DNA from: Candidatus Omnitrophota bacterium
GTDB lineage: Bacteria; Omnitrophota; Gorgyraeia; DTHP01
Direction: 5' to 3'
Length of the DNA: 64,000 nucleotides
NCBI GenBank assembly: GCA_023819145.1
Contig: JAMWCW010000008.1
Coordinates: 5,584-69,583 of the forward strand
Shown here: in pieces, positions 1 through 64,000 of the stretch
How the letters are laid out: each line of letters begins with the position of its first letter
How positions within the stretch are numbered: position 1 is the first letter of the stretch
Position numbers and translations under genes: made by a program
The notes under the pieces: generated by a model
What the model saw: only the letters and a program-made list of their open reading frames with translations
Told to the model about the DNA's origin: nothing
The model's database searches: none

Positions 1-169
1 TTCTTTACTCTGGTGGAGTCAATTATTCTCAAGAGATGGGTTAGTTATTTTTCACGAACATATCCTGACCCAGAATGTTACTTCCCAGTTTGTAGGAAAT
101 AATTTTTTATCTCGCCTCACATTTTATCTTAAAGGAATTTGCTTAAACATCTCTCCTCTTTTTACAGTT

Positions 170-403
170 ATGTTTTTGCTAGGTCTATTTTTTTGTTTTA
201 GAGCAATAAAAAAAGAGAATTTTAAATTTATTGTTTTTTGGTTTCTTATAACATATTTTATTTTTTCTTTAATCATAACCAAACACCGGAGGTATTTATT
301 TCCTCTATTGGGATCAATCGTATTAATTTCAGTATTTGGATTATTAGATTCTCCTCTTAAAAAGATTGTAAAAAAATTCTTATTTTATCTTTTCTCTTTT
401 TAG
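170..403 (+). CDS. hypothetical small hydrophobic protein; possibly a fragment of a membrane protein gene
   Basis: ORF track only; hydrophobic low-complexity sequence with no recognisable motif. Confidence 0.2.
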   Translation: MFLLGLFFCFRAIKKENFKFIVFWFLITYFIFSLIITKHRRYLFPLLGSIVLISVFGLLDSPLKKIVKKFLFYLFSF

Positions 404-501
404 GAATCTTACAATTTTTTTTAATCAGTTATTATAAGTATCTTCCTTTTGTTGATACTGAATGGGCTCATCCACCAGAAAGGAATAATTACTACATAGT
501 A

Positions 502-906
502 ATGCAAAAATTTAATAATAAAATAATTCAATTCTCTAAATCTGAAAATAAAATAGGGATTATAGAAGAAGAATTTTTTAAAGGTGATGATTGCGTAATG
601 CTGAGTAATTATCTTAAGGCATTTAATATTGAAAATAAGATTTTTCTAAGTTGTGACGGCTGCTATCCTCATAAGGTCAATAAACATTTCTTATTTAATA
701 TAGAGGAATTTGATTTCTTAATTGGGTTTTCTTCGAAATTATTAGAAAGGCCTGATTTTGCAGGTTTATTTATGTTATCCAGAGATATTCCCAAAGGAAT
801 TGCAGTCGAGAAAATAGAATATTTGAGAAATTTTATAGTTATTCAAAAAGGCATATTATTTCCTGAAAATATTACAAATCTTCTTCTTAAAAACCCTAAT
901 ATGTAA
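502..906 (+). CDS. hypothetical protein
   Basis: 134-aa ORF directly upstream of a GT2 gene on the same strand; no recognisable motif. Confidence 0.3.
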   Translation: MQKFNNKIIQFSKSENKIGIIEEEFFKGDDCVMLSNYLKAFNIENKIFLSCDGCYPHKVNKHFLFNIEEFDFLIGFSSKLLERPDFAGLFMLSRDIPKGIAVEKIEYLRNFIVIQKGILFPENITNLLLKNPNM

Positions 907-920
907 ATAAGAGTTGAGGA

Positions 921-1649
921 ATGGAAAGAAATTTTACCTTAATTTTGCCGGTGAGAGATGAAGAAGAAAATATAAAAATCTTAATTGAGAAATTAAAAAA
1001 AACCCTTAAAGATACAATTGTAATTTTTGTTGATGATAGTTCTACAGATGAAACAGAAAAAATAGTAAAATTATTTATGGCGAAAGACAATGATATCATC
1101 TTGATTGAAAATAAAGGAAGCCGATTAGCTTCGGCAATTAGAACAGGGATAGAAAATGCTTCTACCGAAATTGTGGGCTGGATGGATGCAGATTTATCTA
1201 TGCCCGTAGAGATTATTCCACAGATGGTTGATTTTTTGTCTGAGTATGATATAGTTTTAGGTTCGCGTTATATTGAAGGAGGAAAAGATTTAAGAGAAAG
1301 TAGAATGCGTATTCTTACATCAAGACTATTTAATTTATTGAGTAAAAAAATATTAAATACAAAAACTAACGATCTCACATCGGGCTTTGTTATTACAAAA
1401 AAAGAGTTCTTAGAGGAATTAAAAATAGAAGGTAAATATGGTGAATATTGTCTAAGCCTCATTTATCAGGCAGAGAGGAAAGGATTTAAAATAAAAGAAG
1501 CTCCTTATATATTTCGGGAAAGAAAGAAGGGGAAAAGCAAAATTGGTTCCAATTTATTCATTTTATTTAAGAACTCTCTCTTCTATTTTCTGATGGTAAT
1601 AAGGCTTAAATTTAGAGATTTATTCTTTTATAGAGATAATAAATTTTAG
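921..1649 (+). CDS. GT2 family glycosyltransferase, polyprenol-phosphate sugar synthase (Dpm1/ArnC-like)
   Basis: N-terminal LILPVRDEEENI, central DxD-like VDDSS, and a GT2-A fold pattern (IVGWMDADL, VLGSRY, SGF..T) typical of dolichol-phosphate mannosyltransferase-like enzymes. Confidence 0.75.
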   Translation: MERNFTLILPVRDEEENIKILIEKLKKTLKDTIVIFVDDSSTDETEKIVKLFMAKDNDIILIENKGSRLASAIRTGIENASTEIVGWMDADLSMPVEIIPQMVDFLSEYDIVLGSRYIEGGKDLRESRMRILTSRLFNLLSKKILNTKTNDLTSGFVITKKEFLEELKIEGKYGEYCLSLIYQAERKGFKIKEAPYIFRERKKGKSKIGSNLFILFKNSLFYFLMVIRLKFRDLFFYRDNKF

Positions 1650-3417
1650 GATAAGGGTTTTTAAAAATAGATTTTGGTAGTTCAATTTTTTTTAATAGTT
1701 GATAATTGTATTGATTATTTTGTATCTCAAGAAAGAGTTCAAAAAATAACTTTTCTGCTTCAGAATACGAAATTTTAATATTGTAGTTCTTCTCTATAAC
1801 TTCATGTAAAAAAGTGTATAATTTATGTCTAAACAGAGGATTTCTTAATTCTCTTAAAGAATAAAAAGCATCGCTGTATTTTTCAATTGGCTCAGTAATT
1901 AAAATATAATCAAAATTATATGGCTGAAAAATTATTTTTGGACTTCCGTGACAATCTTTCTCTAAATTAAATAGGAATAATAATACTCGGGGGGTAAGCA
2001 TTTTGTCTTTAATTTTATGGGATATTTTTTCAAGTGTTGTTTCAAAAACATAAGGAATTCTCCATCGTTGTATAATTTTAAATCGCAATATATCTTCGAA
2101 TAAATCATCTGTAGCTAATCCGATAATGAATATCATTTTTTCATTATTTAGTTTCATGTCTTTTATAACTAAGTCTATAATATTATCTATATCCTCGTAA
2201 TCAAAACTAACGGCGTAAAGCATTCCCTCTCTGTGTGTTCTTTTATCAAAATCAATACTTGTAAAGATATATTTATCCTTTTTATAATTGATAATAAAAA
2301 ATTGAACCAGACAAAATAAAAAAAGACATAGAAATATTTTATGTTTATATAAGTTTAAGATTTTTCCCTTATAAATTTTTATGTATTGAGGAAGATTATT
2401 TAAAACATAAGCAATAACTATTCCTGAGGCAGGTAGTGACGGAAGAGTGTGTCTAGGAAAATCTTCGTAAGTGAAAAAAAGAAAATAAAAAAGAGGCGTG
2501 CATAACCAACTTAGAATAAATATCTTGTGTTTAGATTTTGTAATAGAATATAAAAAAAGACAGAAAAATAAAAGAATAGTTAATAGAGGATAAAGCTGAT
2601 ATTTCCAGAGGTTTAGACAAGAGAATTTGTATATATTATTTAACCTATTGATCGTAAATGATGTGTTTGCCGCATTCAACAGATAGAGTTGGCCAGGCAT
2701 ATGTTGGAGATACCACGGTAAAACAATAAGTAAGGGTAAGACAAAAAACAAAATACTAATTATTTTTATCTTCCCAAATTTATAAATAGCGTGAGAAGAA
2801 TATATTAAGAATGGGATAAAAAAATAAATAAGAAACGTTTGTTTATGAAGTAATCCAATTATAATGGTTAGGCTCGAAAAAAAAGAGTATATTTTTTTCT
2901 GAAAATATTCGGATTCAAGCAAAAAATAAAAAAATAAAGCTACTAAAGCTGTAATAGAAAAATCTAACATATACACACGGGAAAATCCAAAGATTCCCGG
3001 GTAAAAACTCACCAATAGAGCAGTGCCCATTCCGGTATATTCATTATCTAAGATTCCTCCAATTTTATATAACGCATAGATTAAGATAAAAAGATATAAG
3101 AGATTTGATAGAAGAGCTGTTTTAAGAGAAGGTCCTAAAAGGATAAAAAATGGTAAAGTAGCCATATGCCTCAAAAAAGGGTAAATCGAGTTAGTATCAA
3201 AAATTAAACATATTCTTTCTTTAAAAGACAATGACGGATTTCTTATAGCTTCGTATACTCTAAGCGAAGAAGAGTAGTATCCTAATTGATCCTCTACGAA
3301 AGGGGCATTGTCTTGAGAGATAATTATAAAATTGTTTATTGTATGGAAAATAAAAATGAGAATTAAGAAAAATTTAGTTCTATTTTTTTGCCAGAAAGAT
3401 AATATGGAAGTCATCAT
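1612..3417 (-). CDS. polytopic membrane glycosyltransferase, GT-C fold (PMT_2/ArnT-like) with C-terminal soluble domain
   Basis: About 12 predicted TM helices in the N-terminal 400 aa. First-loop acidic motif FVEDQLGYY resembles the catalytic DE/DD loop of ArnT/PMT/STT3. Confidence 0.5.
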   Translation of the reverse strand: MMTSILSFWQKNRTKFFLILIFIFHTINNFIIISQDNAPFVEDQLGYYSSSLRVYEAIRNPSLSFKERICLIFDTNSIYPFLRHMATLPFFILLGPSLKTALLSNLLYLFILIYALYKIGGILDNEYTGMGTALLVSFYPGIFGFSRVYMLDFSITALVALFFYFLLESEYFQKKIYSFFSSLTIIIGLLHKQTFLIYFFIPFLIYSSHAIYKFGKIKIISILFFVLPLLIVLPWYLQHMPGQLYLLNAANTSFTINRLNNIYKFSCLNLWKYQLYPLLTILLFFCLFLYSITKSKHKIFILSWLCTPLFYFLFFTYEDFPRHTLPSLPASGIVIAYVLNNLPQYIKIYKGKILNLYKHKIFLCLFLFCLVQFFIINYKKDKYIFTSIDFDKRTHREGMLYAVSFDYEDIDNIIDLVIKDMKLNNEKMIFIIGLATDDLFEDILRFKIIQRWRIPYVFETTLEKISHKIKDKMLTPRVLLFLFNLEKDCHGSPKIIFQPYNFDYILITEPIEKYSDAFYSLRELRNPLFRHKLYTFLHEVIEKNYNIKISYSEAEKLFFELFLEIQNNQYNYQLLKKIELPKSIFKNPYPKIYYLYKRINL

Positions 3418-4180
3418 TTTTTATTCTTATAAATTCAAATGAGGGATAGATATTTATTAGTTTTAAATCTGCTAAGTTGAGATACCTTTCTAATTCATAA
3501 GGAGAGTAAATTCTTAAAATATGTGTCTCTTTGTAGTTTTTAAGAAGTCCATCATTTTTGAATAATTTTAAATTATAATCAATTCTGCAAACTTGTTTTA
3601 ATTCATCAATTTTTATTTTTCCCTCGCGGATCAGTTTACTATTATTAAATTTTATTTCCTTAAAACTTTTTGGAGAAAAAGAATCGGTTGATTTCAAAGC
3701 ATTCCAGACTTCAAAAACAAAAAGACCATTTCTTTTTAGACTTGCATAGACATTTTTAAATAATTGCCTTAGCGATTTTATCTCGGTAATATAATTTATC
3801 ACTGCAAACAAAGAAATTACCACATCAATTTTTTTTCTCGGTCTGTAGTTTGTAATATCTTTTACTAAAAATTTTCCTCTTAAACCTGCTTTGTTTAATT
3901 TTTCTTTGGCAATTTTAACCATATCTTTGGAAATATCTATCCCTGTAACCCGATATCCTCTTTTGATCAATTCTAGGCTATGGTTTCCTGTCCCGCAACC
4001 TAAATCTAAGATATCTTTAGGTTTTTTATTGAGAAATTTTTTAAACAATTTTTCTAAAAAACCAGTCTCTTTTCTATATTCTTTATCTTTATAGATTAAA
4101 TCGTAAAAATAGGCATAGTCAGAATTAAAGCATTTACTTTGCATATTACCTATAATATAGTAAAATATCTTTAACTTCAA
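3380..4180 (-). CDS. class I SAM-dependent methyltransferase
   Basis: Motif I LDLGCGTGNHSLEL and post-I acidic VTGIDIS. The start probably lies downstream of the 38-nt overlap with the preceding gene. Confidence 0.75.
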   Translation of the reverse strand: MKLKIFYYIIGNMQSKCFNSDYAYFYDLIYKDKEYRKETGFLEKLFKKFLNKKPKDILDLGCGTGNHSLELIKRGYRVTGIDISKDMVKIAKEKLNKAGLRGKFLVKDITNYRPRKKIDVVISLFAVINYITEIKSLRQLFKNVYASLKRNGLFVFEVWNALKSTDSFSPKSFKEIKFNNSKLIREGKIKIDELKQVCRIDYNLKLFKNDGLLKNYKETHILRIYSPYELERYLNLADLKLINIYPSFEFIRIKNDDFHIIFLAKK

Positions 4181-5283
4181 TGAAGAAAATAGTTTTTATA
4201 ACCCGTGAAAGTTATGATTTAGCGGGAGCAAGGATTCGATGCTATAATTTCGCAAAAGAATTAAAAAAATATGGCATGGATACCGAAGTTTTATCTTTCG
4301 CTGACCACTTAGGAGCTAAATCAGGGAAAGAAGAAAATAAGTTAAGATTAAGAGATAAAATAAGATATAACCTAAAAGCCATTAAAAAACTCAAAAAAGA
4401 GAAAGATACTATATTTTTTATTAACCGCTTCCATTACCATACTTTCGCCTCCTGGTTTTTATCAATTTTAAATAGAAATAAAATAATTTTTGATTTAGAT
4501 GATTGGGAGATAAGAGAAAATCCGAAATATTACTTTGGCATTTTACCAAGTTCCAAGGCAGAGTTTTTAACTCGCAGATTGGCAAAAACTGCTTCTCTTT
4601 GTATTGGGGCAAGCAGATTTTTAGTAAATTATCTAATTCAATTTAATAAAAAAACATATTACATTCCTTCAGGAGTAAATACGGAAAAATTTAAGCCTCA
4701 AGAAGTTAACAGAGACAATTCTAAGATTATTTTTTCCTGGATAGGAACAATGCACAGGAAACCTGATATAGAAAATATAAAATTTGTTATTGATTGTTTC
4801 TTAGAATTGAGAAAGAAATATGAAAATATTTTTTTGGAAATTGCAGGAGATGGAATTTATTTTGGTGAGTTAGAAAAAATGATTAATAAAGTTGGAGAGA
4901 AAAATATTTCTCTAAAAGGTTGGATTGAACCAGACAAAATGCCTGATTATCTTTCTATAATTGATATCGGTTTAGTTCCTCTAATTCAGAATACAAAATT
5001 CAATTTAGCCAAAAGCCCAACTAAACTTTTTGAATATATGGCGATGGCAAAACCAGTGGTTTGTAGTAATATTGGTGAGTGTAGCTGTATTATTAAAGAT
5101 GGAGAAAATGGCTTCTTAGCCACTGATAAAGAAGAATTTATTAAAAAATTAGAAACCTTAGTGATAAACTATCAGATTAGAAAAGAGATAGGTGAGCAGG
5201 CCTTAAAGACTGTAAAGGAGAATTATTCTTTAGAAATTATCGGCAAAAAACTTTTCAATTTGGCAAAACAGGACAGTCCTTGA
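4180..5283 (+). CDS. glycosyltransferase, GT-B fold (GT4/GT1 family)
   Basis: C-terminal E-x7-E-type motif FEYMAMAKPVVCSNIGECSCIIKDGENGFL, typical of retaining GT4 enzymes. Confidence 0.75.
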   Translation: MKKIVFITRESYDLAGARIRCYNFAKELKKYGMDTEVLSFADHLGAKSGKEENKLRLRDKIRYNLKAIKKLKKEKDTIFFINRFHYHTFASWFLSILNRNKIIFDLDDWEIRENPKYYFGILPSSKAEFLTRRLAKTASLCIGASRFLVNYLIQFNKKTYYIPSGVNTEKFKPQEVNRDNSKIIFSWIGTMHRKPDIENIKFVIDCFLELRKKYENIFLEIAGDGIYFGELEKMINKVGEKNISLKGWIEPDKMPDYLSIIDIGLVPLIQNTKFNLAKSPTKLFEYMAMAKPVVCSNIGECSCIIKDGENGFLATDKEEFIKKLETLVINYQIRKEIGEQALKTVKENYSLEIIGKKLFNLAKQDSP

Positions 5284-5293
5284 TTGTAAAATT

Positions 5294-6763
5294 ATGAAGG
5301 TAGTTTTGGCTAATTCTATCGGTAGAGATAAAAATGGTTTTTATATAATCCATTCTCCTTCGCGCTGGTCTGAAGGAGTAAGGTCTTTAAATAATTGGTT
5401 TGCCTATTATCCCTGGGAGTTAGCTTATACCTCTTCACTTCTAAAAAGAGAAACAGACCATAAAATTAAATTGGTAGATGGTTGCTTGGAAAGACTGGAT
5501 TTAGAAAATTATTATAAGAAGTTATTACAGGAAAAGCCAGATTGGTTAATTATGGAATCCGCTACAAGGATGATTGAAGAAAATTTAGAATTGGCTGTAA
5601 AGATTAAGGAAAATTTAGGGACAAAGATTATTTTTGTTGGACAACATGCATCAGCCTTTCCTGAAGAATTGCTAAATAGAGGAGTAGATTATGTCTGTAT
5701 TGGTGAATATGAGTTGACTGTTTTAGAGTTATTACAAGGAAAAGACCCAAAAAATATCTTAGGGCTCTATCCTAATCCACGGAGACCTCTTTTAGATGTT
5801 AATTTTCTTCCATTCCCTGAGGATGAAGATGTTAGGCGTATCGATTACGGTATGCCTGGAGAGCCATCTTCAGAATATATAGAGATTCAGATGTATGCCT
5901 CAAGGGGTTGTCCGAGAAATTGTAATTTTTGTGTAGCAAGGAATATTTATTATGCTCAAGCTAACTGGCGTCCCAGAAAAATTGAGAATATAATTTCTGA
6001 AATAAAATATTTAAAAAATAGATATCATCAAATGGAGGGAATATTTTTTGATGAAGAGGTGCACAATGTAAGAAAAGATTTTGTTTTGAATTTATGCCAG
6101 GCAATAAAAGAGAATGGTTTAAATAAACTTCATTATGAGGCGATGTGCGATATCTGGTTTATGGATGAGGAGGTGCTTGAGGCAATGCGTGAAGCGGGAT
6201 ATTATAAGATTAGATTTGGCATTGAAACTGCAAATCAAGGTGTAGCGAAATCAATAAACAAAGAACTTAATTTGGAGAAATTGTTTTCTATATTGAAAAT
6301 AGCCAAAGGCATTGGTTTAAAAACCTACGGAACATTTATGTTTGGTGCCTGGGGTTCAACAAAAGAGAGCGATTTAGAGACTATAGAACTAATGAAGAGA
6401 TTAATTATTAATGGTCTTCTTGATAATACCCAGATTTCTATCTGCACACCTCAACCCGGAACAGAATTCTATAGATTGGTAAAGGAAAAAGGTTATTTGG
6501 TAGAAAATGATTATTCTAAATTTGATGGAGGGAATTTCAGTGTAGTAAGTTATCCAAAATATAAAAAGGAAGAAATTGAAGAAATAAAAAATTTAGCTTT
6601 TAAGATAAGAGACCATTTATATTTTGTCTATCGCTTTAAAACTGGCTTATGGCTTAATTGGCTAATTTATGTATGGAAAAAATACGGATTTTGGAAAACA
6701 ACCAAGAAAATCTTTATCCGTTTTTTGAAGGAACTTAATTTCTTATGGCAAAGATTTCAATAA
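5294..6763 (+). CDS. B12-binding domain radical SAM protein (class B)
   Basis: N-terminal Rossmann-like cobalamin-binding region, then CPRNCNFC (CX3CX2C) radical SAM cluster motif and a TIM-barrel-like remainder. Confidence 0.8.
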   Translation: MKVVLANSIGRDKNGFYIIHSPSRWSEGVRSLNNWFAYYPWELAYTSSLLKRETDHKIKLVDGCLERLDLENYYKKLLQEKPDWLIMESATRMIEENLELAVKIKENLGTKIIFVGQHASAFPEELLNRGVDYVCIGEYELTVLELLQGKDPKNILGLYPNPRRPLLDVNFLPFPEDEDVRRIDYGMPGEPSSEYIEIQMYASRGCPRNCNFCVARNIYYAQANWRPRKIENIISEIKYLKNRYHQMEGIFFDEEVHNVRKDFVLNLCQAIKENGLNKLHYEAMCDIWFMDEEVLEAMREAGYYKIRFGIETANQGVAKSINKELNLEKLFSILKIAKGIGLKTYGTFMFGAWGSTKESDLETIELMKRLIINGLLDNTQISICTPQPGTEFYRLVKEKGYLVENDYSKFDGGNFSVVSYPKYKKEEIEEIKNLAFKIRDHLYFVYRFKTGLWLNWLIYVWKKYGFWKTTKKIFIRFLKELNFLWQRFQ

Positions 6764-7683
6764 TCATTGTAACCTGTAACGCAATAAAAATAATTAAAGA
6801 TTGCTTTATTTCAATTTTTAGACAGGATTTTAAGGATTTTGAGGTGATTGTAGTGGACAATAACTCTTTAGATAGGACAAAAGAATTTATAAAAGATAAT
6901 TTTCCTCAAGTAAAATTGATTGAAAATAAAAAAAATTTAGGATTTTGTCGGGCAAATAATCAGGGAATTGCGATTTCTCAAGGAGAATATATCCTTACTT
7001 TAAATAGTGATGTAATTCTGGAAAAAAATTTCTTACGAGAATTGATAAATCAGGCAGAGAATAGTTCATCAATTGTTGGGATGTTTAGTCCAAAGATTCT
7101 TAAGATGGATAAAAAAACTATTGATTCTACAGGAATTATTTTGACGCGCATAAGGAGATTTTATAATCGAGGGGAGGGCGAAATTGATTTTGGTCAATAT
7201 GATGATAAAAGAGATATTTTTGGCCCGTCTGCAGCCTGTGCTTTATATAAAAAAGAAATGTTTGAGAAAATAAAAATTGGTGATAATGAATATTTTGATA
7301 ACGATTTCTTTTTCTTAGTTGAGGATGTAGATTTGGCATGGCGAGCAAATTTAATGGGTTTTAAAGGATTATTCATACCAAATGCTTTATGCTATCATTT
7401 AGGAAATAGTTTTGGTTTAAGTAGAAAAATGCGTCAATATCTTTCTTTTCGTAATCGCTTTCTAACGATGCTAAAGAATGAAAGTTGGGGTTATTTTTTA
7501 AAAAATTTAGTATTTTTATTATTATATGATATCCCAAGGTTTTTATATCTAATATTCACTAATTTACTTGTCTTTAAAGCAACCTTTGAGATAATTTATC
7601 TTCTGCATAAAATACTTAATAAACGCAGGCGCATAACTTTATTTACTCGATTAGGGATAATAAGTTTATATGAGATATTTTAA
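6745..7683 (+). CDS. GT2 family glycosyltransferase
   Basis: IIIVTCNA...VIVVDNNS..D N-terminal GT-A signature and DxD-like region. Confidence 0.7.
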   Translation: MAKISIIIVTCNAIKIIKDCFISIFRQDFKDFEVIVVDNNSLDRTKEFIKDNFPQVKLIENKKNLGFCRANNQGIAISQGEYILTLNSDVILEKNFLRELINQAENSSSIVGMFSPKILKMDKKTIDSTGIILTRIRRFYNRGEGEIDFGQYDDKRDIFGPSAACALYKKEMFEKIKIGDNEYFDNDFFFLVEDVDLAWRANLMGFKGLFIPNALCYHLGNSFGLSRKMRQYLSFRNRFLTMLKNESWGYFLKNLVFLLLYDIPRFLYLIFTNLLVFKATFEIIYLLHKILNKRRRITLFTRLGIISLYEIF

Positions 7684-8872
7684 ATCTTCAGAATTGTATT
7701 TAATTCGAAATGTTTTTCAGGCCGTAATTAATGGTGGGCATAAAAACGAAATAAAGCGTATTTTAGAAAATAAGCATATAAATTGGGAAATATTGGATAA
7801 ATTAATTATATATCATGAGATAGCCCCTGCGTTTTACTTGGCTATATCCTCGCTGTTTCATTTAATTCCTCAAAAGACAAAAACTCTGCTTGAGTGGTTT
7901 TATTTTAATACAGGGTTTAAGAACCATATAATATTTGAAGAATTTATAAAATTATACGATAAATTTAAAGAAAAGGGAATAGAAATATTACCCATTAAAG
8001 GAGTTGCCTTTTTATTGGATTTATATGATAGTTTTTATGTTAGGTCTATTGCTGATATAGATATTTTAATACGTAGAGAATATTATAGTAAAGGAGAGAG
8101 TGTTTTAATGAACTTGGGTTTTCAAAAAGACTTGCATGGTTTAGAGGAAGCTTATTGGAAGTTATATCAATGTCACATTTCATTTAGAGATAAAGAAAAA
8201 AACAATGATTTACCCATTATGGTAGATCTTCATTGGGCGCTTGATTTTAAAAGGAAAGGTAGATATGTTTTGGCCAATCTGTGGAAAAGGCTAAGAACAA
8301 TTAGGATCAAAAATAATAACAATATAAATTTATTATCTCCTGAGGATAATTTATTTTCTCTGGCTTTACATTTGAGAAGATTTGGTAATCCCTTTTCTTT
8401 TAAATATGTTATTGATACGGCCCTTTTATTTAGGAAATACGGTTCGGATTTTGATTGGGATTATTTTTTAAAAGAAGCTAAAAAAGAAGGTTTATGGTCG
8501 TGTAGTTATTTTCTAATTTTCTTAGCCAATTCTATTATTGAAATTCCTGAGCTTAAATATTCTGCAAAAAAAATTCCATTATCTAATTATAAGAGGAAAA
8601 TTATCGAAAAACTAATACTCAAAAAATTATGCTTTCTTAATGACTTGCTCGCACAAAATCTGAGAAAAAATTACCTTCAGAGCCATTTTTTATTTTATGA
8701 TGGTTTCTTTGAACCAATTTATTATATTTTAAACATTCCCTTAGAACAATTTGCAAAATTTTATAATTTAAAACCTTATAATCAAAAAACAAGAATCAAA
8801 TATAGCTTTCGTTTTCTATATATACCTACTAAATTATTATTTTTTAATTTTAATAATATCCCATTTGCATAA
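7670..8872 (+). CDS. nucleotidyltransferase-fold protein (PF14907-like, RiPP-associated)
   Basis: PIKGVAFLLDLYDSFYVRSIADIDILIRRE resembles the G..x..D.D NTase motif. It sits convergent to and 36 nt overlapping the PqqD-like gene. Confidence 0.45.
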   Translation: MRYFKSSELYLIRNVFQAVINGGHKNEIKRILENKHINWEILDKLIIYHEIAPAFYLAISSLFHLIPQKTKTLLEWFYFNTGFKNHIIFEEFIKLYDKFKEKGIEILPIKGVAFLLDLYDSFYVRSIADIDILIRREYYSKGESVLMNLGFQKDLHGLEEAYWKLYQCHISFRDKEKNNDLPIMVDLHWALDFKRKGRYVLANLWKRLRTIRIKNNNNINLLSPEDNLFSLALHLRRFGNPFSFKYVIDTALLFRKYGSDFDWDYFLKEAKKEGLWSCSYFLIFLANSIIEIPELKYSAKKIPLSNYKRKIIEKLILKKLCFLNDLLAQNLRKNYLQSHFLFYDGFFEPIYYILNIPLEQFAKFYNLKPYNQKTRIKYSFRFLYIPTKLLFFNFNNIPFA

Positions 8873-9139
8873 TTTTTCTATAAATTTTATTATATCTCTT
8901 TTCAAATTTTGAGTATAATTTATATTGAATTTCGTGCACATTTCTACAATAATTTCTTTTATGTTTTTCTTACCATCTATCTTATCCCAAATATATGCTC
9001 CAGTGCGATTAAGTTCATATATTTCATTAGTAGGTATATATAAAAGAACTAAAGTATCTTCTATTTTTCTCCAGGCAAGTTTGTTTTTATTCTTTTTAAA
9101 TATAAATTCAGGTTTAATTACTTTTTTGTTTTTTTCCAT
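8837..9139 (-). CDS. PqqD-family protein (RiPP recognition element / peptide chaperone)
   Basis: About 100 aa with LNRTGAYIWDKIDGKKNIKEIIVEMCTKF...IKFIEKL, a PqqD-like winged-helix pattern. The ORF track starts at GTG 9148 but ATG 9139 (MEKNKK) is the more likely start. It lies 1 nt after the precursor ORF stop. Confidence 0.7.
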   Translation of the reverse strand: MEKNKKVIKPEFIFKKNKNKLAWRKIEDTLVLLYIPTNEIYELNRTGAYIWDKIDGKKNIKEIIVEMCTKFNINYTQNLKRDIIKFIEKLCKWDIIKIKK

Positions 9140-9140
9140 G

Positions 9141-9290
9141 CTACTCACACACTATTATGTCAACACATTGCGGTGGAGAATATATACATTGAGTGTTTAC
9201 AATGCCTTTGGGAAATTTATTCATTTTTTTTATTGTGGGTTTCTCATATTTTCTTTTTTCTTGATTTTTAATTATGTTTTTCTTATCCAT
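9141..9290 (-). CDS. putative RiPP precursor peptide (49 aa, 3 Cys), not in the ORF track
   Basis: Hand translation of the minus strand gives MDKKNIIKNQEKRKYEKPTIKKMNKFPKGIVNTQCIYSPPQCVDIIVCE. The ATG is 4 nt after the rSAM/SPASM stop and a GGAGG lies 8 nt upstream. The stop is 1 nt before the PqqD ATG. Confidence 0.5.
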   Translation of the reverse strand: MDKKNIIKNQEKRKYEKPTIKKMNKFPKGIVNTQCIYSPPQCVDIIVCE

Positions 9291-9294
9291 TATT

Positions 9295-10308
9295 CTAACC
9301 TCCTTTTGCTAATAAATTTGTTAGTCTCTTTGCCTTTGAGAATATTTTATCGGGGCATTTTGTGGGATTACCGCTATAGAATTCAAAAACTGCAGGGCAC
9401 TTGAATATACAGATATTTCTATAATAGCATGTTTGACAATCTTTAAAGTCAGAAAATTTCAACTCTCGTAGTCTTGTGAATAAAGGAGAATTATACCATA
9501 TATCTGTAAGGGATTGCTTTTGGATATTCCCCGCTTCTTTATAATAAACTGCGCATGGAAAGACCCGTCCTTCTGCAGAGATATAACACCTTGTTATACC
9601 TGCTCCACAAGGAATAGGATTATTTTTAAAACGGATTAAGTGAGAACGGTCTAATTTGTATAATTTGATCTTCCAGCGATTGACTAAGGTAATTAAACCA
9701 TCGGGAGGGAGTTCGTATTCTAAAGTTTTCAAAGAAAATCTTCGGGTAGGAGCAATTGTAGAAGAGAATTTAAGATTTATATTTTTTCTATTTTTTTTTA
9801 ATTTATTATATATTTTTTTTATTTCTGGGATGCCTTTATAAGTGAGAGTATTAATAGGATAAATTAAGCCTATATTTGCTCCAATGTTAAGAAGATTTTC
9901 AATCCCCTTTAGAGCATTTTTAAATTTTCTCTTTCCAGTAAAATTCTCATAGGTTTCTTCATTGGCACCGTAAAGAGTAACTTTAAAATCAAATACACCG
10001 TGTTTAAATAGACGATGGGCAGTTGATTTATCAATTAAAGTTCCATTGGTAAGAAGCCCTACTTTAAATCCTTTTTTTCTTGCCTTTTGGATAAGATAGA
10101 ATATATCTTTTCTAATTAAAGGTTCTCCTCCGGTAAGGGTAATAGTCAGGGTTCCAAGATTAGTTAACTCGTCCAATAGGCAAAGATAGATTTGTTTGTC
10201 TAGTTCGATATTATCTTTTTCCAAAAAACAATATTTGCATTTTAAATTGCAGGAACGCGTTATTTCTATATGTATTGTTTCAATATAATTTCTTCTATTT
10301 TCTGCCAT
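9295..10308 (-). CDS. radical SAM/SPASM-domain peptide maturase
   Basis: N-terminal CNLKCKYC (CX3CX2C). C-terminal SPASM pattern PCGAG...C...C then CQTCYYRNICIFKC (CX2CX5CX3C), then KCP. Confidence 0.85.
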   Translation of the reverse strand: MAENRRNYIETIHIEITRSCNLKCKYCFLEKDNIELDKQIYLCLLDELTNLGTLTITLTGGEPLIRKDIFYLIQKARKKGFKVGLLTNGTLIDKSTAHRLFKHGVFDFKVTLYGANEETYENFTGKRKFKNALKGIENLLNIGANIGLIYPINTLTYKGIPEIKKIYNKLKKNRKNINLKFSSTIAPTRRFSLKTLEYELPPDGLITLVNRWKIKLYKLDRSHLIRFKNNPIPCGAGITRCYISAEGRVFPCAVYYKEAGNIQKQSLTDIWYNSPLFTRLRELKFSDFKDCQTCYYRNICIFKCPAVFEFYSGNPTKCPDKIFSKAKRLTNLLAKGG

Positions 10309-11201
10309 AGGTTTATTTGTTTTAAATTTGCTTTTTTTAATAATAAGGGATTGATTTTTAATATAACACTTTTTGCCTGAAGTGTCAATGTATATAAAAG
10401 TGCAATCACTCTTTTAGTCAAAAAGACCTTATTTACGGCTGCAAATCGTAGGGGAAAAATTTCACAAAGAAGTTTCAGCAAAGTTTCTTTTAGAGAAGGA
10501 ATAACAATTTGGAAATGGCAGATATCATCAGCTTTTTCCAAAAAAAGGATATGCGTTGGTTTTGAATTATTAATCCAATTACTAATTGCTAAATCCAACT
10601 TGAAATTTTGTTTTTTAAATCCACCTATGTAAGGTAATCCCGCAGTTATGATATGTTCTTTTTTAGCGATAAAAATAGAATCATCTCCTACTATTTTATA
10701 TCCCTTCTGAATAGCATTAATTAATAAAGTAGATTTACCAGCCCCACTTTTGCCGGTAGCAAGTACGGAAATTCTATCATTTGTCCAACTGGAGGCATGG
10801 ATTGAAAAGAATCCTTCTGCTTGAAGCAATGTTTTAAGCGTATTTTGGAAAATTGCATAATATCCGATAGGATTATTGAGATATTTGTGCATAGTTATAA
10901 ATGCTGAAAGATTTTCAAAATCTAAGAAATATTCATAAAATGGGGTATGATTAAAATGCATTTTTCGTGGAGAAAATTTACACTTTATTGATTTACTTGT
11001 TTTTGGTTTTCTTAGAAATATAATCTCTATCTCTTTTTGAGGGGTAGTTTTTGGTAAGTTAAGGTAGTTTTTTTTTAGATAGTTAATAAGTAAGGGGATG
11101 TCAGAGAGTAATTTAATTTTATAATTATAAAACTGTAAGGAGAAATTTTTAAGGCCTTCTTTTTTAATAAAAAAAATACTTCCCATTTTTTTTGAACACA
11201 A
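10266..11201 (-). CDS. HPr kinase-related (HprK C-terminal domain-like) P-loop kinase
   Basis: VLATGKSGAGKSTLLINAIQKGYKIVGDDSIF matches the HprK P-loop (G.SG.GKSE...rG..LV.DD). It overlaps the rSAM start by 43 nt. Confidence 0.65.
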   Translation of the reverse strand: MCSKKMGSIFFIKKEGLKNFSLQFYNYKIKLLSDIPLLINYLKKNYLNLPKTTPQKEIEIIFLRKPKTSKSIKCKFSPRKMHFNHTPFYEYFLDFENLSAFITMHKYLNNPIGYYAIFQNTLKTLLQAEGFFSIHASSWTNDRISVLATGKSGAGKSTLLINAIQKGYKIVGDDSIFIAKKEHIITAGLPYIGGFKKQNFKLDLAISNWINNSKPTHILFLEKADDICHFQIVIPSLKETLLKLLCEIFPLRFAAVNKVFLTKRVIALLYTLTLQAKSVILKINPLLLKKANLKQINLWQKIEEIILKQYI

Positions 11202-11309
11202 ACTGTATTGCAGATTTTAATATTTGTTAGTAGAATATTATATAATAGATTTTAAAATAATTACATCGATTTTAGAAAATTTAAATATGTAAAAACAAAA
11301 TAAAAAATA

Positions 11310-12782
11310 ATGAGAATTAAGGTTATTCTTCTAATAGTTTTATTATTAGCTTTGGGGATAAGGATTTACTGTTTAGGAAAGTGGGAACTCTGGTATGATG
11401 AGATTTTAGCGATTAAGACTGCGCAGAATTTTAGATTAGCGAATAATTCTTATCTGTATTATACTCTTCTTTATTATTGGATAAAATTTTTTAAATTCTC
11501 TGAATCCACTGTTCGTATTCCGTCTTTAATTTTCAGTATGTTATCTATAGCCTCACTTTATTTGTTGGGAAAAAATTTATTTAATGAGAAAATCGCTTTG
11601 TTCTCTACCGGGTTATTGGCTTTTAATCCATTTCATATCTGGTATTCTCAGGAGGCAAGACCTTATAGTGCATTGGTTTTGTGTGGTATTTTGTCATCAT
11701 ATTTTTTATTTAGAGGGTTAAAGGAAAAAAAGATTTTATTTTTATTTCCCTTCACTTTTTTATCTGTTGTTGGAATATATCTCCACTATTTTTATATTAC
11801 CTTTTTGCTAGTATGTTTATTTATTGTTTTATTATTTTTGTTTGTTAAAAAACAAAAATATTATGTTTATTGGCTTACAATAAGTATATTAATTATTTTT
11901 TTGTTCCTTTCTCCTTGGCTACCGCGGTTTCTATTAAATCTGTGCTGTATTATAGATGGATTTTGGATACCTGTGCCTAGTTTTAAATCTTTGTTTATAA
12001 CTTTAGAAAATTTTAATTTAGGTTATAATGCTCCTAATTGGGCGTATAAATATTCATTATTTTTGACTCTTATTTTATTTCTCTCCGCCATAAATTTTCT
12101 TAGAGAAAAAAAAGAATTACAGAGCAACTTTTGGTTATGTTTGATGTTATTTATTTTACCCATTTTATTTGCCTTTTTCTTTTCTAAATTTTTATTTTCC
12201 ATCTATCTTGATCGTGCCTTAATGATTTCTTCTCCTTATTATTATTTAATCTTAGGGATAGGTTTAGAGTCCATAGGGAGGAAGAAGTTAAAATATTTTG
12301 TAAAATTATCTATATTTTTTTTGTTAGTTCAGAGTCTATCTTTTTATTACCAAGGTATCACACATTCGTCTCTTACACACCATACAGGTGCTTACGTTAA
12401 AAAGCCTATAAGGCCTGTAATTAATTATTTAGAAAGAAGAGTGAATAAAAATGATATAATATGTATTATAAATACCCATGTATTTCTACAATTTAATTTT
12501 TATAAACAAAATAAAGGGATATTATGTTTTTATGTTTTTTCTCCAGAAATATGGGATACTAATTGGAACAGACCTCATTCTGAAGGAAATAACTGGATTC
12601 CTGTAAATAGATTAATAGGATTTGATAGTGATAGAATATGGATGCTTTTTTCTGATTGTCCGAGAAGCGGCAAGTTAGATGAAAATTCCCAAAAAGTTAA
12701 GTCATGGATGGATAAAAACTACCTGACTATATTCGAACAGTGGCTAGATGGGATTTTGCTAAAATTATATGAAAAAAAGTAG
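11310..12782 (+). CDS. GT-C fold membrane glycosyltransferase (PMT_2/ArnT family)
   Basis: Polytopic membrane protein. First-loop motif LWYDEILAIK and FNPFHIWYSQEARPYS resemble ArnT/PMT_2. Confidence 0.65.
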   Translation: MRIKVILLIVLLLALGIRIYCLGKWELWYDEILAIKTAQNFRLANNSYLYYTLLYYWIKFFKFSESTVRIPSLIFSMLSIASLYLLGKNLFNEKIALFSTGLLAFNPFHIWYSQEARPYSALVLCGILSSYFLFRGLKEKKILFLFPFTFLSVVGIYLHYFYITFLLVCLFIVLLFLFVKKQKYYVYWLTISILIIFLFLSPWLPRFLLNLCCIIDGFWIPVPSFKSLFITLENFNLGYNAPNWAYKYSLFLTLILFLSAINFLREKKELQSNFWLCLMLFILPILFAFFFSKFLFSIYLDRALMISSPYYYLILGIGLESIGRKKLKYFVKLSIFFLLVQSLSFYYQGITHSSLTHHTGAYVKKPIRPVINYLERRVNKNDIICIINTHVFLQFNFYKQNKGILCFYVFSPEIWDTNWNRPHSEGNNWIPVNRLIGFDSDRIWMLFSDCPRSGKLDENSQKVKSWMDKNYLTIFEQWLDGILLKLYEKK

Positions 12783-13872
12783 GTTATTATTTATAGTCAT
12801 TTTGTTGGCTTCGTCTCTTTGGTTTTCTTCTCCAAAGTGTATGGTAGACAACTTAGATTTGTTTAACAGAGAAGAGATCTCTACAGCCAAGATTTATTAT
12901 TTTGTAGAAATACCGAGGACAAAATATGGCAGATACTCAGGGAAAGGAGAGATTATTTTTAAAAGAGATTTCGGGGTTATAAATAATATGGTCAATAATT
13001 ATTCTGAGAAAAAAGATGAAGAAAGAATAAAAATAATTGAAAATTTTATTACAGGAATTAATTTAAATTATAACTATTTAACTAATAAAGTAGAAAAAAG
13101 AGACTACCATAATTGGTTTGGAATAAAATGGTATTTCGGTAAGGATTTACATTTTAATATTTGGGACATTTTTGCTATTTCAAGAAGCAATTTATTATCT
13201 GTTTATAACCACGAAGGGATAGAGAAAAAAGGTAATAAAGAGATCTCTATAATTTCTGGGATTTTGGCTAAATATCCTTTTTGGGGGAATAAATGCAAAA
13301 TCTGGATAGATAAAGAGTATAATTTTATTCATAAATTTATTATTTATAGTGAAAAAGATGAGCCGATTTTTACCTTAGAGGTTACGGAGGTGGAAGTAAA
13401 TCCGGAAATAGACGATAAAGAATTTAGCACAGAGATTCCTCCGGATTTTACTGTGGTAGATATAACCGAACAATTTGCCCAGCAATATCGGATTCTTGTG
13501 CAATTGTATGATTTTTATAATCGGATTAAGGAATTAGAAAAAAAGTTAGAAGTTTTACGAAAAGAAAATGAGGAATTAAAAGAGATGTCTAAGGAAAAGG
13601 AAGTTGAGAAGAGAATTGCTATAACCAAGGAGCCAGTTGTTCTATTCATAGATAGAGAAAATAAATTTGTGGTTATGGGAGGAAGAGAAGATGATTTAGT
13701 GGTGGGAGAAATATTTGAGGTTTATCGGGGAAGTAAACTGTTGGGTAAGCTTGAGATTACGCGGGTTTATCAAGATTTGGCAGTGGCAGAGCCAGTTATG
13801 GAGGGGCTAATGGATGTTATTAAAGAGGGCGATAGTTTGGTAAGAGCGAGTTCAGAAAGTTTTTTCCCTTGA
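12769..13872 (+). CDS. hypothetical secreted protein with coiled-coil segment
   Basis: N-terminal signal-like hydrophobic segment and a KE-rich coiled-coil (LEKKLEVLRKENEELKEMSKEKEVEKR). Confidence 0.4.
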   Translation: MKKSRLLFIVILLASSLWFSSPKCMVDNLDLFNREEISTAKIYYFVEIPRTKYGRYSGKGEIIFKRDFGVINNMVNNYSEKKDEERIKIIENFITGINLNYNYLTNKVEKRDYHNWFGIKWYFGKDLHFNIWDIFAISRSNLLSVYNHEGIEKKGNKEISIISGILAKYPFWGNKCKIWIDKEYNFIHKFIIYSEKDEPIFTLEVTEVEVNPEIDDKEFSTEIPPDFTVVDITEQFAQQYRILVQLYDFYNRIKELEKKLEVLRKENEELKEMSKEKEVEKRIAITKEPVVLFIDRENKFVVMGGREDDLVVGEIFEVYRGSKLLGKLEITRVYQDLAVAEPVMEGLMDVIKEGDSLVRASSESFFP

Positions 13873-13950
13873 CAAATAATTATAATGTGATATAGTGAGT
13901 GTGTAAAGGTTGAAAGTAGGAGGAAATTGGAAGTAGTTGGACATCTTTAA

Positions 13951-13989
13951 ATCGTAAGGTTTTTTTATTTTCACCTTACGATTTTTTTA
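13951..13989 (+). terminator. rho-independent terminator
   Basis: ATCGTAAGGT / ACCTTACGAT 10-bp stem, 12-nt loop, followed by TTTTTTT. Confidence 0.55.
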
Positions 13990-14027
13990 TAGATGTAATT
14001 TAAATAGAAAGGAGGTGAATAAAGTTG

Positions 14028-14225
14028 ATGAAAGGTAAAGTGAAGTGGTTTTCTAATCAGAAGGGTTATGGATTTATTACCCTTGACAGCGGTGAAGATG
14101 TGTTTGTGCATCACAGCGCCATCAAAGGAGAAGGTTACAAAACTTTGAATGAAGGACAAGAAGTACAGTTAGAGGTAATCCAAGGACCCAAAGGGAAACA
14201 AGCTGCTAATGTAGTGAAGTTATAG
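14028..14225 (+). CDS. cspA: cold-shock protein (CspA family)
   Basis: [16 protein letters not shown]...[12 protein letters not shown]1/RNP2 motifs; GGAGGTG RBS. The track's TTG at 14025 is an alternative start. Confidence 0.9.
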
Positions 14226-14291
14226 AATTAGCAGTGGAATAGAGTTTTTCTTAAAGGAAGAGTCTATTTCCCTAAAAGTAGAAAACCGATA

Positions 14292-14337
14292 AAAGGGACA
14301 ATTATTAGATTTGTTCTAAAGTTGTCCCTTTTTTTAT
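14292..14337 (+). terminator. rho-independent terminator
   Basis: AAAGGGACAA...TTGTCCCTTT stem followed by a T-run. Confidence 0.5.
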
Positions 14338-14379
14338 TATATTATTCCCATATATTTCTGGAAATCGAGAGATTAATCT

Positions 14380-14388
14380 GGTATAATG
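14380..14388 (+). promoter_or_regulatory. extended -10 promoter (TGgTATAAT)
   Basis: TG-n-TATAAT located 75 nt upstream of the CBS gene. Confidence 0.35.
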
Positions 14389-14462
14389 TTATTACTTATA
14401 TTTAAATTCGTAGTTATCGGCGCAATTTTAACTTAAGAATTTACTTTTATAAAAGGAGAGTA

Positions 14463-14906
14463 GTGATGAAAGTAAAAGAGGTAATGTCGAAAGAGGTAAA
14501 GAGTCTTTCTCCGGAGATGAGTATCAGGGAGGCTTTAAATCTCCTTCTTCAGATGGGAATTAGTGGGTTGCCGGTAATTGATGCAGAGGAAAAACTTGTG
14601 GGGATGTTTACTGAGAAAGAGGTTTTAAAGGTAGTTTTACCGAGTTATTGGGAGAGAGTGGGAAAATTTGTTTATGATGACAACCCAAAAGTGATAAGAA
14701 AAAAGATAGAGGAACTAAAAAATCATAAAGTTGCAGAAGTTATGCGTAGAGAAGTTATTTCCGTGAATGAAGATACCGCCTTATGTGAAGTTGCCCGTAT
14801 CATGCTTACCGAGAAGGTAAGACGCATCCCTGTTTTGGACAAAGATAAAAAAGTGGTGGGAATAATTGCCAGAGAGGATATAGTAAAAGCGTTTGTTAAT
14901 GAGTAA
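14463..14906 (+). CDS. CBS-domain pair protein
   Basis: Two CBS repeats (VKEVMSKEVKSLSPEMSIREAL..., VAEVMRREVISVNEDTALCEVARIM...RRIPVLD). Confidence 0.8.
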   Translation: MMKVKEVMSKEVKSLSPEMSIREALNLLLQMGISGLPVIDAEEKLVGMFTEKEVLKVVLPSYWERVGKFVYDDNPKVIRKKIEELKNHKVAEVMRREVISVNEDTALCEVARIMLTEKVRRIPVLDKDKKVVGIIAREDIVKAFVNE

Positions 14907-16284
14907 TAAAATTTTCTTAAAATTTCTGATTCTTTTTATTACAGCTATCGCTTGTGGGTTCTTATCCATAAGTATAGGAATGAATACCCATCAGGCTTTA
15001 AGCGTTTCTATTTTTTCGGCTTCGGTTATGGGAACATTATTGTTCTGGGATTTTCGTTTAGCCATCGCTTTCTTAGGTATCGCTATTCTCCTCATGACGA
15101 GAACCGTGGATTTAGAAAATGTTATAAAATTTGCTTCTTTAGAAGTGATACTCTTTTTAGTAGGAATGATGGTTTTAATTGGGTTATTGAAAGAAGTTGG
15201 ATTTTTTGCTTGGTTGATAGGTTTAATTATCCGCATAAAAAAACTTACAGCGAAGAAATTTGTGGTTGTACTGTGTTTAATGTCAGCGATTTTAGCCTGT
15301 GCAGTGGATGAGGTTACCTCTATTATTTTTATGAGTGCTCTTGTTTTAGAGATTTGTGATTATTTTGAAGTTTTAGCTACCCCCTATATCATTATGTGTG
15401 TTCTGGCTACGAATATTGGTTCTTCAGGAACTGTTCTGGGTAATCCCATTGGAATTTTAATTGCAGCAAAGGGCGGTCTTACTTTTGAGGATTTTATTTT
15501 TAGAGCATTTCCTTTGATGTTCTTTTGTCTGCTTCTAACCATCTCTATATTCTTTGTTATTTTTAAAAAACCGATTAAGGAATTGGATAAGAAAATAAAA
15601 GAATTTGGATACAATGAGATACTCATTAAGCTTATTTCTGTTCCTCCGGAAAAACAATTAAGACTAGGTTTGGGTATATTTGGGGTTACTCTTTTTTTTA
15701 TTGGTTTACATCACCGTTTAGAATTATTATGGAATTTAGAAACAAATACCATACTTTTGGTGATTCCTTTGATTTCTGCTGGTTTTGTAATGGTTTGGAA
15801 ACACAGAAAGGCTAAAGAATATATTGAGAAAGAAGTGGATTGGTGGACTCTTTTGTTTTTCATGCTTTTATTTGCTAAAGCAGGAACATTAAAATATACG
15901 GGAGCAACGGATGTTTTGGCAAAATATCTTGTGCAGTTTGCAGGTAAAAATCCTAAAGTTTTGGTTACAAATTTACTTTGGACCTCCTGTATTGGTTCAA
16001 GTATTTTGGACAATGTTGTTTTGGTAGCGGCATTTATTCCCATTGTGCAGAGTTTCCATTCTTTTGGCTTTGTAACGAATTCTTTCTGGTGGGCACTACT
16101 TTTTGGAGGTTGTTTTGGAGGAAATATTACGATGATTGGCTCAACTGCAAATATTGTTGCCTTGGGACTTTTGGAGAAAGAGAAAGGGATAAAGATAAAA
16201 TTCTTCCGCTGGTTAGGGATAGGTTTAATAATTGGTGTAATAACAACTCTTTTTGCTTGGCTTTATCTGATAATAACAAGTTAA
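14893..16284 (+). CDS. anion/cation permease, ArsB/NhaD superfamily (CitMHS/SLC13-like)
   Basis: About 12 TM helices in an internally duplicated architecture; it overlaps the upstream CBS gene. Confidence 0.5.
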   Translation: MLMSNKIFLKFLILFITAIACGFLSISIGMNTHQALSVSIFSASVMGTLLFWDFRLAIAFLGIAILLMTRTVDLENVIKFASLEVILFLVGMMVLIGLLKEVGFFAWLIGLIIRIKKLTAKKFVVVLCLMSAILACAVDEVTSIIFMSALVLEICDYFEVLATPYIIMCVLATNIGSSGTVLGNPIGILIAAKGGLTFEDFIFRAFPLMFFCLLLTISIFFVIFKKPIKELDKKIKEFGYNEILIKLISVPPEKQLRLGLGIFGVTLFFIGLHHRLELLWNLETNTILLVIPLISAGFVMVWKHRKAKEYIEKEVDWWTLLFFMLLFAKAGTLKYTGATDVLAKYLVQFAGKNPKVLVTNLLWTSCIGSSILDNVVLVAAFIPIVQSFHSFGFVTNSFWWALLFGGCFGGNITMIGSTANIVALGLLEKEKGIKIKFFRWLGIGLIIGVITTLFAWLYLIITS

Positions 16285-16300
16285 CTTAAGAAGATGCAAT

Positions 16301-16329
16301 TTGACAAAGACATTGCGTATATCTATAAT
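16301..16329 (+). promoter_or_regulatory. sigma70-type promoter for bcd-etfBA
   Basis: TTGACA, 17 nt spacer, TATAAT. Confidence 0.5.
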
Positions 16330-16372
16330 ATCTAAAATAATGTTAAATTAAAAGTAAGGGAAAGGAGAAAAG

Positions 16373-17527
16373 ATGCTAAATTATCTTTTAACAGAAGAAC
16401 AGGTGATGATTCGTGATTTAGCAAGGAAGATTGCGGAAGAAAAGATAAAACCAGTAGCGGCAAAATATGATGAGAGCGAAGAATTCCCTTGGGAAATAAT
16501 GAAAATTTTAGCCTCAAGTGATTTGTTTGGAGTTTATATTCCCCAGGAGTATGGAGGTTTAGGAGGAGGGGTTATGGAATTGGCCATTGTTACTGAAGAG
16601 CTCTCACGTGCCTGCGGGGGAATTGCGGTTTGTTTTGCAGCTACGGGGTTAGGAACTTATCCCATAATTTTATTTGGTAATGACCAGCAGAAGAAGAAAT
16701 ATCTTCCGGACATTGCCAGCGGTAAGAAGTTGGCGGCTTTTGCGCTCACCGAAGCAAATGCCGGCTCAGATGCTTCAGCAATTCAGACTACTGCAGAGAA
16801 AAAAGGAGATTATTATATTTTAAACGGAACAAAGCAATGGATTACCAACGGAGGAGAAGCGGAGGTTTATACGGTGATAGCGATGACCGATAGAAGCAAA
16901 GGGGCAAGGGGTGCTACTGCCTTTATCTTAGAAAAAGGGATGGAAGGATTTAGTTTTGGAAAAAAGGAAAAAAAGATGGGGATTCGCGCTTCCGCAACAA
17001 GAGAACTTGTTTTTAATAACTGTAAGGTGCCTAAAGAAAATGTCTTAGGTAAGGAGGGGATGGGTTTTATTGTGGCTATGAAAACATTTGATATGTCCAG
17101 GCCGGGGGTAGCAGCACAGGCAGTGGGTATTGCCCAAGGAGCATTAGATTTGACCATAGAATATGCCAAGCAGAGAAAACAATTTGGACAGACAATATCC
17201 AGTTTTCAGGGAATTCAATTTATGCTTGCAGAAATGGCTACTTATGTTGAGGCAGCACGCGCCTTGATTTATGCGGTTTGCCGGGCAGTGGATAAAGGAG
17301 AAAAAAACATTGCCAAAGAGTCCGCCATGGCAAAATTATTTGCTTCAGATGTATGTATGAAAGTTACTACCGATTGTGTGCAGATTTTTGGTGGGTATGG
17401 CTATATGCGCGACTACCCCATAGAAAAATATATGCGCGATGCCAAAATTACCCAGATTTACGAAGGAACAAACCAGATTATGCGTAATGTTATTGCTTTG
17501 AACCTCATTAAGGAAACGCTAAAATAA
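16373..17527 (+). CDS. bcd: acyl-CoA dehydrogenase (butyryl-CoA dehydrogenase-like)
   Basis: Full-length ACAD pattern (EEQ..IRD..R, GGLG, catalytic C-terminal YEGT...IMR). Confidence 0.9.
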   Translation: MLNYLLTEEQVMIRDLARKIAEEKIKPVAAKYDESEEFPWEIMKILASSDLFGVYIPQEYGGLGGGVMELAIVTEELSRACGGIAVCFAATGLGTYPIILFGNDQQKKKYLPDIASGKKLAAFALTEANAGSDASAIQTTAEKKGDYYILNGTKQWITNGGEAEVYTVIAMTDRSKGARGATAFILEKGMEGFSFGKKEKKMGIRASATRELVFNNCKVPKENVLGKEGMGFIVAMKTFDMSRPGVAAQAVGIAQGALDLTIEYAKQRKQFGQTISSFQGIQFMLAEMATYVEAARALIYAVCRAVDKGEKNIAKESAMAKLFASDVCMKVTTDCVQIFGGYGYMRDYPIEKYMRDAKITQIYEGTNQIMRNVIALNLIKETLK

Positions 17528-17570
17528 TTAGTCAAATTGTTAAATTGGCTAAAGAACGAAGTTCCATTAC

Positions 17571-17604
17571 ATTTAACCTTTTTAACCAATTACCATTTAA
17601 CCAA
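17571..17604 (+). repeat. recurrent intergenic motif TTTAACC...TTACCATTTAACCAA (copy 1 of 3)
   Basis: Near-identical approximately 34-nt motif immediately upstream of the etfB, etfA and gspE start codons. Confidence 0.5.
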
Positions 17605-17606
17605 CA

Positions 17607-18467
17607 ATGAATATAATTGTTTGTATCAAGCAGGTTCCAGATACAACTGAGGTTAAAATTGATCCCCAGACAAACACTTTAATTCGGGAAGGTGTAGCGT
17701 CGATTATTAATCCCTTTGATATGTATGCTATAGAGGAGGGGATTCGTTTAAAGGAAAAATACGGTGGTAAAGTCACGGTGATAAGCATGGGCCCTCCTCA
17801 GGCAGAAGAGGCATTGCGTGAAGCTATATCCATGGGGTGCGATGAAGCAATTTTGATTACCGATAGAGCCTTTGCCGGTTCTGATACTTGGGCAACCAGT
17901 TATACTTTGGCAAAAGCGATTGAGAAAATTGGCGATTTTGACCTGATTATTTGCGGTAAGCAGGCAATAGACGGAGACACCGCTCAAGTTGGCCCGGGAA
18001 TTTCTGCCCATTTAGATCTACCGCAGGTAACCTATGTGAAGAAGATTGAGGAGATAAAAATATCAGAACGCCAGCCACAGAAGGCGAGCCTTATCCATAC
18101 GGAAGAGATTAGAACACCAGAGCACCAGTTACCCATTGCCGATGTGGCGAGGGTTGAGCGGATGATGGAGGAAGGTTATGAGGTAGTTGAGGTTCCGCTT
18201 CCCTGTTTGATTACCGTCGTAAAAGAAATAAATGAACCGCGTCTACCTTCATTAAAAGGAAAACTTCGGGCAAGATGTGCAGAAATTAAAAAATGGGGAA
18301 TCCAAGATTTAGGTTTGGATAAAAAAGATGTGGGATTGGAAGGTTCTCCGACGCGGGTGGTAAAAATATTTACGCCTCCACCACGCAAAGGCGGACAAAT
18401 TTTAGAAGGTGAGACAAAAGAAGTGGTGGAAAAGTTGGTGGAACTACTTAAATCAGAAATTATTTAG
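17607..18467 (+). CDS. etfB: electron transfer flavoprotein beta subunit
   Basis: MNIIVCIKQVPDT...VISMGP N-terminal signature. Confidence 0.9.
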   Translation: MNIIVCIKQVPDTTEVKIDPQTNTLIREGVASIINPFDMYAIEEGIRLKEKYGGKVTVISMGPPQAEEALREAISMGCDEAILITDRAFAGSDTWATSYTLAKAIEKIGDFDLIICGKQAIDGDTAQVGPGISAHLDLPQVTYVKKIEEIKISERQPQKASLIHTEEIRTPEHQLPIADVARVERMMEEGYEVVEVPLPCLITVVKEINEPRLPSLKGKLRARCAEIKKWGIQDLGLDKKDVGLEGSPTRVVKIFTPPPRKGGQILEGETKEVVEKLVELLKSEII

Positions 18468-18545
18468 TAAATAGTTAAATAGTTGATTAGTTAAATAGAA
18501 AGGATTCTGTTATTTAACCTTTTAACAATTTACCATTTAACCAAA
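18466..18545 (+). repeat. intergenic motifs: TAGTAAATAGTTAAATAG... stop-rich block plus TTTAACC...ACCATTTAACCAA (copy 2)
   Basis: Same motifs recur at 19754-19827 and 31535-31578. Confidence 0.5.
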
Positions 18546-18553
18546 ATAAAAAG

Positions 18554-19756
18554 ATGGGGATAGTGGTTATTAAAGAAAAATGTACGGGATGTAAACTCTG
18601 CGTTAAGGCTTGTCCTTTTGGGGCAATAAGAATAGAGCAGAGGTTAGCGGTTATTGACCTTGATAAATGTAATCTCTGTGGTGCCTGTGTTTCCGTTTGT
18701 AAATTTTCTGCTATTGTTTTAGAGAAATCAGTTACCGATTACCGAGCACCGGTTACCGATTACCAGGGAATTTGGGTTTTTGGGGAACAAAAAAAAGGAA
18801 TAATACAACCGGTAGTTTTTGAACTCTTGGGAGAAGCGAGGCGCTTGGCAGAAGATTTAAAAACCGATGTTTCTTGCGTGGTTTTGGGATATAAGATAGA
18901 GAACAAGCGGATAGAAGAGCTTTTTTGGAGAGGAGCAGATAAGGTTTATTTAGTGGAAGCAGAAGAACTTTATCACTACCAGGATGAGCCCTATACTAAT
19001 GTTATTACAGAATTGATTAAAAAATACAAACCAGAGATTTTTCTCTGTGGAGCAACAGCCATTGGCCGGTCATTGATTGCTCGCGTCGCCATAAATGTGA
19101 AAACTGGTTTAACCGCGGATTGCACCGGTTTGGCGATTGACCCCGAGAAAAAACTTCTTTTACAGACCCGTCCCGCTTTTGGAGGAAATATCATGGCAAC
19201 GATAATTTGTCCTGATTATCGACCGCAGATGGCCACGGTAAGACATAAGGTAATGAAAGAATTGGCTATAGATAAGACAAGAAAAGGGACAATTATTCGG
19301 GGTAATTATGACGGGAAATTACTCTTGTCGCGCACAAAGTTGTTGGATATTGTAGAGGAAATAGAAGCAACCGTTAACCTTGCCGAGGCAGACATAATTG
19401 TTTCTGGTGGAAGAGGGTTGGGAAAACAGGAGAATTTCAATTTGATTGCAGATTTAGCAAAAGTTTTGGGTGGAGCGGTCGGTGCTTCACGAGCAGCGGT
19501 AGATAGCGGATGGATTTCTTATTCACATCAGGTAGGCCAGACAGGAAGAACAGTTTGCCCGAAGATTTATATTGCCTGCGGGATTTCCGGTCAAATCCAG
19601 CATTTAATTGGCATGCAATCTTCAAAGATAATTGTGGCCATAAATAAAGATTCCCATGCTCCGATATTTAATGTGGCTACGTATGGAATTGTAGGGGATT
19701 TGTTTGAAATAGTTCCTGCGTTGACAGAGAAATTTAAGGAAGTACTGAGGAAATAG
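18554..19756 (+). CDS. etfA: electron transfer flavoprotein alpha subunit with N-terminal 2x[4Fe-4S] ferredoxin domain
   Basis: [12 protein letters not shown] and [11 protein letters not shown] motifs, then an EtfA FAD-binding fold. Confidence 0.9.
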
Positions 19757-19827
19757 TTAAAAATAGTTTAATAGTTAAATGGAAAAATCTATTTAATTTG
19801 TCATTTTAACAAATTACCTTTTAACCC
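19754..19827 (+). repeat. intergenic motifs (copy 3): TAGTTAAAAATAGTTTAATAGTTAAATGG and TTTTAACAAATTACCTTTTAACCC
   Basis: See copies 1 and 2. Confidence 0.45.
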
Positions 19828-19847
19828 GTACTGACGAAGGAGAGATA

Positions 19848-21554
19848 ATGGCAATAAGAGAAACTTTAAAATTAGGAGAGATGTTAATTGAGGCAGGGGT
19901 AATTACTCCTGAACAACTAGATGCGGGGCTAAAAGAACACAAAAGAACCAAGGAATTTTTAGGGATTACTTTAGTGAAAATGGGGTTTGTAAGCGAAGAG
20001 GTTCTTTTCCCTATTCTTTCCAAACAATTAGGCATTCCTTTTGTGCGCATAAGAGAAACCAAGATAGAGCCAGAGATTATCAAAAAGGTTCCCGCAAAAT
20101 TTGCTTCTTACTATAAACTTATGCCCGTTAAGATGGAAAATGGAATACTGGTGGTTGCGGTGACTGATCCTTTGGATATTCATACCATTGACGATATAAG
20201 ACTACTTTTAGGCTACGAGGTAAAACCGGTTTTAGCAGGAGAAAAAGATATCATTGAGGGGATAAAAAAATATTATGGCGTAGGCGCGGGAACAGTAGAG
20301 AAAATGATGGAGAAGACAGTAGTTGAGGAGACAGAGAAAGTTACGGAAGTAGTAACTGAAGAAGTAGAGGAGTTGGCGGAAGACGCTTCGGTAATAAAAT
20401 TTGTTAATCAATTGCTTACTCAAGCAGTAGAAGAGCGGGCTACCGATGTGCATATTGAACCCTACGAAGATGAGCTTAAAGTGCGTTTTCGTATAGACGG
20501 GGTTTTAAACGACATCTCTGTCCCGGCGGGAATTCGCCATTTTGCTTCGGCAATTGTTTCCCGCATCAAAATTATGTCTAATTTGAATATTGCTGAACGC
20601 CGACTTCCTCAGGATGGAAGAATAATTATTAAGATTAAAGGAAAAGATTACGACCTGCGTATTTCTATTATTCCCTGTGTTTTTGGAGAAAGTGTAGTGA
20701 TAAGAATCTTAAGCCCGGGGATGCTTTATAGCCTGGAAGAGCTTGGTCTTTCGGAGCGAGATTTAAAAATCCTTGAAGAAATGATTGCTAAGCCGCATGG
20801 GATTATCTTTAATACCGGACCCACCGGAAGCGGAAAGACCACTACTCTCTATGCCTGTCTAAATAAGATAAATAAACCCGGGATAAAGATTATTACCATT
20901 GAAGACCCTGTAGAATACCAACTAAAAGGGATAGTGCAACTGCAGGTTCATCCCAAGATTGGCTTTACCTTTGCAGCAGGGTTGCGTTCGATATTAAGAC
21001 ATGACCCCGATGTAATCATGGTGGGAGAAGTGCGTGATTTAGAAACTGCGGAGACCGCTATTCGCGTGGCTTTGACCGGGCATCTTGTGTTTTCTACCTT
21101 ACATACCAATGACGCGAGTGGAGGAGTTACCCGCTTAATTGATATGGGCATTGAACCATTTTTGGTCGCTTCTTCTGTAGAATGTATTATTGCTCAGCGC
21201 TTAGTAAGACTAATTTGTCCTGATTGTAAAAAAGCGATAAAGCCCAGTAAAGATGTATTGGAGGAATTAGAAGTAATGGAGAATGTAGATATTGACAAAA
21301 TAACCATCTTTGAAGGTAAGGGATGTGAAAAATGCAAGTTTACCGGCTATCGGGGAAGAACGGGAATCTATGAATTTTTAGTTATCAATAATGAAATAAG
21401 AAAAATGATTATGGAGCGACTTTCCAGCGACCAGATTAAGAAAAAGGCAATGGAGATGGGAATGCGTACTCTGCGTCAGGATGGCTGGGAAAAAGTGCTT
21501 AAGGGTCTCACTACCCCGGCAGAAGTAATGCGTGTCACTCAGCGCGAGGAGTAA
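19848..21554 (+). CDS. gspE: type II secretion / type IV pilus assembly ATPase (GspE/PilB family)
   Basis: N-terminal GSPII_E_N-like domain, Walker A GPTGSGKTTT, Asp/His boxes, and a C-terminal tetracysteine CPDC...CEKC. Confidence 0.9.
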   Translation: MAIRETLKLGEMLIEAGVITPEQLDAGLKEHKRTKEFLGITLVKMGFVSEEVLFPILSKQLGIPFVRIRETKIEPEIIKKVPAKFASYYKLMPVKMENGILVVAVTDPLDIHTIDDIRLLLGYEVKPVLAGEKDIIEGIKKYYGVGAGTVEKMMEKTVVEETEKVTEVVTEEVEELAEDASVIKFVNQLLTQAVEERATDVHIEPYEDELKVRFRIDGVLNDISVPAGIRHFASAIVSRIKIMSNLNIAERRLPQDGRIIIKIKGKDYDLRISIIPCVFGESVVIRILSPGMLYSLEELGLSERDLKILEEMIAKPHGIIFNTGPTGSGKTTTLYACLNKINKPGIKIITIEDPVEYQLKGIVQLQVHPKIGFTFAAGLRSILRHDPDVIMVGEVRDLETAETAIRVALTGHLVFSTLHTNDASGGVTRLIDMGIEPFLVASSVECIIAQRLVRLICPDCKKAIKPSKDVLEELEVMENVDIDKITIFEGKGCEKCKFTGYRGRTGIYEFLVINNEIRKMIMERLSSDQIKKKAMEMGMRTLRQDGWEKVLKGLTTPAEVMRVTQREE

Positions 21555-21789
21555 CACCTGCAACAAAAGTTCCACCCCGTAACTATAGTTACCTGTCATA
21601 ACTTCAATCATATTAGTGATTTACATTCATAATTCTTATTCTGCAACAAAAGTTTACAACTTTTTAAAATTTTTTTATTTCGGAAAATAAAATTTACGAA
21701 CATAACTAAAATTTACATATTTATGTAACATCTTGGTGAACATCAACTTAGGAATGGTTATTTCATCAGGCTAAAGTTCATTTCTTATC

Positions 21790-21805
21790 TGGCACAGAAA
21801 TTGCT
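21790..21805 (+). promoter_or_regulatory. sigma54 (RpoN) -24/-12 promoter
   Basis: TGGCAC-agaaa-TTGC matches TGGCAC-N5-TTGC(A/T) exactly, about 155 nt upstream of the subtilase start. Confidence 0.45.
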
Positions 21806-21958
21806 TATTTTCAGGTGAGGCTCAAATAAAGGAGGCGTAAAATGAAGGGGTGGAGGAAAGAAAGAAGGGGAAAGAAAGGAAAGAAACTCTTTGAGCCTTA
21901 AAAAAATTCTCCCCCCCCGGCCCTTTGGGGCCGGAGGGATAAACAAAAAGGGGGTAAA

Positions 21959-24745
21959 ATGGATAAGAAAAGTAGGGGAAGAAAGCGTGGGGGGATAAAA
22001 TTTTTAAAGGGGGCGATTGAGATGAAAAAGAGAATTTATAACAAAAGAGGAGAAATTTTAAATCGCCTGTTTTTAGGATTAGGAGTGGTAATTTTGGGGT
22101 TAGCTTTAGCCATTGGGATAAAGGCTCTATTCTTTAAAGGAGTTTCTCCACTACAAGAGATGGCAAAAATTGAAGAGCCGGAAAAGGAGGAAACTCGGGA
22201 GATTGCCAAGGAAGAGCTTGCTTTAGAGGAGAATTCTTTTGAAATTCCTAAGCCGGCAATTACTAAATTAGAAAAACCTGTCAAAATGATAACTGAAAAG
22301 GTAGATGTTGTAGCATATTTAAAGGAAAGAGGTTTAGAGATTAAAGAAGTAAAGCCTAAAGAAACCTTAAACAGACTTCTTGCCCAACATCCGGAAATTA
22401 CCCAGAAGGCAAGAGAATATCTAGATAAAACTGATTTACTTCTTACTAAACCTGGTTCTTATGTTCCTGGCGAAATAATGATAAGGCAAGTTTTGCCCGA
22501 GGGGAAAATAGAATATACAAAACTTAAAGTAGAGGAAGGAAGGGAGCGGGAAGCAATCAAAGAGGCTAATAATATTGAAGGAGTAGAAGCCTATTTAAAT
22601 AGAATAATTCCTATCACTTTATTAAAACGTTATAATCTTCCTTCTCTGCCCAAACCACCTGTGGTTAAACCAGTGGTTAGTGATTATTGGCCTAATGACC
22701 CGGATTATTTGGAAGGAAAACAATGGGCGCTAGAGGTATTGGAGATAGCCGATGCGTGGGAAGTGGTAAAGGAGTATTATGAAAAAAGTTGCGAACAACT
22801 TCATACTGCTACAAGTTCCGATAGTAGAGGAGTTAAGACATTAGTAATCAGAACCAATTCAACACCACCTCCTCCTGAGCCAATTCCTATTTGCGAAGCT
22901 AACTATCCGGAAATAAAAATAGCCATTATTGATACGGGTTGTGACCTTAACCATCCGGATTTAGCGGAAAACATTGATAAAGATTTAGATTACGATTTTG
23001 TAAATGACGACCAAGAAGCAGATGATGATAATGGCCATGGCACACATTTAACAGGAATCATTGGTGCGGTAATAAATAATGGAATTGGCATTGCGGGAAT
23101 TGTCCCTACCCCAAAACTCATTATTATCAAAGCACTGGATGCTGAAGGAGAGCAGGTAGAGGCTGATGTGTTAGCTGAGGCTATAGCTTATGCGATTGAA
23201 AAAGAAGCGAGAATTATCAACATGTCGTGGGGAACTTGGGAGGATTTGATGGAAGAGCCAGTTTTAGAAGATGCTTTTGAACTTGCCTTTTCCAGTGATA
23301 TTTTATTAGTAGCCGCAGCGGGAAATCATGCCGGTAAAGGAAGAAATGGAGAAGATTGTGTTTTATATCCGGCAAGATATAGAAAGGTTTTGGGTGTAGG
23401 AGGGACCGATTTTGTGGATGAACGCTGGGAAACTGCAGAACGAGATTATGGAGGAACGGCTACTGATAATCCTTGGTATGGAAAACCATTCGAGAGTGCT
23501 TATGGAGAAGGGGTAGATATTTTTGCACCGGCAGGGGATAAATTAGAGGGAGACATTTATAGTACACTACCTGACGATACTTACGGTTATTTAGCAGGGA
23601 CATCTATGTCCAGTGCTTTTGTTACAGGGATTGCGGGTTTGATTTTAACCTTAAATCCTGAACTTGACAAAGATACGCTACGAGAGTTAATCCTTGCTAC
23701 TGCTGAAGAAATAGAAATTGAGGGAACACTAGCAAAAAGAATCAATGCTTACAATGCGGTAGAAGAAGCATTTTCTTTCTCTATAAAGGAAGAAGATAAC
23801 GAAGATGAAGAAGAAGATAATGAAGAAGCTGAAGAAGAAGATAATGAAGAAGCTGAAGGAACTGTTCCTGAAGATGAAATTTGGATTAAGGGTAAAGTAA
23901 CGGAAGATGGAGAAGCTAAAGAAGGAATTACTGTTAAACTTATGTTAAAAGACAAAAATGATGAAAACAGGCAAACCCAGGAAGCCAAGACCGATAAAGA
24001 TGGGAAATACTTGATAAAATTCACTAAACTGGATAAAACTAAAAAATATAATTTAGACCGCCTTGAGCCTAAAAAACAAACTAATGTTCTAAGAAATTTA
24101 GAGCCAGGAAAGGAGTATACGCATGATATTACGTTTGATATTATAGGATATGGAGGAGGAGGTGAAGAATGTGATAAGGCAAGCTGCAGCAAGTCCATTA
24201 CTGGTCAGGGAATGAGTTGCAGATGTACAATAAGAGGTTGTGAATGTAAAACTTCAAATGAGTGGGAGGAATATTGTAGAGGAACATGTTCAGACTGGGT
24301 TGCGGTAACATGTGGAGATGGTAAAACAAAATGGGTAAGATGGTGTGCTCCTGGTTGTGAAGGAAGCTACTCAGGAGGAGATCCCTACGAATATAGTAGT
24401 GAAGGAGAACCAGGAAGAGATTCTTATACTGCAGAATGTAAAAATGGAGAGAGAGATGAAGTGGGCAACGTATGCATGTTCGGTAAGTGGTGTGGTCCTG
24501 GTTCAAATATATTGGAAGGATGTACCCCCAAAAAACCGACACCTACGCCGACACCGACGCCGACACCTACGCCGACACCTACGCCGACACCTACGCCTAC
24601 GCCGACACCTACGCCGACGCCGACACCTACACCGACACCGACGCCGACACCGACACCGACACCAGAAGGAACACCGACACCGACGCCAGAAGGAACAACC
24701 GACGCCGACACCGACGCCGACACCGACACAACGCTATGCGAGTGA
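21959..24745 (+). CDS. membrane-anchored/secreted subtilisin-like serine protease (S8) with acidic repeat, Cys-rich domain and (PT)n linker
   Basis: N-terminal TM/signal anchor. S8 triad motifs ([33 protein letters not shown]). (EEDNEEA)x2. An approximately 110-aa domain with 18 Cys. About 40 PT dipeptides at the C-terminus. Confidence 0.8.
24541..24720 (+). repeat. tandem 12-nt repeat (CCGACACCTACG-like) encoding the (PT)n linker
   Basis: Visible periodicity; the alternative-frame ORFs in the track here are artefacts of the repeat. Confidence 0.85.
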
Positions 24746-24749
24746 AACA

Positions 24750-24780
24750 AAAAGGGGTCAGACCCCTTTTGGCAATTTTT
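24750..24780 (+). terminator. rho-independent terminator after the subtilase gene
   Basis: AAAAGGGGTC-A-GACCCCTTTT palindrome followed by a T-run. Confidence 0.55.
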
Positions 24781-24864
24781 TTCAAAAAAGTGCCTGACCC
24801 CATATCTTGCTGACCCCATATCTATATCTTTACTTTTTGCTTTTACACCCCTTAAAATTTACAC

Positions 24865-24892
24865 TTGACAATTCTTATGATTGTGTTATACT
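24865..24892 (+). promoter_or_regulatory. orphan strong sigma70 promoter with extended -10 (TTGACA, 16 nt spacer, TGtTATACT)
   Basis: Near-consensus elements with no CDS downstream before terminator-like hairpins. Confidence 0.45.
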
Positions 24893-24908
24893 TTATTAAA
24901 AAGGGCCT

Positions 24909-24935
24909 AAAAAAGGGGCCTGACCCCTTTTTGAC
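24909..24935 (+). terminator. terminator-like hairpin AAAAAGGGG-cctga-CCCCTTTTT
   Basis: GC stem flanked by A and T runs; it could terminate either strand. Confidence 0.45.
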
Positions 24936-24968
24936 ATAAGAATCCTGACCCCTTTTTGACATAAGAAT
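24919..24968 (+). repeat. perfect 25-bp tandem duplication (CCTGACCCCTTTTTGACATAAGAAT x2)
   Basis: Direct reading of the sequence. Confidence 0.85.
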
Positions 24969-25014
24969 CTTCCTTCAAAATTTAAGTTTAGATTTTCTCC
25001 TGCCACGTAGTCTG
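24961..25014 (-). pseudogene. remnant copy of the 3' end of the OMP gene at 25504..26313
   Basis: Approximately 54 nt about 87% identical to 25545-25598. It would encode DYVAGENLNLNFEGRFL but an in-frame TAA lies upstream and homology is lost downstream. Confidence 0.45.
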
Positions 25015-25189
25015 ACAAATGTTAGATAAAGAGGTTTTTTAGTTAAATGGTGAGCTTTAAAATTTTAATTTTTTAATTAGGCGTGTTTATGACGCTTTTC
25101 TGAAATATATTCAGTAATTTTGGCAAAGAGGAAGAGAATTAACATTATTATTCCCACACCTAATAACGCAATTTCTGTGATAGCCATTA

Positions 25190-25381
25190 TTAATCCTCCT
25201 TCAATGGAAGGGTTAGGAATCCGATAATTCCCATAGCTAAAGCTAAACAAATTCCTAACACTAAGATACGCAAATTAATCTTTTCCGAGAATAAAGTACC
25301 AATAACTATGATTGTAACAATATACTTTGCTACATCAATAAACATTTTTCCTAATTCTATTCTTCGAAAATAATATTTCAT
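25190..25381 (-). CDS. hypothetical small membrane protein
   Basis: 63-aa ORF with two hydrophobic helices. Confidence 0.3.
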   Translation of the reverse strand: MKYYFRRIELGKMFIDVAKYIVTIIVIGTLFSEKINLRILVLGICLALAMGIIGFLTLPLKED

Positions 25382-25503
25382 TCTTTTATCAAAGTTAGTT
25401 TAACAAAACAATAAAAATATGTCAAGAAATTTAAAACTCTCTTTGTAAAGTTTTAAGAATCGCAGAGTATCTTTTTAGCAATTAAGAAATTGAGAATAGT
25501 TTT

Positions 25504-26313
25504 TTAAAACACCCAATTTACGGCAAAGCTTCCCGCAGTTTCATCTAAGAATCTCCCTTCAAAGTTTAAGTTTATGCTTTCTCCTGCCAAGTAGTCTGTT
25601 CCCAAGAAGATGCCAAAGTTTTTATCTGCTTCGTATTTGTTATTATCTGCCCAGCCTGAGTCTTTGGGTTCTTTTATGGTGGTGCGCATATCAGAGTATC
25701 TTATGCCAAAATAAGGAGTAAAATTATTAATTTTTTTAGCCAGATAAGGAGCAATATGCCATTCTTGGACCACAAAAGATTTATACTTTGTAGAATTGCC
25801 CTCTTCATTTAATTTTGCTTTACTTTGCGATCTTAAATACTGCAAATCACAGCCCACCATCCAGTCGTTTAACCAGTCGCTCTTAAACCAATATCCTCGA
25901 TAATTATTTTTGTTAAAACGATAGACTCCTTTTAGCCCTAATCCATAAGTAACTCCCAAGTCAGTATTAAATTTATCGGTAGCAGTTTTTACACCGCCGT
26001 TGTAGATTTCGTCTTTTAAAGTATAATCCGCTACGCCTAATTTTAGATAAGCCTCCAGATTATCTAAAAGCCCATAAGAAGCTTTTACTGTAGCTTGGTA
26101 AGTTTTATTTATTTTTGCATTTTTTATCTCATCTCCTACGAGAAGGCCCGAGGAACTTTTAAAATTCAATTTCCTCTCAAAAATGAATGAAGAATCCACC
26201 CCCACCCCTAACCTACCTTGTCCCTGCGTTTCTGCACCTCCAATGCTTGCGCCATGAGCAAGAGTAGGAAGAAAAATTAAAACCACCATACTTAAGAAAA
26301 ATATTTTTTTCAT
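25504..26313 (-). CDS. outer-membrane beta-barrel protein (porin/OmpA-barrel-like)
   Basis: Signal peptide MKKIFFLSMVVLIFLPTLAHGA, alternating amphipathic strands, aromatic-rich, C-terminal ...AVNWVF ending in Phe. Confidence 0.55.
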   Translation of the reverse strand: MKKIFFLSMVVLIFLPTLAHGASIGGAETQGQGRLGVGVDSSFIFERKLNFKSSSGLLVGDEIKNAKINKTYQATVKASYGLLDNLEAYLKLGVADYTLKDEIYNGGVKTATDKFNTDLGVTYGLGLKGVYRFNKNNYRGYWFKSDWLNDWMVGCDLQYLRSQSKAKLNEEGNSTKYKSFVVQEWHIAPYLAKKINNFTPYFGIRYSDMRTTIKEPKDSGWADNNKYEADKNFGIFLGTDYLAGESINLNFEGRFLDETAGSFAVNWVF

Positions 26314-26502
26314 TCTTCTTCCTCCTTTTTTATAGGATTTTATAGGAAAGTTAAGGAGTTAAATTGAAATTTAATAGAGTTCTTTCTCCATCACCTCCTT
26401 TTTTAGGATAAATATAAATTTAGAAATAACTTGCATAAAATTTGAAATTATTATAAAGCAAAATAAATTGTTTTGTCAAGAAAAAAATTACCTTAAACCC
26501 CC

Positions 26503-26546
26503 TGCCCACCTCGTAGGTGGACTTTCTTCCCACCTACGAGGTGGGC
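26503..26546 (+). repeat. GC-rich inverted repeat (GCCCACCTCGTAGGTGG ... CCACCTACGAGGTGGGC)
   Basis: 17-bp arms with a 9-nt loop in an otherwise AT-rich divergent intergenic region. Confidence 0.6.
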
Positions 26547-26553
26547 TATATGG

Positions 26554-27357
26554 GTGTTTAATTTCTTGTTAGCTTTCTTATTTTCTGTTATAATTTTTCC
26601 CATGAGTTTTGTGGTCGTTATCCCTATTTACAATGAAAAAGAACACATAAAGCCTCTGATTAAAGAGATTTTAGCAGTGGAAAATGTTTCTAAAATTATT
26701 GTCATTGACGATAATTCTTCCGATGGGACGGGAGGAGTTTTAGATGAACTCAAAGAGGAAGTTTGGCAATTAAAAGTTATACATCGTCCTCAAAAATTGG
26801 GTTTAGGAACCGCTTATATTGAAGGATTTAGACTTGCTTTAAAAGAAGATTGTAATTTTATTCTTCAGATGGATGGAGATTTTTCTCATGACCCAAAATA
26901 CATTCCTCAAATGCTTGAAGCTATAAAGACTTGCGATTTGGTGATTGGTTCACGCTATATTTCGCAAGGAGGAATTAAAAATTGGAGCCTTTGGCGGAGA
27001 TTATTAAGTAAAGTAGCAAGTATTTATGTCCGCATCATCACAAAAATGCCTCTTAATGATCCCACTAGTGGTTTTAAATGTTTTAGGAGAAAAGTTCTGG
27101 AAAAAATTACTTTGGATAAAATACACTCGCAGGGTTATGCTTTTCAAATCGAAATGAATTATTTAGTCTGGGGAAATAATTTTCGCATTAAAGAAATTCC
27201 CATTGTTTTTTACGAACGAAAAAGAGGAAAATCAAAACTTAACCTGAGAATAATTCTTGAAGCCATGTGGCGTGTCTGGGAACTACGTTTTGGAAACGAA
27301 ATGATTCGAAGAATAACGAATCGTACAATGATATTTGGATTATTCGTTGTCATTTGA
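26554..27357 (+). CDS. GT2 polyprenol-phosphate mannosyl/glycosyltransferase (Dpm1/Ppm1-like)
   Basis: VVVIPIYNEKEHI, VIDDNSSDGT, LQMDGDFSHDP, VIGSRY, DPTSGFKCFRR. The start is GTG at 26554 or ATG at 26602. Confidence 0.8.
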   Translation: MFNFLLAFLFSVIIFPMSFVVVIPIYNEKEHIKPLIKEILAVENVSKIIVIDDNSSDGTGGVLDELKEEVWQLKVIHRPQKLGLGTAYIEGFRLALKEDCNFILQMDGDFSHDPKYIPQMLEAIKTCDLVIGSRYISQGGIKNWSLWRRLLSKVASIYVRIITKMPLNDPTSGFKCFRRKVLEKITLDKIHSQGYAFQIEMNYLVWGNNFRIKEIPIVFYERKRGKSKLNLRIILEAMWRVWELRFGNEMIRRITNRTMIFGLFVVI

Positions 27358-27369
27358 TACTCTCGTTGA

Positions 27370-29226
27370 TTAATAATTTACCTCAAATATACGAAAAAAT
27401 CCCGATTCCATTTCTGTTTTATAGATTTCTTTAAAGCGGTTCGATTTAAGAAAAGTCCGCAGATTGGGTTTAAGTTCTTTTTCATAAGGACTGATGACAA
27501 TATGAGTGATTTTATATTTCTTGATGAAGGTTAAATCTGCGATACGATAAATCTCTTGTATATCTTTTTCTATCTCATCATATTTATATCCATGAGACCA
27601 GAGCCATCCCCGATAGCCCAAGATAATACTCCTTCCACTTAACATAGAAACAGGATGATTATGAGTATCTGAGGTTAAAATTAAAGCAGAAGGTGTTATG
27701 TTTTTTCTTACCCAAGAGGCAATCGCTTGTTCTTTCTTATTTGCCATTACAAAACTTATACGATTAAGGTAAATGTAGTCAATTACTCCAGAAAATACTG
27801 AAAAAAATAACAGGATAATTACTAAAAATAATCGGTCAGGTTTTTTCCAACGCGAGGTTTCTAAAATCTTTATCGGAGTAAAACTGGCAATAACACAACT
27901 TATGAAAAACCAATGCAGGAAATATTTAGCGTTGTCCCAGTCCAAGGGATGAACCATGATAAAGTTGGCCAAAAGAAAGATTATAAGAAAAGGTAGATAA
28001 AAAATAATCTCTTTTTTTCTTACCAGAAATAAACCTTTGATGAGTAGAAAGAAAATAAATCCGAAGTTATAAATCCAAAAAAGAAAAATGAGTATAGGAT
28101 TAGGTGAATTTAGCATCCAGCCCGGTTTGAGCCAAAAAGATTTATGTAAGGTGTTGCTAATGAGATAAAATACTTGAGGTAGACTTACGATAATCGCCGG
28201 AACGATAAAATAAATCCATTCTTTTCGGAGACGAAAGATGAAAAGAATTAAAGAAACAAAAATTAAAACTATAAAAGAAGAAGTATGGATCAATGGGAGA
28301 CAACCTAAAAGAAATCCTCCGAGGATAAGATTCTGTACGGAAATTCGCGGTTCGTTATTTTTAAAAAATTCTTTTAGAAGAATAAGATAGATAAATACGG
28401 AAATAGCCATTCCCCAGATAATTGTTCTCTGTGAAAGGAAAAGGACTGAAAGTGCATTTCCCCAGACAAGCCCTTTGGAATCAATTTTAGTATAGAAAGA
28501 TTGGGCAAAGAATATTTCTTTTGGCTCTTTTCCTAAAGCAAAGAGAAAACCAAAATTTCCATTAAGGAAGAGAAGAAGCAGACAAAATAACGCCGCAATT
28601 TCTGAATGGCTAAATTCTTTAGTAAAAAGAAAAATTATAGAAATAAGCCCAATTCCTAAGATTAGGTTAATAAAAACAATAGAATTTACATAACTTAAAC
28701 CCCCCTTATACATAATTGCTGAAAGAAAATCAGTGAGGAAGGGATAGATAAGTTTATGTTTTACGAGGAGAGGGTGGTTTAAGGTTAAAGGGGTTTTTTC
28801 CGAAAAATGCATCATATAAGTAAGATGGAGGGCATAATCTCCCCAGGCGGTAGACATTGCTCTTAAATTTCCTTGCGTATCAAACTTAAAGGTATTGAAA
28901 TTAACTAAAGAAAAGATTAAGCTGAAGAGGATAATGGTTAAAAGATAAGTTTTAGAGGGAAGAATTATTGAAGGAAATTTTTTCTTTTGAGCATATTTTA
29001 AAAGAGCCAGAGAGAAGAATACAGAAATTATAGTTACTACCAAAATTAATTTTATATTCAGTGAGCCAATAATCAGGGACAATATAAAGGTTATCCAAGT
29101 GGTAAGCGTAAAACCCAGAATTATCCCTAAAGTAAATTTTTCCTCAATCCGTGGGAATCCCCGAAAATATAAAGCAATACTTGTTCCTAAGAGAAAACTT
29201 GCTAAACAAAAAATTATCCCTATCAT
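27370..29226 (-). CDS. polytopic membrane protein, possible GT-C glycosyltransferase partner
   Basis: Approximately 14 TM helices. It abuts and is transcribed with the PMT-like gene at 29227..30726. Confidence 0.35.
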   Translation of the reverse strand: MIGIIFCLASFLLGTSIALYFRGFPRIEEKFTLGIILGFTLTTWITFILSLIIGSLNIKLILVVTIISVFFSLALLKYAQKKKFPSIILPSKTYLLTIILFSLIFSLVNFNTFKFDTQGNLRAMSTAWGDYALHLTYMMHFSEKTPLTLNHPLLVKHKLIYPFLTDFLSAIMYKGGLSYVNSIVFINLILGIGLISIIFLFTKEFSHSEIAALFCLLLLFLNGNFGFLFALGKEPKEIFFAQSFYTKIDSKGLVWGNALSVLFLSQRTIIWGMAISVFIYLILLKEFFKNNEPRISVQNLILGGFLLGCLPLIHTSSFIVLIFVSLILFIFRLRKEWIYFIVPAIIVSLPQVFYLISNTLHKSFWLKPGWMLNSPNPILIFLFWIYNFGFIFFLLIKGLFLVRKKEIIFYLPFLIIFLLANFIMVHPLDWDNAKYFLHWFFISCVIASFTPIKILETSRWKKPDRLFLVIILLFFSVFSGVIDYIYLNRISFVMANKKEQAIASWVRKNITPSALILTSDTHNHPVSMLSGRSIILGYRGWLWSHGYKYDEIEKDIQEIYRIADLTFIKKYKITHIVISPYEKELKPNLRTFLKSNRFKEIYKTEMESGFFRIFEVNY

Positions 29227-30726
29227 TTATATCCAACTCTTTATCCACATATAAAAATCAAATGTCTTCTGGCTTATGGGCAGACCATAGCTTAAAGGTG
29301 AAAAGATTAAGAAACAGCCAATTAATGTGAAAAATAGGGCTATTAACCAGTAGTGAGGAATTTTATAAATATTTCTTTTGGTTATAAAATAAAGATAAAT
29401 ACTGAATAAACTCCCCAGAATAATAAAAAAGCTTCCTAATAAAAAAGGAGTCTCTTGGGGAATATACCATAAATAAACGGCGCGGGAGATTAAAATAAGT
29501 AAAGGAAGCGCGGTAATTAAGGTAAATATACTTGGAAGTGGAGAGGGTATTTCTTCTATTGCTAGAAATTTATCTAAAATAACTGCGGTAGCAATTAACG
29601 CAAAGATAAGCGCCGTAAGATAATGATATAAAAATAAACAACGGGAAATAGACATAAAAGGGAGGAAGGAAATGATATAACCGCTTAAAATAATCTCTTT
29701 ACCTCTAAATTCAGCTAAATTCCTGAAAGGAAAGAATTTCTTAAGGAAGGTCAGAATAATAAGAGTAATTATCCCCAGTGTGGATAACCACCAGACAAAA
29801 GGGTTTCCTAAAAAGGTAATATTTTGCACGTGGTTACTTCCCAGAGAAGAATGCAAATAACTCACCGACCTTGCCATAAAAGGCCAGGTAAACCATTTGC
29901 TGGAATAGTGATGAGTTAGAGGGCGTGAATGGCTATAAAACATGCTTTTGTTTAATCCCATAACTTCTTTAAATCCTCCCGCATGATTTAATGTTTTGAA
30001 ATGGATGGAAATTGTAAAATAGTAAATGATTAAAGGAATAATTACAAAAGTAAGAAAATACATAATTATTTTTTTTGGTTTTTTCATTATTTTTAGACGC
30101 TCGGTGTAAAGAATTTCTATCAAAACTATCCCCAGACCAATTAAACCAATCCATTTAGTAGATATCGTAAAACCTCCACTCATCCCAGCGATAAAAAGCC
30201 AGCGTTTTCTTTTTCCATTTTCGCTTTTTAGAAAAGTATATATGGTAAAGATAATAAAAAAGATTAAAAATGGGTCAGGAGTAATAAACCGTGAATGGGT
30301 CAAAAAGGCGTTGTCAAAAAGAATAAATAAAGAAGCCAATAATCCTGCACGCGGAGATTGGGTAATTTTTTGTGTAAAAAGAAAAATAAGCGGTATTAAT
30401 AAAGCACCAAACAATGCAGGAACAAGTCTTAAAACAAAAAGAGGGGTCTCTTTGGGATATGCTGAACCAATATGCTCAAAACTTGTTTTTGGATCTAAAC
30501 TAAATAATTTTGCTAAACCTGCCATAAAGAGTTTAGCCAAAGGAGGATGGTCATCAAAAAAATATTCCCGCTTTAGATAACTTGAGATATATTTCCCATA
30601 GTGCACTTCATCAAAGACGACTTTATTGACAGAACTTAAATTAATTAAGCGGGTGAGTAAAGAGAGTAGGGTAAGAAAGAGGAGAATCTTAGAACGGTGC
30701 TGCTTAAATAAATTATTGTTTTGCAT
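29227..30726 (-). CDS. protein O-mannosyltransferase-like GT-C glycosyltransferase (GT39/PMT family)
   Basis: VVFDEVHYGKYIS first-loop motif closely matches the Pmt1 VVFDEVHFG signature; multipass membrane topology. Confidence 0.7.
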   Translation of the reverse strand: MQNNNLFKQHRSKILLFLTLLSLLTRLINLSSVNKVVFDEVHYGKYISSYLKREYFFDDHPPLAKLFMAGLAKLFSLDPKTSFEHIGSAYPKETPLFVLRLVPALFGALLIPLIFLFTQKITQSPRAGLLASLFILFDNAFLTHSRFITPDPFLIFFIIFTIYTFLKSENGKRKRWLFIAGMSGGFTISTKWIGLIGLGIVLIEILYTERLKIMKKPKKIIMYFLTFVIIPLIIYYFTISIHFKTLNHAGGFKEVMGLNKSMFYSHSRPLTHHYSSKWFTWPFMARSVSYLHSSLGSNHVQNITFLGNPFVWWLSTLGIITLIILTFLKKFFPFRNLAEFRGKEIILSGYIISFLPFMSISRCLFLYHYLTALIFALIATAVILDKFLAIEEIPSPLPSIFTLITALPLLILISRAVYLWYIPQETPFLLGSFFIILGSLFSIYLYFITKRNIYKIPHYWLIALFFTLIGCFLIFSPLSYGLPISQKTFDFYMWIKSWI

Positions 30727-30844
30727 TCGTTTTTAATATAAAATAAAGAACATAAAATGTCAATTTTATTTTAAATGATAAACAATGTTCTAATTTTTTA
30801 GAACACTTGTTTTAAACAGTTTTAAATTAGTTAAGATTTATTAA

Positions 30845-31540
30845 ATGATAAGAAACATTTCGGTTTTTTTCCCTGCTTATAATGAAGAAAAAAATATCGA
30901 AAAGGTAGTTTTATCTACTTTAGATTTTTTAAAAGAAATTACTTCCGATTATGAGATAATTATTGTTAACGATGGGAGCAAAGATAGAACAGGAGAAATT
31001 GCAGAAGATTTATCTAAAAAAAATCCACAGGTTAAAGTGGTCCATCACTCTAAAAATTTAGGTTATGGCTCGGCACTTACTTCTGGATTTAGAAATTCTA
31101 CCAAAGATTTGGTTTTCTTCATGGATAGTGATAACCAATTTGATATCAAAGAAATAAGAAATTTATTGCCTCTTTTAGAGAGCTTTGATGTAGTGGTGGG
31201 TTATCGGCTAAGAAGAAAGGACTCTTTTCATCGTAAATTGAATGCCTGGCTTTTTAATCTATTGGTAAATATCTTGTTTTGTTTAGGAATAGAAGATGTG
31301 GATTGCGGGTTTAAGTTATTTAAAAAAGAAGCAGTAGAAAATATAAAATTGGAATCAAAAGGAGCTTTAATCTCAACAGAATTATTGGTGAAAATTAAAA
31401 AAAGGGGTTTTAGAATAAAGCAAGTAGGAGTGCACCATTATCCACGGATGCACGGGAAACAAACCGGTACAAACTTTAAGGTGATTTTAAGGTTTTTTAA
31501 GGAATTGATTAAGATGGGATGGAAACTAAGATTTAGTTAA
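30845..31540 (+). CDS. GT2 polyprenol-phosphate glycosyltransferase (ArnC/GtrB-like)
   Basis: ISVFFPAYNEEKNI, IIIVNDGSKDRT, FFMDSDNQFD, VVGYR. Confidence 0.8.
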   Translation: MIRNISVFFPAYNEEKNIEKVVLSTLDFLKEITSDYEIIIVNDGSKDRTGEIAEDLSKKNPQVKVVHHSKNLGYGSALTSGFRNSTKDLVFFMDSDNQFDIKEIRNLLPLLESFDVVVGYRLRRKDSFHRKLNAWLFNLLVNILFCLGIEDVDCGFKLFKKEAVENIKLESKGALISTELLVKIKKRGFRIKQVGVHHYPRMHGKQTGTNFKVILRFFKELIKMGWKLRFS

Positions 31541-31578
31541 ATAGTTAAGTTGAATAGTTAAATGGTTAAATGAAGGGA
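31535..31578 (+). repeat. TAGTTAAATAGTTAAGTTGAATAGTTAAATGGTTAAATG stop-rich intergenic motif
   Basis: Same family as the repeats after etfB and etfA. Confidence 0.45.
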
Positions 31579-31585
31579 GAGGGGT

Positions 31586-31930
31586 ATGAAGCCATTCTTT
31601 CTTATTTTAATATCGGTGATTTTAGGAGTAATTGGGCAAGTATTCTTGAAAAAAGGAATGATTGGATTTAAGGGAGAATTTTCTACGCTATTAATTCATA
31701 TTATGCAGAATCCTTTTATTATTCTTGGCTTTTTCTTTTATCTTTTAAGCAGTCTTATCTGGTTAGTGATTCTTTCTAGGGTCGATTTAAGTTACGCATA
31801 TCCTATGTTAAGCTTGGGTTACATTGTGATTGTTTTTCTCTCCTGGTTAATTTTTAAGGAAAATATTACCTTTTGGCGCTGGGCGGGGGTAGTTTTAATT
31901 TCTTTTGGCATAGGTTTATTGCAGAAATAA
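31586..31930 (+). CDS. small 4-TM EamA/SMR-like protein (ArnE/ArnF-like polyprenyl-phosphate-sugar flippase subunit)
   Basis: 114 aa with 4 TM helices and SYAYPMLSLGYIVIVFLSWLIFKE. It sits next to an ArnC-like GT2 and is divergent to a PMT-like GT-C gene. Confidence 0.5.
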   Translation: MKPFFLILISVILGVIGQVFLKKGMIGFKGEFSTLLIHIMQNPFIILGFFFYLLSSLIWLVILSRVDLSYAYPMLSLGYIVIVFLSWLIFKENITFWRWAGVVLISFGIGLLQK

Positions 31931-31975
31931 GTTTAATTAGCTTCTATATCTTAGGTATGGTATAATAACTTTGCT

Positions 31976-33943
31976 ATGAAAAAATTTATAATCTTTAGCA
32001 TCTTTCTCCTGATTATTAATTTAAATCTCCTCTTTGCTGAAGGAGAAGTTTCTTCTTTACTTATAGCCCGTGAAAAAGATTATCAAGTAGAGAGATTAAG
32101 AAAATGGCTCGGAAATAACTTCCCTGAAATAGAAATAAAGCTACTTGATTTTGATGCAAAAGAAGCAAAGGAAATTTTATCCTTTTTAAAATTAGATTTT
32201 ATTCCTGCAGTAGTTTTTGAAAATCCTTCTTTATCCGAGGAGACGATAAAGAAGTTTCGAATTATCACCGAGGAAAACTATGCATACATTCCTCGCGAAG
32301 TCCTTAGGAGAATAGTAAGTTTGGAATTATATAAGCGGGAACTTATTCCCAATAGGTTAGAGATTTTCAGTATGAGTTTCTGCCCTTACAGTAATAGGGC
32401 AGAGAAGCGTTTAATTAATTATTTAAAAATCAGTAAATTAAATAATATAGATTTTAAAATTCACTATCTGGTGAATCTTAAAGAAGGTAAATTGGATGCT
32501 CTTCATGGTTTGAGAGAATTGAATGAGAACCGGAGAAGAGTAGTCATACAAAAATACTGGCCGAATAAGCTCTTTGATTATCTTTTATTACGTGATAAAT
32601 ATTCTTATCGACAAGCAATTAGAACCTTGGGAATAGGTTACGCTGAGCTAAAGGAAAAGTTGGTTGAGGCAGATAAGCTTTTACTCCAAGATTATCAATA
32701 CGCAAAGGAGTTAAATATTCATGCTTCTCCCACTTTTTTATGGCAGAATAAGTTTTTAATTTCCAGCCTTGAACAACTGACGATGTTCTCTCCTTTTGAC
32801 AAAGAGCACAAAATAGAAGAGCCAAACGCGGTGGTTGAAAAGAACATAAAAATACTTATGTTTTTTTCTCCCAAATGTCATGCCTGCCATAAGGTAAAGG
32901 AGGAATTTCTACCGGAAATTATCACCAAATACAAAAATTTGGTGGAAATAGTTTATTATAATATAGAAGAACCACAGAATTTTAGTTATTTAATGGAATT
33001 AGAAGAAAAATACGGTATTCTTGAGTCGGGGTCTATTCCCAAGATTTTTGTTGGTAATAACGTTCTAGTTGGAGCAGGTCAGATAAGGGAAAGTTTAGAA
33101 AAGATTATTCTCAAAGTTTCTGGAGAAAAGATGGTTTCTGTAACCAAGGAAAAGACAGATGAGAAAATTCCTGAAAGAATTATTAATCTCTTTAAAACCT
33201 TTACCTTTGGGACAATCATTTGGGCAGGATTAATTGACGGGATTAATCCTTGTGCCTTTACTACTTTAGTCTTTTTTCTATCATTCTTAAGTTTTGCGGG
33301 TTATCGTAAAAGAGAAGTTTTTTATCTGGGAACATTCTTTATTTTAAGCATCTTCTTAACTTATTTTTTTCTGGGCTTAGGAATTTTTAAATTCATTACG
33401 CAACTAAAAATATATCATACCTTAGTAGAAATCTTCTATATGCTAGTAGGCATCTTGGTAATCATCCTTGCTTTGATTAATTTCCTTGAATTCTTCCGTT
33501 ATAGAAAGACAAAAAATCTTGAAGATATAAAATTGAAACTTCCTCACGCTATTAAATGGCGAATTCAATCAATTATTGGAAGAGGATATAGAAAAGAAAA
33601 AGGCACAGAAGAAAAACCAATAGGTATATTGAGACTTGTCTTATTAAGTTTAGTGATTGGTTTTATCGTCTCTATTCTGGAATCAGTTTGCACGGGGCAA
33701 GTGTATTTGCCGACGATAACTTTTATTACTAAAGTTTCTGAGTTTAGAGTAAGAGCAATGCTTTATCTCTTTATTTATAATCTAATGTTTATTTTGCCGC
33801 TGGTAGTTATCTTTGTATTAGTGCTCTATGGACTGACTTCGGAGCGTTTTGCTAAGTTTGCTCAGCGGCATTTGGCAAAGATAAAATTACTTACAGCAAT
33901 ATTTTTCCTTGGTCTGTTTGTTTTACTCTGGAAATTGAGGTAA
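31976..33943 (+). CDS. thiol:disulfide interchange protein, DsbD/CcdA-type membrane domain fused to N-terminal thioredoxin-like domains
   Basis: Signal peptide, CPYS and CHAC thioredoxin-fold motifs, then a TM core with NPC and VCTGQ cysteines. Confidence 0.6.
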   Translation: MKKFIIFSIFLLIINLNLLFAEGEVSSLLIAREKDYQVERLRKWLGNNFPEIEIKLLDFDAKEAKEILSFLKLDFIPAVVFENPSLSEETIKKFRIITEENYAYIPREVLRRIVSLELYKRELIPNRLEIFSMSFCPYSNRAEKRLINYLKISKLNNIDFKIHYLVNLKEGKLDALHGLRELNENRRRVVIQKYWPNKLFDYLLLRDKYSYRQAIRTLGIGYAELKEKLVEADKLLLQDYQYAKELNIHASPTFLWQNKFLISSLEQLTMFSPFDKEHKIEEPNAVVEKNIKILMFFSPKCHACHKVKEEFLPEIITKYKNLVEIVYYNIEEPQNFSYLMELEEKYGILESGSIPKIFVGNNVLVGAGQIRESLEKIILKVSGEKMVSVTKEKTDEKIPERIINLFKTFTFGTIIWAGLIDGINPCAFTTLVFFLSFLSFAGYRKREVFYLGTFFILSIFLTYFFLGLGIFKFITQLKIYHTLVEIFYMLVGILVIILALINFLEFFRYRKTKNLEDIKLKLPHAIKWRIQSIIGRGYRKEKGTEEKPIGILRLVLLSLVIGFIVSILESVCTGQVYLPTITFITKVSEFRVRAMLYLFIYNLMFILPLVVIFVLVLYGLTSERFAKFAQRHLAKIKLLTAIFFLGLFVLLWKLR

Positions 33944-33946
33944 GCT

Positions 33947-35164
33947 ATGCCTAAATTTGTTTATAAAGCAAAAGAAGAACCAGAGAAAATAGTGGAAGGG
34001 ACAATAGAGGCAGAGAGTCGTGAACAGGTGATAGACCGTCTTCAGACAATGGGCTATTATCCCCTAAGCATCGTCGAAGATAGTGTTTTGAAAGAGGGAG
34101 AAAAATTTTCTTTACTCCGTGAAGAAGGGAAAGTGAAGCGTAGCGAATTAACTTTATTTACCCGTCAACTTTCCGACCTTATTGATTCGGGTATTACGCT
34201 AATCAGAGCTTTAAATCTTATTGAAGAACAGACTCCGGGTGTGATGATGCGCCAGTTAATTTCTTCCCTTGCAAAAGAGATAAAAGATGGTAAAAGACTT
34301 TCCGAATCACTTACAAAGTTTCCGCAGGTTTTCTCTCGGCTCTATGTGGCTTTAGTAAAGGCAGGAGAAGTGGGGGGTATGTTGGATGACGTTCTTTTGG
34401 GTTTAGCGGAATATTTAGAGAAAGAAGAAGAATTAAAAGCAAAGGTGCGGAGTGCACTTGCCTATCCTATACTCATGGCATGTGTGGGAGTGGCAACAGT
34501 TTTTATTCTCATGAGTTTTGTTATTCCTCGGCTTGCGGGGATGTTTAAAGATTTAGGACAAAGTCTACCGCTTCCTACTTTAATGCTGATTAGAATGAGT
34601 GATTTTTTGAAAGATTTCTGGTGGCTTATTCTATCCTTTCTTGCCTTTTTATATTTTGTTGTTCAACGGCGTGCACATACTCCGGAAGGAGGAATTATCC
34701 TTGACCGGTTAAAATTAAAAATTCCTCTTTTTGGAGAATTAATCAAGAAGTCGGAAGTTGCGCGCTTCTGTCGCACCCTTTCTACACTTCTAAAGAACGG
34801 TGTTCCTATTCTGGGAGCTTTGGATACTGTTATCCCCGTAATTGGGAACAGGGTAATTAAGAAAGAGATTGAGAAGATGTATAACGATGTGCGCGATGGG
34901 ATTAGCCTTTCTAAAACGATAACCAAGAGTCCATATTTTCCTCCTTTGGTTTCTAATATGATTGCGGTGGGCGAGGAAGGTGGCGTGTTAGAGAATTCGC
35001 TGATGAAAGTGGCAGAGTCCTTTGAGCGAGAAGTAGAGAGAGTGGTTAAGGTGATTACTTCTTTAATTGAACCGGCGTTAATTTTGGTAATGGGAACCGT
35101 TGTGGGCTTTATTGTAATTTCTATGCTTTTACCGATATTTCAGTTAAATCTTGTGTCATGGTAA
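33947..35164 (+). CDS. gspF: type II secretion / T4P platform protein (GspF/PilC)
   Basis: Two T2SSF repeats and 3 TM helices; located 4 nt after the preceding gene. Confidence 0.85.
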   Translation: MPKFVYKAKEEPEKIVEGTIEAESREQVIDRLQTMGYYPLSIVEDSVLKEGEKFSLLREEGKVKRSELTLFTRQLSDLIDSGITLIRALNLIEEQTPGVMMRQLISSLAKEIKDGKRLSESLTKFPQVFSRLYVALVKAGEVGGMLDDVLLGLAEYLEKEEELKAKVRSALAYPILMACVGVATVFILMSFVIPRLAGMFKDLGQSLPLPTLMLIRMSDFLKDFWWLILSFLAFLYFVVQRRAHTPEGGIILDRLKLKIPLFGELIKKSEVARFCRTLSTLLKNGVPILGALDTVIPVIGNRVIKKEIEKMYNDVRDGISLSKTITKSPYFPPLVSNMIAVGEEGGVLENSLMKVAESFEREVERVVKVITSLIEPALILVMGTVVGFIVISMLLPIFQLNLVSW

Positions 35165-35181
35165 AAGGGAGGTGATTTGGA

Positions 35182-35640
35182 ATGAGGAAAGGATTTACTT
35201 TGGTGGAATTGATGTTGGTAGTGATTATTTTGGGTATTTTGGTAGGGATGGTGGTGCCGCGTTTAGTGGGGCGCTCTGAAGAGGCAAGGAAGGCGGCAGC
35301 AAGAGCAGACATCCATGGAAGCATTGCCACCGCCTTAGATATGTTTGAGATGGATGTGGGAAGTTATCCTCAAAGCATTGACGAATTGTGCAAGATGCCC
35401 ACTGATGAAATAAGAGGAAAACGTTGGAAAGGGCCTTATCTTAAGAAGTGCGTTGAGGAGGAAGGTGGCGAATTAATTATCCGTGACCCATGGGGCAATC
35501 CTTATCAATACGCACCCCCTAGTCAGCAGGAGAAAAGAGAAATTTATAAACTATGGTCATGGGGTCCCGACGGTAATGATGAGCAAGGCGAAGGCGATGA
35601 TATTGCGAGTTGGAAGGAAAAAGAGAAAGGGCTTGAATAA
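35182..35640 (+). CDS. gspG: major pseudopilin GspG
   Basis: Prepilin leader MRKG|FTLVELMLVVIILGIL and ARADIHGSIATALDMFEMDVGSYP, matching the GspG core. Confidence 0.85.
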   Translation: MRKGFTLVELMLVVIILGILVGMVVPRLVGRSEEARKAAARADIHGSIATALDMFEMDVGSYPQSIDELCKMPTDEIRGKRWKGPYLKKCVEEEGGELIIRDPWGNPYQYAPPSQQEKREIYKLWSWGPDGNDEQGEGDDIASWKEKEKGLE

Positions 35641-35690
35641 GCAGAGAAAAAATTTTTTACACGAGGTAAGTCTAACTTAATTTATCAATT

Positions 35691-36200
35691 TTGGTGAAAA
35701 ATTTTATAAAGAGAGAGGGTTTTACCTTTATAGAATTATTCTCAATAATTTTGTTAATTACGTTTTTGGTAACGATTGCTATTCCCCGCTTTCGTTCCAC
35801 TTTTAGCACTTTAGAATTGGCCAATTTTTCTAAAAAAATCTCGACATTGTTGCGTTTTGCTCAGAGTAAAGCGATTGCCGAAGGAGTAGAAATTTATTTT
35901 TTAAAAGAGAAAAATTTATTATTTCTTACTAAAGATCCACCGCAAAATACCTCAGGAGGAAGAGAAATTTTAGAGGGAAGGTTTTCTTTGACTATTCCCC
36001 AAGCTATAAAAGTTATTTTTTCAGGAGCAAGAGAATTTGTTTTTCGTCATGATGGCAGTATCGATTTTATTGAACGCGACAAAGAATCCTCACAGTCACC
36101 CAAAATAATTGTTTCTAACGAAAGAACTAAATTCCAAATTATTCCCCAAGGAGTTATTGGAAGGATAACTTTAGAAGAAGTGTATGAAGTGTATGAATAG
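35691..36200 (+). CDS. minor pseudopilin (GspH-like)
   Basis: Prepilin-type N-terminus KREG|FTFIELFSIILLI. Confidence 0.55.
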   Translation: MVKNFIKREGFTFIELFSIILLITFLVTIAIPRFRSTFSTLELANFSKKISTLLRFAQSKAIAEGVEIYFLKEKNLLFLTKDPPQNTSGGREILEGRFSLTIPQAIKVIFSGAREFVFRHDGSIDFIERDKESSQSPKIIVSNERTKFQIIPQGVIGRITLEEVYEVYE

Positions 36201-36594
36201 ACTAGGTTATATATTAGTGGAGACATTAATTACGGTAGTTGTTCTTGCGGTGGGTTTGACTTTGGCGATGAATGCTTTGGGTTCAGAAATTCATGCCCTG
36301 CGTATTTCCAAGAATTACACCCATGCCAGTTTCCTTTTAGAAGAAAAGCTTGCGGAGATAGAGAAAAAGGGTGAAATTGATATAGTTAACGAATGGAAAG
36401 AGGGCGAGGTTTCTGGCGGATTCAGTGGGGATTATGAAAATTTTAGATGGATAGCAAAAGTTGAGGTTATATATGATAAAGAAGGTAAACCTACCAATTT
36501 AGTACAGGTAGCGGTTACTGTAATCTGGAGGGAGGTTTTTAGAGAACGGGAGCTGACTGTAGTAACCATTATGCCAAAGAAAATTACTTCTTGA
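36184..36594 (+). CDS. minor pseudopilin (GspI-like)
   Basis: G|YILVETLITVVVLAV prepilin N-terminus; approximately 130 aa. Confidence 0.5.
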   Translation: MKCMNRLGYILVETLITVVVLAVGLTLAMNALGSEIHALRISKNYTHASFLLEEKLAEIEKKGEIDIVNEWKEGEVSGGFSGDYENFRWIAKVEVIYDKEGKPTNLVQVAVTVIWREVFRERELTVVTIMPKKITS

Positions 36595-36598
36595 TTCC

Positions 36599-37267
36599 AT
36601 GAGAAAAGGTTTTACTTTTATAGAATTACTTTTAGCAATAAGTATTTTTGCTGTAGTTAGTGTTATGCTTTATTCGGTTTTTAATATGGGCATTACTGCC
36701 TGGAGGAAGATGGAGGCAATTTTAGAACGCTATCAGGAGTTAAGATTGCTTACGGACAGAATGGGACAAGAGTTGCGCAACGCTTTGGATTTAGATTTAA
36801 AAGAATCTTTTGATACAAGTGTAGAAACTTATGATTTCCAAGGGGTGTCCAATAAAATTATTTTTTACACACTGAAGAATGGAGAGATAAGACGTCTAAT
36901 TTATAGCATAGAACAAGACACAGAAAAGAGCAAGGAGTTAGAAAGAGATATTTTTTTAATTAAACGTGATGAAAAACCGTTCATTCCCTTACCTTTTAAA
37001 GAAGATGATTTTCAGGGAGAGGTTGTATTTGATTTAGTTAAAGAGTTAACGTTTTCTTATTTGGAAAGGAAAAGCGATACTGAAGAAAACTGGTTCAGTA
37101 ATTGGGGTGAGACTGACTTGCAAAAGAATAATTTACCTACTCAGGTAAAGATAAAAATTGTGTTTTTTATTCCTCAATTGGTCCCCATAAGTAGAAAAGT
37201 TGACTATCAGGAGATTAGCATAGAAAAATATGTGGATATCGTTAGCGCAAAAAGAGTGTTGCCGTAA
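36599..37267 (+). CDS. minor pseudopilin (GspJ-like)
   Basis: MRKG|FTFIELLLAISIFAVV prepilin N-terminus. Confidence 0.55.
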   Translation: MRKGFTFIELLLAISIFAVVSVMLYSVFNMGITAWRKMEAILERYQELRLLTDRMGQELRNALDLDLKESFDTSVETYDFQGVSNKIIFYTLKNGEIRRLIYSIEQDTEKSKELERDIFLIKRDEKPFIPLPFKEDDFQGEVVFDLVKELTFSYLERKSDTEENWFSNWGETDLQKNNLPTQVKIKIVFFIPQLVPISRKVDYQEISIEKYVDIVSAKRVLP

Positions 37268-38276
37268 AAAAGGAACAATTCTTATAAATGCTTTTTGGAT
37301 TCTCTTTATTTTATTATTGGTGGTTTCTGCCTTTGCTTGGAGAATTTCTTTAGAATTGAAAATATCAAAGATATTTACTTCTCGCCTAAAAGCACTTTCT
37401 TCAGCAAAAGCAGGCGTATATTGGGCAGGATATGTAAAGAAAAATCTTGATAATAGCCCTGCTTATGATTCCTTGAATGACACCTGGGCAGGTAAAGAGA
37501 ACAATGATGTATTTAAAGATAAGGAGGTTGAAGAAACAATAGTAAATATAAGATATTTAAACCACTATGATACTGAGGGAAACCCCGTTTATTATTATGG
37601 GTTGATTGATGAAGAAAGGAAGATTAACTTAAATACAAAGGACTTAAATGCATTAAGAATGTTTGTGGTTAATTTGATGGATATTATAAATAGAGGTGGT
37701 CAGACTATTCTTACCTCTGATATAATTGAAGCAATAATTGACTGGCGCGATAAAGATGAAATAACTCCTGAAGGAGAAACTGAAAATGATTACTATGGAT
37801 ATATTAACCGTAATGGTGAATTTAAAATTTTGGAAGAATTGTTATTATTAAAGGGAATGGATAAAGAAAAGTTTAATATTTTACAAAAATATTTTACCAT
37901 CTATGGTAATGGCAAGATAAATATAAATACTGCCGAGGAAAAAGTTTTAAGCGCAATTGTTTCTGTTTTTCATTCTGTTCCTCAAATAGCACCTTATTTA
38001 GATAGAGTGGTTGAGGAGATAATTGCATTTCGCCCTTTTTCTTCTGCACAAGGGTTATTTAATTTACCTGTAATCCGGGAGATAGTGAGTACTTTGCCTG
38101 AAGAAATAAAAGATGCACTTTTTTCTTCCCTAAGCGTAATAATTGGGGATTGGATTACTTTTACTTCCACTGTATTTCAGGTAAATATAGAGGCAAAAAC
38201 AGAAAGGGTTAGAAAAACAGTTAGAACGTTCTTTAGTTCTCCTGAAGGAAAAATAATTTACTGGAATGAAAATTAA
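37230..38276 (+). CDS. GspK-like minor pseudopilin
   Basis: N-terminal TM and two NLNT/ININTAEE helix-hairpin-helix-like motifs typical of GspK. Confidence 0.55.
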   Translation: MWISLAQKECCRKKGTILINAFWILFILLLVVSAFAWRISLELKISKIFTSRLKALSSAKAGVYWAGYVKKNLDNSPAYDSLNDTWAGKENNDVFKDKEVEETIVNIRYLNHYDTEGNPVYYYGLIDEERKINLNTKDLNALRMFVVNLMDIINRGGQTILTSDIIEAIIDWRDKDEITPEGETENDYYGYINRNGEFKILEELLLLKGMDKEKFNILQKYFTIYGNGKININTAEEKVLSAIVSVFHSVPQIAPYLDRVVEEIIAFRPFSSAQGLFNLPVIREIVSTLPEEIKDALFSSLSVIIGDWITFTSTVFQVNIEAKTERVRKTVRTFFSSPEGKIIYWNEN

Positions 38277-39759
38277 TTTTTTTTCAAAATTAGAAGAATG
38301 GTATCAAAATTTAAAAGAGATATTTTCTTCGGCAAATTACTTTACCTGTTTAGAAATATCCGATACGCATCTGAAATTGGCACAGTTTGAGCGAAAAAAG
38401 GGAACGACGAATCTCGTTTATTTATTTACGCGGAATATTCCTCATCCAGATGACGAAACGATAGTTAAAACTTTGGAAACGGTGCTTTCGGAGATAAAAG
38501 TAAGAGGTTTGGTTTTAACCTGTCTTCCCCGTCATCAGACAACCGTGCGGTATATAAAACTTCCCTCAAGTAAACCTGAGGAACTAGCAGCGATGCTTGA
38601 TTTTCAGATAACTAAACAGATTCCTTATCCCAAGGAAGAAATTGTATATTCTTGTATTAAATTAGGAATAGATTCTACTGGCTATACCGATATACTCTTA
38701 GCCATTGTCCATCAGGAAACAGTTTCTAAACATTTGAAATTATTGAAAGGTTGTAACATTGAACCTGAGAGAATAAGTTTTAGGACACTGAATACCTGTG
38801 AATGGTTTTATGCTAGCTATCCTGATTGTAAAGAAACAGTTTTCCTTATTGATGTAGATACAATTTATACCGAGGTAAGCATAATTGTTCCTTCGGGTAA
38901 ACTCCTCTTTAGTCGCGCTATCAAAATAGGGGTAGAGGATTTAGAAAATGATGAAGATCTTAGAGTATTCAGGAATTTTAGAGATGAAATAAAACTTTCT
39001 CTTTCTACTTTTATGAAAGAGTATGCTGATTTAAAGGTGGATAAGATAATTCTTACAGGAGCCCTTGCTATATTGGACAGAATTAGGAATTATTTTAAGG
39101 ATGAGTTTGAGATAGAAATTGAGATAAAGATGCCTTTGGAAAAGATTGGATTTAAAAGAGATGTTTTGGAAGAGAACTGGTTTGATATACATCGGGTATC
39201 ACTCAATTCAGTATTAGGTTTGGGGCTGGGGAGAGATATTTTAGATAAGTTTAATCTTCTGCCCCTTCCGGAGATAAAGAGAAGGGATGAGGAGAAAAAG
39301 AAATACCAATTTATCTTTGGTATTATACTTATTGCTCTGATTATTTTGACTTTCGTAGGAATTATTTACAGGAAGTTTTACGAAAAGGCGTCTCTGGTGC
39401 GTTATTTGAATGATGAGTTGAAAAAAATAAATATAAGAGCACAGGGTTTGGAGGAGAAGAAGAGGAATTTAGAGTTAATAAAGGACCTTTTTTCAGATAG
39501 AAGCATAAGTTTAGATATCCTTGTTGAACTTTATAAGACAGTTCCTGCAGAAATAAATTTGGTAAATTTTGATTTTGAAGATGGTAAAGGACTTACTTTG
39601 AGAGGAACTTCTACGGAGATGGCAAGTGTGTTTAGATTTGTGGCTACGTTGGATAAATCTCCATACTTTTCTAATTCTCAGGTAAAATTTGTAAGGAAAC
39701 GAGTTGGCTCAGAAGGCTTAACCGATTTTGAAATATTTTCTCCTTTAAAAGGCAAATGA
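38266..39759 (+). CDS. PilM-PilN-like (GspL-like) assembly protein: cytoplasmic actin-like domain, TM, periplasmic domain
   Basis: Actin-fold PilM-like N-terminus, single TM (YQFIFGIILIALIILTFVGIIY), coiled C-terminus. Confidence 0.55.
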   Translation: MKINFFSKLEEWYQNLKEIFSSANYFTCLEISDTHLKLAQFERKKGTTNLVYLFTRNIPHPDDETIVKTLETVLSEIKVRGLVLTCLPRHQTTVRYIKLPSSKPEELAAMLDFQITKQIPYPKEEIVYSCIKLGIDSTGYTDILLAIVHQETVSKHLKLLKGCNIEPERISFRTLNTCEWFYASYPDCKETVFLIDVDTIYTEVSIIVPSGKLLFSRAIKIGVEDLENDEDLRVFRNFRDEIKLSLSTFMKEYADLKVDKIILTGALAILDRIRNYFKDEFEIEIEIKMPLEKIGFKRDVLEENWFDIHRVSLNSVLGLGLGRDILDKFNLLPLPEIKRRDEEKKKYQFIFGIILIALIILTFVGIIYRKFYEKASLVRYLNDELKKINIRAQGLEEKKRNLELIKDLFSDRSISLDILVELYKTVPAEINLVNFDFEDGKGLTLRGTSTEMASVFRFVATLDKSPYFSNSQVKFVRKRVGSEGLTDFEIFSPLKGK

Positions 39760-40289
39760 AGTTAATTAGTCAATTTTCAAAACGTGAAAAGTTTCTTTTA
39801 TTTGCTACGGTAGCAGTAATTGTTATAGCAGTTTCAATCAATTTTTTTGTGACTCCTGTGGCAAAAAGATGGCGCCGTATGAACAATCAGATTTCTAATC
39901 TCTATAATAAACTTTCTCGGTATACAAATATATTGACTCTGGAGAAAGAGATTGAAACAAAATATAAGACTTATGCAGATTACCTTAAGGTAAAAGGCTC
40001 AAGCGAAGAGGCATTGGCTTCAGTATTGCAGGAGATAGAGAAACTTGCCAGAACTTCGGGGGTGGCAATTACTAACATCGTGCCTTCAGGAATGGAGACC
40101 AAAGATTTTTATAATAAATTTGAGGTGAGAATGGATGTTGAGTCCGAGATTAACTCACTGGTGCGCTTTCTCTATGAGCTTCAAAGTTCAAAACACCTCT
40201 TTAGAGTTGTGCGTCTAAACATCAATACCAAAGCAGGAACCCAAGATGTTTTACGCTCTTCTATACAACTGATTAAAATATTTATTTGA
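39756..40289 (+). CDS. PilO/GspM-like bitopic protein
   Basis: N-terminal TM plus coiled-coil/ferredoxin-like domain; its position in the operon supports the call. Confidence 0.4.
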   Translation: MKLISQFSKREKFLLFATVAVIVIAVSINFFVTPVAKRWRRMNNQISNLYNKLSRYTNILTLEKEIETKYKTYADYLKVKGSSEEALASVLQEIEKLARTSGVAITNIVPSGMETKDFYNKFEVRMDVESEINSLVRFLYELQSSKHLFRVVRLNINTKAGTQDVLRSSIQLIKIFI

Positions 40290-40588
40290 ATATGCCATTT
40301 TATGAATATCGTTGTCTAAATTGTGGCAAGATAACTACACTCTATAAAAAATCTGCATTTGAAAAAGAAGGATTCTTTTTGTGGTGGAAAACATACCGCT
40401 GTAATTTTTGTAGAAGTAGAAAATTGGAGAAAGTGTATTCAAGTTTTTCGGTATCTAAAAGAGAATCCACCATGGAGGTGCTTAATGAATTGCAGCGTAT
40501 GGGCCCGATCAACTTTGTTCCTGACTATAGCCCCAAAGGTCCTCCGCCGGGAGGATGCCCTTATACTCAAGAAGGGGATAGAAAATAA
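40286..40588 (+). CDS. FmdB-family zinc-ribbon protein
   Basis: YEYRCLNCGK ... CNFCRS (CxxC...CxxC). Confidence 0.5.
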   Translation: MNMPFYEYRCLNCGKITTLYKKSAFEKEGFFLWWKTYRCNFCRSRKLEKVYSSFSVSKRESTMEVLNELQRMGPINFVPDYSPKGPPPGGCPYTQEGDRK

Positions 40589-40675
40589 GTCTTGCCCGAT
40601 AAGGAATTTTGTGTTATATTTTTTAAAGGATGGGCGATGGTGTGAGGGCCCTTTTATTTTCCTTCCCAAAAGCCA

Positions 40676-43150
40676 ATGATTTCTTTAAAAGAAGAAATAA
40701 AACAGAGCATCATTTCCTTTGTAGCTTCCTTGGACAAAGAAGGTAGAATATTGACTTTTTCCTGCCATATCCCCGAACTCAATGTTTACGTGGAAGAAGA
40801 AATAAAAAATGAATATTGGGTGGAGCTCTTTGTCCCTACTTCTTACAAAGAAAAGATACGTTATGTTTTACAGGAGATGCAAGAAAAGAATCTTTCTAAT
40901 TTTTGTATTCAGCTTAATCTTATTTGTCGGGCAAAGGAAGAAGTTCCTTTCTTAGTAAATATTTCATTTCTCAAAGAAATCGAAGTTTTCTTGGTTACCG
41001 GGAAGAAAATGGTTGCCCAAAAAGAAGACATTGTTTACTATAAACGATTGGAATCAATTGTGATGGATATTGCTACCATGTTTGTCGGTGTCCGGCTGAG
41101 TGAAATGGATAAGTTAATCGATGAGGCACTCCGGGTAATTGGGGAGTTTACGGAAGCTGATCGCGCGTATGTTTTTTGCGTGAGCGAAGACCGCACAAAA
41201 GTTTATTATGCATATGAATGGTGCAAGGAAGGAATTACTCCTCAAAAGGAAAGGGTTAGAGAATTGATGGTTGAAGATTTTCCCTGGTTGAGGGAAAGGT
41301 TAGAGAAAAGAAAAGAAGTGGTTTATATTCCTTCAGTAGAGAAATTGCCTCCCGAGGCTTTGAGAGAACAACAGGAGTTTAGGGAAGAACAGACAAAATC
41401 GGCTTTACTTGTTCCGATGCTCTTAAATGGCGTAGTGACCGGATTTTTGGGTTTTGATTCGGTGTTTAAAGAAAGAGAATGGGATGATGATTGTGTTTTT
41501 TTATTGAAAATAGTAGGGGAAATTCTAGCGAATGCTTTAGCTCGGAAACAGACAGATTTTGCAATAGAAGAAGGACGGCGTTTTGTTTATAGCGTGTTTG
41601 AGAGCATTCAGGATGGAATAAGTATTTTAGACAAAGAACTGAATATTATCAGTGTCAACCACACTATGGAAAAATGGTATGCTTATAGTATGCCACTAGT
41701 GGGAAAGAAATGTTATTTTGCTTACCATAAGAGAAAAGAACCCTGCACTATCTGTCCTACCCAGAAGACGCTCAAAACTCAGAAACAGGCATATGAAGTG
41801 GTCGCGAAGTGTGGACCAGAAGGAGAAACTGTGGGGTGGGTTGATTTATATTCTTTTCCGCTCTTTGATTCTCTGACGGGAGAGATGAAAGGAGTAATTG
41901 AATATGTAAGAGATGCTACGGAACGGAAAAAAGCAGAAGATTTATTACATAACCTAACTCTTAACCTTAGAAGGACAAATAAAAAATTGAAGCTGCTTTC
42001 ACTAAAAGATAGTCATACGGGATTGTATAATTATCGTTATCTTACGGAAGTTATAGAGTCAGAGTTTCAGAGGAGTAATAGATATGGACTGTCTCTTTCT
42101 GTGATTATGCTGGACATAGATTATTTTAAATCAATAAATGAAGTATATGGACATAATTTTGGAGATATGATTCTGAAACAATTGGCTAACCTTTGTAAGA
42201 AAATGGTGCGTATATACGATACAGTTATTCGTTTTGGAGGAGAAGAGTTTATTTTTATTCTTCCGGATACGGACCATTTGGGAGCAGTAAATCTTGCGCG
42301 ACGTCTTTTGGAAAAGATAAACAGTTTTAACTTTGGTAGTGCCCAACAAAGGGTCCATCTTAAAGTGAGTATGGGGATTGCTTCTTATCCCTATGATCGA
42401 GTGTCTAGTGGTATGGAATTGGTAAATCTAGCCGATAGACTTTTAGGAAAGATAAAAGACCACGGAGGAAACAACATTTTTTCCAGTGAAATTTACCATA
42501 AAGATAAGCAGGTATTTAGCGAAGAGGATAGTGCTAAAGATACCAAAATGTTGAAAGAAAAGATAGATAAACTCACCAAACGTGCTAATCAAAGTATAAG
42601 GGAAGCAATTTATGCTTTTGCCCGCACAATCAAGTTGAAAGATGATTATACCGGAGAACATGTGGAGAAGACCGTGATTTACGCAGTAGAGACAGCCAAG
42701 GCTTTGGGGCTTTCTCCGGGGGAGATAGAAAAAGTTAGCGATGCTGCTATGCTTCATGACTTAGGGAAGATCGGGATAAGCGAGAAAATTTTGTTAAAAA
42801 AGTCAAAACTTACCTCGAAAGAGTTTGATGAACTAAAAAAACATCCGCAGATTGGAGCAGATATTTTGCGTTCCATTCATTTTCTTAAAGAGATAATTCC
42901 TTTTGTGCTCTATCATCATGAGCGTTATGATGGACGAGGGTATCCTTTTGGTTTAAAGGGAGAGGAAATTCCTTTAGGAGCAAGAATAGTGGCTGTTGCA
43001 GATGTGTATCAGGCATTAATTTCTAACCGTCCTTACCGCAAAGCCTATGCCAAAAGAGAGGCAATGCGGATTATCAAAAAAGGAGCAGGAACGCAGTTCG
43101 ACTCCCGTATTGTAGAAGCTTTCTTAGAGGTTGTTCAAAAAGTCCATTAA
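40676..43150 (+). CDS. c-di-GMP signalling protein: GAF-PAS-GGDEF-HD-GYP
   Basis: GGDEF domain with RFGGEEF. HD-GYP with HDLGKIG and HHERYDGRGYP. Upstream GAF and PAS regions. Confidence 0.8.
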   Translation: MISLKEEIKQSIISFVASLDKEGRILTFSCHIPELNVYVEEEIKNEYWVELFVPTSYKEKIRYVLQEMQEKNLSNFCIQLNLICRAKEEVPFLVNISFLKEIEVFLVTGKKMVAQKEDIVYYKRLESIVMDIATMFVGVRLSEMDKLIDEALRVIGEFTEADRAYVFCVSEDRTKVYYAYEWCKEGITPQKERVRELMVEDFPWLRERLEKRKEVVYIPSVEKLPPEALREQQEFREEQTKSALLVPMLLNGVVTGFLGFDSVFKEREWDDDCVFLLKIVGEILANALARKQTDFAIEEGRRFVYSVFESIQDGISILDKELNIISVNHTMEKWYAYSMPLVGKKCYFAYHKRKEPCTICPTQKTLKTQKQAYEVVAKCGPEGETVGWVDLYSFPLFDSLTGEMKGVIEYVRDATERKKAEDLLHNLTLNLRRTNKKLKLLSLKDSHTGLYNYRYLTEVIESEFQRSNRYGLSLSVIMLDIDYFKSINEVYGHNFGDMILKQLANLCKKMVRIYDTVIRFGGEEFIFILPDTDHLGAVNLARRLLEKINSFNFGSAQQRVHLKVSMGIASYPYDRVSSGMELVNLADRLLGKIKDHGGNNIFSSEIYHKDKQVFSEEDSAKDTKMLKEKIDKLTKRANQSIREAIYAFARTIKLKDDYTGEHVEKTVIYAVETAKALGLSPGEIEKVSDAAMLHDLGKIGISEKILLKKSKLTSKEFDELKKHPQIGADILRSIHFLKEIIPFVLYHHERYDGRGYPFGLKGEEIPLGARIVAVADVYQALISNRPYRKAYAKREAMRIIKKGAGTQFDSRIVEAFLEVVQKVH

Positions 43151-43182
43151 TAATTTCCCTCTCTTTTCTATAACGATTTTTC

Positions 43183-43212
43183 TTGACAAAAATTTTAAAC
43201 GTAATGTATAAT
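43183..43212 (+). promoter_or_regulatory. sigma70 promoter of the hrcA operon (TTGACA, 18 nt spacer, TATAAT)
   Basis: Consensus hexamers directly upstream of CIRCE. Confidence 0.7.
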
Positions 43213-43216
43213 CATT

Positions 43217-43242
43217 TTAGCACTCTCATTACGAGAGTGCTA
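43217..43242 (+). promoter_or_regulatory. CIRCE operator (HrcA binding site)
   Basis: TTAGCACTC-N9-GAGTGCTAA, a perfect match to the CIRCE consensus. Confidence 0.9.
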
Positions 43243-43258
43243 AAATGGAGGAGCCGAG

Positions 43259-44302
43259 ATGCAGGTTGTAGATTTACGTTCAAGAAAAGAAAAAATCTTA
43301 GGTACAATTGTAGAAACCTATATTGAAGAAGCAAAGCCGGTGGGGTCGCGGACCATTGCGAGGAAGTTACGTTTTAAATTTTCACCTGCTACCATCAGGA
43401 ATATTATGGCGGATTTGGAAGAAGAAGGTTATATTATGCATCCTTATACTTCCGCAGGCAGGATTCCTACGGATAAGGGATATCGCTATTATGTAGACAA
43501 TTTAATGCCTTTAGAGGAACTTACTCCTCAGGAGAAAAAGGAAATTATGCGGGAATATTCTACCTCTAAGGGAGATATATCTACTTTCATGGATAAAACC
43601 AGTCGCCTTTTAGCTCGTTTATCAGAAGAGGCGGGGATTGTGGTTTATCCCTGTCTGAGCAAAAGTAGATTAAAACATATTGAATTGATTGATATTGGCA
43701 ATAATTCCGTTTTGATGGTATTGGTTACCAATGCTGGTTTGATTAAGAATCTAATTCTGCGTTTTCCTCAGGTTTATTCACGGAGTCAGCTAGAGAAAAT
43801 TAGTAATCTTTTTAATGCAGAATTGGAAGGAATTTATTTGAGTGAAGTATGGAAATATCTTCTGCAGAAGAGATTGAGTGAAGATTTTTCTATCTATAAT
43901 CTCTTCAAAGACGCTTTTTCTCTTTTGGAAGAAGCGTTTAAAAAACTGGAGGAGGAAAAATTTTGTTTTGAGGGAACAACTCAAATTATTTCTCAACCTG
44001 AATTTGAAGACAGGGTTGCTTTGACTAAATTACTGCACCTTATAGAAGAGAAGAGATTGTTTCTGGATATCATTGCGCGCGATATGGAAGAAGATGGTGT
44101 AAAAATTCATATTGGAGAAGAGAATATTTTTGAGGAGGTAAAATCTTTGAGCCTAATTACTGCAAATTACCATCTGGAAGGAAAAGTGGTTGGTGCGTTG
44201 GGAGTAGTTGGTCCCACACGGATGGCCTATGCCCATGTTTTGAGCATTGTAAAGTATGTATCCCAAATTTTAGAGCATATTTTGCAGGATAGAGGAATAT
44301 GA
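43259..44302 (+). CDS. hrcA: heat-inducible transcription repressor HrcA
   Basis: HrcA winged-helix N-terminus (ILGTIVETYIEEAKPVGSRTIA); first gene in the operon order hrcA-grpE-dnaK-dnaJ. Confidence 0.9.
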   Translation: MQVVDLRSRKEKILGTIVETYIEEAKPVGSRTIARKLRFKFSPATIRNIMADLEEEGYIMHPYTSAGRIPTDKGYRYYVDNLMPLEELTPQEKKEIMREYSTSKGDISTFMDKTSRLLARLSEEAGIVVYPCLSKSRLKHIELIDIGNNSVLMVLVTNAGLIKNLILRFPQVYSRSQLEKISNLFNAELEGIYLSEVWKYLLQKRLSEDFSIYNLFKDAFSLLEEAFKKLEEEKFCFEGTTQIISQPEFEDRVALTKLLHLIEEKRLFLDIIARDMEEDGVKIHIGEENIFEEVKSLSLITANYHLEGKVVGALGVVGPTRMAYAHVLSIVKYVSQILEHILQDRGI

Positions 44303-44892
44303 AGAAAGATTCGGAAGATAAAAAAGAGGTTAAAGATATTTCTGCGACGGAAAAAAAGAATCATAAAGATTCTTCTGGAGAGCAGCCAGTTTCCTCTGAG
44401 TGGGAAGAACTGCGGAGAAAAGCTAATCTTGCGGAAGAATACTATGATAAACTTTTGCGTTTAGGAGCGGAGTTTGAGAATGCTCGAAGGAGAATGCAGA
44501 AGGAAAAGGAAGATTTTATTTTTTTTGCTAATCAGAAGCTCTTATCTGAGTTATTACCTATCGCGGATGATTTTGAGCGTCTATTGGAAGGTTTAGAAAA
44601 AAATCATATTGATGAAGGGCTTTCTACAGGGATAAAGATAATACATAAAAGATTGCAAGAGGTTTTGGAAAAGAATGGATTGGTGCGGATGAAGGTAATA
44701 GGAGAAAAATTTGACCCGACAAGACACGAGGCTTTAATGATTGTGGACACTACAGAACATCCTGAGGATACTATTGTAGAAGAAATTCGCAGTGGATATC
44801 TTTTGTACAATAAAGTGTTAAGACCTGCAGTGGTTAAAGTAGCCAAGAGGAAAGAAAAAAGTAGTGCACCCGAACAACAGAGTACAAATTAA
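44299..44892 (+). CDS. grpE: nucleotide exchange factor GrpE
   Basis: GrpE coiled-coil and C-terminal beta domain motifs (RRRMQKEKED, KFDPTRHEA). Confidence 0.9.
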   Translation: MKKDSEDKKEVKDISATEKKNHKDSSGEQPVSSEWEELRRKANLAEEYYDKLLRLGAEFENARRRMQKEKEDFIFFANQKLLSELLPIADDFERLLEGLEKNHIDEGLSTGIKIIHKRLQEVLEKNGLVRMKVIGEKFDPTRHEALMIVDTTEHPEDTIVEEIRSGYLLYNKVLRPAVVKVAKRKEKSSAPEQQSTN

Positions 44893-44911
44893 AAGGGAGG
44901 TGAAATAAAAA

Positions 44912-46789
44912 ATGGCTAAAGCAATCGGTATTGATTTAGGAACATCCAATTCTGCGGCTGCGGTAGTAGAAGGAGGAAGACCTACGATTATTCCTTCTGC
45001 CGAAGGGGCTGGAGTGGCTTCGGGGAAGGCTTTTCCTTCGTATGTCGCTTTTACTAAAGATGGACAACGACTAGTGGGAGAGCCTGCAAGAAGACAAGCA
45101 GCAATTAATCCCGAGGGGACGATTTTTGCTGCCAAACGCAAGATGGGGACAGATTACAAATTTAGAGTCTATGGTAAAGAGTATACTCCACAACAAATTT
45201 CTGCGTTTATTTTACAAAAAATCAAAAGTGATGCAGAAGCATTTTTAGGAGATAAAGTTGAAGAGGTGGTAATTACTTGCCCTGCTTATTTCGATGACAA
45301 TCAGCGAACCGCTACCAAAGACGCAGGAGAAATTGCGGGATTGAAGGTTTTACGCATTATCAATGAACCTACTGCTGCCTGTCTTGCCTATGGTTTGGAT
45401 AAATTAGGTAAGCGCTTAAAAATTATGGTTTTTGATCTGGGTGGAGGAACACTGGATGTTACCATTATGGAGATGGGCGAAGAAGGAGGTTTTATGGTTC
45501 TTTCTACCAGTGGCGATACTCAGTTGGGTGGAACGGATATGGATAATGCACTTATTGAGTATGTGGTTGAGCAGTTTAAACGTGAGACAGGGATAGACCT
45601 GCATAATGATAAAATGGCTATGCAGAGAGTCCGTGAAGCTTCTGAGAAGGCAAAGATTGAACTTTCCAGTACGCTCACTACGGACATAAATCTTCCTTTT
45701 ATTACCGCGGATGCAACAGGGCCTAAACATCTTACAATAAACATTACCCGCGCTAAGTTAGAGGAATTAGTCTCACCTATCATTGAACGATGCCGGCACC
45801 CCATAGAACAGGCGTTAGCGGATGCACAACTTAAGGCTGGGGATATTGACAGGATAATACTGGTGGGAGGGCCTACCCGGATGCCCTCGGTACAGAAATT
45901 TGTGGAGGAAGTGGTGGGGAAGAAGATTGAACGTGGAATAGACCCGATGGAATGCGTCGCTATGGGAGCAGCGGTTCAGGCAGCAATTATTAAAGGAGAG
46001 ATGAAGGAAGTATTACTCGTAGATGTTACTCCTTTATCTTTAGGAATTGAAACATTAGGAGGGGTTTTTACAAAATTGATTGAGAGAAATACAGCAATTC
46101 CTACCCGTAAATCTGAAATATTTTCTACCGCGGCCGACAACCAGACTGCAGTTACTATCCGTGTGCTTCAAGGTGAACGGCCGATGGCAGATGATAATGT
46201 AGAATTAGGAAGATTTGATTTGATTGGTATTCCTCCAGCACCACGGGGAATTCCTAAAATTGAAGTTACTTTCGATATCGACGCCAATGGTATTGTTCAT
46301 GTTTCGGCAAAGGATTTAGGGACCGGTAAGGAACAATCAATGAAAATTACTGCTCCTAAGAAGTTATCGAAAGAGGATATTGAAAAGATGGTTAAAGAGG
46401 CGGAGAAATTTGCAGAACAGGATAAGAAGAGAAAAGAGGAGGTAGAATTAATAAATCAAGCAGATACTTTGATTTACACTACAGAAAAATCCTTAAAAGA
46501 ATTTGGTGATAAGATCAGCCAGAGTGAGCGGGCAGAGATTGAGGCAAAACTTAATGACTTAAAAACCGCGGTTAAGGACAAGAATATAGAAAGAATCAAA
46601 AAGAATATGGAGGAATTGACCCGTGCTTCCCACAAACTGGCAGAAGAGGTTTATAAACAAGCGGGAGCTACTGGTCAGAAAACAGAAACCCACCGTGAAC
46701 AAAAAGCAGAGAAAACGGAAAATAAAGAAGAAAAGAAAGAAGACATTATTGATGCGGAATATAAAGTAGATGATGAGGATAAGAAATAA
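44912..46789 (+). CDS. dnaK: chaperone DnaK (Hsp70)
   Basis: [18 protein letters not shown], and a full Hsp70 architecture. Confidence 0.97.
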
Positions 46790-46874
46790 AACTCTAAATC
46801 CAAAATTCAAAGCTCTAAGCAATTTCAAATAAATTTTAGAATTGAGGGTTTAGAGTTTATGGTTTTTTACTAAA

Positions 46875-48020
46875 ATGGCGAAACGTGATTATTACGAAAT
46901 ACTGGGTGTAGATAAGAGAGCCTCCAAAGAGGAGATAAGAGCTGCTTTTCGTAAGTTGGCAATGCAATACCATCCTGACCGCGCACCGCAGGATAAGAAA
47001 AAAGAGGCAGAGGAGAAATTTAAAGAAATTTCTGAAGCTTATGCAGTTTTGTCTGATGATCAGAAACGTGCTCAGTACGACCAATTTGGACATGCGGGAA
47101 TTGATTCAAGATATAGTTACGAGGATATTTTCCGGGGAGCAGACTTTGGAAGCATCTTTGAGGATTTAGGTTTTGGAGGTAGCATCTTTGAAGAACTTTT
47201 TAGTGACTTTGGTTTATTTGGAAGTGGGCGAAGAACTTCTCGTAAGACAGGAAGAGGGAGGGACTTACAGTTTGATTTGGAAATCTCTTTTGAAGAGGCT
47301 GCGCGCGGGACTACAAGAACCATAGAGGTTTCGCGGTATGAAATTTGTTCTGCTTGTCGAGGGGAAGGGGCTAAACCGGGGACAAAAAAAGTCGAATGTT
47401 CGCGTTGTCACGGAACAGGGCAATCAAGGGTTTCCCAAGGGTTTTTTACTTTAACTACTACCTGTTCTGCCTGTCAAGGCGAAGGGTATAAAGTTCAGGT
47501 TCCCTGTCCTAACTGTCGTGGACAGGGGCGGGAGAAGGTGGAGCGAAAAATTGAAGTTAAAATTCCTCCCGGCGTAGATACAGGGTCGCATCTGCGTCTT
47601 ACTGGAGAAGGCGAGGCGGGTGTTTCTGGTGTAAGGGGAGATTTGTATGTAGTAATCTATGTTAAACCTCATCCGCTCTTTGAAAGACATGAGGATGACA
47701 TCTATTTAGAACTTCCCATAAGTTTTGCTACTGCCTGTTTAGGAGGAGAGGTGGATGTTCCTACTTTAAATGGTGGTGTAAAAATGAAGATCCCTGCAGG
47801 AACACAGTCGGGTAAAGTTTTTCGTATCCGAGGCAAAGGTTTTCCCAGATTACATAACCAAGGACAGGGAGATGAATTGGTGAGGGTAGTGGTAGAGGTT
47901 CCGACAGAATTAACCCCTGAACAAAAGAAACTTTTGCGTGATTTTGCTGCTGCATTAAGAGAAGATTCCCTCCCTTTAACCCGCTCCTTCCGCGAAAAAT
48001 TACGCCATATATTTAAATAA
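46875..48020 (+). CDS. dnaJ: chaperone DnaJ
   Basis: J-domain with HPD, G/F region, and four CxxCxGxG zinc-finger repeats. Confidence 0.95.
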   Translation: MAKRDYYEILGVDKRASKEEIRAAFRKLAMQYHPDRAPQDKKKEAEEKFKEISEAYAVLSDDQKRAQYDQFGHAGIDSRYSYEDIFRGADFGSIFEDLGFGGSIFEELFSDFGLFGSGRRTSRKTGRGRDLQFDLEISFEEAARGTTRTIEVSRYEICSACRGEGAKPGTKKVECSRCHGTGQSRVSQGFFTLTTTCSACQGEGYKVQVPCPNCRGQGREKVERKIEVKIPPGVDTGSHLRLTGEGEAGVSGVRGDLYVVIYVKPHPLFERHEDDIYLELPISFATACLGGEVDVPTLNGGVKMKIPAGTQSGKVFRIRGKGFPRLHNQGQGDELVRVVVEVPTELTPEQKKLLRDFAAALREDSLPLTRSFREKLRHIFK

Positions 48021-48266
48021 ATAAGGGTGCCTAAATTTCTTAAATACTGGTTAACGCTCATGTTTTATGGTTATTTTCAGGGGGTCTTTTTTAGAGAAAT
48101 TTCTTTCGGATAAGATTCTGTACTTATTATATGTTTTTAGAAGGGTAATTTTTCTACCTTGGTGTTAACAGGATTATTTTTTGAAATATTTTCTTTGATG
48201 TTCGGAGCATTCATTTAGGAATGAGGATTTATGGAATTAACAAGATGGAGAAATTTAATTTTCTTG

Positions 48267-48296
48267 TTGACAGAAATGGGTTGATGGTTGTAAAAT
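48267..48296 (+). promoter_or_regulatory. putative sigma70 promoter for rplM-rpsI
   Basis: TTGACA, 18 nt spacer, TAAAAT. Confidence 0.35.
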
Positions 48297-48332
48297 TCTA
48301 CGCTATTATTCTAATTTGGAAAAGGAGTAAAA

Positions 48333-48746
48333 ATGGCAGTTAGAGATAAGGAAGATATAAAGTGGTATTTAATAGATGCAAAAAAAGAGGTGTTAGGGAA
48401 ATTAGCAGTTAAAGCGGCAAGGATTCTCATGGGAAAGCATAAGCCGGCGTATGTGCCCTATCTGGCTGATGGCGATGGTGTTATTGTTATTAATGCTCGT
48501 CAAATTAATATCACTGGCGATAAGCTTTCCCATAAATTTTATAAACGCTATTCGGGATATCCGGATGGTTTAAAGAAAATACCTCTTTCGGAGATGTTGT
48601 ATCGTAAGCCTGAAGAGGTGATTAGACACGCTGTAGCAGGTATGCTTCCTAAGAATAAACTAACGAAGATTCTACTAAAGAGATTAAAAGTTTATGCTGA
48701 TGATAAACATCCCCATTTGGCACAGAAACCCGTAATGGTTAAATAA
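48333..48746 (+). CDS. rplM: 50S ribosomal protein L13
   Basis: WYLIDAK..LGKLA...L.GKHKP.Y signature. Confidence 0.9.
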   Translation: MAVRDKEDIKWYLIDAKKEVLGKLAVKAARILMGKHKPAYVPYLADGDGVIVINARQINITGDKLSHKFYKRYSGYPDGLKKIPLSEMLYRKPEEVIRHAVAGMLPKNKLTKILLKRLKVYADDKHPHLAQKPVMVK

Positions 48747-48763
48747 GGAAAAGAGGAAAGACG

Positions 48764-49195
48764 ATGGTAGATGACAAAAATGACAATGTGGTAAATCAGG
48801 AAAATCAAACAACGAAAATTCTTGCTACAGGACGTAGGAAAACCGCAGTGGCGAGAGTATGGCTTTTTCAGGGAACGGGGAAAATTCAAGTAAATAAAAA
48901 ACCATATAATCTTTATTTTCACCGTTCGCTTTATGAAAAACTAATCCTCGAACCATTTCGCGCAACTGACACCTTAGGGAAATTTGATGTGGTTGCTAAA
49001 TTGGAAGGAGGTGGTTTGACTGGTCAAGCGGATGCTCTACGTTTAGGTATCTCCCGTGCCCTTACCCTCATTAATCCTACTTTTAGACCTCTTCTGAAAA
49101 GACGCGGTCTCTTAACTCGCGATCCCAGAGAAAAAGAACGTAAAAAATATGGGCAGAAAGGTGCGAGAAAGAGATTCCAGTGGACGAAGCGTTAG
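48764..49195 (+). CDS. rpsI: 30S ribosomal protein S9
   Basis: GRRKTAVARV...GGG.TGQA.A.R.GI.RAL signature and a C-terminal KR-rich tail. Confidence 0.9.
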   Translation: MVDDKNDNVVNQENQTTKILATGRRKTAVARVWLFQGTGKIQVNKKPYNLYFHRSLYEKLILEPFRATDTLGKFDVVAKLEGGGLTGQADALRLGISRALTLINPTFRPLLKRRGLLTRDPREKERKKYGQKGARKRFQWTKR

Positions 49196-49266
49196 GTAAA
49201 AATACTTCTGATATTCAAAAAATCTAAAGCAATATATAATAAACTAAGCCTCCGACGAAAAATTTC

Positions 49267-49295
49267 TTGACTATTTTAAATTTTTAGCATAGAAT
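49267..49295 (+). promoter_or_regulatory. putative sigma70 promoter for the arg operon (TTGACT, 17 nt spacer, TAGAAT)
   Basis: Hexamers with correct spacing 33 nt upstream of argC. Confidence 0.35.
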
Positions 49296-49327
49296 TTTCC
49301 TATCTTATTTTAATTTTAAGGTGAGAA

Positions 49328-50356
49328 ATGGATAAGGTTAAAGTTGGGGTTGTGGGAGCAACGGGTTATGCGGGAGAGGAATTAATCCGCATCTTACTTA
49401 ATCATCCTCAAGTAGAGATAAATTATTTATCCGCAAAAATAGATAAACCTACGGATATAATTGAGATCTTTCCTCAATTTAAAAAGAAAATTAGTCTTAT
49501 TTGTGAGGAACTGGATATAGAAAAGTTGGCTAAAAAATCAGAGGTAGTATTTCTTGCGACTCCCCATGGTTATGCCCATACCATCGTTCCCGAATTAAGG
49601 AAAAGGGATAAAATAGTAATTGATTTAAGTGCAGATTTTCGTCTTAAGGATGAAAAGCTCTATAAAAAATGGTATAACTTTGAACATAGCAATAAGAAAT
49701 TTTTAGAAGATGCAGTCTATGGTTTGCCTGAGGTTTATCGAGAAGAGATTAAGAAAAATAAACTTATAGCTAATCCCGGATGTTATCCTACAGGAGTGAT
49801 TTTAGGAAGCTTACCTTTGGTAAAGAATAGTTTTTTAAAAGAGAATACGATTATTGTAGATACAAAATCGGGAGCAACCGGGGCAGGGAGGACATTAAAA
49901 ACTGATTTACTTTTTAATGAAGTTAATGAAACAATTCGTGTCTATAAAATAAATGCTCATCAACATATCCCGGAAATTGAACAGGAACTTTCTTTGATAG
50001 GAAATAAAGATATAAAAACTATATTTGTCCCCCATCTTTTACCATTAAGTCGAGGCATTCTGAGTTGTATTTATATAAAATTGAATAAAAAATTTTCTAC
50101 GAAAGATCTCCTTGAATTTTACAATAGTTTTTATAAAAATGAACCCTTTGTGCGTGTTTTGAAAGAGGGTAATTTACCACAATTGAAATCAGTGCAATTC
50201 AGTAATTATTGTGATATTGGTATTAGCGTAGATCAAGAGAGTGATTTGGCCATTGTGATATCTGCTATTGACAATTTAGGTAAAGGAGCCAGTGGACAGG
50301 CGGTACAGAATTTAAATATTATTATGGGATGGGAAGAAACCGTCGGGCTTAAATAA
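49328..50356 (+). CDS. argC: N-acetyl-gamma-glutamyl-phosphate reductase
   Basis: VGVVGATGYAGEELIR N-terminus and the active-site region NPGCYPTG. Confidence 0.9.
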   Translation: MDKVKVGVVGATGYAGEELIRILLNHPQVEINYLSAKIDKPTDIIEIFPQFKKKISLICEELDIEKLAKKSEVVFLATPHGYAHTIVPELRKRDKIVIDLSADFRLKDEKLYKKWYNFEHSNKKFLEDAVYGLPEVYREEIKKNKLIANPGCYPTGVILGSLPLVKNSFLKENTIIVDTKSGATGAGRTLKTDLLFNEVNETIRVYKINAHQHIPEIEQELSLIGNKDIKTIFVPHLLPLSRGILSCIYIKLNKKFSTKDLLEFYNSFYKNEPFVRVLKEGNLPQLKSVQFSNYCDIGISVDQESDLAIVISAIDNLGKGASGQAVQNLNIIMGWEETVGLK

Positions 50357-50373
50357 GTTGCTAAACTAAAAGC

Positions 50374-51579
50374 ATGAAGATAATTAGAGGGGGGATTACT
50401 GCCCCCCATGGTTTTGAAGCAAGCGGTATTTCTTGTGGTATAAAAAAGGGAAATGCATTAGATTTAGCGCTTATTTACTCCCAACAACCCGCTTTGGCAG
50501 TGGGATTATTTACCTCTTCACATTTCCCCGCAAACCATGTAGTTCTGGATAGAACACGGCTGAATAGGTATGGGCGAGCTCAGGCAATTATTGTTAATAG
50601 CGGAAATGCTAATTGTGCAGTAGGAGAGAAGGGTTTATCGGATGCAGAGAGGGTAACAGATAAAGTAGCAAAAGTTTTGGGTATTAATTCATTTCTTGTG
50701 TTGATGGCTTCTACAGGAATTATTGGTAAGAGATTACCCGTAGAGAAGATAGAAAGAGCGATTCCTCTTTTGATAAATACTAAAAGGAAAGATAGATACC
50801 GCTTGGCAAGTCGAGCCATAATGACCACCGATAAAAAACCCAAAGATATAGCTTTGGAATTGAAAATAAAGGGTAAGAAGATAAGGATTGGAGCCATGGC
50901 AAAGGGAGCGGGGATGATTAACCCTCGTTTGGCAACTATGCTCTGTTTTATAACCACAGATTTGAGTATAAACTCCAAACTGTTAAAGAAGGCGCTTAAA
51001 GAGGCCGTAGATAATTCATTTAATCGCATTAGCATCGATGGAGAGATGAGTACCAACGATAGCGTGATTATTATGGCCAATGGCTTGGCGGGAAATAGAA
51101 GGATAGATAATTTAGAAGAGAGTGATTTTCTTGTTTTCTCAGAAGGATTACGTTTTGGATGTGAGTATTTAGCGCGTCAAATTGTTTTAGATGGTGAAGG
51201 AGCGACTAAATTTATTTCTATAAAAGTTAAAGGAGCAAAGAACAGATTTGAGGCGGAGAGAGTATCCCGAACCATCGCAAATTCTCCTTTGTTTAAGACT
51301 GCGATGTATGGTCAGAACCCTAACTGGGGAAGGATTATTTCTGCTTGTGGAGCGTCAGAGGCTAGACTCAATCCGGAAAAGTTAGATATTAGTTTAGGAG
51401 GGCAATTTGTTTTCAGATGCGGTAAGCCTGTAGGAAAAGATTTCCAGCATTTTAAGAAGATTTTAGAAAAGAGAGAAATAAAAGTAGAAATAGATTTAAA
51501 TCTGGGTAAAGGAGAATATTCTCTCTGGACAATCGATTTGTCAGAGGATTATGTACGCATAAACGCAGGATACGAATAG
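50374..51579 (+). CDS. argJ: bifunctional glutamate N-acetyltransferase / amino-acid acetyltransferase ArgJ
   Basis: Self-cleavage site region ATMLCFITTD and an ArgJ-length protein. Confidence 0.9.
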   Translation: MKIIRGGITAPHGFEASGISCGIKKGNALDLALIYSQQPALAVGLFTSSHFPANHVVLDRTRLNRYGRAQAIIVNSGNANCAVGEKGLSDAERVTDKVAKVLGINSFLVLMASTGIIGKRLPVEKIERAIPLLINTKRKDRYRLASRAIMTTDKKPKDIALELKIKGKKIRIGAMAKGAGMINPRLATMLCFITTDLSINSKLLKKALKEAVDNSFNRISIDGEMSTNDSVIIMANGLAGNRRIDNLEESDFLVFSEGLRFGCEYLARQIVLDGEGATKFISIKVKGAKNRFEAERVSRTIANSPLFKTAMYGQNPNWGRIISACGASEARLNPEKLDISLGGQFVFRCGKPVGKDFQHFKKILEKREIKVEIDLNLGKGEYSLWTIDLSEDYVRINAGYE

Positions 51580-51585
51580 CCTATA

Positions 51586-52440
51586 ATGGAAGAAGTAATT
51601 AAAAAAGCGGATGTTTTGATTGAGGCAATGCCTTATATTAGGGCTTTCCGTAACAAAATTTTTGTAATTAAATACGGCGGTAAAATAATTCTTAATGAGA
51701 ATGCCCAGAGGCGTCTTTTAGAAGACCTAAATTTTTTATATTTTGTAGGTATCAAACCTGTGCTTGTGCATGGGGGTGGACCTTCGATTACCCAGAAAGC
51801 AGCACAGTTAGGTAAAATGGTAAAGTTTGTTGAGGGCAGGAGAGTAACCGATGAAGCAATGATAAAAATAGTGGAAGAGACCCTTACCGACATAAATCAG
51901 AAACTGATAAAAATGGTGAAACTTTTAGGAGTAGAAGCTAAAGGGTTGGATGGGAAAAAGGACGATATAATCAGAGTTAAAAAGATAGAAGATGAGATTG
52001 ATTTGGGATTTGTAGGTGAAATTACAGAGGTAAATTCTGAACCGATAAAGGCAGTTTTGAAAGAGAAAGCAATTCCTATAGTTATTCCTTTAGGACGGGG
52101 AAAGGATAGACTTACCTATAATGTAAATGCAGATGATGCTGCTTCGGCTATCGCGGTTAGTCTTAAGGCAGAAAAATTTATTCTCCTTACTGATACAAGG
52201 GGGATTTTGCGCAATCCAGAAGATGAGAGTTCTTTGATTTCAACACTTACCCAGAAAGAATCTCTGGAGTTAATTGAGCGTAAAGTAATACAGACAGGAA
52301 TGATTCCTAAGGTTAAAGCGTGTATAAATGCTCTGCAAGGAGGGGTCAAGAAGACACATATTATTGATGGAAGAATAAATCATGTTGTACTGCTGGAGAT
52401 TTTTACTGACCAGGGTATAGGGACAGAAATTGTAAAGTAA
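51586..52440 (+). CDS. argB: acetylglutamate kinase
   Basis: VIKYGG...LVHGGGP amino-acid kinase motifs. Confidence 0.9.
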   Translation: MEEVIKKADVLIEAMPYIRAFRNKIFVIKYGGKIILNENAQRRLLEDLNFLYFVGIKPVLVHGGGPSITQKAAQLGKMVKFVEGRRVTDEAMIKIVEETLTDINQKLIKMVKLLGVEAKGLDGKKDDIIRVKKIEDEIDLGFVGEITEVNSEPIKAVLKEKAIPIVIPLGRGKDRLTYNVNADDAASAIAVSLKAEKFILLTDTRGILRNPEDESSLISTLTQKESLELIERKVIQTGMIPKVKACINALQGGVKKTHIIDGRINHVVLLEIFTDQGIGTEIVK

Positions 52441-52441
52441 A

Positions 52442-53650
52442 TTGCAAATGGTTATGAAGACAGAAGAAGTTATAAAGTTATATGAAGATTACGTGATGAA
52501 TACCTACACCCGCATGCCAATTTCTTTAGCCAAAGGGAAAGGTTCGCGGGTTTGGGATTTAGAACAGAGAGAATATCTTGACTTTTTCCCAGGATGGGGA
52601 GTGAGTGGTTTAGGACATGTCCATCCCAAGATTACCTCTGCCATAAAAGAGCAAGCAAAGAAGCTAATTCATGTTTCTAACAATTACTATCATCATCTTC
52701 AGGCACGTTTGGCAAAAAAGATAATCGATTTGTCCTTCCCCGGTAAAATCTTCTTTTGTAATTCTGGTGCAGAGGCAAACGAGGCTGCTTTTAAATTGGC
52801 AAGAATTTACGGACAGGGTAAACGTTTTGAAATCATCGCTTTTGAAAATTCTTTTCATGGAAGGACCATTGCGGCTATTGCTGCTACAGGACAGAAAAAG
52901 TATCAAGAAGGATTTGAACCCTTGCCTTCTGGTTTTATTCATGTTCCTTATAATAATATTAAAGCAGTGAGAAATGCATTGAGTGAGAGGACAATCGCAG
53001 TTATTTTAGAATTGATTCAAGGCGAAGGTGGTATAAAAGTAGCGGATTTTGAATTTGTTAATGAACTATACCGCTTATGTAAAGAAAAAGATGTTCTTTT
53101 AATTGTAGATGAAGTTCAGACAGGGATGGGAAGGACAGGGGAATTTTTTTGTTTTCAAAACTATGGAATAATTCCTGATATCATGACTTTGGCAAAAGCT
53201 TTAGGAGGAGGTTTGCCGATTGGAGCAATGGTGGCAAGGTCAGGGGTTGCGGAGTGTTTCAGACCCGGAATGCATGCTTCTACTTTTGGAGGAAGCCCAC
53301 TCGTATGCAAAGCAGCTTTAACAGTTATTGAAACGATTCAGAAAGATAGATTGTTAAATAATTGTAGAAGGTTGGGAAATTACCTTAAAGAAAAACTTTC
53401 TGTTTTTAAAGAAAAATTTAGTTTTGTGCGTGAGGTGCGGGGAATGGGATTAATGTTGGCGTTGGAATTAGATATTTCGGGTAAAACGGTAGTAGATCAA
53501 TGTAGAAAACGTGGACTTTTGATAAATTGCACCCAGGAGCGTATTTTGCGGATTATGCCAGCAATAAATGTGAGTAAAAAAGATATTGACAAAGCAGTTG
53601 GTATCTTAGAGGATGTGCTTAAAGAACACCAAAATACCTTACCCTACTAA
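52442..53650 (+). CDS. argD: acetylornithine aminotransferase
   Basis: Class-III PLP aminotransferase fold with DEVQTGMGRTG and a TLAKALGGG-type Lys region. Confidence 0.85.
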   Translation: MQMVMKTEEVIKLYEDYVMNTYTRMPISLAKGKGSRVWDLEQREYLDFFPGWGVSGLGHVHPKITSAIKEQAKKLIHVSNNYYHHLQARLAKKIIDLSFPGKIFFCNSGAEANEAAFKLARIYGQGKRFEIIAFENSFHGRTIAAIAATGQKKYQEGFEPLPSGFIHVPYNNIKAVRNALSERTIAVILELIQGEGGIKVADFEFVNELYRLCKEKDVLLIVDEVQTGMGRTGEFFCFQNYGIIPDIMTLAKALGGGLPIGAMVARSGVAECFRPGMHASTFGGSPLVCKAALTVIETIQKDRLLNNCRRLGNYLKEKLSVFKEKFSFVREVRGMGLMLALELDISGKTVVDQCRKRGLLINCTQERILRIMPAINVSKKDIDKAVGILEDVLKEHQNTLPY

Positions 53651-53659
53651 TTTAATGTA

Positions 53660-54574
53660 ATGAAAAGAGATTTCATTTGTATAAGAGATTGGTCAGTAAA
53701 GGAGATAGAAGAGATTTTTTCTCTTACTGAGAAATTAAAAAAAGATCCCCTAGGATTTTTCTCTTCCTTGGAAGGGAAAACGCTTGCTTTAATTTTTGAG
53801 AAACCTTCTACGCGAACCCACGTTTCCTTTATGGTGGGGATGTATCAGTTAGGAGGCAATGCCCTCTATTTGGGACCAGAACAAGTAAAATTAGGAGTGA
53901 GGGAGCCGATTAAAGATATTGCCCGAACTCTCAGTAGATATGTTGACGGAATTGTTATACGCACTTTTTCTCATGAGAATGTGTTAGAAATGGCAAGGTA
54001 TGCGAGCATTCCGGTGATTAATGGTTTGTCTGATTTGCTTCATCCTTGCCAGGCATTGGCGGATATATTTACGATTAGGGAAAAAAAAGGCAAGGTGAGA
54101 AAAGTTAAACTTGGCTTTATTGGGGATGGCAACAATGTTCTTCATTCTCTTCTTTACGGTTGTAGTAAGTTAGGAATAGACCTTTATATTGCCACACCTA
54201 AAGGTTATGAACCCAAAGAAATTATTTTTAGAGAAGCGAAGATGTTGGCGAAAAAAAGCGGTGCTGAGATTAGAATGAGTACTTCTCCTTATACTGTGGT
54301 AAAGGAATGTGAATTTCTTTACACGGATGTGTGGGTAAGCATGGGGCAGGAGAAAGAGAAGAGAAAACGACTGAGAGACTTTAAGGGGTTTCAGCTGAAT
54401 AGAAAACTTTTTTCTGAGGCAGGTAATATGCCTTATATTTTACACTGTCTTCCTTGTCACCGAGGAGAAGAGATTACCGATGAAGTTATCGAGGGAAAGA
54501 ATTCCCTTGTTTTTGAACAGGCAGAAAATAGGTTGCATGTGCAGAAGGCGATTTTAATTAAACTCTTAAGTTGA
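53660..54574 (+). CDS. argF: ornithine carbamoyltransferase
   Basis: STRTH carbamoyl-phosphate motif, DVWVSMGQE, HCLP. Confidence 0.85.
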   Translation: MKRDFICIRDWSVKEIEEIFSLTEKLKKDPLGFFSSLEGKTLALIFEKPSTRTHVSFMVGMYQLGGNALYLGPEQVKLGVREPIKDIARTLSRYVDGIVIRTFSHENVLEMARYASIPVINGLSDLLHPCQALADIFTIREKKGKVRKVKLGFIGDGNNVLHSLLYGCSKLGIDLYIATPKGYEPKEIIFREAKMLAKKSGAEIRMSTSPYTVVKECEFLYTDVWVSMGQEKEKRKRLRDFKGFQLNRKLFSEAGNMPYILHCLPCHRGEEITDEVIEGKNSLVFEQAENRLHVQKAILIKLLS

Positions 54575-54590
54575 GAAAAGAGGGTAGATT

Positions 54591-55769
54591 ATGAAAAAGA
54601 TAATCTTGGCTTATTCCGGAGGTTTGGATACATCGGTTGCCCTTCACTGGTTGAAGAAAAAAGGTTTTAAAGTAATTGCTTTTTTGGCGGATATAGGACA
54701 GCAGGCAGAATTTAAAAAGCTATCGGAAAGAGCAAAGAAGATAGGTGCAGATAATATTTATGTCAAAGATTTGAGAAGAGAATTCTTAGAAGAGTATTGT
54801 TGGCGGGCGCTTAAAGCTGGGGCAGTTTATGAAGGAAAATATTTGTTGTCTACTGCTTTAAGTAGGCCTTTAATTGCTAAGTACTTAGTAGGGATAGCCA
54901 AAAAGGAAAAAGCGGAGTTTATTGCTCATGGTTGCACAGGTAAGGGAAATGACCAGGTTCGCTTTGAGGTTTCGGTCTCTATCCTGGCACCGGAATTAAA
55001 AATCATTGCTCCTTTGCGAGTCTGGGATTTGAAATCAAGGGAAGAAGAAATTGCCTATGCGAAAAAAAATGCTATACCCATCGATGTTACTAAGAAAAGC
55101 CCTTATTCTATAGACCATAACCTTTGGGGAGTGAGTATTGAATGTGGAGCCTTGGAAGATCCCCGGGTTGAACCCCCAGAAGATGCTTATCAGATAACCA
55201 GTCCTATTTCTGCTACGCCGGATAAACCTTTGTATCTGGAGATTTATTTTGAAAAAGGAGTGCCTACCGGAATAAAAGGAGAGCGTGGGGGAGCTTTAGA
55301 TTTAGTAAGGGAGTTGAATAGATTAGGTGGAGAGCATGGAATAGGACGCACAGATTTGGTAGAAAATCGTCTTATAGGAATAAAGAGCAGAGAGATTTAT
55401 GAAGCCCCCGCCGCTTCAATACTCTATACTGCGCACCGGGAGTTAGAGGCGATGAATCTTGACCGTGAGACTCTCCATTTTAAACCGATTATTTCTGCTA
55501 AATATGCAGAGTTAATTTATTATGGGCTGTGGTTTACTCCTCTCAGGTCTGCTTTAGATAGTTTTCTGGAGAAGATTCAAGAGACCATTACGGGATGCGT
55601 GCGTTTGAAACTTTTTAAAGGAAATTGCATTCCTGTAGGAAGGAAATCTTCTTATTCTTTATACAAGAAAGAAATTGCTACTTATAGTAGCAAAAGTCAA
55701 TTTGACCAAAAGTTAGCCGAAGGTTTTATTAAGATTTGGGCTACGCCATACATTAATCAGCGAATTTAA
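54591..55769 (+). CDS. argG: argininosuccinate synthase
   Basis: AYSGGLDTSV P-loop-like N-terminus and the GCTGKGNDQVRFE motif. Confidence 0.92.
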   Translation: MKKIILAYSGGLDTSVALHWLKKKGFKVIAFLADIGQQAEFKKLSERAKKIGADNIYVKDLRREFLEEYCWRALKAGAVYEGKYLLSTALSRPLIAKYLVGIAKKEKAEFIAHGCTGKGNDQVRFEVSVSILAPELKIIAPLRVWDLKSREEEIAYAKKNAIPIDVTKKSPYSIDHNLWGVSIECGALEDPRVEPPEDAYQITSPISATPDKPLYLEIYFEKGVPTGIKGERGGALDLVRELNRLGGEHGIGRTDLVENRLIGIKSREIYEAPAASILYTAHRELEAMNLDRETLHFKPIISAKYAELIYYGLWFTPLRSALDSFLEKIQETITGCVRLKLFKGNCIPVGRKSSYSLYKKEIATYSSKSQFDQKLAEGFIKIWATPYINQRI

Positions 55770-55801
55770 TATCAAAAAATCAGGCAAAAGAAGAGGTAAA
55801 T

Positions 55802-57178
55802 ATGACTAATAATAAATTATGGGGGGGGAGGTTTAAGAAAGATTTAGATAGAGATGTTTTTGATTTTACTAAGAGCATCGCTTTCGATAAACGTTTGGCT
55901 ATTTATGATATAGAAGGAAGCATTGCCCATGCCGAGATGTTGGGAAAGTGTAAGGTTATTTCTCAGAAAGAAAAAGCGCTTTTAATAAAAGGTTTAAAGA
56001 GTTTAAAGAATAAATTAACATTATTTAACTTAGATAAACATGAAGATATCCATACTGCGGTAGTTAACTTGTTACGTAGAGAGATAGGGAAAATTGCAGA
56101 CAAACTGCATATTGGGAGGTCGCGTAATGACCAGGTTGTTTTAGATTTGCGCCTTTGTTGTAAAGAAGAAATTAAGGAAATTGTTAAGGGAATTAAGAAT
56201 TTACAGACCTGTTTTTTGAAAGGAGTAAAGAAGTTTAGTGATAAAGTTACCATCCCTTCCTATACTCATCTTAAGAACGCCCAGTGTATCTTATTCTCAC
56301 AGCAGTTGCTTGCTTATCTTCAGATGTTAGAACGAGATAAAGAGAGGCTTTACGATGCGTTGAAGAGGGTAGATGTAATGCCCTTAGGCAGTGGTGCAGG
56401 AAGAGGGGTTAGTTTTTCTATCGATAGATTTTATGTAGCAAAAAGATTGGGTTTTTCTCGTGTTTCAGAAAATAGTATCGATAGCGTGAGTGACCGAGAT
56501 TTTGTCATTGAGGTACTTTCCTGTTTGGCTATTTTAATGATGCATCTTTCGCGAATTGCGGAAGATTTTATTCTTTTCTCAAGTGATGAATTTGGTTTCG
56601 TTGAGGGAGATGACCGTCACTATACGGGTTCGAGCATGTTACCACACAAGAAAAATCCCGACCCCTTAGAGCTTATTCGAGGTTATAGTGGGCGAGTTTA
56701 TGGCAACCTGGTTTCGGTTTTGGTAATGATGAAGGGGCTTCCTTTGACTTACAATCGAGATATGCAGTTAGATAAGCCTCCTTTTTTTGATTCGGTTGAT
56801 ATCGTAAAAAGTTCAATTTATATTTTAGAGAAAGTTCTCTATGGGATAAAAGTAAAGATAGAAAAATTAAAAAAAGCATCTATGAATGAATTCATTTTTG
56901 CTTCAGACATTGCGGAGTTCTTAGTGACTAAGGGATACTCCTGGCAGGAAGCACATGATGCAACAGGAAGATTGATCCTTGAGTCCATAGAGAAGAAAAA
57001 GCCTCTAAAAGAAATGTCGGAAAAAGAACTTAAGAAGATAATACCTCAATTAAATAGAAATTTGATTTCCGAACTACTTCACCCCTTAAAATCAGTTAGA
57101 CGCATAAGGTCCTATGGAGGCTCAAGCCCCGCGAGCATAAAAGTTCAGATTAGAGACTGGGAGAAGAGATTGAGATAG
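55802..57178 (+). CDS. argH: argininosuccinate lyase
   Basis: LWGGRF N-terminus and the fumarate-lyase signature GSSMLPHKKNPD. Confidence 0.92.
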   Translation: MTNNKLWGGRFKKDLDRDVFDFTKSIAFDKRLAIYDIEGSIAHAEMLGKCKVISQKEKALLIKGLKSLKNKLTLFNLDKHEDIHTAVVNLLRREIGKIADKLHIGRSRNDQVVLDLRLCCKEEIKEIVKGIKNLQTCFLKGVKKFSDKVTIPSYTHLKNAQCILFSQQLLAYLQMLERDKERLYDALKRVDVMPLGSGAGRGVSFSIDRFYVAKRLGFSRVSENSIDSVSDRDFVIEVLSCLAILMMHLSRIAEDFILFSSDEFGFVEGDDRHYTGSSMLPHKKNPDPLELIRGYSGRVYGNLVSVLVMMKGLPLTYNRDMQLDKPPFFDSVDIVKSSIYILEKVLYGIKVKIEKLKKASMNEFIFASDIAEFLVTKGYSWQEAHDATGRLILESIEKKKPLKEMSEKELKKIIPQLNRNLISELLHPLKSVRRIRSYGGSSPASIKVQIRDWEKRLR

Positions 57179-58477
57179 ATGCATGAATTTAGATATGTGA
57201 AGGACAGTTTCTATTGTGAGGAAGTTAAGGTAGAGGTTTTAGCAAAGCATTTCGGAACGCCCCTCTATGTCTATAGCTATAACACCCTTATTGATCACTA
57301 TCTAAAATTAAAGCATGCCTTTCAAGAGAAAAAACCACTTATTTGCTATTCTGTGAAAGCCAATTCCAATCTTTCTATACTTAAAATCCTCGTCGATAAA
57401 GGAGCAGGATTAGACATTGTTTCCGGGGGAGAGCTTTTCCGTGCCTTAAAAGTAAAATGCCCTCCGCAAAGAATTGTTTATGCTTCCGTGGGGAAAACCG
57501 ATAGAGAAATTGAAGAAGCAATTAAGAAAGGGATTTTGTTCTTTAATATAGAGTCGCCCCCAGAGTTAGAAAATATAAATGATATTGCTAAAAAAATAAA
57601 GAAGAAAGCTGGTGTGGCTATTCGTATTAATCCCGATGTGGAACCAAAGACTCATAAATTCATTACTACAGGGAAACTAACCAATAAATTTGGTTTAGAT
57701 TTTAAGACCGCAGAGGAAATTTTAAAAAATAAGGCAAAATATCCTTGGGTAAGGATAAAAGGGTTACATATCCATATTGGTTCTCAGATTACCGAAAGTT
57801 CACCTTTTGTTTCAGCAATTAAAAAGTTGGTTGATTTTTATAACCAAATAAAAACAGAGAATGAAGATTTGGAATACCTCAATATCGGGGGTGGATTAGG
57901 TATTGTTTATCACAAAGAAAAGCCCCAGACGGCGGAAGAGTTTGCTTTGCAGGTGTTACCTATTTTGAGAAAAACAGGATTAAAAATTATTCTTGAACCA
58001 GGCAGATTTATCGCTGGGCCAAGTGGAATACTGGTGGTTAAGGTTTTATATATTAAGAATACTCCCTTAAAAAAATTTATTATTGTTGATGGAGGGATGA
58101 ATGATTTAATACGTCCAGCGCTATACGGTGCTTATCATGAGATAATACCACTGTGCCAGAACACCAGCGCCCCAACTACCAGTAAATATGATGTTGTGGG
58201 TCCGATTTGTGAAAGTGGAGATTTCTTTGCCAAAGACAGAGAATTGCCTCCTCTAAAAGGAGGGGATTATTTAGCAATAATGGGAACCGGTGCTTATGGG
58301 TTTAGTATGGCAAGTAATTATAACTCCCGACCAAGGCCTGCAGAAGTCTTAGTTAAGGAAGATAAGGCGTATCTTATTAGAAAAAGAGAAACCTATCAAG
58401 ACCTGATTGGGAATGAAATAGTTATGCATAAGCTCAAAGCTCAAAGCTCAAAACTAAAAACTAAAAACAAAAACTAA
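57179..58477 (+). CDS. lysA: diaminopimelate decarboxylase (with low-complexity C-terminal tail)
   Basis: Fold-III PLP decarboxylase pattern (YSVKAN, HIHIGSQ, CESGD). Confidence 0.9.
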   Translation: MHEFRYVKDSFYCEEVKVEVLAKHFGTPLYVYSYNTLIDHYLKLKHAFQEKKPLICYSVKANSNLSILKILVDKGAGLDIVSGGELFRALKVKCPPQRIVYASVGKTDREIEEAIKKGILFFNIESPPELENINDIAKKIKKKAGVAIRINPDVEPKTHKFITTGKLTNKFGLDFKTAEEILKNKAKYPWVRIKGLHIHIGSQITESSPFVSAIKKLVDFYNQIKTENEDLEYLNIGGGLGIVYHKEKPQTAEEFALQVLPILRKTGLKIILEPGRFIAGPSGILVVKVLYIKNTPLKKFIIVDGGMNDLIRPALYGAYHEIIPLCQNTSAPTTSKYDVVGPICESGDFFAKDRELPPLKGGDYLAIMGTGAYGFSMASNYNSRPRPAEVLVKEDKAYLIRKRETYQDLIGNEIVMHKLKAQSSKLKTKNKN

Positions 58478-58491
58478 AAACGCTAACTTCT

Positions 58492-59346
58492 ATGGATAAA
58501 GTTGATTTTGTAAAGATGGTGGCATCGGGTAATGATTTTGTGCTCATTGAAGGAAAGAGAAAAAAGCAACAATTAGCAAACTATAGCGATTTGGCAAAGA
58601 AAATCTGTGAGAGAAAATTCGGTGTGGGCGCAGATGGAATTTTGATAGTAGATAAATCAACTGTTGCCGATTTTAAGATGCGTATTTTTAATCCCGATGG
58701 TTCAGAGGCAGAGATGTGTGGAAATGGATTGCGTTGTGTTGCCCTTTTTGCAAAATCAAAAATAAAAAATTATGCCACAAAAATTAGTAGAGAAAAATCA
58801 AAAAATTTCAGAATAGAGACTGAAGCAGGAATCTTAGAGGCAACTGTTGAGGGAGATAAAGTGAAGATAAAAATGATTGAGCCTAAGGATTTAAAGATGG
58901 ATATAAGCCTCTATATCGGTGGAGAGAAATATATAGTTCATTATATCAACACGGGAGTTCCTCATGCTATTCTATTTGTAAATGACTTGAAAAACACCAA
59001 TGTCAAAGGATTGGGGAAGATTATTCGTTTTCATCCGCGGTTTTTGCCGCAAGGGACCAACGTTGATTTTGTGGAGGTAAAGGATAGGAGGAATATTTTG
59101 TTACGTACTTATGAGAGGGGAGTGGAAGACGAGACACTTGCCTGTGGAACCGGAGCTGTGGCTTCGGCAATAATTTCAAATTTAAAATTAAAAAAATCAA
59201 GAATGGAGAAAAATTGTGAAATAAAAGTACTTACCCAAGGTGGAGAAATATTAAAAGTTTTTTTTGAAAGAAAAGATGATAATTTCAAGAATGTTTGGTT
59301 AGAAGGCAATGCAAAAATAGTTTTTAAGGGGGTGTATTATGGATAA
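58492..59346 (+). CDS. dapF: diaminopimelate epimerase
   Basis: F.KM...GNDF N-terminus, and two catalytic Cys motifs (MCGNG, ACGTG). Confidence 0.85.
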   Translation: MDKVDFVKMVASGNDFVLIEGKRKKQQLANYSDLAKKICERKFGVGADGILIVDKSTVADFKMRIFNPDGSEAEMCGNGLRCVALFAKSKIKNYATKISREKSKNFRIETEAGILEATVEGDKVKIKMIEPKDLKMDISLYIGGEKYIVHYINTGVPHAILFVNDLKNTNVKGLGKIIRFHPRFLPQGTNVDFVEVKDRRNILLRTYERGVEDETLACGTGAVASAIISNLKLKKSRMEKNCEIKVLTQGGEILKVFFERKDDNFKNVWLEGNAKIVFKGVYYG

Positions 59347-60229
59347 GAATAAGTTTAAAGGCTCGATTGTAGCAATTGTTACGCCATTTAAAGAGGAGAA
59401 GGTTGATGAAAAAAGTTTTAAGAAATTATTAAATTTTCATGTTAAAGAAGGAACCGATGGCATAGTGCCTTGCGGGACAACGGGAGAATCTGCTACACTT
59501 TCTTTTGAGGAACACGAAAGGGTCATAGAACTTACTATAGAGAATGTAGGAGGAAGGATACCCGTAATTGCGGGGACAGGTTCCAATTCTACCACCGAAG
59601 CCATCATGCTTACCAAACATGCTAAAAAGGCAGGAGCCGATGCTTCTTTACAGGTTTCTCCTTATTATAACCGTCCCACTCAGAGAGGACTCTATGAACA
59701 TTTTAAGGCGATTGCAGAAGCGGTAGATATTCCTATCATTCTTTATAACATTGCCTCTCGAACAGGTGTGAATATTGAACCGGAAACGATGGCAAAACTT
59801 GCTCATGATTGTAGGAATATCATCGGAGTGAAAGAAGCCTCCGGTTCACTTGACCAGATGTCGCGGATTAAATCTCTTTGTCCTCCTAATTTTTTACTTA
59901 TTTCTGGAGACGATAGCCTTACTTTACCTATTCTTGCTATTGGAGGAGTAGGGGTTATTTCAGTAGTTGCCAATATTGTTCCACGGGAGGTTAAGAAGAT
60001 GATTTCTTCATTTGATAAAGGGGATATAGAAGAGGCAAGAGATATGCATTATAAATTACTTCCTTTGATAAAGGCGATGTTTATCGAGACAAATCCGATA
60101 CCCGTAAAAACTGCAATGGGACTTTTAGGTATGTGTAAAGCGGATATACGTCTTCCCTTATGTCCGATGAGCGTGGAAAACCTGGGAAAATTAAAGAATG
60201 CTCTTAAGGAGTACGGTTTACTTAAATAA
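59339..60229 (+). CDS. dapA: 4-hydroxy-tetrahydrodipicolinate synthase
   Basis: GSIVAIVTPF...VPCGTTGES and a Schiff-base Lys region. Confidence 0.9.
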   Translation: MDKNKFKGSIVAIVTPFKEEKVDEKSFKKLLNFHVKEGTDGIVPCGTTGESATLSFEEHERVIELTIENVGGRIPVIAGTGSNSTTEAIMLTKHAKKAGADASLQVSPYYNRPTQRGLYEHFKAIAEAVDIPIILYNIASRTGVNIEPETMAKLAHDCRNIIGVKEASGSLDQMSRIKSLCPPNFLLISGDDSLTLPILAIGGVGVISVVANIVPREVKKMISSFDKGDIEEARDMHYKLLPLIKAMFIETNPIPVKTAMGLLGMCKADIRLPLCPMSVENLGKLKNALKEYGLLK

Positions 60230-60245
60230 ACTTATGGAGGGATAA

Positions 60246-60956
60246 ATGATTAGACTGGCAGTAAGTGGTGCGTGTGGGAAAATGGGGACGAAGATTATCG
60301 AACTGGCAAGTAAAGATAAAGAGTTTCAATTAGTAGTTGCTTTAGAAGCGAAGGGGCATCCGAAGATAGGGGATGTTGTCCAGGGGTTTAAAATCAGCGA
60401 CAATCCCGAAGAAATTAAAAATACAGACTGTCTTGTTGAGTTTACTAATCCTTCTGCTACCATAGAGCATCTGAACATCGCCGTTAAATATAATAAAGCA
60501 ATGGTGATTGGAACCACGGGATTGAATGAAGAAGAGAAGTTAAAAATAAAAGATGCCTCACGTTATATTCCTATTGTTTCTTCTCCTAATATGTCGGTAG
60601 GTGTAAATCTCCTTTTTCGTTTGACACGTGAAGCTGCGAGCACGCTTACTTCCGAATATAAGGTAAAAATAATTGAAGCACATCACATTCATAAGAAAGA
60701 TGCCCCTTCTGGTACCGCAAAAGTGTTAGCGGAGATTATTAAGAAACATACAGGAAAAGAAGTTACCGATATAAAATCCATTCGTGAAGGAGAAATTGTG
60801 GGAGACCATCGTGTTATTTTTGATAGCCCTTTTGATACGATAGAATTGTTTCATTCTGCTAAGACACGCGATATTTTTGCTAAAGGCGCTCTGGTAGCAG
60901 CAAAGTTTGTGGTGAAACAGAGGCCCGGACTTTTTGATATGCAGGTGGTAAAATGA
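60246..60956 (+). CDS. dapB: 4-hydroxy-tetrahydrodipicolinate reductase
   Basis: GACGKMG N-terminal NAD(P) motif and E(A)HH.HK.DAPSGTA. Confidence 0.9.
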   Translation: MIRLAVSGACGKMGTKIIELASKDKEFQLVVALEAKGHPKIGDVVQGFKISDNPEEIKNTDCLVEFTNPSATIEHLNIAVKYNKAMVIGTTGLNEEEKLKIKDASRYIPIVSSPNMSVGVNLLFRLTREAASTLTSEYKVKIIEAHHIHKKDAPSGTAKVLAEIIKKHTGKEVTDIKSIREGEIVGDHRVIFDSPFDTIELFHSAKTRDIFAKGALVAAKFVVKQRPGLFDMQVVK

Positions 60957-62116
60957 TGAAAATAACCAAACGTCTTAAGCAACTACCTCCTTATCTCTTT
61001 GCTGAAATAGACCGCATAAAAAGGAGTATGCGTGAGAAAGGCATAGACCTTATTGATTTAGGAATAGGAGACCCCGACCAACCTACACCTGCTCATATTG
61101 TGGACAGTCTTTGCCGGGCTGCACACGTTCCAGCCAACCATCGTTACGCTCTTGACCAAGGATTATTAGAATTTAGAACAGCAGTTAGTAGATGGTACAA
61201 GAAGAGATTTAATGTAGAACTTGACCCTCACCATGAAATTTATCCTCTTATTGGCTCCAAAGAAGGGATTGCACATTTACCCCTTGCTTTTATCGATCCT
61301 CAAGAGATTGCCTTAATTCCCGATCCTTGTTATCCCCCTTACAAAAGCGGGGCTATCCTCGCTGGCGGTAAACCCTATCTTTTGCCTCTTCGTCCCAAGA
61401 ATAATTTTTTACCGGATTTTAAAAAAATCAGTAGTTCTATTCTTAAAAAAGCGCGCATATTTTTCTTAAATTATCCTAATAATCCCACCGCAAGTATATG
61501 CCCAGAAGAGTTCTATAAAGATGTAATTCGCTTTGCACAGAGAAACAAAATCCTTATCTGTCATGATGCGGCTTATTCCGAGATAAGCTTTGATACCTAT
61601 CGTGCCCCCAGCTTCCTTGAATTTCCTGGAGCAAAAGAGGTAGGGATTGAATTCCATTCACTTTCTAAAACCTATAATATGACAGGTTGGCGCATTGGAT
61701 GGGTTTGTGGAAATAGGGAAGCGGTTGGTGCGCTGGGTAAAGTAAAGACAAACATTGATTCGGGAATATTCCAAGCAATTCAAATTGCAGGGATATCGGC
61801 TTTGGAAGGCGACCAGTCGCATATAGAGCAGATGAATGCAATTTACAGAACAAGACGGGATTGTTTGATAGAAGGCTTAAGGAAAATTGGCTGGGAAATA
61901 AAAAAACCTTTAGCTACTTTTTATATCTGGGCTCCTTTACCTAAGCCTCATTATTCCTCTATAAAATTTGCCAAGCTTATTTTAGAAGAGGCAAATGTAG
62001 TAGTAACCCCGGGAGTAGGTTTTGGGAAAGCAGGGGAGGGTTTTGTCAGATTTAGTTTAACTAATTCTGTAGAGAGAATTAGCGAGGCGATAGAGAGAAT
62101 AAAGAAGGTATTGTAA
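60953..62116 (+). CDS. dapL: class I/II PLP aminotransferase, probable LL-diaminopimelate aminotransferase
   Basis: LPPYLFAEID...LIDLGIGDPD N-terminus typical of DapL. The dapF/A/B/lysA context has no dapD/dapE. Confidence 0.6.
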   Translation: MMKITKRLKQLPPYLFAEIDRIKRSMREKGIDLIDLGIGDPDQPTPAHIVDSLCRAAHVPANHRYALDQGLLEFRTAVSRWYKKRFNVELDPHHEIYPLIGSKEGIAHLPLAFIDPQEIALIPDPCYPPYKSGAILAGGKPYLLPLRPKNNFLPDFKKISSSILKKARIFFLNYPNNPTASICPEEFYKDVIRFAQRNKILICHDAAYSEISFDTYRAPSFLEFPGAKEVGIEFHSLSKTYNMTGWRIGWVCGNREAVGALGKVKTNIDSGIFQAIQIAGISALEGDQSHIEQMNAIYRTRRDCLIEGLRKIGWEIKKPLATFYIWAPLPKPHYSSIKFAKLILEEANVVVTPGVGFGKAGEGFVRFSLTNSVERISEAIERIKKVL

Positions 62117-62125
62117 TAGATTGAT

Positions 62126-62620
62126 TTGCACCTTACCTTATTCAGAGAAATGAAGGTTTGCTATATCGGTGTAGGTTCAAATCAGGGTAATCGTCTGAGG
62201 AATATAAATAAAGCAATTGTGTTCTTAAAACAAGATAAAAAAATTAGATTCTTAAGAAGGTCGCGTATTTATGAAACTGAGCCCCTTGGACCTCCACAGA
62301 GAAAATTTCTTAATGGTATTTGGAAAATTAAAACCGAATACTCGCCTTTTGAACTTTTGGAACGATTGAAAGAGATTGAATCTCTATTGGGAAGAAAGAG
62401 TTCTGTAAGATGGGGACCAAGGCCCATAGATTTGGACATTCTTTTTTATAATCGCTTAATTTTGAATAATAGAAGATTAATCATTCCTCATCCAGAAGTT
62501 GCAAAACGTATCTTTGTGCTTAAACCATTGAGTGAGATTTCTCCTTTTTTGAGACATCCGGTAATGAAGAGAACAATAAAAACTCTCTTGAAAAATTATG
62601 AAGATAGTAAGAAAAATTAA
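62126..62620 (+). CDS. folK: 2-amino-4-hydroxy-6-hydroxymethyldihydropteridine pyrophosphokinase
   Basis: IGVGSNQGN, ETEPLGP, RWGPRPIDLDIL HPPK motifs. Confidence 0.85.
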   Translation: MHLTLFREMKVCYIGVGSNQGNRLRNINKAIVFLKQDKKIRFLRRSRIYETEPLGPPQRKFLNGIWKIKTEYSPFELLERLKEIESLLGRKSSVRWGPRPIDLDILFYNRLILNNRRLIIPHPEVAKRIFVLKPLSEISPFLRHPVMKRTIKTLLKNYEDSKKN

Positions 62621-63443
62621 AAGGATGCAAAATTTGGTTAAAGATTTAAAACAAAAAGGAAAAACTATTGGTTTTGTCCCAACGATGGGATACCTTCATA
62701 ATGGGCATCTTTCTTTAGCGCGCCAGGCAAGAAAAGATAATGATTTTGTAGTACTAAGTATTTTTGTTAATCCTCTACAGTTTGGTCCAAAAGAGGATTT
62801 CAAACGTTATCCTCGCGATTTCAAAAGAGATATGAGATTAGCAAAAGAGGTGGGGGTGGATATAATCTTTATTCCTCAAGATAAGGAGATGTATCCTCAA
62901 GACTATGTTACCTATGTAGAAGTAGAACGACTTACAAAAAAACTCTGTGGTCGTTTTCGCCCGGGGCACTTTAAAGGAGTAACCACGGTAGTAATGAAAC
63001 TCTTTAACATTGTAAATCCCGATGTTGCTTACTTTGGTCAAAAAGATGCTCAGCAGGCAAGGATAATTGAAAAGATGGTAGAAGACCTTAATATGAATAT
63101 CAAGATTAAAATCTTGCCTATTGTCAGAGAAAAGGACGGACTGGCAATGAGTTCGCGCAATGTCTATTTGAGCCCTCAGGAACGAGAAAGAGCAGTTTGT
63201 CTCTATGAGGCATTGAAGAAAGCAGAAGAGATGGTTTCTCAGGGTATAAGAAATGCAGAAAAAATAAGAAGAGAGATAAAAAAAGTTCTTGCTAAAAAAA
63301 AGGTTTATCGTATAGACTATATAGAAGTAGTAGACGCCAAAACTCTTACACCACTTAATAAATTAGAAGGTAAGATATTGATTGCTTTAGCGGTTTGGAT
63401 TGGCAGGACTCGCTTGATTGACAATACAATATTAACTCTTTAA
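62598..63443 (+). CDS. panC: pantoate--beta-alanine ligase
   Basis: GFVPTMGYLHNGHLSL HIGH-type motif. Confidence 0.9.
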   Translation: MKIVRKIKRMQNLVKDLKQKGKTIGFVPTMGYLHNGHLSLARQARKDNDFVVLSIFVNPLQFGPKEDFKRYPRDFKRDMRLAKEVGVDIIFIPQDKEMYPQDYVTYVEVERLTKKLCGRFRPGHFKGVTTVVMKLFNIVNPDVAYFGQKDAQQARIIEKMVEDLNMNIKIKILPIVREKDGLAMSSRNVYLSPQERERAVCLYEALKKAEEMVSQGIRNAEKIRREIKKVLAKKKVYRIDYIEVVDAKTLTPLNKLEGKILIALAVWIGRTRLIDNTILTL

Positions 63444-63467
63444 GGCCGATTAATCTGAATAACTGAA

Positions 63468-63827
63468 ATGATGCGTATAATGTTTAAGTCCAAAATCCAC
63501 GGTGCAGTGGTAACTGATGCTAATCTGGAATATGAAGGAAGTATTACCATCGATAAGGAATTACTTGAGAAAGCAGATATTTTAGTGGGAGAAAGAGTCC
63601 AGATTCTTAATATTAATAACGGAATGCGTGTGGAAACTTATGTCATAGAGGGTAAACGCGGTTCAGGGACCATATGCATGAACGGTCCTGCTGCTCGCTG
63701 GGCAGAGATAGGAGATAAGATTATTATTATTTCTTATGTTTTGGTGGAGGAAGAAGAAATAAAGAAATTTAAGATAAGAAAAGTATTTGTGGACGATAAG
63801 AATAGACCAGTAAAAATAAAAGGATAG
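63468..63827 (+). CDS. panD: aspartate 1-decarboxylase
   Basis: [25 protein letters not shown], with the pyruvoyl-forming Gly-Ser self-cleavage site. Confidence 0.9.
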
Positions 63828-63830
63828 AAA

Positions 63831-64000
63831 ATGGTTTACACGGTAGATGATGAAAGAAAATATATCGAGCATCTCAAACAAAGGATATCTGAACTTAAGA
63901 AGGAACGCAAGGCAGTAATTGTTGTTCATAATTATCAACGTGAAGAAGTCCAGGACATTGCCGATTACATTGGAGATAGTTTGGAATTGGCGCGTTCTGT
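63831..64000 (+). CDS. nadA: quinolinate synthase A (partial; continues past the window end)
   Basis: N-terminal [26 protein letters not shown] matches the NadA signature. Confidence 0.7.

What the first reader, a model, noticed from the sequence alone, without database searches (positions are those of the whole stretch)
921..31930. Multiple polyprenyl-phosphate-sugar synthase / GT-C transferase pairs: a PMT-like protein O-glycosylation system?
There are three Dpm1/ArnC-like GT2 genes (921, 26554, 30845). There are at least three GT-C multipass transferases with the first-loop acidic motif (FVEDQLGYY, LWYDEILAIK, VVFDEVHYGKY). The last motif is nearly the eukaryotic/actinobacterial Pmt signature. 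An ArnE-like 4-TM flippase (31586) is also present. The architecture is synthase on the cytoplasmic face, then flippase, then GT-C transfer on the periplasmic face. In actinobacteria, Ppm1/Pmt mannosylate Thr/Pro-rich linkers of secreted proteins. The adjacent subtilase has an approximately 40 x PT linker and nearby pseudopilins are obvious acceptor candidates. Such a dense PMT-like toolkit next to a secretion apparatus is not standard in diderm bacteria.
Basis: partly seen in the sequence, partly recalled or inferred. Interest (0 to 1): 0.65.

Follow-up and report, generated by a model that had tools for sequence, protein, structure and literature searches.

The report
Protein O-mannosyltransferase gene module in Omnitrophota
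An uncultured Gram-negative-type bacterium (Omnitrophota) carries a real homologue of the yeast/mycobacterial enzyme that attaches mannose to secreted proteins. The gene sits in a conserved cassette with a sugar-lipid synthase, a small flippase-like protein and a previously unclassified membrane glycosyltransferase, next to a secretion system and a protease with a long Pro-Thr tail.

Summary
The window is a Ca. Omnitrophica MAG contig. It contains three small Dpm1/ArnC-like GT2 genes, an ArnE/F-like 4-TM gene, and four GT-C genes rather than three.

Only 29227-30726(-) is a true GT39 PMT:
- Pfam PMT scores 188 bits and PMT_4TMC 109 bits.
- The best solved relatives are fungal PMTs.
- D39/E40 align with ScPmt1 D77/E78.
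- There is no MIR domain.

Its translationally abutting neighbour 27370-29226(-) has no Pfam, NCBIfam or PDB sequence match. It models confidently as a GT-C fold resembling DPY19, STT3 and ArnT. Its family has at least 2,784 clusters at 50% identity.

PMT, this GT-C and a DPMS-like GT2 (26554) stay together in all six Omnitrophota loci. PMT and the GT-C are also adjacent in a 'Nitrospirae' MAG, a CPR genome and an unclassified bacterium. The second GT2 and any extra GT-Cs between it and PMT vary between genomes.

The cluster-linked subtilases carry P/T/S-rich tracts. The window copy has (PT)21, not ~40, as a C-terminal tail. Pseudopilins are not S/T-rich.

Most likely this is a PMT-based protein O-glycosylation module. 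The sugar and the acceptors are inferred, not shown.

The parts
29227..30726 (-). PMT (GT39) protein O-mannosyltransferase homologue, 499 aa, without a MIR domain. D39/E40 form the loop-1 DE motif, and R100 is conserved.
   Evidence: PF02366 187.9 bits, PF16192 108.7 bits. PDB best matches are fungal Pmt4, Pmt1 and Pmt2, E 2e-41 to 8e-34. D39/E40 align with ScPmt1 D77/E78 and R100 with R138. Invariant columns are listed in A2. The protein is 100% identical to an NCBI Omnitrophica MAG protein.
27370..29226 (-). Unclassified GT-C-fold glycosyltransferase ('GTC618'), 618 aa. Its ATG abuts the PMT stop codon. D130, Y161, R267 and N387 are invariant in both family alignments; K434 in A1 only.
   Evidence: No Pfam, NCBIfam or PDB sequence hit. 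AF2 model has pLDDT 87 and pTM 0.91. Foldseek against PDB gives DPY19, STT3/AglB/PglB, ArnT and AftA, probability 1.0, TM 0.4-0.5. Family size is 2,784 clusters at E<=1e-30. It is adjacent to PMT in 6 Omnitrophota loci plus L011, L035 and L054.
26554..27357 (+). GT2b, a DPM1/DPMS-type polyprenyl-phosphate mannose synthase candidate. The true start is probably M17 at 26602. It is convergent with GTC618.
   Evidence: PF00535 102 bits. PDB: P. furiosus DPMS 131.8 bits, against 46 bits for the next match, ArnC. Orthologues of 62-67% identity occupy the same position in all Omnitrophota loci.
30727..30844 (.). 118-bp divergent intergenic region between PMT and GT2c. In relatives this is a variable slot holding 0-2 extra GT-C genes.
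   Evidence: L006 and L007 have a PMT_2 protein of 466 aa here. L009 has a PMT_2 of 405 aa plus a PIG-V-like protein of 371 aa. L001 has a 111-aa fragment. A promoter-like TTGACA-17-TATATT lies at 30763-30735(-) (the scan as a whole is not above chance).
30845..31540 (+). GT2c, a second polyprenyl-phosphate sugar synthase. Its sugar is not assignable.
   Evidence: PF00535 121 bits. PDB matches are about equal: ArnC 76.8, DPMS 76.1, GtrB 65 bits. In L001 and L009 a different GT2 type (about 30% identity) occupies this position.
31586..31930 (+). ArnE/F-like SMR-fold 4-TM protein, a candidate polyprenyl-P-sugar flippase.
   Evidence: NCBIfam ArnF 46.8 bits and ArnE 41.3 bits, both below cut-off. 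Pfam EamA is weak. Orthologues of 60-67% identity are present in L006 and L009; L001 has a 114-aa gene at the same position.
21959..24745 (+). Subtilase (S8), 928 aa. It has an N-terminal hydrophobic anchor or signal, an acidic linker and a Cys-rich region. It is the candidate acceptor.
   Evidence: PF00082 170 bits. It is the only genuine ORF in the 64-kb window with a P/T/S-rich tract. The L001 orthologue has a (PT)13 linker. The L006 in-cluster subtilase has SP/TP repeats.
24536..24661 (+). (PT)21 tract of the subtilase, followed by [27 protein letters not shown] and the stop codon.
25504..26313 (-). Beta-barrel outer-membrane protein with a signal peptide and C-terminal ...NWVF. It marks a diderm envelope.
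   Evidence: Weak OMP_b-brl hit. Sequence. An orthologue sits at the same position in L001.
31976..33943 (+). 655-aa exported thioredoxin/DsbA/Grx-like protein fused to a DsbD/CcdA-like membrane domain. Conserved between the SMR-like gene and gspF.
33947..40289 (+). T2SS/T4P-like genes: GspF, GspG, H/I/J-like pseudopilins, GspK, a PilM/N-like protein and a PilO/GspM-like protein.
   Evidence: Same order in L001 and L002.
19848..21554 (+). GspE/PilB-type ATPase with an MshEN N-terminal domain.
   Evidence: PF00437 458 bits, PF05157 75 bits.
921..1649 (+). GT2a, a DPMS-like synthase in a separate low-GC glycan locus. Its 3' end overlaps the 601-aa GT-C by 38 bp (convergent).
   Evidence: PF00535 97.8 bits. 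PDB: DPMS 73 bits against ArnC 35 bits.
1612..3417 (-). 601-aa GT-C of the PMT/PMT_2 superfamily. Not part of the conserved PMT module.
   Evidence: No direct family hit. Homologues P0145 and P0146 carry PF02366/PF13231. hhalign to the PMT profile gives 91.5% probability, E 9e-7. The AF2 model is poor, pLDDT 47.
11310..12782 (+). 490-aa PMT_2 (PF13231) GT-C. Not orthologous to the in-cluster PMT_2 of relatives.
   Evidence: PF13231 46.5 bits. No similarity to the L006 466-aa protein.

Best explanation
The region 26.5-31.9 kb is a lipid-carrier-dependent protein O-glycosylation module built around a true GT39 protein O-mannosyltransferase.

Proposed mechanism (family assignments and gene linkage are shown; the chemistry and the acceptors are inferred):
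1. On the cytoplasmic face, the DPM1/DPMS-type GT2b makes polyprenyl-phosphate-mannose from GDP-mannose. GT2c makes a second polyprenyl-P-sugar.
2. The lipid-linked sugars reach the periplasmic leaflet. The ArnE/F-like 4-TM protein is the candidate flippase.
3. PMT transfers mannose to Ser/Thr in disordered, Pro-rich tracts of proteins emerging from Sec.
4. The co-translated unclassified GT-C (GTC618) acts on the same substrates. In relatives, the extra GT-Cs of the variable slot do too. They either extend the O-mannose, as GT-C PimE/GT87 enzymes do in Actinobacteria, or modify further sites.
5. The neighbouring subtilase with its (PT)21 tail is the prime candidate acceptor. It would then be oxidatively folded, with the adjacent Trx/DsbD-like protein as a candidate helper, and exported by the flanking T2SS.
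For: PMT membership:
- PF02366 and PF16192 score far above their cut-offs.
- Fungal PMT structures are the best solved relatives, with DE, R and HPP motifs aligned.
- 31 columns are invariant across Omnitrophota and CPR homologues.

Donor synthase:
- GT2b matches DPMS at 131.8 bits, against 46 bits for ArnC.

GTC618:
- It has a GT-C fold.
- It abuts the PMT stop codon.

Linkage:
- The PMT, GTC618 and GT2b triad is present in all six Omnitrophota loci, at 55-73% PMT identity.
- PMT and GTC618 are adjacent in three other lineages in different gene orders (L011, L035, L054). In L011 the pair sits among housekeeping genes.

Acceptor clue:
- The subtilase is the only P/T/S-rich genuine ORF in the 64 kb.
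- The L001 orthologue has a (PT)13 tract. The L006 in-cluster subtilase has SP/TP repeats.
- In two CPR-type loci, the gene directly next to PMT encodes a secreted protein with a long S/P/T tract.

Literature:
- Every experimentally characterised GT39 discussed in the papers read transfers mannose to protein Ser/Thr.
- Actinobacterial PMTs prefer Pro-rich and linker sites.
- GT-C enzymes (PimE, GT87) extend the mannose (PMC12331936, PMC11727336, PMC12757957).
Against: - No biochemical data exist for any PMT outside Actinobacteria and eukaryotes.
- The protein scores only 48.8 bits against the actinobacterial Pmt equivalog model, whose cut-off is 800. It is therefore not an orthologue of the characterised bacterial enzymes.
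- The GT2 plus small flippase plus GT-C architecture is also typical of systems that decorate glycans or lipid A.
- No GDP-mannose pathway gene is in the window.
- Adjacency of P/T/S-rich genes to PMT is not statistically significant in the 80-locus sample: 2 of 6 such ORFs are directly adjacent, binomial P about 0.17 (my estimate).
- In closer relatives (L007, L009) the subtilase is not next to the module.
- In L011 the GT2 next to PMT is not the DPMS-like type.
Confidence: 0.55

Rival explanations
1. The enzymes are the same, but the module is a general periplasmic and envelope protein O-mannosylation system with no dedicated link to the T2SS or the subtilase. The adjacency would be inherited synteny within one Omnitrophota lineage.
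For: - In the 'Nitrospirae' MAG, the PMT, GTC618 and GT2 trio lies among Rho, UvrA and SelA/B genes.
- In the two CPR loci whose gene tables were read (L004, L005), PMT stands alone. Of 80 PMT loci, only L049 has a T2SS-gene match within 3 kb of PMT.
- L007 and L009 have TyrRS and S1 genes beyond GT2b, not a subtilase.
Against: - A subtilase with P/T/S tracts occurs in the cluster in three genomes at two different positions. This argues against pure inherited order.
- SMR, Trx655 and gspF stay contiguous in the window, L001 and L006.
Confidence: 0.25
2. The module is a three-component system of the Gtr, Arn or CsbB-GtcA-YfhO type. It would decorate a non-protein acceptor such as LPS/lipid A, peptidoglycan or an exopolysaccharide, with the PMT-family enzyme recruited to a glycan or lipid acceptor.
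For: - The gene set is a GT2 synthase, an ArnE/F-like 4-TM protein and several GT-Cs.
- There is a variable GT-C slot and a swappable second GT2, as in serotype-converting loci.
- The region has low GC, 30-33%, against 38-40% in the flanks.
- Such systems are widespread (PMC11127046, PMC8035078).
Against: - The PMT keeps all GT39 signature residues and the PMT_4TMC domain.
- No characterised GT39 acts on non-protein acceptors (PMC11727336, PMC12757957).
- No GT-C here matches an ArnT model.
- This rival remains open for GTC618 and the PMT_2 proteins.
Confidence: 0.15
3. The acceptors are the T2SS pseudopilins or pilins, as with the P. aeruginosa TfpW GT-C, which O-glycosylates pilin.
For: - The module lies directly upstream of gspF-G-H-I-J-K.
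- A GT-C pilin glycosyltransferase precedent exists (bioRxiv 10.1101/2020.04.19.049825).
Against: - GspG has 7% S+T, and no pseudopilin has a P/T/S-rich tract.
- PMT and GTC618 pairs elsewhere lack pilin neighbours.
Confidence: 0.05

Closest known systems
Actinobacterial Ppm1/Pmt protein O-mannosylation (M. tuberculosis Rv1002c, S. coelicolor SCO3154, C. glutamicum Cg_1014), with GT-C elongation by PimE/GT87
   Same: - A GT39 PMT without a MIR domain.
- A DPM1-type polyprenyl-P-mannose synthase.
- Further GT-C enzymes available for elongation.
- Pro/Thr-rich secreted hydrolases as candidate acceptors (PMC12757957, PMC12331936).
   Different: - The host is diderm and carries a T2SS.
- The genes are clustered, whereas in Actinobacteria they are dispersed (my knowledge).
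- The protein scores only 48.8 bits on the actinobacterial Pmt equivalog model, whose cut-off is 800. It is more similar to fungal PMTs (146 bits).
- It has an obligate-looking partner GT-C from an unclassified family.
- An ArnE/F-like protein is present.
Eukaryotic ER Dol-P-Man pathway (DPM1 with PMT1-7/POMT; DPY19 C-mannosyltransferase)
   Same: - The PMT core motifs (VVFDEVH[FY]GK, FFD.HPP, R138 equivalent, LFL.HYL) are almost identical, with about 35% identity over 389 core columns to fungal PMTs.
- GT2b is DPMS-like.
- The best structural matches of GTC618 include DPY19 and STT3.
   Different: - There is no MIR domain. The roughly 230-residue loop-5 insert is absent.
- There is no evidence of hetero-dimerisation.
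- The carrier is presumably a bacterial polyprenol.
- GTC618 has no sequence-level relation to DPY19 or STT3. Only 1 of 34 family members hits Pfam Dpy19, and weakly.
Three-component periplasmic glycosylation systems (GtrA/GtrB/GtrX; ArnC/ArnE-F/ArnT; CsbB/GtcA/YfhO)
   Same: - A cytoplasmic GT2 polyprenyl-P-sugar synthase, a small 4-TM flippase candidate and a GT-C transferase encoded together.
- Variable GT-C content between strains (PMC11127046, PMC8035078).
   Different: - The GT-C here is a GT39 PMT, a family known only for protein acceptors.
- There are two synthases and two or more GT-Cs in one module.
- The GT2s lack the C-terminal TM pair of GtrB (231-267 aa).
PMT homologues of CPR/Patescibacteria (database annotations only)
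   Same: - Same PMT subfamily, 33-40% identity, PF02366 plus PF16192, no MIR domain.
   Different: - In CPR, PMT usually has no glycosylation-gene neighbours. Neither locus whose gene table was read (L004, L005) has any, and only 1 of the CPR-labelled loci in the 80-locus scan has a GT2 within 3 kb.
- GTC618 is adjacent in only 2 non-Omnitrophota, non-'Nitrospirae' loci of 80.

Membership tests
GT39 protein O-mannosyltransferase (PMT), gene 29227-30726 | PMT N-terminal domain (PF02366) above the gathering score | tested here: met
   187.9 bits against a cut-off of 22.7, residues 17-247 covering the whole profile.
GT39 protein O-mannosyltransferase (PMT), gene 29227-30726 | C-terminal four-TM region (PF16192 PMT_4TMC) | tested here: met
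   108.7 bits against a cut-off of 32.4.
GT39 protein O-mannosyltransferase (PMT), gene 29227-30726 | Loop-1 DE motif and conserved Arg (ScPmt1 D77/E78, R138) | tested here: met
   An ungapped phmmer alignment with offset +38 places D39/E40 on D77/E78 and R100 on R138. D39, E40 and R100 are invariant in 20 homologues. The DE motif is required in actinobacterial and yeast enzymes (PMC11727336).
GT39 protein O-mannosyltransferase (PMT), gene 29227-30726 | MIR beta-trefoil domain in the large luminal loop (eukaryotic PMTs only) | tested here: not met
   Query residues 256-257 bridge chain residues 320 to 554 of CtPmt4. There is no PF02815 hit. Absence is the rule for bacterial PMTs (PMC12331936).
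GT39 protein O-mannosyltransferase (PMT), gene 29227-30726 | Orthology to characterised actinobacterial Pmt (NCBIfam NF058602 equivalog) | tested here: not met
   48.8 bits against a cut-off of 800, with only residues 16-174 matched.
GT39 protein O-mannosyltransferase (PMT), gene 29227-30726 | Transfers mannose from polyprenyl-P-Man to protein Ser/Thr | not testable with these tools
   Needs biochemistry or glycoproteomics.
DPM1/Ppm1/DPMS polyprenyl-phosphate mannose synthase, gene 26554-27357 | GT2 catalytic domain with DPMS as the distinctly best characterised relative | tested here: met
   PF00535 102 bits. P. furiosus DPMS (5mlz) 131.8 bits over residues 16-258, against ArnC at 46 bits.
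DPM1/Ppm1/DPMS polyprenyl-phosphate mannose synthase, gene 26554-27357 | GDP-mannose donor specificity | not testable with these tools
   No NCBIfam equivalog reached its cut-off. The best was AglJ at 74 bits against 325.
DPM1/Ppm1/DPMS, gene 30845-31540 (GT2c) | DPMS distinctly the best relative | tested here: inconclusive
   ArnC 76.8, DPMS 76.1 and GtrB 65 bits.
ArnE/ArnF undecaprenyl-P-sugar flippase (SMR fold), gene 31586-31930 | Match to the ArnE/ArnF equivalog models above their cut-offs | tested here: inconclusive
   ArnF 46.8 bits (cut-off 99) and ArnE 41.3 bits (cut-off 92). These are the best hits and cover the full length, but are sub-threshold. The gene is single, whereas Arn uses a heterodimer.
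ArnT / GT83 lipid A aminoarabinose transferase (any of the four GT-Cs) | Similarity to ArnT family models | tested here: not met
   No ArnT model was among the NCBIfam hits at E<=0.01 for any GT-C. ArnT appears only as a fold-level match of GTC618 (E 6e-5, TM 0.49).
Oligosaccharyltransferase STT3/AglB/PglB (GT66), gene 27370-29226 | GT-C fold plus a WWDYG motif in the C-terminal domain | tested here: not met
   Fold-level match only (E 1e-7 to 1e-5, TM 0.40-0.49). No WWD or W.D[YWF]G motif. No sequence hit to any PDB chain, even with a 34-sequence profile.
DPY19 C-mannosyltransferase (GT98), gene 27370-29226 | Pfam Dpy19 (PF10034) membership | tested here: not met
   No hit for the window protein. 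1 of 34 family members hits at E 9.5e-5. It is the top Foldseek match, but TM is only 0.40.
GT-C superfamily, gene 1612-3417 | Detectable homology to PMT/PMT_2 profiles | tested here: met
   The orthologues carry PF02366/PF13231. hhalign gives 91.5% probability, E 9e-7. The direct scan of the window copy is negative.

The most novel reading that the evidence does not exclude
GTC618 founds a large, unrecognised family of protein-modifying GT-C glycosyltransferases (at least 2,784 clusters at 50% identity, no Pfam model). It would work as an obligate partner of a eukaryote-like PMT. The Omnitrophota module would then be the first PMT-dependent O-mannosylation pathway in a diderm bacterium, feeding glycoproteins into a type II secretion system. 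A corollary is that the CPR/Omnitrophota PMT clade, rather than the actinobacterial one, is the closest prokaryotic relative of the eukaryotic ER PMTs.
Probability: 0.25. Interest if true: 0.75.

Novelty: new variant of a known kind. Interest (0 to 1): 0.55.

Why it matters
In bacteria, protein O-mannosylation by PMT has been studied experimentally only in Actinobacteria (PMC11727336, PMC12757957, PMC12331936).

This locus offers three things:
- **A compact test case.** It is a clusterable five-to-six-gene version from a diderm lineage: synthases, a flippase candidate, PMT and a partner GT-C, with an obvious reporter substrate next door. That makes it directly testable by heterologous expression.
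- **A first functional lead for a large orphan family.** The unclassified GT-C family is linked to PMT in at least four lineages.
- **Possible bearing on two wider questions.** If the module is confirmed, it would inform how glycoproteins pass through T2SS. It would also inform where the eukaryotic PMT/DPM1 toolkit came from.

Tried and rejected
- **Fold of the 601-aa GT-C.** The AF2 model from a 4-sequence alignment had pLDDT 47, so I did not fold-search it.
- **Single-sequence PDB searches.** The searches with the 618-, 601- and 490-aa proteins found nothing. A profile search with the GTC618 family returned only chance TIM hits.
- **hhalign of GTC618 against PMT.** Not significant, 16% probability. 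I therefore rejected the idea that GTC618 is a divergent PMT paralogue or heterodimer partner of the Pmt1/Pmt2 kind.
- **Is the window's PMT_2 gene (11310) a relocated copy of the in-cluster PMT_2 of L006/L007?** Rejected, because there is no similarity.
- **Context of a Micrarchaeota GTC618 homologue.** Uninformative.
- **Plasmid collection.** Only weak PMT_2-type hits, on Nitratiruptor plasmids.
- **Statistics on P/T/S-rich neighbours of PMT.** Across 80 loci the pattern is suggestive but not significant.
- **Literature.** I found no paper on PMT in Omnitrophota or CPR.
- **Rooting the PMT tree.** I could not obtain an actinobacterial PMT sequence, so the 'closer to eukaryotes' idea rests on score comparisons and an unrooted NJ tree only.

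Full report
**Source and layout.**
- The window is a contig of a Candidatus Omnitrophica MAG. The PMT-like protein is 100% identical to an NCBI MAG protein on a 73,067-bp contig, which PGAP names only 'phospholipid carrier-dependent glycosyltransferase'.
- G+C is 27-30% over 1-14 kb and 30-33% over 26-34 kb. Those are the two glycosyltransferase-rich stretches. Elsewhere it is 38-41%.
- Downstream of 43 kb the genes are housekeeping: HrcA-GrpE-DnaK-DnaJ and arginine biosynthesis.

**Check of the observation.**
- The three small GT2 proteins (242, 267 and 231 aa) hit PF00535 strongly. Their best solved relatives are polyprenyl-phosphate glycosyltransferases.
  - GT2b (26554) matches P. furiosus dolichol-phosphate mannose synthase at 131.8 bits, against 46 bits for ArnC.
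  - GT2a (921) matches DPMS at 73 bits, against 35 bits.
  - GT2c (30845) matches ArnC, DPMS and GtrB about equally, at 77, 76 and 65 bits.
- 31586-31930 is a 4-TM protein of 114 aa. Its best family hits are ArnF and ArnE, both below the curated cut-offs.
- Corrections:
  - The PT tract is 21 uninterrupted PT repeats plus [12 protein letters not shown]. It forms the C-terminal tail of the subtilase.
  - The pseudopilins are not Ser/Thr-rich.

**The PMT.** The product of 29227-30726(-) is a bona fide GT39 enzyme.
- PF02366 scores 187.9 bits and PF16192 (PMT_4TMC) 108.7 bits.
- The best solved relatives are fungal Pmt4, Pmt1 and Pmt2, with E 2e-41 to 8e-34.
- In the ungapped alignment with ScPmt1, D39/E40 fall on D77/E78 (the DE motif) and R100 falls on R138. 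FFDDHPPLAKL aligns with FMDVHPPLAKM, and LFLYHYL with LFLHHYL.
- These residues are invariant in 20 homologues.
- The MIR domain is absent, as in all bacterial PMTs (PMC12331936).
- It is not an orthologue of the characterised actinobacterial Pmt: 48.8 bits against a cut-off of 800.
- No GT-C in the window resembles ArnT at the sequence level.

**Distribution of the PMT.**
- Close homologues (55-72% identity) come from only five other Omnitrophota sequences.
- The next tier, hundreds of proteins at 33-40%, is Patescibacteria/CPR. Fungal PMTs follow at about 33-35%.
- I scanned 185,579 species genomes with the two signature peptides. It found 358 relatives. The best 80 are 2 Omnitrophota, 1 'Nitrospirae' MAG, three MAGs labelled only 'bacterium', and otherwise CPR.
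- In a crude NJ tree the Omnitrophota form one clade. The two eukaryotic sequences nest among the bacterial ones. No actinobacterial sequence was available to root the tree.

**The missed partner, GTC618.**
- 27370-29226(-) starts at the base after the PMT stop codon.
- It has no Pfam, NCBIfam or PDB sequence match.
- With a 21-sequence alignment it models at pLDDT 87 and pTM 0.91.
- Foldseek against the PDB returns only GT-C enzymes at probability 1.0: DPY19 C-mannosyltransferase, STT3/AglB/PglB, ArnT and AftA, with TM 0.4-0.5.
- A family profile finds 7,447 proteins at E<=1e-3, 4,599 at E<=1e-10 and 2,784 at E<=1e-30, among 1.84 billion 50%-identity representatives.
- Of 34 members, none has a solid Pfam assignment. 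DUF6798 hits weakly in 9, PMT_2 in 2, and DUF2298 and Dpy19 in 1 each.
- The profile matches no PDB sequence and is not significantly similar to the PMT profile.
- It is therefore a large GT-C family without a curated model.
- D130, H134, Y161, R267 and N387 are invariant in the wider alignment A4. D431 and K434 are conserved in at least 90% of members.

**Conserved anatomy of the module.**
- By gene tables and BLASTP, the arrangement PMT then GTC618, with GT2b convergent on it, is kept in all six Omnitrophota loci: the window, L001/L002, L006, L007, L008 and L009.
- A GT2 followed by the SMR-like gene lies on the other side of PMT in the window, L001, L006 and L009.
- That GT2 is of two unrelated types. 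The window/L006 type is one. The L001/L009 type is the other; its two members are 66% identical to each other and about 50% identical to the GT2 beside PMT in L011.
- The space between that GT2 and PMT is a variable slot:
  - empty (118 bp) in the window;
  - a 111-aa GT-C fragment in L001;
  - a 466-aa PMT_2 protein in L006 and L007;
  - a PMT_2 protein plus a PIG-V-like GT-C in L009.
- SMR, the Trx/DsbD-like 655-aa protein, gspF-G-H-I-J-K and the PilMN-like and PilO-like genes are contiguous in the window and L001. In L006 the run is kept as far as gspG-H, where the contig ends, with inserted genes.
- Outside Omnitrophota, PMT and GTC618 are immediate neighbours in three further loci:
  - L011, the 'Nitrospirae' MAG, where they are divergent, sit among Rho, UvrA and SelA/B, and have a GT2 alongside;
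  - L054, a Wildermuthbacteria genome, with the order GTC618 then PMT;
  - L035, an unclassified bacterium.
- Different gene orders in different PMT clades argue for functional coupling rather than inherited synteny.
- Most CPR PMTs stand alone.

- The 601-aa protein (1612-3417) is a distant PMT/PMT_2 relative. It converges on DPMS-like GT2a in the same geometry as GT2b and GTC618.
- The 490-aa protein (11310-12782) is PF13231 PMT_2.
- Both lie in the 1-14 kb low-GC locus, together with a methyltransferase, a GT4, another GT2 and radical-SAM genes.
- Neither has a counterpart in the conserved module of relatives. They are best treated as separate lipid-carrier-dependent glycosylation functions with unknown acceptors.

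**Acceptor clues.**
- Within the 64-kb window, the only genuine ORF with a P/T/S-rich tract is the subtilase three genes from PMT.
- Its L001 orthologue has (PT)13 directly after the S8 domain. At that position the window protein has an acidic linker.
- L006 has a subtilase inside the cluster, between SMR and Trx655, with Cys-rich SP/TP repeats.
- L008 has a TP-rich, PKD-containing ORF next to the module.
- In two CPR-type loci (L049, L061) the gene directly flanking PMT encodes a secreted protein with a long S/P/T tract.
- This fits the known preference of actinobacterial PMTs for Pro-rich and linker sites (PMC12331936, PMC11727336). The 80-locus sample is not statistically significant by itself.

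**Most likely mechanism.** See the best explanation. Briefly:
- GT2b supplies polyprenyl-P-mannose.
- The SMR-like protein may flip the lipid-linked sugars.
- PMT O-mannosylates disordered P/T/S-rich segments of exported proteins on the periplasmic face.
- GTC618 and the variable GT-Cs extend or diversify the glycan, using the products of GT2b and GT2c.
- The subtilase is the prime candidate substrate and the T2SS the likely exit route.
- Shown: family and fold assignments, motif conservation, and gene linkage across lineages.
- Inferred: sugar identity, flippase role, order of action, acceptors and the link to T2SS.

**Rivals.**
- The same chemistry with no dedicated T2SS or subtilase link.
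- A Gtr/Arn-type glycan or lipid decoration system. This cannot be excluded for GTC618 and the PMT_2 proteins.
- Pseudopilin glycosylation, which is the least supported.

**Comparison with the known, and novelty.**
- The closest systems are actinobacterial Ppm1/Pmt with GT-C elongation, the eukaryotic DPM1/PMT/DPY19 set, and bacterial three-component glycosylation systems (PMC12757957, PMC11127046, PMC8035078).
- I found no paper on PMT in Omnitrophota or CPR. Reviews state that bacterial PMTs have been examined only in Actinobacteria, even though CAZy lists about 3,800 bacterial GT39 entries (PMC11727336, PMC12757957).
- The enzyme family itself is known and is annotated generically in databases.
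- What is new here:
  - the clustered module in a diderm lineage;
  - its recurrent partnership with a large orphan GT-C family;
  - the variable GT-C/GT2 slot;
  - the placement next to a T2SS and a P/T-rich subtilase.
- I rate it a new variant of a known kind, with interest 0.55.

Noticed in passing
window 5294-11201: A RiPP-like maturation gene set lies inside the low-GC glycan locus. It comprises a B12-binding radical SAM (5294-6763), a 312-aa GT2 (6745-7683), an NTP_transf_5 protein (7670-8872), a radical SAM/SPASM protein (9295-10308, minus strand) and an HPr-kinase-C-like P-loop protein (10266-11201, minus strand). I did not look for a precursor peptide.
   Followed up: no
window 24896-25018 (-): A 40-aa ORF reading '...DYVAGENLNLNFEGRFL...' duplicates the C-terminal strands of the OMP at 25504-26313 ('DYLAGESINLNFEGRFL'). 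It is probably a remnant of a duplicated or rearranged OMP gene between the subtilase and the OMP.
   Followed up: no
window 19848-21554 and 40676-43150: The GspE/PilB ATPase carries an MshEN N-terminal domain, which is of the c-di-GMP-binding type. The secretion-gene run is followed by a GAF-PAS-GGDEF-HD-GYP protein. This suggests c-di-GMP control of the apparatus. No secretin or prepilin peptidase was seen in the window.
   Followed up: partly
window 31976-33943: A 655-aa protein has a signal peptide and periplasmic DsbA/glutaredoxin-like domains fused to a DsbD/CcdA/ArsG-like membrane domain. It is conserved between the SMR-like gene and gspF in the window, L001 and L006. The neighbouring subtilases have Cys-rich C-terminal regions.
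   Followed up: partly
window 1612-3417 (-): The NCBI gene call for this ORF is 517 aa, starting at M85. That removes TM1 and the loop with the conserved Asp (FVEDQ). The orthologue P0145 (582 aa) supports the longer form.
   Followed up: partly
window 23870-23940 (subtilase residues ~637-660) vs L001:15548-18886: The window subtilase has an acidic linker, [23 protein letters not shown]. At the same place its L001 orthologue has (PT)13. The PT tract of the window protein is instead at the C-terminus.
   Followed up: partly
L049:7189-8004 and L061:9113-10660: In two CPR-type genomes, the gene directly flanking PMT encodes a secreted protein with a long S/P/T tract. L049 has SPSESPGPSPTPSPTPTPT immediately after the signal peptide. 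L061 has a (SP)n run of about 40 residues within a Cys-rich protein.
   Followed up: partly
L001:8879-9610, L009:844-1584, L011:9233-10093 vs window 30845-31540: The GT2 next to the SMR-like gene comes in two unrelated types, about 30% identical to each other. The L001/L009 type carries the motif DTQCGFKLF and is about 50% identical to the GT2 beside PMT in the 'Nitrospirae' MAG. From memory, the motif resembles ALG5-type Dol-P-Glc synthases; I did not test that.
   Followed up: partly
L006:910-1263 and 2572-2868: Two '23S rRNA intervening sequence protein' genes (PF05635) are inserted among the T2SS F/G genes of this relative. An AbiEii/DUF6922 pair follows the module.
   Followed up: no
window 16373-19756: An acyl-CoA dehydrogenase is followed by EtfB and an EtfA with an N-terminal 2x[4Fe-4S] ferredoxin domain. 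This is a Bcd/Etf-type, probably electron-bifurcating, module typical of anaerobes.
   Followed up: no

Follow-up and report, generated by a model that had tools for sequence, protein, structure and literature searches.

A PF14907 nucleotidyltransferase at the border between a glycan-type gene trio and a radical SAM peptide operon in a Candidatus Omnitrophica genome

The window analysed here (the full 64,000-nt stretch of DNA, in whose positions all coordinates are given) derives from a Candidatus Omnitrophica MAG and contains a low-GC island of ~14 kb that holds sugar genes together with a peptide operon. Profile searches covered ~21 kb of the window (1–21.5 kb), and Pfam assignments were judged by gathering cut-offs. 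The gene at 921..1649 (+) encodes a glycosyltransferase of the polyprenyl-phosphate sugar synthase type (GT2a; Pfam Glycos_transf_2, 97.8 bits), whose top NCBIfam models, each below its cut-off, were PgfS, dolichyl-phosphate hexose transferase, AglJ and an ArnC-type model. Homologues of GT2a lie directly 5′ of PMT_2 genes in several related loci, and the enzyme is likely a donor-maker for a GT-C enzyme. On the opposite strand are the genes for a polytopic membrane protein with at least nine hydrophobic segments (1612..3417, −), which had no match in Pfam or NCBIfam and is possibly a distant GT-C, its weak relatives in loci L073 and L078 being annotated as PMT_2, and for a SAM-dependent methyltransferase (3380..4180, −; Methyltransf_25, 79.1 bits).

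Densely packed genes follow on the forward strand. A GT4 glycosyltransferase (4180..5283, +; Glyco_trans_1_4, 76.8 bits) is separated by a 10-nt gap from a B12-binding radical SAM enzyme (B12-rSAM; 5294..6763, +; Radical_SAM 57.1 bits against a cut-off of 29.5, B12-binding 35.4 against 32.1), which overlaps its 3′ partner, a second GT2 glycosyltransferase (GT2b; 6745..7683, +; Glycos_transf_2, 105.3 bits), by 19 nt. GT2b in turn overlaps by 14 nt a nucleotidyltransferase (NTase) of family PF14907 (NTP_transf_5; 7670..8872, +; 140.3 bits against a gathering cut-off of 31.2), for which a 100% identical protein exists at NCBI; in the reading favoured below, glycan-type and peptide-type units abut at 7670–7683. 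The list of open reading frames reproduced exactly the positions of the B12-rSAM, GT2 and NTase genes given by the first-pass annotation, and together with the Pfam scores it confirmed that these genes, preceded by GT4, flank the peptide operon. The convergent 36-nt overlap of NTase and PqqD genes that had been described was likewise borne out by their stops at 8872 (+) and 8837 (−).

The neighbouring peptide operon is real. It comprises, on the reverse strand, a PqqD-family peptide-binding (RRE) protein (8837..9148, −; Pfam PqqD, 54.4 bits), which, on sequence grounds, more likely starts from the ATG at 9139; a 49-aa precursor peptide (9141..9290, −; MDKKNIIKNQEKRKYEKPTIKKMNKFPKGIVNTQCIYSPPQCVDIIVCE) with a strong Shine-Dalgarno sequence (AAAGGAGGT) 7 nt upstream of its start; a radical SAM/SPASM peptide maturase (9295..10308, −; Radical_SAM 77 bits, SPASM 47.7 bits) with a CxxxCxxC motif at residue 20; and an HPr-kinase-like P-loop protein (10266..11201, −). 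The precursor core contains three Cys and is conserved in L075, the only related locus found for this peptide, with 63% identity over a 30-aa local alignment and the common pattern KYEKPxIKK...IVxTQCxxSPPxC...VC; the PqqD and rSAM/SPASM proteins are 61% and 69% identical to those of L075. Short peptides in L001 and L018 match the window precursor in position and leader motif. A C-terminal Ser for phosphorylation is absent from both the window peptide (...VCE, ending in Glu) and the L075 peptide (...VCY, ending in Tyr), while C-terminal Ser/Thr was found in 39 of 49 leader-motif peptides of related loci versus 12.8% of control ORFs.

The HPr-kinase-like protein matched Hpr_kinase_C at 27.6 bits, below the cut-off and confined to the P-loop region, where it has a Walker A motif (GKSGAGKS, residue 150). 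It scored 34.8 bits against a profile built from Omnitrophota ScmC-like proteins and is a sequence outlier with one relative only among 5.8 billion proteins; we regard it as a distant ScmC-like protein and a putative peptide Ser/Thr kinase. Beyond it lie a PMT_2 (ArnT/PMT-type GT-C) membrane glycosyltransferase gene (11310..12782, +; PMT_2, 46.5 bits), with a syntenic, 68% identical orthologue in L075, and a gene for an unassigned protein with one N-terminal hydrophobic segment (12769..13872, +), which had no family match in profile searches and is also syntenic in L075 (56% identical). Judged by this synteny, the PMT_2 gene is a conserved neighbour of the peptide cassette and the unassigned gene its conserved partner.

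The first-pass annotation had proposed, as one of two alternatives, that the B12-rSAM C-methylates the peptide and/or that the GT2 S-glycosylates one of its Cys residues, in the manner of glycocin GT2 enzymes (SunS type). Closeness to the peptide operon and the three Cys of the core speak for this, as do weak matches to RiPP models (ApyD, rSAM_ocin_1 and SunS), but those matches fell far under their cut-offs. The B12-rSAM has an N-terminal B12-binding domain and a CxxxCxxC radical SAM core (CPRNCNFC, starting at residue 206). Its top curated model was HpnJ (TIGR03471; 163.2 bits, cut-off 577.6), and among characterised proteins it is nearest to HpnJ, BchE and AprD4, none of them a methylase. 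In a PDB search, AprD4 matched at 1e−15 and no solved class B methylase matched at E up to 1. Methylase-family models were not reached (rSAM_ocin_1, 42 bits against 282; PhpK, 52.6 against 600; HpnR, 88 against 650), nor was ApyD (90 against 750). For GT2b, the SunS model (TIGR04195; cut-off 350) gave 33.7 bits, the match covering only residues 4–91, the generic N-terminal GT-A region.

Six loci in which a B12-rSAM orthologue (57–80% identity) served as the anchor give the same picture. A GT4 orthologue (52–76% identity) was present in five of them, and a GT2 gene lay directly 3′ of the B12-rSAM gene in five, at 45–68% identity to GT2b in four and more distant in the fifth, L074; in L079 the GT2b orthologue (50%) lies two genes upstream of the B12-rSAM gene instead. 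NTase, PqqD and ScmC-like kinase were each found in 0/6 loci within 10 kb, and precursor-like small ORFs in none (0/6). On these grounds neither the assignment of the B12-rSAM as a PoyC/TsrM-type RiPP methylase nor that of GT2b as a SunS-type peptide S-glycosyltransferase is supported; direct tailoring of the peptide by these two enzymes is, in our judgement, highly improbable. As far as gene neighbourhoods tell, GT4, B12-rSAM and GT2 (4180–7683) make up a conserved trio of glycan type whose occurrence does not depend on peptide genes, and the B12-rSAM substrate is predicted to be a sugar or glycolipid, not a peptide. Identity is at least 51% throughout the best 120 homologues listed for the B12-rSAM, by which measure its family is tightly conserved, unlike the fast-evolving peptide genes.

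The NTase presented a different set of associations. It combines a Pol-beta-type NTase fold with a Gly...DxD metal-binding motif, of which G111 and the carboxylates D129 and D131 are invariant across 34 sequences. Its AF2 model (pLDDT 91.7) had MenT1, ANT(2″)-Ia and LnuA as top Foldseek matches, with TM1012 and FKRP also among the structural matches; it folds like ANT(2″), and two of its matches, 5cfs and 4xje, had already been reported for PsmN. We compared 63 NTase-anchored Omnitrophota genomes, with subsets of 51, 33 and 24 (fully flanked) loci. The 9 kb downstream of the NTase gene encoded rSAM/SPASM in 27/33 loci, PqqD in 20/33 and ScmC, the HPr-kinase-like protein, in 19/33; NTase, ScmC, PqqD, peptide and rSAM are all co-directional in L001, and the window NTase also has both PqqD and an HPr-kinase-like protein encoded beside it. 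An S24 peptidase domain was fused to the NTase at 9/63 loci, as it was in 11 of the best 120 homologues. PMT_2 or Wzy_C genes lay no more than 500 nt upstream of the NTase gene in 24/51 related loci. Among the 24 fully flanked loci, 13 had glycan genes upstream and peptide genes downstream, four had glycan genes with no peptide genes within 9 kb, and 89–92% of family-hit genes were co-directional. The four PF14907 matches in a plasmid collection, all remote, adjoin PqqD (4/4); three lie in lasso-type clusters and two have an HPr-type kinase. The order of sugar genes, NTase and peptide genes recurs in records of Thalassobaculum, Halopiger, Crinalium and Paenibacillus.

Near the 63 Omnitrophota NTase genes, by comparison, an orthologous B12-rSAM (≥40% identity) was found in 0/63 loci, GT2 orthologues in 8/63 and GT4 orthologues in 3/63. 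The absence of these genes from loci carrying the peptide core, named in the first-pass annotation as what would speak against its proposal, was therefore found for the B12-rSAM, which is also missing from the 5.6-kb contig of L075, the closest core relative, and in part for the glycosyltransferases. Of the co-occurrences it had pointed to, rSAM/SPASM and PqqD go with the NTase (27/33 and 20/33), and PqqD is missing beside the B12-rSAM orthologues (0/6). Its grouping of B12-rSAM, glycosyltransferases and NTase into one set is split by comparison into the trio on one side and the NTase with peptide genes on the other. Because GT2b orthologues recur upstream of the NTase in those 8/63 loci, trio and cassette are not fully independent. 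By these distributions the NTase is a regular companion of PqqD/kinase/rSAM peptide cassettes, not of the glycan trio, and a glycan cluster beside a peptide cassette is the common arrangement for the PF14907 family; the earlier remark that either a modified peptide or a separate glycan pathway would be unusual here was thus overstated.

Among characterised systems, pseudomycoidin (PsmK/PsmN) and paeninodin (PadeK) likewise have an HPr-kinase-like P-loop protein, a PqqD-family protein and a nucleotidyltransferase in one peptide cluster. The window NTase shares the DxD metal site and ANT(2″)-like fold of PsmN, which is placed in PF14907 by its description as an 'uncharacterized NTP transferase' and not by sequence comparison, and the Ser/Thr ends of precursors in related Omnitrophota loci resemble the phosphorylated C-terminal Ser of both products. 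PsmN is required for addition of a hexose to the kinase-phosphorylated C-terminal Ser, and a DxD mutant is dead; the pseudomycoidin authors were undecided between a new kind of glycosyltransferase and a mere substrate supplier (PMC6993621), and a later paper remarks that in vitro activity of PsmN-type nucleotidyltransferases has yet to be seen. NTase, HPr kinase and GT2 also occur together in Butyrivibrio lasso clusters (PMC7533575). Unlike the pseudomycoidin and paeninodin clusters, the window has an rSAM/SPASM maturase at its core, a precursor with a C-terminal Glu, and an NTase gene that is attached to glycan genes on the strand facing the peptide operon. A lasso peptide cluster was rejected, as neither a lasso cyclase (Asn-synthase-like) nor a transglutaminase-like B2 protease was among the ORFs of 1–21.5 kb. 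All in all, a PsmN-like peptide-tailoring enzyme is the best model for the NTase.

An HPr-kinase-related protein, a PqqD relative and an rSAM/SPASM enzyme also characterise the SynChlorMet (SCM; ScmC/ScmD/ScmE/ScmF) and HprK-related kinase A/B systems, for which we found no published function in the literature. Homologues in L001, L002 and L005 carry the Pfam ScmC annotation (PF27840); SCM NCBIfam cut-offs were not reached (ScmD, 28.7 bits against 100; ScmE, 114.8 against 400), and the ScmC model gave no match for the window kinase at E up to 0.01 and 16.8 bits against 125 for the L001 protein. Mycofactocin (MftA/B/C), in which the GT2 MftF glycosylates the peptide-derived product, resembles the window in its small peptide, PqqD-like chaperone, rSAM/SPASM maturase and GT2, but the window has a kinase and an NTase in addition, its peptide lacks the Val-Tyr C-terminus, and the models fell short (MftC, 114.3 against 265; MftF, 44 against 280). 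Glycocins (SunS-type) and class B rSAM RiPP methylases (PoyC, TsrM) have only general enzyme classes in common with the window (GT2; B12-domain rSAM), from which they differ in the model scores given above and in the peptide-free contexts of the orthologues. In the hopanoid head-group genes hpnI/hpnK/hpnJ, where the hpnI product is a GT2, a radical SAM enzyme and a glycosylation step likewise act on one substrate. The three genes together turn BHT into BHT cyclitol ether (PMC5462960). The window differs in that its B12-rSAM stays well below the HpnJ cut-off and its GT2 has no HpnI match; no hopanoid genes were found in the 21 kb scanned.

The reading we favour, and consider probable, is that the trio is a separate sugar-building unit and that the NTase works with the peptide operon, in a PsmN-like manner, on a kinase-phosphorylated peptide. 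The data show gene content, family membership, the NTase fold with its carboxylates and patterns of co-occurrence, and every step of the chemistry proposed here is inferred. The trio would build or remodel a sugar carried by an envelope glycan or glycolipid, and the B12-rSAM, by analogy with hpnI, hpnK and hpnJ, may modify the glycosyl residue installed by its GT2 partner in a reaction that need not be methylation. In the peptide operon, PqqD would bind the leader of the precursor, the rSAM/SPASM enzyme would cross-link the three-Cys core, and the HPr-kinase-like protein may phosphorylate a Ser or Thr of the peptide, whose phosphate the NTase would decorate by way of the DxD metal site, on the model of PsmN and the hexose on the phospho-Ser of pseudomycoidin. 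On this reading the separate glycan pathway of the first-pass annotation holds for GT4, B12-rSAM and GT2 but had the NTase misfiled in it, and the idea that the peptide may carry a sugar survives by another route, that of the kinase and a PsmN-like NTase. Against this two-unit view stand the translational coupling of the NTase to GT2 (14-nt overlap) and its orientation, which is opposite to that of the peptide operon; the absence of an NTase gene from the only close core relative, L075, over the 550 nt between PqqD and the end of its contig (5.6 kb); the Glu and Tyr ends of the two peptides and the outlier sequence of the window kinase; and the four glycan-only loci and eight upstream GT2b orthologues noted above.

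Some of these same observations would fit an NTase that is a glycan-pathway enzyme with no peptide role, such as a sugar activator or a phospho-substituent transferase resembling LicD/FKRP; its adjacency to PqqD would then be incidental. The overlapping GT2 on the same strand, the PMT_2 or Wzy_C genes immediately upstream, the glycan-only loci, the FKRP match and the L075 PqqD gene without an adjoining NTase are in its favour, but S24 peptidase fusions, downstream peptide-maturation genes, the adjacent PqqD in all plasmid records, the lack of an NTase in all six trio loci and PsmN genetics (PMC6993621) argue against it, and we hold it to be improbable. Alternatively, the whole island could serve one pathway to a phospho-glycosylated, radical-SAM cross-linked, non-lasso peptide of a new kind, in which kinase and NTase prime the sugar, the co-transcribed GT4, B12-rSAM and GT2 (perhaps also PMT_2) extend or remodel it, and PF14907 enzymes more generally couple glycan genes to the PqqD-dependent maturation of peptides in both bacteria and archaea. 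Given the recurrent position of PF14907 genes at sugar-gene/peptide-gene borders, a glycosylated peptide with its sugar supplied by neighbouring genes is possible, if rather unlikely. The border layout in 13/24 loci and its equal in the four further genera, the co-directionality of family-hit genes, the GT2b orthologues upstream of the NTase, the GT2–NTase overlap, PsmN-dependent hexosylation (PMC6993621) and the Butyrivibrio clusters (PMC7533575) support such a single pathway; the trio without NTase, PqqD or kinase in 6/6 orthologue loci, the 0/63 count for the B12-rSAM and the short L075 contig, whose core shows none of the trio or NTase genes, weigh against it, and we give it only a tentative place. 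If true, it would mean a new kind of ribosomal natural product from a single island.

With the PF14907 family linked to rSAM/SPASM peptide cassettes throughout an entire uncultured phylum, frequently as a peptidase fusion, and found at the sugar-gene/peptide-gene border in four further phyla, many new and simpler test cases come into view for how PsmN-type nucleotidyltransferases place a sugar on a phosphorylated peptide. The comparison also averts a likely mis-annotation, in that the B12-rSAM and GT2 here should not count as RiPP tailoring enzymes; the pair is a large, conserved, uncharacterised family in its own right, and in L074 it occurs by itself, with a GT9 heptosyltransferase and MlaEFD as its neighbours.

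In the window, part of a Candidatus Omnitrophica MAG, four tightly packed forward-strand genes run up to the peptide operon: a GT4 glycosyltransferase (4180–5283), a B12-binding-domain radical SAM protein (B12-rSAM, 5294–6763), a GT2 glycosyltransferase (6745–7683) and a PF14907 nucleotidyltransferase (NTase, 7670–8872), spaced by +10, −19 and −14 nt. The end of the NTase gene overlaps by 36 nt the 3′ end of the convergent PqqD gene (8837–9148), the last gene of a minus-strand operon that also encodes a 49-aa peptide (9141–9290, with a strong Shine-Dalgarno sequence), an rSAM/SPASM enzyme (9295–10308) and an HPr-kinase-like P-loop protein (10266–11201). Divergent from the kinase gene lie a PMT_2 GT-C glycosyltransferase (11310–12782) and its partner, an unknown 367-aa protein (12769–13872). 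This layout agrees in every detail with the first-pass annotation (ORF positions, families and the 36-nt convergent overlap), and an NCBI protein with 100% identity to the NTase exists. B12-rSAM, GT2 and NTase had been flagged there as one set; the genes are real, but the set splits into two units. GT4, B12-rSAM and GT2 constitute a conserved, uncharacterised module that would act on a sugar, and the NTase is probably a PsmN-like tailoring enzyme of an undescribed, Omnitrophota-wide rSAM/SPASM peptide system.

The B12-rSAM family is large and tightly conserved (632 matches at E < 1e-10, the best 120 of these all at least 51% identical) and belongs mostly to Omnitrophota, with some members in other phyla; one homologue (P0121) is 91% identical to the window enzyme. 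We read and re-annotated six loci anchored on B12-rSAM orthologues (57–80% identity). A GT2 gene lies immediately downstream of B12-rSAM in five of them, as an orthologue in four (45–68% identity) and as a more distant GT2 in L074, while in the sixth, L079, a GT2 orthologue (50%) sits two genes upstream. GT4 orthologues (52–76% identity) are found upstream in 5/6. NTase, PqqD and kinase are missing within 10 kb at all six loci, one of which, from an unclassified bacterium, has B12-rSAM and GT2 as an isolated pair next to a heptosyltransferase and MlaEFD. Among 63 NTase-anchored Omnitrophota loci, none encodes a B12-rSAM at least 40% identical to that of the window (best 31%); GT2 orthologues occur in eight and GT4 orthologues in three. 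The suggestion that these genes serve a separate glycan pathway probably holds for GT4, B12-rSAM and GT2, but not for the NTase that had been placed with them. Small ORFs of the trio loci were checked as candidate precursors and were not precursor-like. Three of these loci (L073, L078 and L079) also carry rSAM/SPASM genes without PqqD.

The best curated model for the B12-rSAM was HpnJ (163 bits versus a cut-off of 578), with BchE next, and RiPP methylase models gave 42–90 bits against cut-offs of 282–750. Among solved structures, the dehydratase AprD4 was nearest, and up to E = 1 there was no match to a class B methylase. The GT2 scored 33.7 on the SunS model (cut-off 350). Taken with the peptide-free contexts of the orthologues, these model scores and structure matches make both proposed peptide modifications unlikely, namely C-methylation by the B12-rSAM and S-glycosylation of Cys by the GT2, which recurs with B12-rSAM where PqqD and kinase are absent. 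The hopanoid genes hpnI, hpnK and hpnJ, jointly responsible for turning BHT into its cyclitol ether (PMC5462960), offer a reasonable analogy for the trio, as distinct from membership: in that pathway, installation of a glycosyl residue precedes its remodelling by the radical SAM enzyme. Mycofactocin-like and lasso readings of the window were rejected, with defining genes missing and scores below threshold.

NTase homologues, about 40% identical, come nearly all from Omnitrophota. Of those on long contigs, the closest (L001) has, in this order and all co-directional, genes for the NTase, an HPr-kinase-like protein (Pfam ScmC), PqqD, a 35-aa peptide and an rSAM enzyme, in a cassette that adjoins glmS and gyrAB. 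The 63 NTase loci came from a scan taking one genome per species and were annotated with profiles built on window proteins and on clusters conserved within the loci. A metagenome scan anchored on a two-sequence rSAM/SPASM alignment of the core recovered two relatives at 24% identity, and the probability of an NTase given the core is therefore estimated from the NTase-anchored loci. Where enough flank was available, the 9 kb downstream of the NTase contained rSAM/SPASM genes in 27 of 33 loci (often in 2–6 copies), PqqD in 20/33, a kinase-like protein in 19/33, an ABC exporter in 12/33 and S24-type peptidases in about half. NTase and S24 domains are fused in 9/63 loci, and also in 11 of the best 120 database homologues (P0005, P0006, P0014, P0017, P0021, P0024, P0026, P0060, P0077, P0084 and P0094). 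The S24-like domain of such fusions is C-terminal, sometimes with an added GNAT domain (L002 10001–11851 and eight other loci, of L006–L068), and other cassettes carry stand-alone S24-like genes; domain and gene alike are probably leader peptidases. Peptidase_U32-family genes also recur within the cassettes, in two clusters of 5–6 loci each (for example, L020 13671–14729, L018 13211–14077 and L038 3338–4207).

The same loci harbour two undescribed multi-copy precursor families with hypervariable, Cys-containing cores and conserved leaders, RKPKFKPxITRVKLNPEQAVLxCxC in one and KKKWxKPKLIILxRGKPEEGVL in the other; no Pfam or NCBIfam model covers either. A C-terminal Ser or Thr, often within a Ser-rich tail, is present in 39 of the 49 ORFs that carry the leader motif, versus 12.8% of control ORFs. 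Examples are found at L014 16043–16243, L018 355–636 and 2190–2480, and L012 2231–2419, with four copies each in L038 and L040.

Outside the phylum, a plasmid collection yielded four PF14907 hits, each adjoining a PqqD gene and three of them in lasso-type clusters. In the Paenibacillus record (L080), ManC and a UDP-glucose/GDP-mannose dehydrogenase come before a lasso-type cluster with its full set of genes (NTase, Asn-synthase-like, HPr-kinase-like, PqqD, transglutaminase-like and ABC). Five glycosyltransferases and a methyltransferase precede the lasso genes in Thalassobaculum (L083), as do a GT4, sulfatases and a flippase in the archaeon Halopiger (L084); in Crinalium (L081/L082), PqqD, NTase and HPr kinase are followed by methyltransferase and GT-A genes. 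All five NTase proteins tested in three of these records (two in Crinalium) passed the PF14907 threshold, as did that of Paenibacillus. In each of the four, the PF14907 gene has sugar or glycan genes on one side and PqqD-containing peptide genes on the other.

PsmN, which is encoded in the pseudomycoidin lasso cluster and described as an 'uncharacterized NTP transferase', is required for the attachment of one or two hexoses to the C-terminal Ser after its phosphorylation by PsmK, of the HPr-kinase family; activity is lost in the D134A/D136A mutant (PMC6993621). These published genetics fit the company that the NTase keeps with peptide genes. The window NTase retains G111, D129 and D131, invariant in 34 sequences, and the structures matched by its AlphaFold model (pLDDT 91.7) are small enzymes of the NTase fold, among them 5cfs and 4xje, the ANT(2'') entries also reported for PsmN. 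Nothing useful came from the literature on PF14907, NTP_transf_5 or SynChlorMet; the assignment bears, to a moderate degree, on RiPP enzymology and on the role of PF14907 enzymes.

In related loci, the NTase marks a border, with co-directional glycan genes upstream and peptide genes downstream. A PMT_2 or Wzy_C ligase-like gene lies within 500 nt upstream of the NTase in 24 of 51 loci and within 4 kb in 29 of 46, and any glycan gene within 9 kb in 24 of 34; upstream glycan and downstream peptide genes are both present in 13 of the 24 fully flanked loci. Since such a consistent border, repeated in the four plasmid records, would be expected if neighbouring sugar genes fed a PsmN-like step, we retain, as rather improbable, the idea that the adjoining genes make a sugar with which the peptide is glycosylated; against it stands the independent, peptide-free life of the trio. 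Glycan clusters adjoining the cassette encode large fusions of glycosyltransferase and radical SAM/SPASM domains (L002 80–3514 and 5202–7571; L005 663–3113), of the types GT2-rSAM-SPASM-rSAM (1144 aa) and rSAM/SPASM-GT4 (789–816 aa). In L005 (18318–21134) and L079 (11510–16968), a variable glycan/radical-SAM island has the same end, Wzy_C (−) followed by GT2, rpsO and pnp; one version holds the NTase cassette and the other the B12-rSAM trio, a two-species pattern that points to a hypervariable island with a fixed position in the chromosome.

The window core is itself an outlier within the peptide system. A search of 5.8 billion proteins yielded a single relative of its kinase, at 64% identity, encoded on the 5.6-kb contig L075. 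This contig shares the window layout (56–69% identity): one strand carries the unknown protein and PMT_2, the opposite one kinase, rSAM/SPASM, peptide and PqqD. From PqqD to the contig end, a stretch of 550 nt, there is no NTase. With an outlier core and no NTase in that stretch, assignment of the NTase to the window core reflects family-wide association, not orthologous synteny. The two peptides share KYEKPxIKK...IVxTQCxxSPPxC...VC and end in Glu (window) and Tyr (L075), without the Ser/Thr typical of cassette precursors; divergence of the kinase coincides with this loss. The window peptide had no significant match to the profile of either large precursor family; its putative kinship with cassette precursors is based on its position, on a leader motif, K-[WYF]-x(1-2)-P-x-[ILV], and on the orthologue in L075. 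S24 peptidase, ABC exporter, Wzy_C and U32 profiles had no match in the window, and its cassette is without a dedicated protease or exporter. PMT_2 and the 367-aa protein, which has one N-terminal hydrophobic segment and no family, form a conserved overlapping pair beside the kinase (window 11310–13872; L075 1–2561; 68% and 56% identity).

The glycan and peptide block (1–14000) is a low-GC island, at 27–31% versus 33–41% in the remaining 50 kb. At 28% GC, scans for promoter-like sites (69 versus 61 expected) and for a terminator between NTase and PqqD (none) were uninformative. The GT4 ORF and a divergent methyltransferase ORF (3380–4180, −), which begins with TTG, have 4180 as their common first base, without room for a promoter between them; one start or the other has probably been assigned wrongly. 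Downstream of the island the genes are ordinary (a CBS-domain protein, a CitMHS transporter, and an acyl-CoA dehydrogenase with EtfAB), and two forward-strand genes outside it (26497–27357 and 30845–31540) match a polyprenyl-phosphate sugar synthase-type GT2 profile at 238 and 173 bits.

Follow-up and report, generated by a model that had tools for sequence, protein, structure and literature searches.

The locus described here is a genuine gene cluster, conserved in relatives, for the production of a small modified peptide (RiPP), and represents a rare Omnitrophica branch of a widespread HprK-like / radical SAM/SPASM / PqqD architecture which appears never to have been characterised. The cluster is best read as directing RiPP biosynthesis by RRE, SPASM cross-linking and kinase steps, a reading to which a probability of roughly 0.6 is assigned. 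It lies in a stretch of 64,000 nt, the whole of which is referred to as the window (contig JAMWCW010000008.1 of GCA_023819145.1, positions 5,584-69,583 of the forward strand, Candidatus Omnitrophota bacterium), and its features, in window coordinates, are as follows:

10266..11186, minus strand: HprK-like P-loop protein, 306 aa, starting at the ATG at 11186
10266-11201, minus strand: the same HprK-like ORF from an alternative TTG start at 11201
9295..10308, minus strand: radical SAM/SPASM enzyme, 337 aa
9299..9305, minus strand: Shine-Dalgarno sequence AAGGAGG, 8 nt upstream of the precursor ATG
9141..9290, minus strand: precursor peptide gene, 49 aa, MDKKNIIKNQEKRKYEKPTIKKMNKFPKGIVNTQCIYSPPQCVDIIVCE
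9231..9251, minus strand: leader recognition motif K14-Y-E-K-P-T-I20, of the lasso type Y-x-x-P-x-L/I
9144..9188, minus strand: predicted core C35-IYSPPQ-C42-VDIIV-C48-E
8837..9139, minus strand: stand-alone PqqD-family RRE, 100 aa, starting at the ATG at 9139
7670..8872, plus strand: PF14907 nucleotidyltransferase-fold protein, 400 aa, convergent with the operon

The coordinates and junctions of the quartet given in the initial annotation all hold on inspection of the ORF list and the sequence: the kinase-like ORF overlaps the radical-SAM gene by 43 nt, the radical-SAM stop TAG (9295-9297) is followed by 4 nt (AATA) and the precursor ATG, and a single nucleotide separates the precursor TAG from the PqqD ATG. 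The PqqD 3' end overlaps the PF14907 gene by 36 nt. Pfam and NCBIfam domain scans detected no protease, transporter or immunity gene in the operon. Only two subfamily relatives were found (L001 and L003), both in Omnitrophica-type assemblies; identities to the window proteins are 64% (kinase-like), 69% (radical SAM) and 63% (PqqD) for L001 and 36-38%, 42-43% and 41%, respectively, for L003. The L003 locus carries three tandem precursor copies and a convergent PF14907 gene, its genome has a GC content of 45% versus 29% for the organism of the window, and the flanks are unrelated. Since L001 and L003 repeat this gene order, small ORF included, the arrangement of the quartet exceeds chance, and the small ORF is conserved beside the radical-SAM and PqqD genes in both relatives, the opposite of one outcome set out initially as refuting the RiPP reading.

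Judged by its sequence and that of its relatives, the 49-aa ORF truly encodes a precursor. The sequence AAGGAGG also precedes the L001 precursor, nos. 2 and 3 of the L003 triplet have GGAGGAG in front of them, and the precursor dN/dS is approximately 0.2. The peptide is absent from the public protein collection and so has apparently gone unannotated in public records. Its basic leader carries the motif K-Y-E-K-P-T-I, in which Y15, P18 and I20 are invariant in all five subfamily precursors, Cys likewise being among the invariant residues. The C-terminal core of approximately 15 residues follows the pattern C-x2-S-P-x2-C-x5-C in the window (x5/6 across the subfamily), and 20 residues lie from Y15 to C35. 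Each of the five subfamily precursors contains two or three Cys, and the C-x-x-S-P segment is missing altogether from one L003 paralogue. None of the five ends in Ser, the last residue being E in the window, Y in L001 and G, G and R in L003.

A wider set of 80 loci was recovered through weak radical-SAM similarity, giving 84 sources with the window included. An HprK-like gene lies beside the radical-SAM gene in 64 of the 80 distant loci, and the two genes occur together in 67 of the 84 sources, compared with 57 for PqqD, 16 for an S26 peptidase and 14 for PF14907, which 12 of the 80 distant loci carry. Outside the subfamily, the three closest radical-SAM matches (L004, L005 and L006) all have an HprK-like gene. 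A leader motif, K-x-[YWF]-x-x-P-x-hydrophobic, is common to 48 credible precursors from 40 sources. Of 43 aligned precursors, 25 have a spacing of 20 residues from its aromatic residue to the first Cys, and 7 a spacing of 19. The window shares this leader and the spacing of about 20 residues, and likewise has an HprK-like gene adjoining the radical SAM/SPASM gene with PqqD nearby. A C-terminal Ser, found in 26 of the 48 wider-group precursors versus 11% of control ORFs (p = 4e-13), is a majority trait which the window precursor does not have. No class description was found among curated NCBIfam models or in the searchable literature. No study was found of the gene combination, initially set down as unfamiliar, but it is not a one-off, as it occurs across phyla and a curated cassette, SynChlorMet, names the same three partners. 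Many such clusters were observed in gut Clostridia (Acutalibacteraceae, Oscillospiraceae, Lachnospiraceae and Clostridium hominis).

The four domain assignments proposed from the sequence for the radical-SAM, PqqD and PF14907 proteins were all borne out above the Pfam gathering thresholds, with scores of 77.0 versus 29.5 for Radical_SAM, 47.7 versus 21.5 for SPASM, 54.4 versus 23.4 for PqqD and 140.3 bits versus 31.2 for PF14907 (NTP_transf_5, profile positions 2-246 of 249). Both cysteine motifs that had been claimed in the radical-SAM enzyme, CX3CX2C and the SPASM CX2CX5CX3C, are there (C20-x3-C24-x2-C27 and C291-x2-C294-x5-C300-x3-C304), and the three subfamily enzymes share eight invariant Cys in their SPASM regions. 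The enzyme has no N-terminal RRE domain, and an NCBIfam scan placed it in no family at its cut-off. Its closest solved relatives are PqqE and, second, SkfB, and it is about equally close to heme-pathway AhbD/NirJ-like enzymes and to peptide maturases (27-30% identity). Because of this closeness to AhbD/NirJ-like enzymes, and because a 30% identical relative (L002) adjoins a leader-bearing peptide without Cys, thioether formation, although predicted, is not assured. The enzyme might instead carry out another modification, such as C-C or C-O cross-linking, epimerisation or Cys/Ser oxidation, with the Cys forming disulfides or binding metal. This alternative is favoured by the many kinds of reaction that SPASM enzymes catalyse, by the presence of WgkB, the maker of a C-C/C-N type cross-link, near the top of the NCBIfam matches (123 bits), and by the Cys-free L002 peptide. 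However, the cores are most strongly conserved at their Cys, which are retained two or three at a time throughout the subfamily, and a first Cys is present in 43/43 aligned precursors at the spacings given above, and we consider another modification rather unlikely.

For the HprK-like protein, the identity originally proposed stands as regards homology and does not extend to the curated models: Pfam Hpr_kinase_C (PF07475) scored 27.6 over residues 144-184, below its gathering threshold of 33.3, TIGR00679 (HprK/P) 28.7 versus a cut-off of 240, with a matched part of only about residues 144-186, and the HprK-related kinase A and B models (TIGR04352/TIGR04355) 18.9 and 22.8 bits versus 200. The five top PDB matches in phmmer are HprK/P chains with the P-loop and DD motif aligned, GKSGAGKS and VGDD lining up with chains 1jb1 and 2qmh of L. 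casei HprK/P. The Walker A motif is G145-K-S-G-A-G-K-S152, and H130 and D168-D169 align with HprK/P active-site motifs. Comparison with 24 HprK-like proteins encoded beside radical-SAM genes using hhalign gave a probability of 98.3% over residues 116-284 (149 columns), while the N-terminal ~115 residues matched nothing in this profile comparison. On these alignments the protein is homologous to HprK-like proteins although it falls under every curated threshold, and it may be regarded as a putative kinase. Exhaustive searching turned up just two full-length relatives. All three subfamily proteins keep the P-loop and one Asp, and in the L003 homologue Ser replaces the second Asp of the DD pair. 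An AlphaFold2 model (pLDDT 30) was unusable.

These features could also describe a protein that is no tailoring kinase: a scaffold or chaperone that binds ATP, or an enzyme of the phosphorylase type, in either case one that the radical-SAM enzyme needs as an obligatory partner, with the PF14907 gene of the window belonging to the glycan operon. The HprK-like gene adjoins, and often overlaps, the radical-SAM gene in the 67 sources noted above regardless of a terminal Ser on the precursor, conservation is limited to the P-loop domain, and the second Asp is lost in P0088. However, conservation takes in Walker A, the His that precedes it and, within the HprK catalytic motif, at least one Asp, and the strong excess of wider-family precursors with a C-terminal Ser fits the known specificity of lasso HprK-like kinases. 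As to the PF14907 gene, it is the last gene of a neighbouring glycosyltransferase operon, where it overlaps the GT2 gene, and it is absent from L001, the closest relative, but it recurs in the wider loci and its convergent position is kept in L003, whose homologue is 44% identical to the window protein. We therefore judge this combined alternative unlikely, and regard PF14907 as a recurrent but accessory member of the module: the convergent gene counted in the initial combination does recur, though not in L001. The glycosyltransferase island, also included at first, does not belong to the system; the L003 module sits in unrelated surroundings, among secretin and autotransporter genes, and the island is thus incidental.

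Under the preferred reading of RRE, SPASM and kinase steps, the stand-alone PqqD would bind the leader, as lasso B1 proteins bind Y-x-x-P-x-L, and would present the core to the radical SAM/SPASM enzyme, which itself has no RRE. This enzyme would cross-link the core by means of a 5'-deoxyadenosyl radical and two auxiliary Fe-S clusters, the most likely products being Cys-to-carbon thioethers of the sacti- or ranthipeptide type. The translationally coupled HprK-like protein would then phosphorylate a precursor hydroxyl, the candidate in the subfamily being the conserved Ser of C-x-x-S-P and, in most relatives elsewhere, the C-terminal Ser. Where present, the PF14907 protein may decorate the phosphate, as PsmN does in pseudomycoidin. 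In lasso clusters, the C-terminal Ser of the precursor is the phosphorylation target of HprK homologues, and a nucleotidyltransferase adds hexose to the resulting phosphate (review PMC8498205). More broadly, it is tentatively proposed, at somewhat less than even odds, that the architecture constitutes an unrecognised class present in many phyla, in which a lasso toolkit serves a SPASM cross-linker to give Cys-cross-linked phosphopeptides, some of them phospho-glycosylated or nucleotidylated, the phosphosite having moved in Omnitrophica from the C-terminal Ser to the internal C-x-x-S-P.

If the proposed chemistry holds, phosphorylation and phosphate decoration would not be confined to lasso peptides, and phosphate tailoring would be a portable module for RiPP core enzymes that share the leader and RRE. 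The Omnitrophica version is compact, with four coupled genes and a core of ~15 residues, and so offers a convenient test case. To our knowledge, hardly any natural products have been described from this candidate phylum. For the gut Clostridia clusters no description of a product was found, so that a single heterologous expression could open a sizeable family.

Among known systems, the PQQ (PqqA/D/E) and mycofactocin (MftA/B/C) pathways resemble the window in their stand-alone PqqD-family chaperone, SPASM radical-SAM enzyme and small precursor, and differ from it in having another core motif and downstream pathway genes and in lacking the extra kinase-like protein. That the cluster makes an intracellular peptide-derived redox cofactor of this kind, its enzymes acting as PqqE/PqqD or MftC/MftB, is suggested by the exactly matching arrangement, by PqqE as best solved relative together with a PQQ_PqqD score of 41.1 versus a cut-off of 46, and by an operon without transporter, protease or immunity gene, but is very improbable given PqqE and MftC scores far under their cut-offs (93.4 versus 381 and 114 versus 265), a precursor without the PqqA E-x3-Y or the MftA C-terminal VY, no conserved cognate dehydrogenase near the L001 or L003 modules, and cores that differ between species and among the three tandem L003 paralogues, variation characteristic of natural products that diversify, and atypical of a cofactor.

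The sacti- and ranthipeptide clusters (SkfB, AlbA, CteB/SCIFF, PapB, StsB) are closer in chemistry, sharing CX3CX2C, a full SPASM cysteine set fit for two auxiliary clusters, a short precursor whose C-terminal part holds several Cys, and RRE dependence. In those clusters, however, the RRE is an N-terminal domain, whereas in the window it is a separate protein, and none of the corresponding NCBIfam maturase models (PapB, StsB, AlbA, SkfB, SCIFF) was matched at cut-off (PapB 82.1 versus 340; StsB 114.9 versus 625). The kinase-like and nucleotidyltransferase genes also set the window apart, as we know of no sacti- or ranthipeptide cluster with such genes and a literature search found none.

With phosphorylated and phosphoglycosylated lasso clusters (paeninodin PadeK; pseudomycoidin PsmK/PsmN) the window shares the stand-alone PqqD-type RRE (B1), the Y-x-x-P-x-L/I leader, the HprK-like kinase gene and the PF14907-type nucleotidyltransferase gene. 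Unlike in those clusters, the class-defining enzyme is a radical SAM/SPASM protein and the precursor has no terminal Ser; neither an asparagine-synthetase-like lasso cyclase nor a transglutaminase-like B2 leader protease was detected in the genes between positions 502 and 19756 (Pfam, NCBIfam) or in L001 and L003. The best solved relative of the window PqqD is the lasso RRE TbiB1 (5v1u, E 5e-6), although the NCBIfam model lasso_PqqD_Bac was matched below its cut-off (40.4 bits versus 80). This match and the Y-x-x-P-x-I leader reinforce the original proposal that a lasso-type RRE and kinase are wired to a SPASM enzyme.

The same trio is named in the SynChlorMet cassette (TIGRFAMs/NCBIfam), which is curated and experimentally uncharacterised. 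Matches to ScmC, its HprK-like partner, came from the HprK-like proteins of L054 and L067; that of the window gave none at E <= 0.01. The PqqD-like ScmD is matched by the window PqqD at E 1.2e-6 (28.7 versus a cut-off of 100), and the radical SAM/SPASM proteins ScmE and ScmF by the window enzyme with scores of 114.8 and 79.6, respectively, versus a cut-off of 400 each, the window having one radical-SAM gene where the cassette names two.

Open reading frames were called across the region and the window sequence was read at each junction, which placed four minus-strand ORFs and one convergent plus-strand ORF where the initial annotation had put them, with the following boundaries:

Genes of the operon and its convergent neighbour, as read from the window sequence
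End at 10266, minus strand: HprK-like (kinase-like) ORF
ATG 10308, TAG stop 9295-9297, minus strand: radical SAM/SPASM gene
ATG 9290, TAG 9141-9143, minus strand: precursor peptide gene
ATG 9139, minus strand: PqqD gene
7670-8872, plus strand: PF14907 gene, convergent, with a 36-nt overlap with the 3' end of the PqqD gene

The tight junctions claimed for the operon were reproduced, as the end of the kinase-like ORF overlaps the radical-SAM start by 43 nt, AATA lies between the radical-SAM TAG and the peptide ATG, and a single base separates the peptide TAG from the PqqD ATG. The proposed domain assignments were recovered above the Pfam gathering thresholds for radical SAM (77 bits), SPASM (47.7), PqqD (54.4) and PF14907 (140.3), whereas Hpr_kinase_C, matching residues 144-184 of the kinase-like protein, scored 27.6 against a threshold of 33.3. 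None of these proteins reached a curated cut-off in the NCBIfam scan. The radical-SAM protein carries CX3CX2C and, by sequence and alignment, eight conserved Cys in the SPASM region, and is devoid of an N-terminal RRE; no protease, exporter or immunity function is encoded in the operon. An antisense ORF opposite the PqqD and precursor genes (8925-9404, plus strand, 159 aa) would encode a hydrophobic, low-complexity product and most likely arose as an artefact of AT-rich sequence. The best promoter-like site of the region (10360-10388, minus strand; TTGACA and TATATT separated by 17 nt, TG extension, 11/12 matches) falls within the 3'-terminal part of the kinase-like gene, with ~50 nt between it and the radical-SAM ATG downstream, and could permit kinase-independent transcription; such sites are, however, as numerous in the region as expected from shuffled sequence, and the consensus promoter and terminator scan as a whole did no better than with shuffled sequence.

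Judged by sequence and conservation, the 49-aa ORF is a gene, because it has a ribosome-binding site, a homologue in L001, a low dN/dS ratio and three homologues in L003, L001 and L003 being the two other members of the subfamily that were recovered. AAGGAGG is found at 9299-9305, at the right distance ahead of the peptide ATG; the L001 homologue is preceded by AAGGAGG too, and GGAGGAG stands ahead of two of the three in L003. L001, a 5.6-kb Logan contig, has the kinase-like gene, the radical-SAM gene, a 50-aa ORF and PqqD in the same order, its peptide being 56% identical to that of the window, with a dN/dS of ~0.2 for the peptide gene (Nei-Gojobori; few sites). In L003 three tandem precursor genes are flanked by the radical-SAM gene to one side and PqqD to the other, and the small ORF has thus been kept beside the radical SAM/PqqD pair in relatives, as the initial annotation required. 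Alignment of the five subfamily peptides gave a leader motif, K-(K/N)-Y-(E/Q)-x-P-x-I, in which Y, P and I never vary, and a C-terminal core with the pattern C-x2-S-P-x2-C-x5/6-(V)C-x1-2; in one L003 paralogue neither the first Cys nor the S-P segment is present. The window peptide was not found in a collection of 5.8 billion proteins and so seems to lack a public annotation. Directly ahead of the first Cys, the window and L001 peptides read V-N-T-Q and V-S-T-Q, and the T at -2 recalls, by analogy, the penultimate Thr of lasso leaders.

The extent of the module was delimited by comparison of the three loci. The contig of the window is matched at 100% identity by a Candidatus Omnitrophica MAG. 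L003, also an Omnitrophica MAG, was detected when the kinase-like protein was run in the exhaustive HMMER search and differs from the window in GC content (45% vs 29%) and in its neighbours, which encode secretins, an autotransporter and a MerR-family protein. It retains the kinase-like gene, with a 28-nt overlap with the radical-SAM gene, and the convergent PF14907 gene directly after PqqD, as in the window, at 42-43% (radical SAM), 41% (PqqD) and 44% (PF14907) identity. Since the module is kept in L003 among unrelated neighbours, the glycosyltransferase island of the window, initially counted as part of the system, is incidental to it. The inclusion of PF14907 holds in part: the gene recurs in convergent orientation in L003 but is missing from L001, where the convergent gene after PqqD encodes the C-terminus of a GT2 homologue and no PF14907 similarity was found, and it is hence accessory to the module, not obligatory. 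In the window it is the last gene of a GT1, B12-radical-SAM, GT2 operon with overlapping starts.

Several further features of these surroundings were recorded. Divergent to the operon (window 11310-13872, plus strand; L001:2-2561, minus strand) are genes for a PMT_2-family glycosyltransferase and for a protein of 367 aa that matches DUF2092 weakly and is predicted to contain a coiled coil; both are syntenic in L001 (68% and 56% identity) and absent near L003, and their synteny with the operon probably reflects shared ancestry, not a functional link. GC content is 27-31% in the first 14 kb of the window (1-14000) vs 30-41% in the remainder (16000-64000); this low-GC part, which carries glycosyltransferase, methyltransferase and B12-radical-SAM genes together with the peptide operon, may be an island that was acquired or is of the surface-polysaccharide type. 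The B12-binding radical-SAM protein (5294-6763, plus strand), encoded between the GT1 and GT2 genes and co-directional with PF14907, is unrelated to the SPASM enzyme and has HpnJ as its best NCBIfam match (163 bits vs a cut-off of 578). On the flanks of the L003 module (L003:9200-10000 and 14000-14330), short sequences are repeated, with similar spurious ORFs like '...LSFRAKRGIWYSPP...' on each side; these may be repeat elements that enclose the module.

An exhaustive phmmer/HMMER search of 1.84 billion cluster representatives yielded only two full-length relatives of the kinase-like protein; another hit, P0089, a 1046-aa repeat protein, was rejected as spurious. When 185,579 species genomes and the JGI metagenomes were scanned, the kinase-like alignment found nothing and the radical-SAM alignment nothing above 33% full-length identity, and the subfamily is therefore known solely from the window, L001 and L003.

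The window cluster is part of a large family, in which it forms a rare branch from Omnitrophica. The radical-SAM alignment identified 80 loci at ≤33% identity in the species genomes, and these, together with the window, L001, L003 and L002 (a locus with a radical-SAM relative of 30% identity), gave 84 sources in which all ORFs were called and searched with custom HMMs. An HprK-like gene was present beside the radical SAM/SPASM gene in 67/84 sources, very often immediately upstream and overlapping it, with PqqD in 57, an S26 signal-peptidase-like gene in 16 and PF14907 in 14 of the 84. Hosts include Acutalibacteraceae, Oscillospiraceae, Lachnospiraceae, Clostridium hominis, Dorea, Anaerolineae, Desulfocapsaceae, Oligoflexia, Halobacteriovorax, Verrucomicrobia, Sericytochromatia and Izemoplasmatales. 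The combination of SPASM enzyme, HprK-like protein and PqqD, part of a set that was not recognised initially as a described RiPP class, is widespread and not unique, and no study of it was found in the literature searched. The locus sample is biased, having been selected by motifs in common with the window radical-SAM protein. That the shared architecture is a sampling artefact is argued against by two observations: the three best blastp matches beyond the subfamily (L004, L005 and L006), which score above every radical-SAM hit of the independent protein search, carry an HprK-like gene in 3/3 cases, and hhalign of the three subfamily kinase-like proteins against 24 others gave a probability of 98.3% over residues 116-284, the N-terminal ~115 residues being subfamily-specific. 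Four contigs (L037, L046, L058 and L065) contain the HprK-like/radical-SAM/PqqD set twice, with a separate precursor for each set in L046. In L002 (GCA_044344285.1; L002:4156-5751) the radical-SAM gene is followed by a 51-aa ORF (5244-5399), with a K-Y-F-K-P-H-L leader and no Cys, and by PqqD; its 8-kb contig has no HprK-like gene and also carries three more radical-SAM genes and two GT1/GT4 glycosyltransferases, and L002 may represent different chemistry on the same leader/RRE logic.

A regular-expression search identified 48 credible precursors in 40 sources, and an overlapping set of 43 was curated by hand. The latter share the start M-K-K-x-[YWF]-x-x-P-x-hydrophobic, the consensus E-A-I-A-(A/S)-(A/N/G) ahead of the first Cys, and two to five Cys after the leader motif; the spacing from the aromatic residue to the first Cys is 20 in 25/43, as in the window, and 19 in 7/43. 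Ten representative precursors matched no curated NCBIfam family and showed just a faint leader resemblance to StsA and lasso precursors. In L008, L011, L018, L054, L067, L079 and others, the S26 signal-peptidase-like gene comes next after the HprK-like gene; the window's subfamily has no such gene. Since the small residues before the first Cys (A at -3 in 23/43; A, N, G or S at -1 in 30/43) fit the type I signal peptidase rule, we infer that the S26 peptidase, where encoded, would cut just before this Cys. A C-terminal Ser is present in 26/48 precursors compared with 11% of the remaining small ORFs of these regions (p = 4e-13, binomial test), which fits well with phosphorylation by the HprK-like protein.

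The reading of the locus as a RiPP-like operon is supported, with a chemistry predicted from sequence. The His, the G-x-S-G-x-G-K-S P-loop and the DD motif of the kinase-like protein align with L. casei HprK/P, with D-S in place of D-D in L003; a two-sequence AlphaFold2 model of this protein was discarded (pLDDT 30). PqqD is a stand-alone RRE, closest among proteins of solved structure to TbiB1, a lasso B1 protein, and the window leader (K-Y-E-K-P-T-I) carries the motif recognised by lasso B1 proteins, as in the TbiB1-leader structure. The precursor would be delivered by PqqD to the radical-SAM enzyme, which would cross-link the Cys-containing core, most simply via thioethers; the HprK-like protein would phosphorylate it and PF14907, where present, would decorate the phosphate. 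For the subfamily, which lacks a C-terminal Ser, the conserved Ser of C-x-x-S-P is proposed as the phosphorylation site, the weakest step of the scheme because this segment is missing from one L003 paralogue and the kinase-like protein of L003 carries D-S. A lanthipeptide-like route of phospho-Ser elimination and Cys addition was set aside, since genes for a lyase or a cyclase are absent and the Ser is missing in one of the L003 paralogues. Similarity of the radical-SAM protein at ~27-30% identity says nothing of function by itself: the protein is equally close to AhbD/NirJ-type enzymes and peptide maturases, and three hits in this range lie in a siroheme/heme operon (P0008), beside UbiA and GT2 genes (P0010) or without partner genes (P0006). 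According to a review of lasso peptides (PMC8498205), HprK homologues in lasso clusters act on the linear precursor, whose C-terminal Ser they phosphorylate, and in pseudomycoidin a nucleotidyltransferase-fold protein adds a hexose to that phosphate.

No description of an HprK-like/radical-SAM RiPP was found in the literature, subscription-only papers being outside the scope of the search; what was retrieved on HPr kinases in RiPPs, ranthipeptides and RaS-RiPPs dealt with lasso peptides or unrelated subjects, the lasso review and the RaS-RiPP microbiome review were likewise silent, and the RRE-Finder paper made no mention of kinases. Nor was an experimental study of any member of the large wider family found, and the value of the analysis rests more on the family exposed than on this one locus; a testable prediction is that HprK-like phosphorylation is a tailoring module common to lasso and radical-SAM RiPPs. 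The only curated entity found to name the same trio is the SynChlorMet cassette (ScmC, to which the L054 and L067 HprK-like proteins match; ScmD, PqqD-like; ScmE and ScmF, radical SAM/SPASM), of which no mention was found in the searchable literature and of which the cluster is not a member. It is likewise a member of neither the PQQ nor the mycofactocin systems, falls into no curated maturase family, every score being far below cut-off, and is excluded from the lasso class, having neither a cyclase nor a B2 protease. The cluster belongs among the RRE-dependent radical SAM/SPASM RiPPs, a kind already known, and can be likened to a hybrid of a sacti-/ranthipeptide-type radical SAM/SPASM enzyme and the leader/RRE/kinase/nucleotidyltransferase set of phosphorylated lasso peptides.
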